A DNA stretch of 20,000 nt from an uncultured virus (IMG/VR IMGVR_UViG_3300012041_000021) (Duplodnaviria; Heunggongvirae; Uroviricota; Caudoviricetes). This document shows positions 1 through 20,000 of this stretch, piece after piece; the first letter of the stretch is position 1; each line of letters opens with the position of its first letter. The translations under genes and the position numbers were made by a program. The notes beneath the pieces are model-generated. The model ran no database searches, was not told where the DNA came from, and was given only the letters and a program-made list of their open reading frames with translations. The DNA lies in the IMG/VR virus record IMGVR_UViG_3300012041_000021; one strand, 5' to 3'.

Positions 1-249
1 GAAGATTACACCGACTGTACTATAGAACAAAACATGGAAGATTTTCTGTATAATTTAGGACTCTATAATGACGCAAAAGACCGCGTTTTATTTGAGGGAG
101 AACATGGATTATATGATGATTGGTGTTTACAACTAGAAGATGGGACTCTTATAGAAAATGTAAAAAAGTTACATAAAATGACCATTGAAGATTTAACCTT
201 CCATGAGTTAACATTAACTGAATCAGCAATTAAACAATTAGGAATTTAA
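1..249 (+). CDS. Hypothetical phage protein, probably 5'-truncated by the window edge
   Basis: The frame of ORF 34..249 is open back to base 1 (EDYTDCTIEQN-M...). Stop TAA at 247-249; next ATG at 252. Confidence 0.65.
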   Translation, partial: EDYTDCTIEQNMEDFLYNLGLYNDAKDRVLFEGEHGLYDDWCLQLEDGTLIENVKKLHKMTIEDLTFHELTLTESAIKQLGI

Positions 250-251
250 AG

Positions 252-584
252 ATGAAAAAGACAGAAGTAAAAACAAATTTCCTTCACAGGTACATATTAC
301 CGAGAAGAGAATATACTGTTAGAGCATTGACGGACAATAGAGACGAGTTTGCAATAGAGGAAGTTTATTATATTTTAAGTATGGCTATTTGGCACACGTT
401 CCACATAGAGGATGAGAAGTTGGGAAAACCTTTCAATACTTTTTTTCAGGCGTTAAGAGAGAGTGAGGAATTGGAAGCTGTGGAAAAAGCAAAAGTACTT
501 GATAGAGAAATCAAATTCATTTGGGTTTGTGTGGGGTTTTTAATGACAATTGCCGGATGGAGTTTAATTGAATATGTTTTATAA
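252..584 (+). CDS. Hypothetical protein with a C-terminal transmembrane helix
   Basis: 110 aa with a hydrophobic C-terminus (FIWVCVGFLMTIAGWSLI). Tightly packed between neighbours. Confidence 0.7.
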   Translation: MKKTEVKTNFLHRYILPRREYTVRALTDNRDEFAIEEVYYILSMAIWHTFHIEDEKLGKPFNTFFQALRESEELEAVEKAKVLDREIKFIWVCVGFLMTIAGWSLIEYVL

Positions 585-586
585 GT

Positions 587-952
587 ATGGAAGAAAGATT
601 AGTAGGTTATGATGTAGCTAAAGCAGCTAAATGGAAATTTATTGAATTTAACACACGACACGGATTTAATGAACCAACTAAAGAAGCGTTTGATGGGGGT
701 AACGTATCAAATTGGAGTTTACTTAGGAAGTTTATTTCAAGACCAACACAATCTGTTGTTCAGGCGTACTTAAGAGATAACCATAATCTAAAAGTTTATG
801 TTGTCCCTCACTACGATAATGAGCACTACAACAGTTACATATTAAACAAAGAGGTAAGCTACAATAAAGAGCATTACGACCTATCATTTAAAACCTATGA
901 AGACGCATTAGAAGCAGGATTAGAAGAAGCATTAAATTTAATAGAAAATTAA
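587..952 (+). CDS. Conserved-looking phage hypothetical protein
   Basis: 121 aa. PTQSxxQxxLR..HN and TYEDALEAGLEEAL resemble, from memory, a family common in Bacteroidota phages. Confidence 0.75.
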   Translation: MEERLVGYDVAKAAKWKFIEFNTRHGFNEPTKEAFDGGNVSNWSLLRKFISRPTQSVVQAYLRDNHNLKVYVVPHYDNEHYNSYILNKEVSYNKEHYDLSFKTYEDALEAGLEEALNLIEN

Positions 953-962
953 AGCGGAGAGC

Positions 963-1661
963 ATGAAAGTAGAGTTAGTAGCAAAAACAGTAGGAGTAGG
1001 TAAATATGAAAACCTATCTTCAGAAGAAATTGTGTCGGCAATTGCACGACATGGAGTTGTAAAAGAAGACAACGGTAAATTAGTTAAATACTTAATGTCT
1101 AACGCTCATTGGAGTCCTTTAGACATGATTAACTTCGTAGTTGAAGTAGAAACAAGTAGAGCAATTGGGAGACAGATTTTGCGCCACGCAAGTATTAAAT
1201 TTCAAGAGCATAGTCAAAGATATTCTGATAGAGTTCAGTTTGAACCAATTGAGTTTAGGATGGAACACCCGACAAACAGACAGAGTAGTACAGACATCAT
1301 CGGTACTTTAGAAATCAAAGAGAAGTCTTTCAGTACAGATGTTTTAGATGGATTTGAAGAACATCAAGATTTTTTAGAAGAAATTGGTTACTATTTAAAA
1401 AATGTTCAAAAACTTTACAAAGAAGGTTTAGAAAAAGGGATTGCAAAAGAGTGTATGAGAAGCATACTTCCTGAATGTACTACATCAACGTTATCAGCTA
1501 ATGGTACATTACGTTCTTGGTTAAGTTTCTTAAATGTTCGTTGTGACCATCATGCTCAAAAAGAGTGTCAAGACCTTGCTACTCTAATCGGAGAAGCTTT
1601 AGAAAAAGAAATGCCTAATGTGTTTTCTACTATTGAATGGAGAACCGGAATGTTCATGTAA
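963..1661 (+). CDS. thyX: FAD-dependent thymidylate synthase ThyX
   Basis: HWSPLDM, SRAIGRQILRHASIKFQEHSQRY (ThyX RHxxxSxxxxSxRY signature), GIAKECMRSILP, NGTLRSWLSFLNVR and HAQKE are all ThyX-typical. Confidence 0.95.
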   Translation: MKVELVAKTVGVGKYENLSSEEIVSAIARHGVVKEDNGKLVKYLMSNAHWSPLDMINFVVEVETSRAIGRQILRHASIKFQEHSQRYSDRVQFEPIEFRMEHPTNRQSSTDIIGTLEIKEKSFSTDVLDGFEEHQDFLEEIGYYLKNVQKLYKEGLEKGIAKECMRSILPECTTSTLSANGTLRSWLSFLNVRCDHHAQKECQDLATLIGEALEKEMPNVFSTIEWRTGMFM

Positions 1662-1665
1662 GCGT

Positions 1666-1974
1666 ATGGAAGTAATAGAAGTTATTAAGGAGTTAGCTAG
1701 AAGAGGTATATCCACTTCAGTATGGTATGACGATGATGTGAGGGAGTTAATATATTTTGATTTAAACACCGGGGCTAAAAGTAATCTTTATCTTTTTGAA
1801 GATGGTGTTATAAAAGGAAGGTATGGATATGAAAGCGTCATTGACTTAGGAGAAGATTTAGAAGACATTATACACTCACTTTGTTACGAGTTTAAACGCT
1901 CACTACATGGAAGAGATTATGGTAACGGAGATTGGTTTCAATTGTGTAAAACATTAAAAATAAAAACAAGTTAA
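1666..1974 (+). CDS. Hypothetical protein (start revised from 1618 to 1666)
   Basis: ATG at 1666 lies 4 nt after the thyX stop and avoids a 44-nt overlap. 102 aa, MEVIEVIKEL... Confidence 0.75.
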   Translation: MEVIEVIKELARRGISTSVWYDDDVRELIYFDLNTGAKSNLYLFEDGVIKGRYGYESVIDLGEDLEDIIHSLCYEFKRSLHGRDYGNGDWFQLCKTLKIKTS

Positions 1975-1975
1975 C

Positions 1976-2314
1976 ATGAAATTTTATAAAGTAGTAGAAA
2001 ATATAGAAGCAAAACACTTCAAGATAAATAAAGGAGATATTATATGCAACAGTTTTTATTTTGGGTGGGTTAAGTGCGCCACAAATAAAACAAAAACAGC
2101 CCATTTATGGAGTTATTTTTTTAACCCGTTAGAATGTTTAGAGGCAGGACTATTAAAACCGCTAGATAAATGGGATTTAGTAAAGCTTACACCTCATTTA
2201 AAGAAAGAAATGTTAAAGTTTGACTATCCATTCAGTTTAAAAAATGACGAGTTTAAAACTTTAGAAGAAATTAAAAACATTAAAGATAGGGTTAAAAAAT
2301 ATAAAAATAGATAA
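1976..2314 (+). CDS. Hypothetical protein
   Basis: 112-aa Lys-rich ORF starting 1 nt after the upstream stop. Confidence 0.7.
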   Translation: MKFYKVVENIEAKHFKINKGDIICNSFYFGWVKCATNKTKTAHLWSYFFNPLECLEAGLLKPLDKWDLVKLTPHLKKEMLKFDYPFSLKNDEFKTLEEIKNIKDRVKKYKNR

Positions 2315-2315
2315 T

Positions 2316-2477
2316 ATGGACAGTCAACAGAGATTTTACATGGATGACAGTTTCGGTACAGAGCCGGAAGTTATTTTAACAGCAAACATAGAAAATATTT
2401 TAGAGCAGTATAGATTACTCTCCATCGAAGAGAAGGTTATATGTTGCCGAGTAATAATTAACGAAAAGATTTTTTAA
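2316..2477 (+). CDS. Small hypothetical protein (53 aa, not in ORF track)
   Basis: Manual translation MDSQQRFYMDDSFGTEPEVILTANIENILEQYRLLSIEEKVICCRVIINEKIF. Starts 1 nt after the upstream stop and ends just before a promoter. Confidence 0.6.
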   Translation: MDSQQRFYMDDSFGTEPEVILTANIENILEQYRLLSIEEKVICCRVIINEKIF

Positions 2478-2483
2478 ATTTTT

Positions 2484-2515
2484 CTTGCCGGATTAAAAAT
2501 TAATTAGTACATTTA
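2484..2515 (+). promoter_or_regulatory. Bacteroidota sigma-A-type promoter (near consensus)
   Basis: CTTG (2484-2487), N20, TACATTTA (2508-2515; one mismatch to TAnnTTTG). Intergenic, upstream of 2533. Confidence 0.65.
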
Positions 2516-2532
2516 CAAAAAATAAAGAAAAC

Positions 2533-2811
2533 ATGAACAGAAAACAATTATTAGAAAGCTCTATAACAGAGCAAAAAAATGTAGATACAGTAATCGCTAT
2601 CACATTAAAGAAAGATGCTAAAACTATTAACAAGGCTAAGAGAGACTTGGAAGACCAACTTGAAGAAGCTGAAGAAGCTTTGGAAGAAAGATTATCTTCT
2701 GACGTACCTTTAGATAAGTCCGTAGTTGAAGTGACTTATTCTAAGATTAAAGATTTGAAAGCTTCTCTAGCTCTTTACAAAGAGTTTGAAAAGGAGTTTT
2801 TAGGAGAGTAA
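2533..2811 (+). CDS. Small coiled-coil protein, apparently monocistronic
   Basis: 92 aa, heptad-like (KAKRDLEDQLEEAEEALEERL). Has its own promoter upstream and a hairpin downstream. Confidence 0.8.
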   Translation: MNRKQLLESSITEQKNVDTVIAITLKKDAKTINKAKRDLEDQLEEAEEALEERLSSDVPLDKSVVEVTYSKIKDLKASLALYKEFEKEFLGE

Positions 2812-2821
2812 TTAACTAATC

Positions 2822-2844
2822 GGGGTGTAAAAACCCCTCTTTTC
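2822..2844 (+). terminator. Putative weak intrinsic terminator
   Basis: GGGGT-gtaaaa-ACCCC stem-loop followed by TCTTTTC. Confidence 0.5.
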
Positions 2845-2852
2845 ACTACACT

Positions 2853-4211
2853 ATGAAAACAATACATTTTGTTACCCCGACTTTACTTTCCTACATAGAT
2901 TTAATGTCTATGGGCGGTTCAGAAAAAGCAGACGACGATACAAAGATTGGGACTTACTGTTCAGGTTTGAAGTTCTCTATGGCTCTAGCTCACAGAAACA
3001 ATGTTAAAATAGGTATTACGGTCTACGACACTGAAGACATCTTTGAAGATGTGGAAGGTATGAACAGAGATAGAAAAACTGAATACACTGTTGGAACATA
3101 TACAGAAAGATGTGGACAGACCGGAAAAGAAAAAGAGCTGTTACAATTAACTAAAACTGTTTCAGACCCACGTTTCTTTTCACTTAATTCAGTTGAACCT
3201 ATCTCTCAAGAAATTATCCCTACCGGATTCTCTACCAAGTTAGGTATTGATTGGTCTTTGTGGATGCTTTTAAGAGAAATCTATAGTAACATGGTCGATG
3301 AAGGAGGGGAATATCACGAAATCAGTTGTCCGATTGTTAATTATGGAACAGTTGTTTCTCTTAGTTTTGAAGAGGGTAGCGAGTTTGATGAAATTTGGAA
3401 TAATCGTCATCTTTACATTAATGAGGAAGAGCCTTTGTACGTCATCTCTCCTTCAGTGGATGTTTTAGCGAATGAGGAAGGATATCTTAGAATCTATAAA
3501 CAGAACATTCTAGTTTATGAAGATAAAGAAATTCCAAGTAGATTTGCTTACAATGTAAGGTTCGGGAGTATAGATGAGAAAAGGATTTTATCTGACGCTT
3601 ATTGTGTAGAAGGAGATATAGTTAATGCTATTAAGAACACTAAGAATGAGGAGTATCTTAGAGAAATCATAGATTCAACTTTTCATTGTGCAGAGAAAGA
3701 GTTTCTTTCAAGTAGAAGTACTTACGGGTCTGCTTCCGATTTAATTCATGACATAGCTTGTGAAATCTATGAAGAGTGCGGAGAAGTTAAATCTTATAGT
3801 TGGGTTATCAACTTGATTAAGGAAAGAGAAGATTGTAAAATTGCCGGAAAGAAACTTAAGTCAGTTGGGGATAGTATTTGGGCTTACAGTACTACTGTTG
3901 AAGTACAAAGTGCTCCTGAAACTTTCTCTACACCGGAAGTGATTGAAACAGAAGAAGAAGTTTTTGAAGATTCTTTTGTCGCGGAAATTAGAAAACACTA
4001 TAACTTTGATTTAGATGTTGAAGTTAAAATGGCTAAATTGAAAGGAAGTAAAGTTATTGCAGACAAGTACTGTAAATGCTTAATCATTGACGATTCTTTT
4101 GATTTACAGGAAGACTTCCCCGAATTTATTGTGCAGTATTTAGACTTAACTAGACAAGGTAACGTAGTTGAGAATTTATCTGTTTTTATTTGTGAACTTT
4201 TAAAAAAATAA
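2853..4211 (+). CDS. GHKL (HATPase_c/Hsp90-like) ATPase-like protein with permuted motif order
   Basis: MGGSEK..DTKIGTYCSGLK (G2/ATP-lid-like, aa 20-40), LREIYSNMVDE (N-box ExxxNxxD, aa 140-150) and GTVVSL (G3-like, aa 165-170). Acidic C-terminal region. Confidence 0.6.
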   Translation: MKTIHFVTPTLLSYIDLMSMGGSEKADDDTKIGTYCSGLKFSMALAHRNNVKIGITVYDTEDIFEDVEGMNRDRKTEYTVGTYTERCGQTGKEKELLQLTKTVSDPRFFSLNSVEPISQEIIPTGFSTKLGIDWSLWMLLREIYSNMVDEGGEYHEISCPIVNYGTVVSLSFEEGSEFDEIWNNRHLYINEEEPLYVISPSVDVLANEEGYLRIYKQNILVYEDKEIPSRFAYNVRFGSIDEKRILSDAYCVEGDIVNAIKNTKNEEYLREIIDSTFHCAEKEFLSSRSTYGSASDLIHDIACEIYEECGEVKSYSWVINLIKEREDCKIAGKKLKSVGDSIWAYSTTVEVQSAPETFSTPEVIETEEEVFEDSFVAEIRKHYNFDLDVEVKMAKLKGSKVIADKYCKCLIIDDSFDLQEDFPEFIVQYLDLTRQGNVVENLSVFICELLKK

Positions 4212-4213
4212 AC

Positions 4214-4369
4214 ATGTATAAATATAAAATAGCTTGGGTAAAGAAGAATAAATATCAAATCATAGAGTACGTGGAAGATGGAGAAGAAGTGTTCTTAAAA
4301 GTTGTATTTACCGGAAACATAAACGAAGTGGAAGAACAATTAAAATGGTTAAGAAATGGAAAGCTTTAA
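4214..4369 (+). CDS. Small hypothetical protein (51 aa, not in ORF track)
   Basis: MYKYKIAWVKKNKYQIIEYVEDGEEVFLKVVFTGNINEVEEQLKWLRNGKL. Fills the gap and overlaps the next start. Confidence 0.65.
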   Translation: MYKYKIAWVKKNKYQIIEYVEDGEEVFLKVVFTGNINEVEEQLKWLRNGKL

Positions 4370-4625
4370 AGCGTATAGACACCGGAATAATCCACAGGAA
4401 AAACTTCTACATGACAAGTTTTTGGAACAATATATTAACGAAACTTATCTAGATTTTTTAATATTTCCTGCCGAAGATGGGGATGACGGTATGTTTATCT
4501 CCACCGACACATTAAGTAAAAGAGAACAGAAAATTGTCTTAAGTACGGTGCAATGGTTAGGTAGTCCTCTAGGTAGACAGTTTTTAAGTAGTTGCGGATA
4601 TAAATTAGAAAAAGATGGAGAATAA
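4356..4625 (+). CDS. Conserved-looking phage hypothetical protein
   Basis: 89 aa. NPQEK...STVQWLGSPLGRQFL resembles, from memory, a widespread phage family. Confidence 0.75.
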   Translation: MESFKAYRHRNNPQEKLLHDKFLEQYINETYLDFLIFPAEDGDDGMFISTDTLSKREQKIVLSTVQWLGSPLGRQFLSSCGYKLEKDGE

Positions 4626-4764
4626 ATTATGGGGAGTATATTCTCCCGAAGATGAACTATTAGCTGTTCACTCTACAGAAGATGGCGCAGAATTAAATTT
4701 CGGTAGATATTTAAGACAACATGGAGAAGGGTTTTACGTAGATATTGTTGTAGTGCATGACTAA
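4615..4764 (+). CDS. Small hypothetical protein (49 aa, not in ORF track)
   Basis: MENKLWGVYSPEDELLAVHSTEDGAELNFGRYLRQHGEGFYVDIVVVHD. Overlap-coupled on both sides. Confidence 0.65.
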   Translation: MENKLWGVYSPEDELLAVHSTEDGAELNFGRYLRQHGEGFYVDIVVVHD

Positions 4765-4903
4765 GTATTATTTAACAGAACCGCAAATTAATTTCATCTT
4801 TTCGCACAAATATTTGGTAGTAGATAAAAAACGCTTTATCTTTGATGCCGAGAAAATAAAACTTTTGAGGAAGTTGTTTAAAAAAAGTAAGTATTATAAG
4901 TAA
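4757..4903 (+). CDS. Small basic hypothetical protein (48 aa, not in ORF track)
   Basis: MTKYYLTEPQINFIFSHKYLVVDKKRFIFDAEKIKLLRKLFKKSKYYK. ATGACTAA overlap upstream and TAATG overlap with 4903. Contains an embedded promoter. Confidence 0.5.
   Translation: MTKYYLTEPQINFIFSHKYLVVDKKRFIFDAEKIKLLRKLFKKSKYYK
4813..4844 (+). promoter_or_regulatory. Bacteroidota sigma-A-type promoter (perfect consensus)
   Basis: TTTG (4813-4816), N20, TATCTTTG (4837-4844). Confidence 0.75.
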
Positions 4904-5262
4904 TGGTCATAATAGATAAGATAGTAATGTCTGAAGAAGACAAGGAGAAAATAAAGATTGGTAATTGGTATGTTTCAAAAAAAGGGATACGTACTGCGGA
5001 GAACTCATTTCCGCAAGGAACAAAGTTCAGGATATCCGCATTCAGGGAACAACATAATCCGGCTTTATTTACATACTCTTATGTGCATAGAGCTCATGTA
5101 AGAAATGAGTTGATAATAGAAATGTATTGTCCAATTGGAGAGCTACACACTTCATATCACTCAGAAAGATTCTTTGAAGAATTTGAAGAATTGTCTTATA
5201 AGATAAAAAGATTTTCTCTTTTCGGTTATATTGTCGATATTTACAAATACAAAATATGCTAA
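4903..5262 (+). CDS. Hypothetical protein
   Basis: 119-aa ORF overlap-coupled to the next gene. The start could be the internal Met at 4927. Confidence 0.7.
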   Translation: MVIIDKIVMSEEDKEKIKIGNWYVSKKGIRTAENSFPQGTKFRISAFREQHNPALFTYSYVHRAHVRNELIIEMYCPIGELHTSYHSERFFEEFEELSYKIKRFSLFGYIVDIYKYKIC

Positions 5263-5465
5263 CAGTTAAAAGTATTACCGGAGATAAGAAAAGAATAGAG
5301 GTTGAGTTTAATGAAGGTCATTCTGCTCATTTTTACTCTTTCGGGCACGCTATTTATTCATCAGTCAGTGACAATTTAAATAAAGCGAGTTTACAGGAGT
5401 TTAAAAAGAGTATTGAAGAGTGTGATTGGGATGTAAAAAAACTAGAAGAAATATGGAAAATTTAA
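5256..5465 (+). CDS. Hypothetical protein
   Basis: 69-aa ORF with an ATGCTAA overlap with the upstream gene. Confidence 0.7.
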   Translation: MLTVKSITGDKKRIEVEFNEGHSAHFYSFGHAIYSSVSDNLNKASLQEFKKSIEECDWDVKKLEEIWKI

Positions 5466-5475
5466 AAAGAAGAAA

Positions 5476-5829
5476 ATGAGCAATTACCAAGATTTAGAGC
5501 AAAAAGTATTAGAGTGGGCAGATGATAAAGGTATCCTAGAGAAAGCCACTCCCTTAGCTCAAGCTAAGAAAACAGTGGAAGAAGTTAATGAACTTTTAGA
5601 AGCTACGGAAGCACAAGCAAACGGGTTAGTAGAGTTTGTAAATAGTAAGGGTAAACTAGTTAATACTGAAGTGGAATGTAAAGATGCTTTAGGAGATATC
5701 TTAGTAACTATTATTATTGGTGCTGAATTACAAGGCTTGCAGTTAGAAGATTGCCTAGAAGCTGCTTATAATATCATCTCTAAACGTACAGGGAAGATGG
5801 TTGACGGACAGTTTGTAAAAGATAAATAA
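5476..5829 (+). CDS. MazG-like all-alpha NTP pyrophosphohydrolase
   Basis: QAKKTVEEVNELLEA...KDALGDILVT (EExxE...DxxGD metal motif), plus C-terminal AYNIISKRTGKMVDGQFVK typical of phage MazG-like proteins. Confidence 0.9.
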   Translation: MSNYQDLEQKVLEWADDKGILEKATPLAQAKKTVEEVNELLEATEAQANGLVEFVNSKGKLVNTEVECKDALGDILVTIIIGAELQGLQLEDCLEAAYNIISKRTGKMVDGQFVKDK

Positions 5830-5836
5830 AGTTTTT

Positions 5837-5868
5837 CTTGTATATATAAAGAATAAGTAGTACATTTG
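5837..5868 (+). promoter_or_regulatory. Bacteroidota sigma-A-type promoter
   Basis: CTTG (5837-5840), N20, TACATTTG (5861-5868). Intergenic. Confidence 0.8.
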
Positions 5869-5883
5869 TAAAAAATAAGAGAT

Positions 5884-6063
5884 ATGGAAAATTTTGCAAA
5901 GAAAATAAGTAGTCACTTAACATCAGCAGACTATAGGCTAATGTGCACTAAAGAGGGGGTAGAGAATATTTTAAAAGGGTACGGATATCCTTTAAAAGTT
6001 GGAGAGTTGAATGACTCAAATTGGGAAGAGATTAGTAATATTTTAATAGATGGATGTCTTTAA
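5884..6063 (+). CDS. Small hypothetical protein (59 aa, not in ORF track)
   Basis: MENFAKKISSHLTSADYRLMCTKEGVENILKGYGYPLKVGELNDSNWEEISNILIDGCL. First ORF after a promoter. Confidence 0.7.
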   Translation: MENFAKKISSHLTSADYRLMCTKEGVENILKGYGYPLKVGELNDSNWEEISNILIDGCL

Positions 6064-6064
6064 A

Positions 6065-6208
6065 ATGGAAAAAGTAATTTACATGGAGTCAACCATCAAA
6101 CTGATGGCTCAAGAAGAGATTAAAGTGTTGTTAGACAATCCCGATGGGAACAAAGAGACCAAATTCTTAGAAGAGGTTGGTCATTATTTAGTAATTAAAA
6201 ACGAATAG
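6065..6208 (+). CDS. Small hypothetical protein (47 aa, not in ORF track)
   Basis: MEKVIYMESTIKLMAQEEIKVLLDNPDGNKETKFLEEVGHYLVIKNE. Separated from its neighbours by 1 nt and 2 nt. Confidence 0.65.
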   Translation: MEKVIYMESTIKLMAQEEIKVLLDNPDGNKETKFLEEVGHYLVIKNE

Positions 6209-6210
6209 TT

Positions 6211-6435
6211 ATGGCAAACGTAAGAACAAGTCACTCCGACGATAGTGATTTCATTAAACACATTATTGATTCTACTGTTTTAGAATCAGCAATAGATTTT
6301 ATTACAGAAAAATACTCTGCTGAAGATTTATATGGTAAGCAGATAATGGAAGAGTGGGCTTTAGATAATGGTTTTGTCCCTGAAGACAGGATTCAAGAGT
6401 TAGAAGATTTAATTGACGACTTAAAAAACAGATAG
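6211..6435 (+). CDS. Small acidic hypothetical protein
   Basis: 74 aa, about 19 D/E versus 7 K/R. TAGTTATG junctions on both sides. Confidence 0.75.
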   Translation: MANVRTSHSDDSDFIKHIIDSTVLESAIDFITEKYSAEDLYGKQIMEEWALDNGFVPEDRIQELEDLIDDLKNR

Positions 6436-6437
6436 TT

Positions 6438-6533
6438 ATGGTAAAAGGATATTGGTTAGAAGAAGATAGAAACTGCGAAATGCGGTTTGAGTGGAGTCCT
6501 ATAACAGGGTATGTGTATTATACAACAAGTTAG
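6438..6533 (+). CDS. Very small hypothetical protein (31 aa, not in ORF track)
   Basis: MVKGYWLEEDRNCEMRFEWSPITGYVYYTTS. Identical TAGTTATG junctions at both ends. Confidence 0.55.
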   Translation: MVKGYWLEEDRNCEMRFEWSPITGYVYYTTS

Positions 6534-6535
6534 TT

Positions 6536-6799
6536 ATGGAACATGATGATTTTTACAAGTATGATGACGTAAACAAGTGCGAGACGCTTGAAGAGTTAGC
6601 TAAAGTTATTGAGAGCTTTGCAGATGAGAATGGAGATATTCAAGGGAGAACTAAAAAGTTCAGTGCTGCACGTATGGCGGATTTCTGTAGAAGCTACAGT
6701 TTAGATATTCACAACATGTTGACCCGTGAATGGGGTATCAGGCAACAAGCTATGATGATTATATTTTACAATCCTTATAATAAGTCCACTCACGGTTAA
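6536..6799 (+). CDS. Hypothetical protein (start revised from GTG 6491 to ATG 6536)
   Basis: 87 aa, MEHDDFYKY...LTREWGIRQQAM. The start follows a TAGTTATG junction. Confidence 0.75.
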   Translation: MEHDDFYKYDDVNKCETLEELAKVIESFADENGDIQGRTKKFSAARMADFCRSYSLDIHNMLTREWGIRQQAMMIIFYNPYNKSTHG

Positions 6800-6811
6800 A
6801 ATTAGAAAATT

Positions 6812-7417
6812 ATGAGCTATATTAACGTAGAAATTTTAAAAAGTTTTAACCTTAGTCTCGTAGATTTAGGAGTCCTTCAACTTATCAAGCAGAACCGGAC
6901 TGAAAATATGTCCATGTCTTTACAATATCTTTTAGAAGACACTACAGATTTAGTTCGATATGAAGAAGAAAAACTTGTAGAATATGTAAACCCTAAGAAG
7001 AAGAGCGATAGTGTCTACAAATGCGTTAGAATAACTAAGAAGGGCAGTGATATACTAGACAGCATTGCCACTCCTGAAATTACACTTGGAGATGCTCAAA
7101 TGTTGGACTATCTTATCAATATGTACTTAGCACATGAAGATAAAGAACGAGTAGTTGGAAACAAGAAGAAGGTCGCTATGTACATCGCTATAATGCGTGG
7201 CAAATTGAACCTTACTCTCCATCAGTTCTTTTATCTGTGCGAGCTCTTTTTATCGGAACAAAAGTTTACCAAAAAATTAGAGAATATCTTCTTCGATTCT
7301 AATAAGAATAGATATGGAGATTTTAAAAATAATATGGAAGACAGCCCACTGTATCAATTCTACGATAGTAGGAAACTTGAAGTAGAACAATATTGGCAAC
7401 AAAAAATTAAAGAATAA
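6812..7417 (+). CDS. Hypothetical protein, possible replication initiator or helicase loader (winged-helix-like N-terminus)
   Basis: 201 aa directly abutting the helicase. The N-terminal half ends in VRITKKGSDIL, reminiscent of a wHTH wing (LTxKG). The function is inferred from position. Confidence 0.5.
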   Translation: MSYINVEILKSFNLSLVDLGVLQLIKQNRTENMSMSLQYLLEDTTDLVRYEEEKLVEYVNPKKKSDSVYKCVRITKKGSDILDSIATPEITLGDAQMLDYLINMYLAHEDKERVVGNKKKVAMYIAIMRGKLNLTLHQFFYLCELFLSEQKFTKKLENIFFDSNKNRYGDFKNNMEDSPLYQFYDSRKLEVEQYWQQKIKE

Positions 7418-8509
7418 ATGTTAAAAACAGGAAGAGAACTTACAAATGAAACAGTTGAAACAATTAGGAAATTCCAATCAGGAGTATTAAAACCTATTGC
7501 TACCGGAGTTACACACTTAGATGATGCCTTGATGTCCGGCTTGACTCCGGGCATCGTTGTAGGTATTGTTGGTCGAAGTGGTCACGGTAAGAGTTATGAT
7601 ATGGAGCGTATTCAACGGAATATCTTAAAAACACATGACGATGTTCTGTACGTTAACTGTAATTGGGAGCTCTCACATTTTAAATTACTTTTGAGGGACA
7701 TTTCTCAACGTACCGGAGATAATATAGGAAAGATTTTGTTTGAAATGCCCACAGATGCAAAGAGCGAAGAACTTGACCGGATTTTTGAAGATAATAGGAC
7801 AGAGAATGTACTGTATCAAAATGAACCTGTAACTCCTGACGTTTTCTCTCAAGACATAGAAGGTGTTATAAAAGCTAATCCTTTGAAAAAGATAGTAGTT
7901 GCAATTGACAACCTTGAAAATATCCTTATTTCTAAAGGCTCTCAAAAAGAATCTATGGACGCATTGTTGTATCAGGTTAACAGATTGAAAAATCTACATC
8001 CTTACATCTGTTTCATAGTTTTAAATCAAATGAATCAGAACTATCTTTTGAGAATGGACAATCCTAAGAATCAGCGTCCTATTGACAGTGATATTTACGG
8101 TTCTGACCAACTTTACAAGTTATGTGACGTATTGTATGTTAAACTGATTCCTTGGAAACTAGGTATCCATGAGAAATTTATGGTGTTTGGAAAGGACATG
8201 TATTCTTGGTTAGACGAACATAAATTAGTGGCGGGTAATACTGCAAGTTTTGACCCTTACGGTAAGGCTTTCTATTTTTATTTGAAAATGAGAGCAGTTA
8301 GGGATGACAAGAATGTTCAGGACATTCACATAGAAAAGTTATTTACTAGAGAGGGGTCAAATGCTCCTCAAAGACAGAATAATGTTACACCAACTTTCTC
8401 TCAAGTTCCGGTATTTGAATCTGCTCCGTTACCTACAGTGTCTTTAAATGACGCTTTTGGAACGAGCTTTCAGAATAAGGTAGAGGAGGGAGACACCAAT
8501 CCATTTTAA
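7418..8509 (+). CDS. DnaB-like (SF4) replicative helicase
   Basis: IATG..HLD, Walker A GRSGHGKS, Walker B VAIDNL, H3 LNQMN and H4 RPIDSDIYGSDQLYKLCD. No fused primase domain. Confidence 0.9.
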   Translation: MLKTGRELTNETVETIRKFQSGVLKPIATGVTHLDDALMSGLTPGIVVGIVGRSGHGKSYDMERIQRNILKTHDDVLYVNCNWELSHFKLLLRDISQRTGDNIGKILFEMPTDAKSEELDRIFEDNRTENVLYQNEPVTPDVFSQDIEGVIKANPLKKIVVAIDNLENILISKGSQKESMDALLYQVNRLKNLHPYICFIVLNQMNQNYLLRMDNPKNQRPIDSDIYGSDQLYKLCDVLYVKLIPWKLGIHEKFMVFGKDMYSWLDEHKLVAGNTASFDPYGKAFYFYLKMRAVRDDKNVQDIHIEKLFTREGSNAPQRQNNVTPTFSQVPVFESAPLPTVSLNDAFGTSFQNKVEEGDTNPF

Positions 8510-8511
8510 TT

Positions 8512-8781
8512 ATGAAAATAGATGATTTTATAGATGAATACGCTGACATGTCATGGATAGGCTATGGATGTGAAGGCTTGTATAGTAAAGAAACGGTTAA
8601 AATGATGCTCCAAGATTTACTCTCTTTGGCGGCGAAAAAGGCTGAAATAAAAGTACAAAAGAAATCAATGTACGGTAAAAACAGGAAATGGCAAAATGTA
8701 AAAGAAATGGAAATAGACCTATTTGATTGGGAGATTCAGCATTCAGTAGACAAGAGTAGTATTTTAAACATATTAAAATAA
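8512..8781 (+). CDS. Hypothetical protein
   Basis: 89-aa ORF, last gene before the terminator. Confidence 0.75.
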   Translation: MKIDDFIDEYADMSWIGYGCEGLYSKETVKMMLQDLLSLAAKKAEIKVQKKSMYGKNRKWQNVKEMEIDLFDWEIQHSVDKSSILNILK

Positions 8782-8810
8782 AAAACCCTCCTGATAAGGG
8801 AGGGCTCTTT
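8780..8810. terminator. Bidirectional intrinsic terminator between convergent genes
   Basis: AAAAAA-CCCTCC(T)-gataa-(G)GGAGGG-CTCTTT, between the stops at 8781 (+) and 8813 (-). Confidence 0.8.
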
Positions 8811-8812
8811 AA

Positions 8813-9031
8813 CTACATAGTGTACTGATTAGGGTCAACGCCTTTTTCTAAAAAGTAAGCTTGAAGCATCCAATACGCTTTTGCCATGTATTTCACATGT
8901 TCATCATCGTCTTTATCCTCTTCATACTCCTCTTCAGCGCAGTCCAAAGTCTTGTGAATTTGTTTGACAACCAAGTACTCACTGTGCTCCATAGGGAATT
9001 TTCTGAAAAACTCCGTAAAATGCATAGCCAT
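8813..9031 (-). CDS. Small acidic helical protein, second gene of the antisense cassette
   Basis: 72 aa with an acidic tract EEEYEEDKDDDEH. Starts 6 nt after the stop of the upstream minus-strand gene and ends at a terminator. Confidence 0.75.
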   Translation of the reverse strand: MAMHFTEFFRKFPMEHSEYLVVKQIHKTLDCAEEEYEEDKDDDEHVKYMAKAYWMLQAYFLEKGVDPNQYTM

Positions 9032-9037
9032 GATTCG

Positions 9038-9736
9038 TTAACTCTTTACATTCACAGGGTTAGCTGTTTGTGCAACTCCCGCCATAAGACCTCCTACATT
9101 GATGATGTCTTGACCTGCTTTAGCTACTTGGCTAAATACTGTGTCAAATCTTCTAATGTGGTCGAAGTCTCTTTGAGATTGAACTTGCGCTTGAGCTTGT
9201 AACTGTGCTTGTAATTGTGCATTACTGTTTGAGATAGCAATGTTGATGTCTTGACTGTCACCTCTTCTGTGAGAATGTGCCAATTGGTCACGTAATGCGT
9301 CGATTTCTGTCTGATTTATCTTGGCAAGTATCGCCGCGGTTTGGGCAGTTCCTGCTGACGCGATGTCGTCTAGGCGTTTATCGGTCAAAGCCGCGATTGC
9401 TTGCGCCTGTGCCGAAAGCTGCGCCGTATTTCGCTCGGCTTGAATTGCTTGGGCATAGAAGGAATTCATGTTTTGCTTTTCAGCTTCACATATGGCTGTG
9501 GCAATTCCCCTAGCTTCACTGACTGAAGTATCTTTGGCATTTCCAATAGCGGCGAGCAATACTGCCTGACCGTTGCAATCAGTGTCTTTTTTATGACCTG
9601 TAATGTCGCCAATTCCTAATAATCCTAAAAGTCCGAAAGGTGCGATACCTCCAAAACCTCCACCGAAGCCGCCTCCAAGACCTCCACTAAAACCTCCACC
9701 TAAAGCATTGTACTCGCTCGAATTTGTTAAACTCAT
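9038..9736 (-). CDS. Gly-rich hydrophobic N-terminus plus Ala/Gln-rich coiled-coil protein of unknown function (start revised from 9823 to 9736)
   Basis: 232 aa from MSLTNSSEY, with GGGFSGGLGGGFGGGFGGIAPFGLLGLLGIG followed by heptads. The upstream extension is AT-rich and contains a minus-strand -7 box. Confidence 0.85.
   Translation of the reverse strand: MSLTNSSEYNALGGGFSGGLGGGFGGGFGGIAPFGLLGLLGIGDITGHKKDTDCNGQAVLLAAIGNAKDTSVSEARGIATAICEAEKQNMNSFYAQAIQAERNTAQLSAQAQAIAALTDKRLDDIASAGTAQTAAILAKINQTEIDALRDQLAHSHRRGDSQDINIAISNSNAQLQAQLQAQAQVQSQRDFDHIRRFDTVFSQVAKAGQDIINVGGLMAGVAQTANPVNVKS
9647..9700 (-). repeat. Imperfect 12-bp-period tandem repeat encoding (G/S)GG(F/L) units
   Basis: + strand ACCTCCAAAACCTCCACCGAAGCCGCCTCCAAGACCTCCACTAAAACCTCCACC encodes GGGF-SGGL-GGGF-GGGF-GG. 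Confidence 0.6.
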
Positions 9737-9786
9737 GTTGTTTTTAAATTTAAAAATTAATAAATAGTTGTTGAAATATTTCGGGA

Positions 9787-9794
9787 CAAATTTA
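9787..9794 (-). promoter_or_regulatory. Minus-strand -7 box driving the antisense cassette
   Basis: CAAATTTA on + reads TAAATTTG on -, 50 nt upstream of ATG 9736. No good -33 TTTG at 20-nt spacing (TACG). Confidence 0.6.
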
Positions 9795-9826
9795 CGACAA
9801 TTATCTAAGTATCTCGTAATCATATA

Positions 9827-9842
9827 ATTATAGTACTATAAT
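9827..9842. promoter_or_regulatory. Perfect 16-bp palindrome, candidate operator for the adjacent XRE regulator
   Basis: ATTATAGT|ACTATAAT, located between the -33 positions of two divergent promoters. Confidence 0.55.
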
Positions 9843-9843
9843 A

Positions 9844-9875
9844 TTAGTTTTATTCCGGTAGAATTATTATCTTTG
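9844..9875 (+). promoter_or_regulatory. Promoter of the HTH gene
   Basis: TTAG (degenerate -33, 9844-9847), N20, TATCTTTG (9868-9875). Confidence 0.65.
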
Positions 9876-9894
9876 TATTCTAATTTTAAAAAAT

Positions 9895-10152
9895 ATGAGA
9901 AAAGATTTTGATGAAATCGACGTGAAGGAGGTAAAAAGACTGACTAAAGGGGAGTTGGAGAGAGTGGGTAAAAATTTAAAAGGGTTGAGAGTTAAAAACG
10001 GTTTGACTTTAAATGACATTAGTTTCTACACTTACAGTAATATTTCAACTGTAGAGAAATTAGAAGTTTCTAAGTTAGAGAATGTGACCTTATTAACTCT
10101 TATGAAGCTTTCGGTTTTTTATAGTATTCCCCTCAAAGATTTGTTTTTATGA
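9895..10152 (+). CDS. XRE/Cro-C1-family helix-turn-helix regulator
   Basis: VGKNLKGLRVKNGLTLNDIS....NISTVEKLE....NVTLLTLMKLSVFYSIPLKDLF matches the XRE HTH pattern. Confidence 0.88.
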   Translation: MRKDFDEIDVKEVKRLTKGELERVGKNLKGLRVKNGLTLNDISFYTYSNISTVEKLEVSKLENVTLLTLMKLSVFYSIPLKDLFL

Positions 10153-10157
10153 AATTT

Positions 10158-10190
10158 TCCTCCTCATTTATTTGCAGGAGGATTTTTTTT
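10158..10190 (+). terminator. Intrinsic terminator after the HTH gene, overlapping the next promoter
   Basis: TCCTCCT (10158-64), 11-nt loop, AGGAGGA (10176-82), then T8. Confidence 0.8.
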
Positions 10191-10202
10191 GTTATATATT
10201 TG
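10171..10202 (+). promoter_or_regulatory. Bacteroidota sigma-A-type promoter (perfect consensus)
   Basis: TTTG (10171-74), N20, TATATTTG (10195-10202). Confidence 0.8.
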
Positions 10203-10226
10203 CTGAAGAAATAAAAACTAAAAGAT

Positions 10227-10865
10227 ATGCCAAAAATAAAAACAGTTAAATTAAATTTTAATAGTATCGGATTAACGGATTATAGTTATTCTACTTTTAA
10301 AGGTCAATTACAGTATACTTTGTACTATGATGCTAAAGACGACTTTTTCTATTTTGATTGGAAAGAGATAAATAAAGACTTTGAAAATATAAATTATAAT
10401 CAAATATCTCAGTCAAGGTTCGGTCAATGTAGAACATATAGGAAAGCTTTAGAGTTATTAATGTTTACGATAGTTGAAGATAAAACTCTTGAAAAATATA
10501 TAGAGATTAAAATTACTGTAAACAAAACGGAAAAGTCTAATAAAGACACTGATATAATTTCAGTTGGGTCGAATTGGAAAGGTATTAATTTAGAGTTTAA
10601 AAGAATTTTCTTAGTGAGATGCGGGAACTTAATTGGTGTTCAGAATTGTCATAAAGATACTTGGATTGTAGAAAGTGACCCATATTTCACAAACGGTAAA
10701 CCAAAAAATCTAATACCGTACACAAATGAGACTTGGGATTTTTTAACAAATGTAGATAATAATATTAAAGCTTTAGGAGATTTAATTTACAACTTCTTTG
10801 ATGGTGATGTAGAACTGTTGGAAGATAAAATTAAAACTAGTGGTCAAATTTTATTAAATAAATAA
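10227..10865 (+). CDS. Hypothetical protein
   Basis: 212-aa ORF, first gene after a promoter. No motif recognised. Confidence 0.8.
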   Translation: MPKIKTVKLNFNSIGLTDYSYSTFKGQLQYTLYYDAKDDFFYFDWKEINKDFENINYNQISQSRFGQCRTYRKALELLMFTIVEDKTLEKYIEIKITVNKTEKSNKDTDIISVGSNWKGINLEFKRIFLVRCGNLIGVQNCHKDTWIVESDPYFTNGKPKNLIPYTNETWDFLTNVDNNIKALGDLIYNFFDGDVELLEDKIKTSGQILLNK

Positions 10866-10867
10866 CT

Positions 10868-11098
10868 ATGGAACTATCAGATTACGCAGTAAATAAAGAT
10901 GGGAGGTTGGTAAAAACCTTTAAGACACTTGAAGACAAACTTGTGTGGGGTGTTGGAGAATATGGACTTCTTCACGGAGTAGGTAGTTACTTAAGTCTAG
11001 GTATAAAACCTAGCAAGGGTGATTTTCACATCCTAGTTAAACCCACAGAAGATGATATCAATAAATATTACGAAGATTTAAACAGAGAATGGTTATAA
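10868..11098 (+). CDS. Hypothetical protein
   Basis: 76-aa ORF, tightly coupled to neighbours. Confidence 0.7.
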   Translation: MELSDYAVNKDGRLVKTFKTLEDKLVWGVGEYGLLHGVGSYLSLGIKPSKGDFHILVKPTEDDINKYYEDLNREWL

Positions 11099-11385
11099 TG
11101 GAAAAAAGAAATGAATATATAGAATCGGATGGTTTATATTATGAATCAGATACACACGAATGGTTTCACGATAAAGTAAGTACTAAGTATGCTAGAACTA
11201 ACAACGGTTTAAATAAAGATGCATTACCAAATATTTTTGCTTTTGTAACTAGAAATAAAGAGACAGGTGAGTACGACAGAGTGGTAATGGATAGTAAAAC
11301 TAACGAAATTATTTATGATACTAAAAGTTTGGAAGAACTTGCAGGTTTTATTGACAAATTGAAAATTTTAAAACGTTTTAAATAG
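11098..11385 (+). CDS. Hypothetical protein (start probably 11098, TAATG overlap)
   Basis: 95 aa from MEKRNEY. The ORF track starts at 11089. Confidence 0.75.
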   Translation: MEKRNEYIESDGLYYESDTHEWFHDKVSTKYARTNNGLNKDALPNIFAFVTRNKETGEYDRVVMDSKTNEIIYDTKSLEELAGFIDKLKILKRFK

Positions 11386-11387
11386 TC

Positions 11388-11585
11388 ATGAGTTTTATTG
11401 CGCCCGAACACTTAGGTAAGAAACCTTTCTACACTTGTAAAAGGATTCCTAGAAAACTTAAGAAGAAACATATGGAAGCCCTAAAAAGATTAAGCTTCTT
11501 AGATGTAAATGAAAAGTTATGGTTTATCTTAGGAGAGACTAATAGAGAATATAGAGATTTTTTAATTAATAAGATAGTAGAGTAA
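11388..11585 (+). CDS. Small basic hypothetical protein
   Basis: 65 aa with a KRIPRKLKKK motif. TAATG overlap with the next gene. Confidence 0.7.
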   Translation: MSFIAPEHLGKKPFYTCKRIPRKLKKKHMEALKRLSFLDVNEKLWFILGETNREYRDFLINKIVE

Positions 11586-11893
11586 TGAGAAAAAAGATAA
11601 CAGAATATTTTAAAGACATTTCATTAAATGATTGGGATGGAGAAACTTTTTGGAGTTTTAGAGCGTTTATCAACAATTTAGATATCCCCGACGAAGCAAC
11701 TATGAGTAACGAGTATGGAGAGTCATACGCTTCTATAAGTATTAGAAGAGACGAAACTGACGAGGAGTATGAAAAAAGATTAGATGACGAGTCTCGTAAA
11801 AGAGCTGCATCTTTACAGTATCAAGAAGAGAACGAGAAAAAAGAGTACGAAAGATTAAAAGCTAAGTATGAAAATGGAAGTAGAATGGAGTAA
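11585..11893 (+). CDS. Hypothetical protein with a charged C-terminal helix
   Basis: 102 aa. R.ETDEEYEKRL...EKKEYERLKAKYE pattern is frequent in phage small proteins (recognised from memory). Confidence 0.75.
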   Translation: MRKKITEYFKDISLNDWDGETFWSFRAFINNLDIPDEATMSNEYGESYASISIRRDETDEEYEKRLDDESRKRAASLQYQEENEKKEYERLKAKYENGSRME

Positions 11894-12032
11894 ATACAGT
11901 TCACAGTTACCTGTAGCAGAAGCTATTTACGCAAAGCTATTACCTGAGCCGAGAACAGCTAATGAGTTAGCTGACAGACATAATAAAGTAGGAAGTATAA
12001 TTAGATTAATTTTAGAAGAGCATGGAAAATAA
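11868..12032 (+). CDS. Small hypothetical protein (54 aa, not in ORF track; start may be 11874)
   Basis: MKMEVEWSKYSSQLPVAEAIYAKLLPEPRTANELADRHNKVGSIIRLILEEHGK. Fills the gap and overlaps both neighbours. Confidence 0.6.
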   Translation: MKMEVEWSKYSSQLPVAEAIYAKLLPEPRTANELADRHNKVGSIIRLILEEHGK

Positions 12033-12534
12033 AGATATCTTAGATGGTAGTAAATTAATTGCTAACTACCTGAATTGGAAGTATATCCCGTCAAACGACC
12101 TACAGGGGTTTCAAAAAGCAGGATGGCATCAAATAAATAAGCCTCAAATGCTTAAAATAGGTGGATGGGTTAATCATCCTGATGGAGATTTTGCTCATAG
12201 ATGGGTTTGTCGTACACATGCTGCGCTTCGTTTTTATAACTCTATGGATGCGCTTCTTCCCGTAATTGAGAAGTTAGAGAAGGAAGATTTAGGAGAGTAC
12301 TTTTATAAGTGGGAGTTAGAAGGAGAAGAAAGAAGTAACTTCATGAATATATCTTTCACCTTATGGTTTGGAGGTTGTTATTCAGATGCTGAATTACAGT
12401 TAGACCCTCCCATGTCTATCTCAAGTAATATGACTAATAAGTTTACGTGGATTCAGAATACCTTTAAGACGGTTGTGGAAACGATTAAATATGTGGAACA
12501 AGTAAAAAGTAGAAAAGAAGATGAGCTTAATTAA
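12022..12534 (+). CDS. Hypothetical protein
   Basis: 170 aa. KLIANYLNW...LRFYNSMDALLPVIEKLE resembles, from memory, a common Bacteroidota-phage family. Confidence 0.8.
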   Translation: MENKDILDGSKLIANYLNWKYIPSNDLQGFQKAGWHQINKPQMLKIGGWVNHPDGDFAHRWVCRTHAALRFYNSMDALLPVIEKLEKEDLGEYFYKWELEGEERSNFMNISFTLWFGGCYSDAELQLDPPMSISSNMTNKFTWIQNTFKTVVETIKYVEQVKSRKEDELN

Positions 12535-12790
12535 AACAGATAGTGGCGGTAGAATCCGTAAAAGTTGGGTGGAGAAGAAGTCTACTAAAAGATTAGAGGT
12601 AATTAGGGATAAAGCGACATTAAACTACCTCACTCTTAATCATGCGGTTAATATACTAAATAATTTTGGATTAGACTATTTAGAAGCATACTTGGAACGT
12701 GAGAGGTTTATGTATTTAGATTCCCAATTACAAGTGATTATTATGCGGAGGTATAGTGCGGAGATAAAAAGATTAAAAGATGAAATATAA
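12521..12790 (+). CDS. Hypothetical protein
   Basis: 89-aa ORF, overlap-coupled. Confidence 0.65.
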   Translation: MSLIKTDSGGRIRKSWVEKKSTKRLEVIRDKATLNYLTLNHAVNILNNFGLDYLEAYLERERFMYLDSQLQVIIMRRYSAEIKRLKDEI

Positions 12791-12986
12791 AATAGAAAAA
12801 GGAGACCGATTCAAGTGTCTTAAAACATTTAAAATGGAAGATGGAGAAGTGGCTTATAGTAGAGGTCAAGTATACATCTCAGAAGAGGATGGGTGCATTA
12901 CAGATAACGAACCTTATACCACGCATGATATGTCAGATTACGATGAATTTTTTGAATATTTTAAACCTTTGATGAGAGATGAGTAG
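12780..12986 (+). CDS. Hypothetical protein
   Basis: 68 aa, KGDRFKCLK...GQVY...GCITD...FFEYF. Confidence 0.75.
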   Translation: MKYKIEKGDRFKCLKTFKMEDGEVAYSRGQVYISEEDGCITDNEPYTTHDMSDYDEFFEYFKPLMRDE

Positions 12987-13158
12987 TACAATTTACACCC
13001 ATTACAAGAAAGCCGGAAGGTATATAGTGATAACCTTCGGAGAAATGCAGATACTAGATACTTGGTATCCCGCAGTAATCTATAAAAGTTTGGACACAGG
13101 AAAAATATACGTCCGAGAAGAAATTAGTTTTGATAAATCGTTTAATATTTTAGAGTAA
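12979..13158 (+). CDS. DUF1653-like small protein (59 aa, not in ORF track)
   Basis: MSSTIYTHYKKAGRYIVITFGEMQILDTWYPAVIYKSLDTGKIYVREEISFDKSFNILE matches the DUF1653 pattern YxHYK.g.Y.V...V.Y..L..G..yvR...F...F. Confidence 0.75.
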   Translation: MSSTIYTHYKKAGRYIVITFGEMQILDTWYPAVIYKSLDTGKIYVREEISFDKSFNILE

Positions 13159-13159
13159 C

Positions 13160-15556
13160 ATGAATGACGCTTACATTATAGATATAGAGAGTTCAAATTT
13201 ATTGGCAAACATGTTAGATTATAGTAGCTTGCCTTACAAGTTAAATAGGGAAGCTAATCTGTGGTGTATTGTTATTAGAAATGTCGGGACTAACGAGGTT
13301 AAATATGCTGTTGAAGGGCAGATTACTAAAGAGTGGATGAAAGAGGCTCTAAAGGGCTGTAAATACTTAATAGGGCACAATGTATTGAAGTTTGACTTCT
13401 TGGTTTCTAAGCTTTTCGGTGTTTTAGATTATTCTGTTGGTTATTTAGATGAACCGGACACTTTGTTCGGAGAACCTGTAACTTTGATTGATACTTTAAT
13501 CCTTTCCCGGCTTTTTAATCCTGACAGACATGGCGGACATTCGCTTGAAAGTTGGGGACACCGGACAGGTACAAAATTAAAAACAGAGTTCCGAAAAATT
13601 TGTATTGAAAAAGGTTACATAACTAAAGACGAACCTAAAGGTGCAGAGTTCAGAAAGTACGTCCCGGAAATGTTAGATTACTGTATTGATGATACAGAAG
13701 TTAATAGGAATACCTTCTTAGCTCTAGTGGAAGAAAAAGGAGATTATAGCGGTTGGAATAAGGCTATTAAGATGGAGAATAAGTTAGCAGACTTAGCTAT
13801 CCGACGAGAAACTTTCGGTTTTTGGTTTGATAAGGATTCAGCTGTTAAGTGTGTTGAGGAGTTAACTGAACTTATGGAAGTACTTAGAAATAAAGTAAAT
13901 CCGGTTCTTCCTCCAAAGCCAATGACTAAAGGAGATTTGAATTCTTTTACTCCTCCGGCTACTCAATTTCTTAAAAGTGGGAAACCTTCTACTCACATTG
14001 TAAAGTTTGCGGCTAGAATGGGCGGGAGAATTGTGACAGATGATGAGAAGTATTACATAGAATTTGAAGGAAATAATTACGAGTTACCATTTAACCTTCC
14101 GTTAAAAACACATACAGAAGCGGACATCAGTAATCTTGACCACGTTAAGATGACTTTAACAGATGTTTACGATTGGATACCTACAGAATGGGCGGTCAGA
14201 GATTTTACTAAAGATAGTAAGAAACAAAGTTTAACTTATGAAAAAAGAGTTATAGCTTTTGAAAGATGGTTGAAGGAGACTCAACAAGGAAAATACACTG
14301 ACCTTAGACTTGACATAGCTTTTAAAGACCACAAAGTAAAATCTGTGGAAGATTTGGAGAGAAAGATTAAAGAGAAGTTACATGAAGATTACCCGGTAAA
14401 GTTGCCAACTTCTCCAAAAGTAAGAGTAGGTATTGAAAAGGATTTATGTCCGAACTTAACAGCTCTTGGAGATAAAGTAGAGTTTGCTAAAGACTTCGCT
14501 TTATTCTTAACTTATAAGCACAGAAAGTCATCCATTGCCGGAGGAGAGTTGGAAGATGTTGATTATGATGATGAATACCCAACTTCCGGTTTTCTTTCCA
14601 TGTATAGAGAAGAGGATTCGCGTATCCCTACTCCGGCTATTGAGATTGGAGCGTCTTCATGTAGATATAGGCACATTGGAGTGGCTAACGTTCCAAGAGG
14701 TACTTCTGTTTATGGTAAAGAGATGCGAAGTTTATTTGGGTCGGGTAAAGATGGAGTACAGTTAGGTTTTGACTTTGCCTCTTTAGAAGCTAGGATTCAG
14801 GGACACTATTGTTGGAAGTACACTGATGGAGAGGAATTAGCTAAAACATTACTTGCTGAAAAGCCTAACGATATTCACACATTAACAGGATTGAAATTAG
14901 GTATTCCTAGAAGTGATGCAAAGTCTGTGAACTACATGCTTATCTATGGCGGGAAGATTCCTAAAGTAGAAGCTATGTTAGGTGTAGATAAGCCAAGAGC
15001 TACAGAAATTTTTGAAGGGTTTTGGGATTCAGTCCCTTCTTTGAAAGAGTTGAAGGTAGCGGTCACTGAACATTGGAAAGCTAATGATAAGGTATGGATT
15101 GCCGGAATAGATGGTAGAAAGATTACTACTAGAAGTGAGCACAGTTTATTGAACGCTGCTTTTCAGTCAGCCGGAGTTATCGCTGCTAAGTATGTTACGG
15201 TTCTAATGATGCAGTATTTAGAGAAAGCGGGTTACAATTTAGACCCCTTTATAGCTGCTCCTGATGTATGTAGCATGATTGAATATCACGATGAATGTCA
15301 GCTTTTCTTGTCGAAAACTATACCTAAGTTTGAACTGTTTCCTTCTGAAGAAGAAGCTAAAGCGTTTATTAAGGGTTGGACAGGAGAAGGACAGTTAAGT
15401 GCTATTTCGGAAGGTAAGTCTTGGTATGTAGCTTTACCTAATGTTGTTTCTCTTGCAGTGGCAAAAGCTATTAAAGATACGGAAGTTATATTGAAATTGA
15501 ATGTTGAATTAGGTTACGAATGGATTGTTAGTAACACTTGGTACGGATGCCATTAA
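13160..15556 (+). CDS. polA: Family A DNA polymerase with a 3'-5' exonuclease domain (T7-like, no 5'-3' exonuclease)
   Basis: ExoI DIESS, ExoII GHNVLKFD, ExoIII YCIDD. Motif A DFASLEARI, motif B RSDAKSVNYMLIYG, motif C YHDE. C-terminal W...H. Confidence 0.95.
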   Translation: MNDAYIIDIESSNLLANMLDYSSLPYKLNREANLWCIVIRNVGTNEVKYAVEGQITKEWMKEALKGCKYLIGHNVLKFDFLVSKLFGVLDYSVGYLDEPDTLFGEPVTLIDTLILSRLFNPDRHGGHSLESWGHRTGTKLKTEFRKICIEKGYITKDEPKGAEFRKYVPEMLDYCIDDTEVNRNTFLALVEEKGDYSGWNKAIKMENKLADLAIRRETFGFWFDKDSAVKCVEELTELMEVLRNKVNPVLPPKPMTKGDLNSFTPPATQFLKSGKPSTHIVKFAARMGGRIVTDDEKYYIEFEGNNYELPFNLPLKTHTEADISNLDHVKMTLTDVYDWIPTEWAVRDFTKDSKKQSLTYEKRVIAFERWLKETQQGKYTDLRLDIAFKDHKVKSVEDLERKIKEKLHEDYPVKLPTSPKVRVGIEKDLCPNLTALGDKVEFAKDFALFLTYKHRKSSIAGGELEDVDYDDEYPTSGFLSMYREEDSRIPTPAIEIGASSCRYRHIGVANVPRGTSVYGKEMRSLFGSGKDGVQLGFDFASLEARIQGHYCWKYTDGEELAKTLLAEKPNDIHTLTGLKLGIPRSDAKSVNYMLIYGGKIPKVEAMLGVDKPRATEIFEGFWDSVPSLKELKVAVTEHWKANDKVWIAGIDGRKITTRSEHSLLNAAFQSAGVIAAKYVTVLMMQYLEKAGYNLDPFIAAPDVCSMIEYHDECQLFLSKTIPKFELFPSEEEAKAFIKGWTGEGQLSAISEGKSWYVALPNVVSLAVAKAIKDTEVILKLNVELGYEWIVSNTWYGCH

Positions 15557-15561
15557 AAAAT

Positions 15562-15600
15562 AAACCCCTTAAAGTTAATTCTTTTTGGGGTTTTTCTTTT
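15562..15600 (+). terminator. Intrinsic terminator after the polymerase
   Basis: AAACCCC (15562-68) pairs with GGGGTTT (15587-93), with inner AAAG/CTTT pairing, followed by a T-tract. Confidence 0.7.
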
Positions 15601-15619
15601 TTTATCCAATTTGTTTTTC

Positions 15620-15627
15620 TATATTTG
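15620..15627 (+). promoter_or_regulatory. Bacteroidota -7 box
   Basis: TATATTTG 18 nt upstream of ATG 15646. The -33 element is not clear. Confidence 0.6.
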
Positions 15628-15645
15628 CAATCTAAATAAAAAACT

Positions 15646-16257
15646 ATGAAAGTAAAAATATTAACAAGTTTTCCTAAGAAGACTTTTGAAGTGGATGAAG
15701 TTTGGTTCAGTGCCGACTTACACTTAGACCACGAATCTGTTATTAAACATGGACGTAAGTTTGACAGTGTAGTGGAAATGAACGACACTATCATTCATGA
15801 AATTAACAAAGTAGTTAGAGAGAATGATTTACTAGTTCTTTTGGGAGATACTTTGATGGGAGAGAAAGATTATGAAAGTTTCTTGAACTCTTTGAGATGT
15901 AAGTATGTTATCATGTTGTATGGTAATCATTGTAATATTGGTAAACTTCAATCAATTTGGTTAGAGAATACTAAGCTGCTTTATCAAGGGTATTATTTGG
16001 AACTTAATGTTGAAGGTCAAATTATTTGCTGTTCTCACTTTCCCCAATTTAATTGGAATTATCAGGACGATGGTAGTTGGAGTTTACATGGTCATTTACA
16101 TTCAGATGAGAATCCGGTTTTAAGAGAGATTCACAAATATAAGTCTATGGATGTGGGAATTGATAATTATTACAAAATGATGGGAGAATATGGTTTATTT
16201 TCCTTTAATCATGTGAAGCTTTTATTAAGAGATAATTTAATTATGAAAAGACATTAA
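15646..16257 (+). CDS. Calcineurin-like metallophosphoesterase
   Basis: SADLHLDH, LLGD, YGNH, SHFP, HGHLH and DVGID motifs. Confidence 0.92.
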   Translation: MKVKILTSFPKKTFEVDEVWFSADLHLDHESVIKHGRKFDSVVEMNDTIIHEINKVVRENDLLVLLGDTLMGEKDYESFLNSLRCKYVIMLYGNHCNIGKLQSIWLENTKLLYQGYYLELNVEGQIICCSHFPQFNWNYQDDGSWSLHGHLHSDENPVLREIHKYKSMDVGIDNYYKMMGEYGLFSFNHVKLLLRDNLIMKRH

Positions 16258-16261
16258 AACA

Positions 16262-16293
16262 CTTGCACATGTCATTTCCTTTTTATATATTTG
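16262..16293 (+). promoter_or_regulatory. Bacteroidota sigma-A-type promoter
   Basis: CTTG (16262-65), N20, TATATTTG (16286-93). Confidence 0.8.
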
Positions 16294-16326
16294 TCAAACA
16301 AAGAACGGAGTTCAAAAATCAGAAGC

Positions 16327-16701
16327 ATGGAAAAACTATTAACAAAGAAACAAGTCACAGACGAGGTTACTGCATTCATTAAAGCTTACCGGAAGAGAGA
16401 CGAATATGAATGTATGTGGCTTATTGACGATTTACAGATAGGCGACGAGTACTTTTTTGTAGAGGTAATACGAACACCTACAAGATTTAAAGACAAGATG
16501 TGTCAAGTTACAGGAGAGTGGTCTGAAATAAAAGTTGAAGAGGGTAAATTTAAATTAGAGATGTCTATATTTAAAGGAGAAGATGATGAAAATCCTGAAA
16601 ATCACAACCCTTCAATAAATATAGAAGGTAACACGACAACTGAAATTGCAGATTTCCTAGCTTTCGAGTATCACAGACGAATTTTAAAACGAGTTAAATA
16701 A
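16327..16701 (+). CDS. Hypothetical protein (start revised from TTG 16291 to ATG 16327)
   Basis: The TTG at 16291 is part of the -7 box, so it cannot be in the transcript. 124 aa from MEKLLTKK. Confidence 0.75.
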   Translation: MEKLLTKKQVTDEVTAFIKAYRKRDEYECMWLIDDLQIGDEYFFVEVIRTPTRFKDKMCQVTGEWSEIKVEEGKFKLEMSIFKGEDDENPENHNPSINIEGNTTTEIADFLAFEYHRRILKRVK

Positions 16702-16707
16702 AACAAC

Positions 16708-17010
16708 ATGAAATTAAAAAACAAAGTATCAGTAAATCTTGATTGGGATGGAGATACAGCTTCTTTAACAGAAGAAAGAGTAGAAAAATTAATTGACGGG
16801 GGATTGGTAGACTTTACTTTAGAGGTAGAAGTAGAAGAGAAAACATATCGTAGTGGTTCACATGATTTACCGGACGATGTGGAGGTTGTTGTATCGCATA
16901 TCGCAATATCAGATGTTAGAGTTTTTGACCGAGATGATGAAGAAGTTTTCTTGTCAGATATTGAAGTTTATGAAATGGGAGAACATATTCGTGAATCAAT
17001 TATATTCTAG
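16708..17010 (+). CDS. Highly acidic hypothetical protein
   Basis: 100 aa, about 27 D/E versus 10 K/R. Confidence 0.8.
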   Translation: MKLKNKVSVNLDWDGDTASLTEERVEKLIDGGLVDFTLEVEVEEKTYRSGSHDLPDDVEVVVSHIAISDVRVFDRDDEEVFLSDIEVYEMGEHIRESIIF

Positions 17011-17012
17011 TT

Positions 17013-17261
17013 ATGAGTAAGTTAGATAGATTGTTAGATTATTATGGGGAGGAATCTCTTCTGATAGCCGATGGTTTTGACGAAGCTATTATAGGAGTTG
17101 AAGAAAATTCTATGCGAGTTATTTACTCAGTTTCTAAGTGTATAGATATTCTTGGCGAAGATATGCCGATAGACGAAGCTTTAGAGTATTTCTATTATAA
17201 TGTGAGTGGGAGTTATATGGGTAAAAATACACCAATTTGGTGTGAAGATTTAATATTTTAA
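17013..17261 (+). CDS. Conserved aquatic-phage hypothetical protein
   Basis: ADGFDEAIIG...VIYSVSKCIDIL..DM..DEALEYFYYNVSGSYMGKNTP is a widespread phage family of unknown function (recognised from memory). Confidence 0.85.
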   Translation: MSKLDRLLDYYGEESLLIADGFDEAIIGVEENSMRVIYSVSKCIDILGEDMPIDEALEYFYYNVSGSYMGKNTPIWCEDLIF

Positions 17262-17263
17262 TT

Positions 17264-17443
17264 ATGAGTACATCTTGGGAAGGTGGGACATATGAGCCCA
17301 CATTAGTATTAGACGGTAAAATGGTAATAGTTGAGAATATAGGAGTGTACGATGGAAGTATCCCTACAACTTACAGAAGAGAAGTTATTCTTCACTTTGA
17401 CAGTGAGGATAAGGCGGCAGAATATTATTATAAAAAACGGTAA
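17264..17443 (+). CDS. Small hypothetical protein (59 aa, not in ORF track)
   Basis: MSTSWEGGTYEPTLVLDGKMVIVENIGVYDGSIPTTYRREVILHFDSEDKAAEYYYKKR. Fits exactly between its neighbours. Confidence 0.7.
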   Translation: MSTSWEGGTYEPTLVLDGKMVIVENIGVYDGSIPTTYRREVILHFDSEDKAAEYYYKKR

Positions 17444-17444
17444 A

Positions 17445-17705
17445 ATGGAAAGAATAGATAATGTTTATGAAGTCACTAGGAGACTTTTAGGAATAATTGA
17501 CCCTGCGGGGGACGCTTCTGTAGATGGTATTAGATTTGAGAATTTAGAACAGACTATTGACTTAACAGAAAGTTTAATGGCGGATATCATTTATGTAGCA
17601 AGACATAAAGGTCATTATGCTAATTCAATGAATATTGCAGGTGAAAGAGCAGATAAATTTATTAACGAGTTAAGAGAAATGATAATTGATGGAAAAGAAA
17701 GATAA
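17445..17705 (+). CDS. Hypothetical protein (start revised from 17352 to 17445)
   Basis: 86 aa from MERIDNVY; starts 1 nt after the stop at 17443. Confidence 0.75.
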   Translation: MERIDNVYEVTRRLLGIIDPAGDASVDGIRFENLEQTIDLTESLMADIIYVARHKGHYANSMNIAGERADKFINELREMIIDGKER

Positions 17706-17991
17706 GGTTATTTACGTATTAATGGGTTTGGTTTTTGTACTACTTTTGCTTCTCTTTTGGCGACAAGATACGTTTGAAAGCCGAGTAGACGAGTATAAGG
17801 GGAGTATAGACACTTTGAAACAAACAGAGAAAATATTACGAGAAAAAGTAGATTCTTTTAGCGTGAGGATTGATGGGACTAAAACTGTCATTAACAATAT
17901 TCACGTAGAAAAAGAAAAAGCAGTTACAAATGTTAAACAATTAAAAAATGACCAATTGCAAGGTTGGTTTACGAATAGATATGGAAAATAG
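17689..17991 (+). CDS. Membrane-anchored coiled-coil protein (i-spanin/Rz-like architecture)
   Basis: N-terminal TM helix VIYVLMGLVFVLLLLLFW, followed by a coiled-coil soluble domain. Confidence 0.6.
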   Translation: MEKKDKVIYVLMGLVFVLLLLLFWRQDTFESRVDEYKGSIDTLKQTEKILREKVDSFSVRIDGTKTVINNIHVEKEKAVTNVKQLKNDQLQGWFTNRYGK

Positions 17992-18349
17992 TTTAGAATT
18001 AAGACATATAGCTCCGTACCTTCCATATAAGTTGAGGTTTTTTACTGACTGTGAAGAGTACCGAATGGAGTTAGATGGTTTGTATGTTTGGGGCGATGCT
18101 TTCAATGAACAATATGGAGACATTCCTTTGCATAATATTAGACCAATTTTAAGACCATTAGAAGATTATAAACTGTTTGAAGATATTACAGACATGATGA
18201 TTAGAAGAGAGTTTGGTTTATTGGAGGACTATCCTGATTTAGTTTTAAGGTTGTCATATACGACCATTGAAAAAATGTTGGAGCACCATATTGACGTGTT
18301 CTCGTTAATCCCTCAAAACTTAGCTATTAATTTAAACACTATAGTATGA
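17981..18349 (+). CDS. Hypothetical protein (start revised from 17948 to 17981)
   Basis: 122 aa. LELRHIAPYLPYKL...IRPILRPL...HIDVFSLIPQNLAI resembles, from memory, a common Bacteroidota-phage family. Confidence 0.8.
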   Translation: MENSLELRHIAPYLPYKLRFFTDCEEYRMELDGLYVWGDAFNEQYGDIPLHNIRPILRPLEDYKLFEDITDMMIRREFGLLEDYPDLVLRLSYTTIEKMLEHHIDVFSLIPQNLAINLNTIV

Positions 18350-18717
18350 AAAAATTAATTATTATTTTTACCCTTTTCGCCGGAATTTCAATGTCGGCAC
18401 AGGAAACCACAACTAATGTTGTATTATCTTCCAAAGTTGCAAGGGAAGTTATTGTGGATTTGATAGAAGGAGATTTTTGCGAAAAAGAGTTGAAAGAAAC
18501 TAAGGTTCTAGTGAATCAGTTAGAAGAGAAAGTATCCCTACAAGGAGAAGTAATTTTGAATAAGGACTTACAGGAAGACTTGTGGAAGAAGATTAACGGA
18601 GAGCAGGAAGAAGCTCTGAAGAAACAGAAGAGAGCTAATCTAGGACACAAGATTCTTCTCTATGGTTCTATTGGAGTAAATATGTTATTAGTCACTAAAC
18701 TAATTCAGTTATGGTAG
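18346..18717 (+). CDS. Exported coiled-coil protein with a signal peptide and a C-terminal hydrophobic anchor
   Basis: MKKLIIIFTLFAGISMSA|QE (SPI-like, +1 Gln), a coiled coil, and C-terminal ILLYGSIGVNMLLV. Confidence 0.7.
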   Translation: MKKLIIIFTLFAGISMSAQETTTNVVLSSKVAREVIVDLIEGDFCEKELKETKVLVNQLEEKVSLQGEVILNKDLQEDLWKKINGEQEEALKKQKRANLGHKILLYGSIGVNMLLVTKLIQLW

Positions 18718-19013
18718 TAAGTTATGTAGCAATTGATAATCAGGATGGAAGTATTCAATTATCAGATTTATGCGATTATAAAGGAGACCCCTCTTTAAAT
18801 TTTAAAAACTGTCCTGACGGTTTTTGGGACAGTCGTAAGTACCTTAAAAAGATGTTCAAGCAACTTAGAAAGGGCGATAGACATAAAGGACTTTATAAGT
18901 TTTGTATGTTGAATAATCTTAATTATACAGAGACAGTTGTGGATTTATTAGAGATTTATGAAGAGTCTAAAAAATTAAAAATGTGGAAGAAGAAAAAGAA
19001 AAAAACTATTTAG
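18711..19013 (+). CDS. Hypothetical protein
   Basis: 100-aa ORF, overlap-coupled on both sides. Confidence 0.65.
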   Translation: MVVSYVAIDNQDGSIQLSDLCDYKGDPSLNFKNCPDGFWDSRKYLKKMFKQLRKGDRHKGLYKFCMLNNLNYTETVVDLLEIYEESKKLKMWKKKKKKTI

Positions 19014-19912
19014 ACACTATTGTTTTTCAATGGTACGACGCTGACATCAAGAAAATTGCTCCAAAAGGTGATATAACTCTTAGACAATTCATTAACTCTG
19101 TTAAATCTCCAAAAGAAGCTTTAAAAACCACATTTAATAAAATTGAACAAGCCTCTTTAGACAACGATATGACGTTAAAAGCAGAATTAAAAAAAGGTTT
19201 ATTTGCTGTAACTCCCTGTGTTAAGATTAAAAATATACGTAATTACGAAGGTATTCAAATGTTCAATGATGTTTTAGTTATTGAGTACGATAAAATACCT
19301 TATGCTGTTGAATTAAGAGATTATATTTTTGAAAAGTTTAACAGTTGTGTATTTGCTTTTTTATCACCAAGTAAAAGCGGTTGTAAGTTTATATTCAGAA
19401 TTAAACCTGTCTCTACTATTCTTGAATTCAAGGAATTATTTTGGGGATTAGCTTACGAATTAGATAAATTCATAAATTTAGATTGGTCAGGAGCTAATGC
19501 TGTATTACCTCTTTTCGTTAGTTGGGATGAAGAAGCTAAAGTTAGAGAAAATCCTAGTGAGTGGATTAAACGAGGATATAAAGAAGGAAGTTTTATCCCT
19601 TATGAAGGAGATTTTGAATCACCTGACGACATAAACGAAGAAGATAGGCAAGAAGTAATTGATAAAATAACATATTTATTTAACAAGATTGAGGATAACG
19701 GTCATCCTCAATGCGTTAAAATAAGCTGTCTGTTAGGAGGTTTCGTAGCAAGTGATTATATTTCTTATGATGAGGCTTATGAAGTACTAGAAGAGTTAAT
19801 AGAAAGTAATACTTATCTAAGTAAAGATATAAACAATTACAAAACAACAGCTAGAACAATGCTTACTCGCGGAATGACAAGTCCTATTTTATTAGAAAGA
19901 CATAAAAAATAA
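18983..19912 (+). CDS. VirE N-terminal / BT4734-like (AEP primase-polymerase superfamily) protein
   Basis: LKKGLFAVTP, VLVIEYDKI, AFLSPSKSGCKFIF and LDWSGAN...FVSWDEEA follow the VirE_N pattern (KxxLpxxTp, iDiD, FxSPSGxGlK, D......R..f.syDp). Helical C-terminal domain. Confidence 0.8.
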   Translation: MEEEKEKNYLDTIVFQWYDADIKKIAPKGDITLRQFINSVKSPKEALKTTFNKIEQASLDNDMTLKAELKKGLFAVTPCVKIKNIRNYEGIQMFNDVLVIEYDKIPYAVELRDYIFEKFNSCVFAFLSPSKSGCKFIFRIKPVSTILEFKELFWGLAYELDKFINLDWSGANAVLPLFVSWDEEAKVRENPSEWIKRGYKEGSFIPYEGDFESPDDINEEDRQEVIDKITYLFNKIEDNGHPQCVKISCLLGGFVASDYISYDEAYEVLEELIESNTYLSKDINNYKTTARTMLTRGMTSPILLERHKK

Positions 19913-19921
19913 TTTAATTAG

Positions 19922-19953
19922 TTTGGATATGTGGCTACATTGTTGTATCTTTG
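19922..19953 (+). promoter_or_regulatory. Bacteroidota sigma-A-type promoter (perfect consensus)
   Basis: TTTG (19922-25), N20, TATCTTTG (19946-53). Confidence 0.8.
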
Positions 19954-19978
19954 TGGGCTAATTATAAATCTATAAAAA

Positions 19979-20000
19979 ATGAAATCAGAATTATTACGAA
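19979..20000 (+). CDS. Start of the next gene (truncated by the window)
   Basis: ATG after an A-rich leader downstream of the promoter: MKSELLR... Confidence 0.5.

Follow-up and report, generated by a model that had tools for sequence, protein, structure and literature searches.

Complete absence of the tetramer CCAG/CTGG from 20 kb of an uncultured phage genome and its probable origin in host restriction

The 20,000-nucleotide stretch of uncultured viral DNA analysed here (the window) contains not a single copy of the asymmetric tetramer CCAG or of its complement, CTGG. We consider it probable that host defences cutting at GATC, GGCC, GGNCC and CCAG stripped these words from the phage genome, that the enzyme acting on CCAG is orthodox Type II-like, and that the many CCGG sites in the window are a product of escape from CCAG. 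The window would then be a very clean example of a known phenomenon, the evasion of host restriction enzymes by phages.

Judged by its genes, the window is a phage replication module with relatives among the phages of Flavobacterium and Cellulophaga, and it probably belongs to a virulent-type double-stranded DNA phage of a freshwater-sediment bacterium. The sequence is real and not an assembly artefact, since contigs of four further sediment runs (X2-X5) match it at a level of at least 99% and cover 30, 29, 28 and 28 of 30 bins, with one recurrent difference listed, G>A at position 6986. An identical contig turned up in none of the collections searched, and a search of genome contigs yielded no relative. 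All 45 open reading frames (ORFs) were compared with PHROGs, and 17 of them also with Pfam. At E ≤ 0.001, 26 of the 45 have no PHROG match, and a further 11 fall only into families without a known function. Genes to which the scan assigned a family include the following.

963..1661, + strand: ThyX thymidylate synthase, phage nucleotide metabolism (PF02511, E 7e-37; phrog_85)
5476..5829, + strand: MazG-like pyrophosphatase (phrog_715, E 1e-29; weak matches to PF03819 and PF01503)
6812..7417, + strand: 201-amino-acid protein of unknown function (phrog_32643)
7418..8509, + strand: DnaB-like helicase (PF03796, E 4.7e-08; phrog_37407)
13160..15556, + strand: family A DNA polymerase, with 12 CCGG sites (PF00476; phrog_17)
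15646..16257, + strand: phosphoesterase (phrog_547, E 7e-36)
18983..19912, + strand: VirE-N / BT4734-like N-domain protein (PF08800)

The host is probably a member of the Flavobacteriia. All seven records matching the 6812..7417 protein are Cellulophaga phages (44% identity), which offers a clue to the host, and the 20 phage records matching the VirE-N protein comprise 12 Flavobacterium and 8 Cellulophaga phages and no others, relatives that likewise point to a host in Flavobacteriia. In the Cellulophaga phage phi4:1, the corresponding phosphoesterase (gp018) is followed by a DNA methylase (gp019); the phosphoesterase of the window has no methylase gene after it.

The first-pass annotation, made by eye, had reported that CCAG and CTGG are missing although dozens of sites would be expected, and three null models bear this out. 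Base composition (A 7199, T 6048, G 4136, C 2617) predicts 59.3 copies, and the Markov-corrected tetramer count that the annotation had proposed gives 0 against 58.8 over the window (order-2 model; Poisson P ~3e-26 for zero). Each orientation is at zero, with 22.7 CCAG and 36.1 CTGG expected on the + strand alone. Among 200 order-2 Markov simulations the lowest count was 39 (mean 58.4, maximum 83), and 1000 synonymous-codon shuffles, which hold protein sequences and codon usage constant, yielded 59.6±6.4 copies with a minimum of 41. Related words are abundant, as had also been noted: CCAA, CCAT and CCAC occur 43, 27 and 23 times, and CTGA, CTGT and CTGC 57, 63 and 22 times.

The loss extends to every sequence context. 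All four 3' classes are empty (CCAGA 0 versus 27.7 expected, CCAGC 0 versus 10.3, CCAGG 0 versus 10.3, CCAGT 0 versus 20.1), as are all four 5' classes (ACCAG 0 versus 20.7, CCCAG 0 versus 11.8, GCCAG 0 versus 7.7, TCCAG 0 versus 28.4). The window shares the absence of CCWGG, the EcoRII/Dcm-type site (0 versus 9.1), with most of its clade-B relatives, but differs from that pattern in that CCAGA, CCAGC and CCAGT are gone too. Avoidance of CCWGG alone thus fails to account for the loss, in agreement with the original view that the depletion is broader than this site.

We then compared codon choice at word boundaries over 6269 codon pairs in all three reading frames. Codons of the form NCT occupy 0 of 42 positions before GGN but 448 of 913 (49%) elsewhere, Pro CCA occupies 0 of 40 before G versus 30 of 113 elsewhere, and Leu CTG occupies 0 of 198 before G versus 18 of 409 elsewhere. 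C-ending codons never precede Trp TGG (0/93, versus 801/6176 elsewhere) and never precede CAG (0/60), whereas they precede CAA in 12 of 113 cases; NCC before AGN is likewise at 0/41. Because the choice of codon depends on its neighbor, these data point to selection against the word itself, exerted through synonymous codon choice, and not to mutation bias. Removal has been almost wholly synonymous: where a codon and the start of the one that follows would spell the word, a synonym takes the place of the former.

The word in surplus is CCGG.

553..18383, no strand: 38 CCGG sites, each one transition from CCAG and from CTGG

The count lies within the 35 to 40 first claimed, and CCGG at 1645, 3121, 3933, 7503, 13454 and 15102 is in each case one base off the position first given. 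The excess is real, but how large it is varies with the null model: 28.2 sites are expected from the Markov model and 14.6 from base composition, while codon shuffling gives 13.6±3.1 (maximum 23) against the 37 sites within ORFs. These 37 are distributed among the reading frames as 17 NCC|GGN, 14 CCG|GNN and 6 NNC|CGG. Shuffles in which the taboo words are forbidden reach 19.6±3.3 (maximum 29 of 280), indicating that passive displacement covers no more than about 6 of some 23 surplus sites, a shortfall that weighs against the explanation proposed here. NCC is used before GGN in 17 of 42 cases versus 8.8% elsewhere, and CCG before G in 14 of 40 versus 14% elsewhere.

The family A polymerase is the only gene conserved enough for a site-by-site comparison with relatives. 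Where Pro-Asp/Glu/Val/Ala and Ala-Gly pairs are conserved in it, the window carries CCG|G and GCC|GG where relatives carry CCT|G, CCA|G, GCT|GG and GCA|GG, and CTGG in relatives is most often replaced by TTGG. The enrichment of NCC|GGN and CCG|G and the corresponding polymerase differences uphold the earlier reading of CCGG as a product of synonymous escape.

Other related loci purge CCGG instead and mostly keep CCAG, although some have lost part of it. Among 12 related loci with a CCGG expectation of at least 5, 9 have none, 2 have one and L018 has 8. None of 35 distinct related loci shows complete CCAG loss, the lowest counts against expectation being 4/26 in L002 and 3/22 in L003. Partial losses take several forms: L002 lacks CCAGA (0 versus 12) and CCAGC (0 versus 4.1) while keeping CCAGG and CCAGT, and L008 retains CCAGT (8 versus 10.6). 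In several clade-B relatives the loss is strand biased, with 1 versus 14.4 and 10 versus 22.3 in the two orientations in L008, and 0 versus 5.5 and 4 versus 10.4 in L023. The purge set is therefore lineage specific and not a compositional trait of the family, a result that comes from the comparison with related phages suggested at the outset.

These differences suggest how the CCGG surplus could have arisen. The relatives avoid CCGG, and many also avoid CCWGG; the phage of the window would have lost the constraint on CCGG, and because this word lies one transition from both removed words (A>G from CCAG, T>C from CTGG), it would have become their main sink. The selection had been described as long-term, which now seems doubtful: CCGG stands above the taboo-forbidding shuffle, and the dipeptide Pro-Gly, which necessarily spells CCNGG, occurs once in the 45 ORFs versus 8.2 expected, a near absence that persists although CCGG makes Pro-Gly encodable. 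Both the surplus and the scarcity would be expected if an ancestor avoided CCGG and the switch away from this habit was fairly recent.

7547..7552, + strand: the sole Pro-Gly of the 45 ORFs (dipeptide count), written CCG|GGC

CCAG is not the only word missing from the window. GATC is absent (0 versus 46.2), as are GGCC (0 versus 9.4) and GGWCC (GGACC/GGTCC; 0 versus about 11), three absences that the first-pass annotation overlooked. Gly-Pro is also absent from the 45 ORFs (0 versus 8.2). This dipeptide necessarily spells GGNCC and, since no synonym avoids that word, selection against GGNCC would have removed Gly-Pro from the proteins. The joint loss of GATC, GGCC, GGWCC and Gly-Pro is what is usually seen when a phage avoids restriction by several enzymes.

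Because GATC, GGCC and GGNCC have been purged in parallel, because the purge sets of relatives differ, and because CCAG methylases have been published, we infer that the selecting agent was a host DNA-targeting defence, specifically a restriction enzyme. Sequence-specific DNA-cutting defences of the host would select for phage genomes that lose the recognised words, here three classic targets (GATC, GGCC and GGNCC) and the asymmetric tetramer CCAG in both orientations. Since both orientations of CCAG have been removed, a single site in either orientation would suffice for cleavage, suggesting orthodox Type II-like (IIS/IIA) restriction-modification and not a canonical Type III system, which requires sites in inverted pairs. 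Elimination of both orientations fits an asymmetric target of the orthodox Type II class, a pattern not exclusive to that class, and the enzyme may belong to a different one, since the strand-biased CCAG loss in clade-B relatives such as L008 looks Type III-like. We are aware of no restriction endonuclease characterised as cleaving CCAG.

Modification enzymes with this specificity have been described. The CCAG-specific methyltransferase of H. pylori A45 (hp0944), confirmed by knockout in the Snapper paper (PMC10689673), shows that bacterial modification enzymes can be specific for plain CCAG, a 4-bp site; its source belongs to another phylum. The same paper detects the CCAG motif in Thermacetogenium phaeum methylation, and in Table 2 of PMC5930826 CCAG appears among the Type II motifs of Sporosarcina P32a. 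Two surveys (PMC6286503; PMC4687349) find that avoidance in phages and hosts is essentially confined to orthodox Type II sites, including asymmetric ones. The non-temperate double-stranded DNA phages of Rusinov et al. (2018; PMC6286503) likewise lose short words completely, several together, while keeping their proteins, and the GATC and GGCC purged from the window are typical orthodox Type II targets. The window departs from those phages in its main word, an asymmetric tetramer missing in either orientation, and the survey's account of asymmetric and Type III sites describes their avoidance as uncommon (PMC6286503).

Another parallel is Hardycor1, a halovirus of Halorubrum coriense, in which palindromes are absent and nonpalindromic tetramers including CCAG (odds 0.11) are strongly avoided, an avoidance that its authors ascribe to host restriction-modification systems (PMC7911831). 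Hardycor1 differs from the window phage in being an archaeal virus of 67.8% G+C in which CCAG is reduced, not absent; the description of its word usage gives AGCT, CTAG, TGCA, CAGC and CATC as other purged words and reports no CCGG compensation (PMC7911831).

Several alternatives to an orthodox Type II-like enzyme were weighed. It is unlikely, though conceivable, that the selecting enzyme was of Type III, translocating along DNA and cutting between inversely oriented CCAG sites. A phage can evade a Type III enzyme by losing its sites in one orientation alone, and T7 reportedly escapes EcoP15I in this manner, yet in the window both orientations stand at zero. One-orientation escape is discussed in PMC6286503, where the treatment of Type III sites finds them very rarely avoided and describes no systematic strand-asymmetric avoidance. 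On the other side, Type III sites of four asymmetric bases do exist, as exemplified by MmyCI (TGAG; PMC3498834), and in this they resemble CCAG. In addition, H. pylori A45, the bearer of the CCAG methylase, has both Type II and Type III systems (PMC10689673), and relatives of the window such as L008 and L023 have lost one CCAG orientation more than the other.

We regard it as improbable that there was no single CCAG enzyme and that all copies were cleared jointly by a set of systems whose sites contain CCAG but are longer or degenerate (CCWGG, CCAGA-type and others). The partial patterns in relatives, with CCWGG gone from most clade-B loci, CCAGA and CCAGC lost in L002 and CCAGT kept in L008, are of the kind that such systems would leave. 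However, all eight flanking classes are empty in the window, against expectations of 7.7 to 28.4, so that a minimum of three or four different specificities would be required, and one 4-bp site is simpler.

Very improbable is a mutation bias in which a host very-short-patch-type repair tied to CCGG methylation converts T:G mismatches in CTGG/CCAG to CCGG. A single mechanism would then cover both the depletion and the CCGG excess, including the part beyond passive displacement, and an analogous bias from CTAG towards CCAG is described for E. coli (PMC4687349). At NNC|TGG and NNC|CAG, however, a change to CCGG would put Arg in place of Trp or Gln, and these junctions are empty too, the upstream codon having been changed instead. 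TTGG is the commonest replacement of the relatives' CTGG in the polymerase, GATC and GGCC are also missing, and such a bias would not push about 59 sites to exactly zero. The codon-context data thus contradict this repair as sole cause, and it may still contribute to the CCGG excess.

The first-pass annotation had also raised a phage-encoded nuclease with CCAG specificity, destructive to host DNA but harmless to a phage genome lacking the site, which we consider scarcely credible: it would account for complete, orientation-independent absence, and the many ORFs of no assigned function in these 20 kb of the genome leave room for it, but neither the PHROGs search of the 45 ORFs nor the Pfam search of 17 turned up a nuclease or methylase family, the parallel loss of GATC, GGCC and GGNCC would be left unexplained, and the purge sets of relatives shift as host-imposed pressure would make them. 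To our knowledge, there is no precedent for an unmodified phage with such a self-sparing nuclease.

Two further words are partially depleted in the window, CTCAG/CTGAG (5 versus 19-25) and TCGA (13 versus 25.7 from the Markov model or 47 from the codon shuffle). A further point against the proposed explanation is that 6 of the 10 CGG codons come directly after a codon ending in C, a preference for which the escape model gives no reason; two of these lie in the polymerase, at positions where relatives mostly have Arg.

Neither CCAG nor its complement CTGG occurs in the window, against an expectation of 58.8 copies under an order-2 Markov model or 59.3 from base composition (the window counts all come from 20 kb of the genome). 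Counts ranged from 39 to 83 in 200 Markov simulations; they averaged 59.6±6.4 and never fell below 41 in 1000 synonymous-codon shuffles that preserved every protein and the codon usage. The first-pass annotation had claimed this total absence from the sequence alone and suggested a Markov-corrected tetramer count, and the claim holds in both that count and the codon shuffles. Its further point, that the purge is wider than CCWGG, is borne out by CCAGN and NCCAG: none of these eight flanking classes has a single copy, with 7.7 to 28.4 expected in each. GATC (46.2 expected), GGCC (9.4 expected), and GGACC/GGTCC (about 11 expected) are likewise missing, and CTCAG/CTGAG (5 copies against 19-25) and TCGA (13 against 26-47) are depleted. 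The surviving CTCAG/CTGAG copies lie at 5160, 10408, 11944, 12878, and 17126, and 4/5 are CTCAG on the + strand. The + strand ORFs are also low in GGTGA (5 against 27.4 in the synonymous shuffle, z -5.7) and in GTGA, TGAG, and TGAT, which may reflect codon-pair bias rather than a defence target.

The window has a G+C content of 33.8%. Of its approximately 45 ORFs, only two (8813-9031 and 9038-9823) are on the minus strand and the others are on the + strand. Searches of all 45 against PHROGs, and of 17 against Pfam, identified the genes listed below and no family of methyltransferases or nucleases. The two minus-strand ORFs together span 8813-9823; one encodes 261 amino acids, is Gly-rich in its N-terminal part, carries repeats rich in Gln/Ala, and has no Pfam or PHROG match.

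Window genes with Pfam/PHROGs annotation
963-1661, + strand, ThyX thymidylate synthase
5476-5829, + strand, MazG-like pyrophosphatase
7418-8509, + strand, DnaB-like helicase
13160-15556, + strand, family A DNA polymerase
15646-16257, + strand, phosphoesterase
18983-19912, + strand, VirE-N/BT4734-like protein

Codon choice was compared by neighboring codon across 6269 codon pairs (hyphens mark codon boundaries), and every choice that would create the word is avoided.

Codon choice in contexts that would create CCAG or CTGG
NCT before Gly GGN: 0/42; elsewhere 448/913
Pro CCA before a G-starting codon: 0/40; elsewhere 30/113
Leu CTG before a G-starting codon: 0/198; elsewhere 18/409
NCC before AGN: 0/41
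C-ending codon before Trp TGG: 0/93; elsewhere 801/6176
C-ending codon before CAG: 0/60; before CAA 12/113

The weightiest rows are NNC-TGG and NNC-CAG: conversion to CCGG there would not be synonymous, and the word has instead been removed through the upstream codon. This shows that selection acts against the word itself, and it excludes as the sole cause a pure mutation bias, such as very-short-patch-type repair turning CTGG/CCAG into CCGG. The first-pass interpretation of selection with synonymous escape is supported by the context-dependent codons, while the agent behind it we only infer.

CCGG occurs 38 times in the window, and the places named for it in the first-pass annotation match to within one base. 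Within ORFs there are 37 copies, against 13.6±3.1 (maximum 23) in a free codon shuffle, and they are concentrated where the taboo applies: NCC-GGN accounts for 17/42 (NCC is used in 8.8% elsewhere) and CCG-G for 14/40 (CCG is used in 14% elsewhere). At conserved Pro-Asp, Pro-Glu, Pro-Val, Pro-Ala, and Ala-Gly pairs of the polymerase, the window has CCG-G or GCC-GG where relatives have CCT-G, CCA-G, GCT-GG, or GCA-GG. The description of this excess as compensatory is therefore right in kind, but passive displacement covers only about 6 of some 23 surplus copies, since a shuffle forbidding CCAG, CTGG, GATC, and GGCC yields 19.6±3.3 copies (maximum 29; 280 samples). The remainder is consistent with single-transition escapes, CTGG to CCGG and CCAG to CCGG, with equilibrium yet to be reached. 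Even relative to the permitted synonyms, NCC and CCG are used in excess (binomial P of 3e-4 and 0.014, respectively). The escape model does not cover the CGG Arg codons, 6/10 of which follow a C-ending codon (background 13%, P about 6e-4) and so give boundary-spanning CCGG. We considered Gln- or Trp-to-Arg escape as the origin of NNC-CGG and dropped it, as relatives mostly have Arg at both polymerase sites: the residue is Arg in 22/22 aligned relatives at 13507 and in 16/19 at 13561 (Lys in three), so these two codons are not escape substitutions.

The purge is also visible in the proteins. Gly-Pro always spells GGNCC and Pro-Gly always spells CCNGG; in the window ORFs, Gly-Pro is absent (8.2 expected) and Pro-Gly occurs once (8.2 expected), as CCG-GGC at 7547. 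Both dipeptides are absent from two related phage loci, L011 (13.8 expected) and L014 (11.8 expected), and the Cellulophaga phage phi4:1 locus (L038) is a milder case, with six of each against 14.9. Their scarcity in the window and in related loci shows that the site purge extends to the amino acid level throughout this phage group. The probable defence pressure is here not confined to silent sites, with Gly-Pro and Pro-Gly nearly gone in the phage and its relatives.

The comparison with relatives covered 35 distinct loci; L016 and L017 are duplicates of L001 and L004. In 12 of the 35, at least 5 CCGG copies are expected; of these 12, CCGG is absent from nine, occurs once in two, and occurs 8 times in L018, and CCWGG is absent from most clade-B loci. 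Most loci have close to the expected number of CCAG copies (e.g., 82 against 84 in L019 and 134 against 127 in L011), and others show partial loss: 4 against 26 in L002, 3 against 22 in L003, 1 against 7 in L020, 4 against 18 in L012, 4 against 16 in L023, 4 against 18 in L027, 11 against 37 in L008, and 11 against 35 in L010. This loss is not limited to the polymerase gene, since the counts outside it are 5 against 26 in L008 and 8 against 25 in L010. In the polymerase tree, the window groups with L020, L002/L003, L004, L019, and L001/L015 in a clade with full support. Taken with this tree, the CCAG, CCGG, and CCWGG patterns show that close relatives differ in their purge sets, which host-imposed pressure would predict, and that CCAG-containing targets recur within the group. 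The window uses CCGG freely and yet Pro-Gly is still scarce, from which we infer that its CCGG tolerance is a derived state; Pro-Gly would have been unencodable while CCGG, CCAG, and CTGG were all banned. In phi4:1 (region 9255-16012), the phosphoesterase gene is directly followed by a DNA methylase gene (gp019), and a C5 methyltransferase gene (gp028) lies nearby. The window has a counterpart of neither at the matching place, and the two phages may thus differ in their anti-restriction strategies.

Restriction-site avoidance is the best-supported reading of the CCAG purge. Loss of one orientation would suffice to defeat a canonical Type III enzyme; by this reasoning, the loss of both argues for an enzyme that needs a single site in any orientation, and hence for an orthodox Type II-like (IIS/IIA) enzyme over a canonical Type III one. 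Counter to this class, several clade-B relatives that are kin to one another lose CCAG unequally between strands. On the polymerase-sense strand of L008, L010, L012, L023, L024, and L027, CCAG is more depleted than its complement, as in L008 (CCAG 1 against 14.4, CTGG 10 against 22.3) and L023 (CCAG 0 against 5.5, CTGG 4 against 10.4), a skew that is a possible one-orientation, Type III-like signature in loci that are akin and have small counts. Phosphorothioate-based targeting (Dnd/Ssp), with the motifs GATC, GGCC, and CCA, was set aside because CCA itself is common in the window (93 copies).

No CCAG endonuclease was found in the literature searched. To our knowledge, only methylases are known with this specificity. 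According to two surveys, common avoidance is limited to the sites of orthodox Type II systems, asymmetric sites among them (PMC6286503, PMC4687349), and in this respect the Type II-like reading of the window agrees with them. In PMC10689673, a knockout in H. pylori A45 confirmed a CCAG-specific methylase, and T. phaeum was found to have a CCAG motif; Table 2 of PMC5930826 lists CCAG as a Type II motif of Sporosarcina P32a (“unique: no”). Table 2 of PMC7911831 places CCAG at 0.11 of expectation in the halovirus Hardycor1. Two other reports are not precedents for plain CCAG, as their motifs are CCAGCG (PMC9296519) and CCWGG (PMC8565308). The host data of one survey show only weak depletion of asymmetric sites (threshold 0.926; PMC4687349), which would make 20-kb host samples low in power.

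The host is probably a member of Flavobacteriia, to judge from the phage relatives: all 20 phage records matching the VirE-N protein come from phages of Flavobacterium (12) or Cellulophaga (8), and the 201-amino-acid ORF at 6812-7417 matches seven records, all of them Cellulophaga phages. The polymerase shares 50-55% identity with its counterparts in Edwardsiella, Acinetobacter, and Cellulophaga phages and 66-75% with those in uncultured contigs. With the polymerase as a query, no identical contig was found in IMG/VR or the metagenome collection (best match, 75% amino acid identity); none of 50,697 phage records matched the window by megablast, a scan of genome contigs found no relative, and a ThyX Atlas look-up gave no clue to the host. 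The runs that contain the window sequence are labeled freshwater sediment or groundwater metagenome. Contigs from four further sediment runs (X2-X5) match the window at 99% or more over 28-30 of 30 bins, which excludes an artefact of one assembly.

The phenomenon is already known, and the window is a very clean fresh example of it; less common are the asymmetric 4-bp target, the switch of banned word relative to kin, and the dipeptide-level imprint. An asymmetric 4-bp word gone in both orientations predicts a restriction specificity for CCAG, and matching the purge profile (CCAG, GATC, GGCC, and GGNCC) to methylomes of co-occurring bacteria could test this prediction and name the host. We tentatively offer a joint reading, which we regard as possible rather than probable, that a potent, still uncharacterised restriction activity on bare asymmetric CCAG in either orientation exists in freshwater Flavobacteriia and perhaps in further aquatic bacteria; that the pressure is strong and common enough for unrelated aquatic phages to purge the word; and that this lineage records a CCGG-to-CCAG “taboo switch,” with purges reaching the proteins and almost banning Gly-Pro and Pro-Gly group-wide. 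The contrast with CCGG-banning relatives, together with CCGG above equilibrium, may constitute a datable trace of changed host defences in a phage.

The natural variants listed among the sediment runs are too few to ask whether new variants shun the taboo words: the only recurrent difference is 6986 G>A (X2, X3, and X5), and two further ones, at 1628 and 1630, are close to a contig end. The intergenic spacer at 10152-10227 resembles a terminator, with a GC-rich hairpin (CCTCCTC...GAGGAGG) followed by a T-run (T8). Positions 10165 and 10211 inside this spacer are where contigs of X2, X3, and X4 depart from the window, and a second version of the spacer therefore circulates.

Follow-up and report, generated by a model that had tools for sequence, protein, structure and literature searches.

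A divergently organized three-gene cassette with a private Xre-type regulator recurs in phages of Flavobacterium-like bacteria

Introduction

Superinfection-exclusion genes and morons are carried by well-studied phages, examples being T4 imm and sp, P22 sieA, and lambda bor and lom. The three-gene cassette that we describe here resembles phage morons in having its own promoter and terminators, in running opposite to its neighbours, in its placement at a module boundary by tail-fibre or lysis genes, and in being found in one phage but not in a relative. It has no sequence or fold relation to the T4, P22 and lambda examples, however, and it differs from morons in that its carriers seem lytic and its own regulator is included.

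By sequence profile, the best solved relatives of that regulator family are C.AhdI, C.BclI and C.Esp1396I, controller (C) proteins of restriction-modification (R-M) systems. Both are small single-domain helix-turn-helix (HTH) proteins, and palindromes adjoin the promoter of the cassette regulator as C-box operators do in C proteins. The presumed common role is the timing of a gene that is unsafe to express freely. C proteins, however, sit in the R-M operons that they control, with the regulated genes downstream, whereas the cassette regulator has no restriction or methylase gene nearby and the genes it would regulate run divergently from it.

The other two genes invite comparison with two further systems. 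T4 fibritin is a fibrous coiled-coil virion protein, and T4 gp57A is a fibre chaperone. Like them, the cassette combines a long helix without interruptions with a short C-terminal element that is conserved and with a small, acidic, helical partner, and at several loci its neighbours are tail-fibre genes; it differs in lacking homology and in its Gly-rich hydrophobic head, its private regulator and its replication-region placement in the DNA studied here. Lambda Rz/Rz1, as presented in PMC6139136, has, like our large protein, a hydrophobic N-terminal segment and then an extended, cysteine-bearing domain that is helical or a coiled coil, and the o-spanin is there described as a lipoprotein with a lipobox consensus. 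In both cases a small second gene lies immediately downstream, often in or beside a lysis cassette. The cassette partner is not a lipoprotein, though, the hydrophobic segment of the large protein is not a clear membrane helix, and at three loci (L031, L037 and L041) separate Rz-like spanins stand alongside members of the large family.

Results

The window, by which we mean the whole stretch analysed, is 20,000 nucleotides of DNA from an uncultured virus (IMG/VR record IMGVR_UViG_3300012041_000021). Its minus strand carries two adjacent genes, encoding a large 232-aa and a small 72-aa protein, and a divergent 85-aa XRE gene stands on the plus strand. The reading frame of the large gene is open from 9823, but its homologues begin at the ATG at 9736, and alignment with them therefore sets the gene at 9038-9736 (minus strand, 232 aa). 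The small gene (8813-9031, minus strand) encodes an acidic protein (net charge -8), and its start codon lies 6 nt past the large-gene stop, which suggests translational coupling. The regulator gene, of the Xre/Cro HTH type, occupies 9895-10152 on the plus strand. A greedy non-overlapping set of ORFs for the window held 43 on the plus strand and three on the minus strand. The third minus-strand ORF (17712-17897, 61 aa), probably spurious, is nested in a plus-strand ORF of greater length, which leaves the cassette pair as the only minus-strand genes of the window, as an earlier note on this DNA had claimed for a total of about 50. All the features listed there were likewise found, in place or a few bases off: ORFs, two hairpins, a 16-bp palindrome and divergent -7 boxes. 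A DNA-level search of 50,697 phage records with the cassette returned no match. Contigs from four DNA runs over 7000-12000 were identical wherever they covered the region; none spans the cassette, and they are uninformative on its presence or absence and on expression.

Signals for transcription bracket the three genes. A hairpin at 8779-8811 (minus strand), with a 13-pair stem followed by a T-run, forms an intrinsic terminator closing the leftward two-gene unit. The same hairpin also stands 3' of an 89-aa gene on the plus strand. On the minus strand 8775-8815 folds with an energy of -17.8 kcal/mol (z -4.85), which none of 200 shuffles equalled, and a U-run follows; on the plus strand the energy is -12.8 kcal/mol (z -3.35) and the U-tract is weak. 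Of the bidirectional terminator proposed earlier at 8780-8810, leftward termination is thus clear, whereas bidirectionality is only arguable. At the other end, folding of 10150-10195 on the plus strand (-13.0 kcal/mol, z -3.36, then T8) bore out the proposed terminator at 10158-10190, which closes the XRE transcription unit and which a pattern scan for terminators had missed. The gene that follows has a TATATTTG box to itself, at 10195.

Bacteroidota promoters have the consensus TAnnTTTG. A matching -7 box, TATCTTTG, lies at 9868-9875 on the plus strand, 19 nt before the XRE ATG, and a box of the same type, TAAATTTG, lies at 9787-9794 on the minus strand, about 50 nt before the large-gene ATG, so that a promoter expected on each strand has its counterpart (at 9868 and, reading leftward, at 9794). 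An equivalent TAAnTTT[GA] box stands upstream of the large gene in all eight aligned relatives. Between the divergent promoters we found the predicted 16-bp perfect palindrome, ATTATAGTACTATAAT (9827-9842), which is a candidate operator for the XRE protein; a palindrome-like GATAAT(A)TAATATC occupies the equivalent place in four relatives (L011, L012, L014 and L015) and is less clear in the cultured Flavobacterium phage FL-1. A second 16-bp perfect palindrome, TTTTTAAATTTAAAAA (9741-9756), lies directly upstream of the large-gene start codon. Relatives carry a AAAATTTAAAA run resembling it ahead of the large-gene ATG, and this palindrome may be a ribosome-binding region of the TAAAA type, as proposed in the FL-1 paper, rather than an operator. 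Perfect 16-mer palindromes number three in the 20-kb window, two of them (9741 and 9827) inside the 158-bp intergenic region, against an expected mean of 0.48 per 20 kb in first-order Markov simulations; the intergenic palindromes are improbable by chance.

Profile comparisons place the regulator in the Xre/Cro-C1 HTH class (Pfam HTH_3 clan). The window protein alone reached 18.3 bits with HTH_26, below the Pfam cut-off of 22, and HTH_3 was matched in 16 of 17 cassette regulators (best E 4.9e-11). Searched against solved structures, the family profile recovered 37 Xre-type proteins at E <= 1e-3, led by C.AhdI (3.2e-13), SinR (1.3e-10) and C.BclI (2.7e-10), with C.Esp1396I also present, so that by profile its closest kin appear to be C proteins and SinR. 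Relative to C proteins, the cassette regulator has an N-terminal extension of about 20 residues. No nuclease or methyltransferase gene adjoins it in the window, and none was seen beside it in the relatives examined.

The large protein divides into a Gly/Phe-rich head (residues 1-52) with a hydrophobic core of about 11-13 residues and, in the AlphaFold2 (AF2) model, a single helix of about 160 residues (53-211) that includes a Q-x-Q-x-Q ladder; mean pLDDT exceeds 90 in every 10-residue block from 71 to 160. Hydropathy has a period of 3.7 overall and of 2.0 in residues 160-211, which fits coiled-coil and beta-rich oligomer segments alike. Alignments show a conserved C-terminal tail (QDIINVG...QTANPxNVK) and two fairly conserved cysteines, and longer family members carry additional repeats of an R-R-x-D...E-I-x-I-x-N...Q-A-Q unit. 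The Gly-rich head is weakly, borderline hydrophobic, unlike a canonical membrane helix: averaged over 19 residues, its Kyte-Doolittle hydropathy reaches at most 1.56 (family median 1.38), no basic residue precedes the core, and its C-terminal flank has mixed or positive charges. In distant relatives the core comes after long hydrophilic N-terminal regions. Because this core is short and borderline, a membrane role for the protein is a guess. With regard to holin criteria, the large protein is 232 aa long with one borderline hydrophobic stretch, and an endolysin adjoins it in many relatives, not in the window. A "Gly-zipper" had been proposed; the Gly-rich composition holds, but a domain of that kind does not, since no Pfam family was matched and any run rich in Gly is bound to show GxxxG spacing.

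Both proteins of the leftward unit belong to families that, judged from these searches, are named in no library, and the larger family is widespread, with 395 representatives at 50% identity on phage contigs spanning 28% to 61% G+C. The large protein matched no Pfam family at E <= 0.01, nor did 39 of 40 scanned family members at E <= 0.001, and searches of both proteins against PADLOC, NCBIfam and Pfam (E <= 0.1 or 0.01) gave 0 families. PHROGs gave the large protein weak matches only, to families of unknown function. No tail- or head-annotated PHROG was found for the 18 family members tested, in line with the expectation that the 232-aa protein is not a characterised structural protein, and the family had no lysis or holin PHROG and no holin Pfam match. 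The sole Foldseek row in the PDB was vimentin, at a non-significant E of 5.6; the Gly-rich head and coiled-coil rod are like those of intermediate filaments in composition and layout only. CCDC6, at 0.0045 in the profile search of the PDB, was rejected as coiled-coil noise, and the ESM Atlas yielded unnamed viral clusters and no usable named match. A single metagenomic protein, P0122, combines a tailspike domain resembling pectate lyases (PF12708, 7.2e-11) with the C-terminal 135 residues, or third, of the family. The long N-terminal regions of three other members (P0193, P0241 and P0167) were considered as a fused small or small-like partner and rejected, for they share composition alone and no significant similarity.

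The small protein is modelled with confidence as a short helix plus a helical hairpin, a three-helix fold (AF2 pLDDT 91.5). It begins MAMHFTEFFRKFPMEH, with neither a hydrophobic signal nor a lipobox, and is 40% identical to its FL-1 homologue. Foldseek found nothing in the PDB at E <= 0.001, and the family profile nothing there below 0.03. The only BFVD match (65 aa, 38% identical, E 0.016) is presumably the FL-1 homologue, and a VIA wide search peaked at Z 6.6, in the range usual for helical models. Prediction of a complex between the large and small proteins, each entered as an alignment, scored 0.00 in a run without controls and neither supports nor opposes binding.

Related loci share the arrangement of the window. 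Where 450 nt or more of upstream sequence is present (20 related loci), a divergent XRE gene lies upstream of the large-gene homologue in 19 cases, and where 500 nt or more of downstream sequence is present (18 loci) the small gene or its paralogue follows directly in every case. These counts are not phylogenetically independent: duplicates (L006-L009 and L023) were removed, and L003, L004 and L019, which are one phage type, were counted separately. The gap from large stop to small start is 2-7 nt in six relatives (L001, L002, L004, L011, L012 and L016). FL-1, whose host is Flavobacterium sp. B183, carries homologues of all three genes. They occupy positions 15533-16863 of its record, the large protein being 251 aa long there, and its large and small homologues are its only leftward ORFs (2 of 87). 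The co-occurrence and fixed layout that the earlier note had predicted for its module are therefore borne out, and the cassette is a real, repeatedly conserved three-gene unit in phages of Flavobacterium-like bacteria. Its presence also varies between relatives, a point on which the note had sought a comparison: in FCV-1, a relative of FL-1 with a 50% identical portal protein, the portal gene runs directly into lysis genes at the corresponding place, and the XRE, large and small genes are all absent. Neither FCV-1 gp12 (hhalign probability 0.1%) nor gp37 of another phage, phiPLPE, could be upheld as a hidden XRE protein. As an autonomous regulated unit the cassette stands by its co-occurrence and its own promoters and terminators; against this, a distant branch of the large family occurs without a cassette-type XRE gene and without a cassette-type small partner.

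The position of the cassette differs between phages. The earlier description of a module interrupting the replication gene run holds for the window phage and two relatives (L026 and L027), the only ones with the cassette among replication genes, but not elsewhere: in relatives it usually lies at the boundary of tail-fibre and lysis genes. An endolysin or holin PHROG match falls within about 1.5 kb at nine of 18 near-branch locus types, and lysis genes are present at five of 14 distant-branch loci. The lysis genes may stand to the left or the right of the cassette and run either way, as would be expected of an insertion hot spot no less than of a common function. In the window we recognised no lysis gene, the best candidate being a weak Rz-like match (E 0.00099). 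A tyrosine integrase was found in none of three phage records (FL-1 and the IMG/VR records G001 and G002, one of these two being 100% complete with terminal repeats), and the carriers are apparently lytic. A clear member of the large family (hhalign 99.8%, E 2.3e-30) is phiPLPE gp38, which lies within a structural block and is labelled "putative tail-fiber protein", an unverified annotation; in that record gp34 and gp35 are marked "confirmed by MS" and gp38 has no such mark. The literature surveyed on FL-1, FCL-2, Ficleduovirus, Gly-rich lysis-cassette coiled coils and phiPLPE gp38 (excluding Leblanc 2009) yielded no description of these genes.

Discussion

Our preferred reading, held tentatively and at less than an even chance, is that Bacteroidota phages have here an accessory cassette which is complete in itself, sets its own timing and encodes an effector that acts at the cell envelope late in infection. 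Such a cassette would lie outside the core replication, structural and lysis machinery. The 85-aa C-protein-like regulator would bind as a dimer to the palindrome between both promoters and thereby set the timing and strength of the leftward operon, much as C proteins delay a dangerous gene. The operon would produce a self-associating rod, made up of a hydrophobic head rich in Gly and Phe, a stalk formed by about 24 nm of helix, the glutamine ladder and the conserved C-terminal tail, and the acidic three-helix protein would keep this rod soluble or inactive, or cap it. Acting from the cytoplasmic side of the envelope late in infection, the rod would most likely tune lysis timing or exclude superinfecting phages. 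The autonomy of the cassette is supported by its own promoters, palindromes and terminators, its absence from FCV-1 and its variable position. The envelope and late role is suggested by the hydrophobic head, by the absence of a signal peptide on both the large and small proteins, and by the position beside lysis and tail-fibre genes, a known hot spot for accessory genes. Counting against this reading are the non-canonical hydrophobic core, the lack of a recognised lysis gene in the window, the distant branch of the family with neither the XRE gene nor the small partner, the phiPLPE gp38 label and the P0122 tailspike fusion.

The main rival, which we consider somewhat less likely, makes the rod a virion component, either a trimeric coiled-coil fibre (of the whisker, head-fibre or side-fibre kind) or an internal protein that enters the envelope of the host on ejection; the small acidic protein would be its assembly chaperone. 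An uninterrupted helix of about 160 residues built with variable numbers of repeat units would suit a fibre, the Q-x-Q-x-Q ladder and the period-2 hydropathy of residues 160-211 could be beta-structure in an oligomer, and the strongly conserved C-terminal tail could nucleate oligomers. Tail-fibre, fibre-assembly or baseplate genes are neighbours at seven loci (L013, L014, L027, L034, L038, L039 and L040), and two more (L011 and L018) adjoin long proteins that match the unannotated phrog_17273, 22899 and 3649 and that we read as fibre-like. The label and structural setting of phiPLPE gp38 point the same way, as does P0122 in coupling a PF12708 domain to the family C-terminus, but the former is an unverified annotation in a record whose MS marks are on gp34 and gp35, and the latter is one of 395 representatives and possibly a chimeric assembly. 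Virion genes do not usually come with a repressor-like regulator of their own, a backward orientation and private terminators. Placement among replication genes in the window, L026 and L027, absence from FCV-1 and the lack of tail- or head-annotated PHROGs for 18 family members argue further against this reading.

That the rod is an integral lysis protein, a holin, antiholin or spanin-type envelope disruptor inhibited by the small protein, strikes us as unlikely. Proximity speaks for it, with the endolysin or holin matches at half of the near-branch locus types and two suggestive single-strand arrangements: large gene, small gene, three small genes and endolysin in L004, and endolysin, Rz-like spanin, a 64-aa gene and the family member in L037. 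With a hydrophobic segment at its N-terminus and a long helix after it, the large protein resembles in architecture the i-spanin Rz described in PMC6139136, and the two fairly conserved cysteines fit as well. The small protein, however, has no signal peptide or lipobox and is therefore not an o-spanin, and L031, L037 and L041 already have a separate Rz-like spanin. A standard membrane helix would need a longer hydrophobic stretch than this one, on whose N-terminal side positive charges are missing. In the window, moreover, the cassette lies far from any gene that we could recognise as a lysis gene, and the family matched no lysis PHROG.

Tight gene linkage, an acidic small partner, an XRE regulator and a patchy distribution would also describe a toxin-antitoxin or abortive-infection-type pair in which the rod is toxic and the small protein neutralises it. 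The PADLOC matches that favour such a pair are weak and fall on the regulator only (HTH_VI, 5e-5; Control_protein, 0.0019), whereas the large and small proteins have no PADLOC, Pfam or NCBIfam match. Known type II toxins do not look like a helix of about 160 residues that lacks any recognisable enzyme domain, and the carriers are apparently lytic (tyrosine integrase in 0 of 3 records), so that we regard this pair as very unlikely.

We give just as little credence to the idea that a keratin-like Gly/Phe-rich head, the coiled-coil rod of about 24 nm and the glutamine ladder form a phage-made cytoskeletal or condensate-forming scaffold that would self-assemble at the inner membrane face. An XRE switch and a small acidic cap that control when it assembles, in order to organise late infection, are equally doubtful. 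Low-complexity segments rich in Tyr, Pro, Gln and Arg are found on several different components: as the tail of the small-like paralogue in four loci (L014, L015, L026 and L028), as the N-terminus of the partner protein encoded at L039 and L040, and in the N-terminal regions of P0193 and P0241. If this reading is true, the scaffold would represent a phage-encoded means of organising the cell that is new in kind.

In the least probable reading, the cassette would switch between lysis and lysogeny or a carrier state, the XRE protein playing the part of Cro and the leftward genes that of the maintenance arm. Divergent promoters around palindromes do look like an immunity region, but neither leftward protein has a DNA-binding domain, and a search for integrases of the tyrosine class found none in FL-1, G001 and G002.

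A private regulator, together with a layout in which the cassette is repeatedly the sole backward-facing unit, points to a function timed apart from the infection programme. Flavobacterium phages are under development against fish pathogens, and FL-1 has been cultured together with its Flavobacterium host, which makes the question directly testable. Should the large protein prove to be a virion fibre, it would be an unusually regulated one. An accessory cassette of the kind that we favour would, if it governs the timing of lysis or excludes other phages, close a gap in the current picture of the late functions of Flavobacterium phages.

The cassette and its punctuation

The window, with a G+C content of 33.8%, looks like part of a phage genome: its genes include those for ThyX, MazG and a phosphoesterase, for a helicase of DnaB type (7418-8509) and for a family-A DNA polymerase (13160-15556), which shares some 50-55% identity with the polymerases of Edwardsiella, Acinetobacter and Cellulophaga phages. 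A greedy ORF set comprised 43 plus-strand and 3 minus-strand ORFs, the third minus-strand ORF being a 61-aa frame within a longer plus-strand ORF. The parts listed in the earlier note were all found, namely a 72-aa ORF (8813-9031, the small gene) and a 232-aa gene (9038-9736, the large gene) on the minus strand, an 85-aa HTH gene encoding the XRE regulator (9895-10152) on the plus strand, and both hairpins, and its observation was confirmed overall. The frame of the large gene is open to 9823; homologues start at MSL..., and the longer frame takes in the promoter box.

On the minus strand, the left hairpin (-17.8 kcal/mol, with 0 of 200 shuffles as good) is followed by a U-run and is a strong terminator; on the plus strand it is weaker. 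The TATATTTG box at 10195 (window 10195-10226) sits just past the right (XRE) terminator, 24 nt before a 212-aa gene, and the XRE unit is therefore insulated on its right side too. Similar boxes precede the genes at 5884, 13160 and 15646 by 15-27 nt; together with this one they are probably Bacteroidota-type promoters for middle or late phage transcription. Contigs of other organisms (runs X2, X3 and X4) match window 10152-10211 in the terminator hairpin only and are unrelated beyond it, so the hairpin sequence is more widely shared.

The 158-bp intergenic region holds two of the window's three perfect 16-bp palindromes, which are expected in simulated sequence at a mean of 0.48 per 20 kb, and two divergent boxes with the Bacteroidota promoter consensus TAnnTTTG. 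Upstream of the large gene, all 8 of the 8 aligned relatives share a TAAnTTT[GA] box, an invariant TTATTAA and an A/T palindromic run ahead of the ATG, and five of them carry a GATAAT(A)TAATATC-like palindrome at the expected -33 region.

Co-occurrence of the three genes

Searching phage records with the cassette at the DNA level gave no match. At the protein level, the 232-aa protein matched one record in the phage collection, the cultured Flavobacterium phage FL-1, whose layout is the same as that of the window: an 85-aa HTH gene divergent from 251-aa and 65-aa genes, with identities of 30% (HTH), 35% (large) and 40% (small). Only 2 of the 87 FL-1 ORFs are leftward (FL-1 genome paper). By their coordinates, these two are the large and small homologues.

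Further loci were drawn from viral contigs, from metagenomes and from a single genome bin, and profiles of the three proteins served to identify their ORFs; duplicates (L006-L009 and L023) were left out, and L003, L004 and L019, which are one phage type, were counted separately. A divergent XRE gene was present in 19 of the 20 loci that extend 450 nt or more upstream of the large gene, and a small gene or small-like paralogue in 18/18 that extend 500 nt or more downstream; the gap from large-gene stop to small-gene start was 2-7 nt in 6 relatives. The three genes co-occur in homologous loci, and the cassette is real, conserved and separately punctuated. In L018, the only locus without XRE, the large gene is preceded on its own strand by a gene (4451-4705) for an 84-aa protein with a hydrophobic N-terminus, a coiled-coil tail and a match to phrog_6179 (4.8e-6), and a truncated small gene lies at the contig end. 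A similar protein of 82 aa precedes the family member in L043.

Some loci carry an additional gene between the large and small genes. In four (L014:3128-3538, L015:5639-6058, L026:5654-6085 and L028:770-1204) this encodes a small-protein paralogue of 136-144 aa, whose N-terminal half resembles the small protein (weak profile matches, 1e-4 to 1e-10) and whose C-terminal half is a low-complexity tail rich in Tyr/Pro/Gly/Arg. In four others (L013:172-471, L022:3234-3518, L027:4080-4400 and L044:5187-5471) it encodes a second partner family of 94-106 aa, the 'middle' protein (KTPQQI...FIxTKEG). The large gene of L014 is split into two ORFs (2134-3125; 140 + 132 aa) with the middle missing, owing perhaps to a frameshift, to decay of the copy or to an error in sequencing. 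The 3193-bp L013 contig, with small and 'middle' genes at its left end and a large gene reaching its right end, is probably circularly permuted or wrapped. The sole match in the genome-collection search, L016, is a 52,952-bp phage-sized contig under a Legionellaceae MAG, with endolysin and PAPS-reductase genes, and probably represents a phage that ended up in a bacterial MAG during binning.

The encoded proteins

Pfam, NCBIfam and PADLOC held no family matching the large protein, and its only PHROGs match was a weak one to phrog_16490 (E 0.0014), of function not known. A word-indexed search returned 100 relatives, none of them named, and in a profile search against 1.84 billion representatives there were 395 matches at E<=1e-3, 148 at <=1e-10 and 43 at <=1e-30; a Pfam scan of 40 family matches found no domain in 39. 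AlphaFold2 (96 sequences) predicted disorder in residues 1-52, a single helix at 53-211 and a disordered tail, with mean pLDDT >90 in each 10-residue block of 71-160 and pTM 0.34, a picture usual for a protein that forms a coiled coil only as an oligomer. Conservation is highest in polar helix motifs, an invariant Q-x-Q-x-Q ladder and a C-terminal QD(I/V)(I/V)N-G...Q...N/Q-V-K/R end; residues 160-211 have period-2 hydropathy, and this unit is repeated in longer members. The head, GGGFSGGLGGGFGGGFGG then IAPFGLLGLLGIG, is of borderline hydrophobicity (best 19-residue Kyte-Doolittle mean 1.56; family median 1.38) and is followed by mixed charges. In distant relatives, the same Gly-flanked hydrophobic core of 10-13 residues sits behind a hydrophilic N-terminal region of 40-300 residues. 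This speaks against a signal-anchor; a cytoplasmic protein with a knuckle that dips into the membrane or self-associates fits better.

The small protein is acidic (net charge -8), with a predicted fold of a short helix and a helical hairpin (pLDDT 91.5) for which structure searches returned no informative neighbour. By these searches, both leftward proteins belong to undescribed families. The regulator family has HTH_3 in 16 of 17 members, and its nearest solved relatives, C.AhdI (3.2e-13), SinR, C.BclI and C.Esp1396I, indicate an Xre-type protein resembling C proteins.

Genomic position

Relatives of FL-1 are well sampled: homologues of the portal occurred in 142 records, 79 of them Flavobacterium phages, yet the large gene in FL-1 only. 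In FCV-1, a relative of FL-1, four small genes and then an M15 lysin come after the portal, with no XRE, large or small gene at the corresponding place; FL-1 is about 3.4 kb longer at this portal-adjacent site, cassette included. In the FL-1 lineage at least, the cassette is accessory.

The module had been described as interrupting a run of replication genes. This holds for the window, L026 and L027, and in the 78.7-kb L026 contig the cassette directly follows a DnaB-like helicase, the same site as in the window, whereas other loci have lysis or virion neighbours; the placement is a local accident of the window's phage lineage. Of 18 near-branch (window-like) locus types, 9 (L001, L004, L011, L012, L013, L015, L016, L021 and L022) have an endolysin or holin gene no more than about 1.5 kb away, against roughly 10% expected for a random site in a 45-kb genome by our own rough estimate, and these loci are not independent of one another. 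In L002, L005, L014, L018 and L020 the cassette is flanked by virion, tail or baseplate genes, and L029 has no informative neighbour. Lysis genes are placed downstream of XRE in L001, L011, L013 and L015 and downstream of the small gene in L004, and they can also be convergent with one or the other, arrangements that a boundary hot spot explains at least as well as a shared operon. The sole lysis-related hint in the 20 kb of the window is a 101-aa ORF (17686-17991) with a weak Rz-like spanin match (phrog_739, E 0.00099).

A distant branch of the family (alignment A5) was found in viral contigs of 28-61% G+C. Profiles of the cassette XRE and small protein gave no match in its loci (L044 matches and is near-branch), and the family member is usually followed by a gene encoding some 70-130 aa; in L038-L041 this gene shares an F-x-x-T-x-[DE]-G motif with the near-branch 'middle' protein. 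Neighbours are lysis genes in L031, L037, L041, L042 and L043, tail-fibre or fibre-assembly genes in L034, L038, L039 and L040, and helicase genes in L030, L033, L035 and L036. A 64-aa Cys-rich protein of a 'translational regulator' PHROG (phrog_6417, 2.6e-6) is encoded between an Rz-like spanin and the family member at L037:4507-4701. Cultured carriers are Iodobacter phage phiPLPE, Acinetobacter phage At2 and Pararheinheimera phage KLER1-1.

Possible roles

Our reading is tentative: the regulator would time the leftward operon via the intergenic palindromes, the large-protein rod would self-associate, the small protein would bind or cap it, and late in infection the rod would act on the cytoplasmic side of the envelope, in lysis timing or exclusion.

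It is possible but somewhat doubtful that the large protein is a virion fibre or is ejected, with the small protein as its chaperone. The phiPLPE protein gp38, a clear family member (hhalign 99.8%), is labelled 'putative tail-fiber protein' in its record, but the note 'confirmed by MS' stands on gp34 and gp35, not on gp38, and passages from two later papers on dwarf myoviruses carry no statement on gp38. The Pfam exception, P0122 (a metagenomic representative, 578 aa), has a pectate-lyase-like domain, as is typical of tailspikes (PF12708, 7.2e-11), fused to the C-terminal 135 residues of the family, and could be a real fusion or a chimeric assembly.

That the large protein is an integral lysis protein is unlikely. 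Membership of the spanins fails on the partner, the small protein being without a lipobox, and that of the C proteins fails on context, there being no restriction-modification operon at the cassette; despite both failures, the cassette may work similarly to either.

A toxin-antitoxin-like pair, with the large and small proteins as its members, is improbable. An immunity switch is very improbable indeed: no tyrosine integrase was found in FL-1 or in two IMG/VR records, of which one is 100% complete and has terminal repeats.

The earlier proposal of an autonomous module is supported. The cassette is a self-regulated phage accessory cassette, a known kind of element, with novel effector families, and is directly testable in FL-1.
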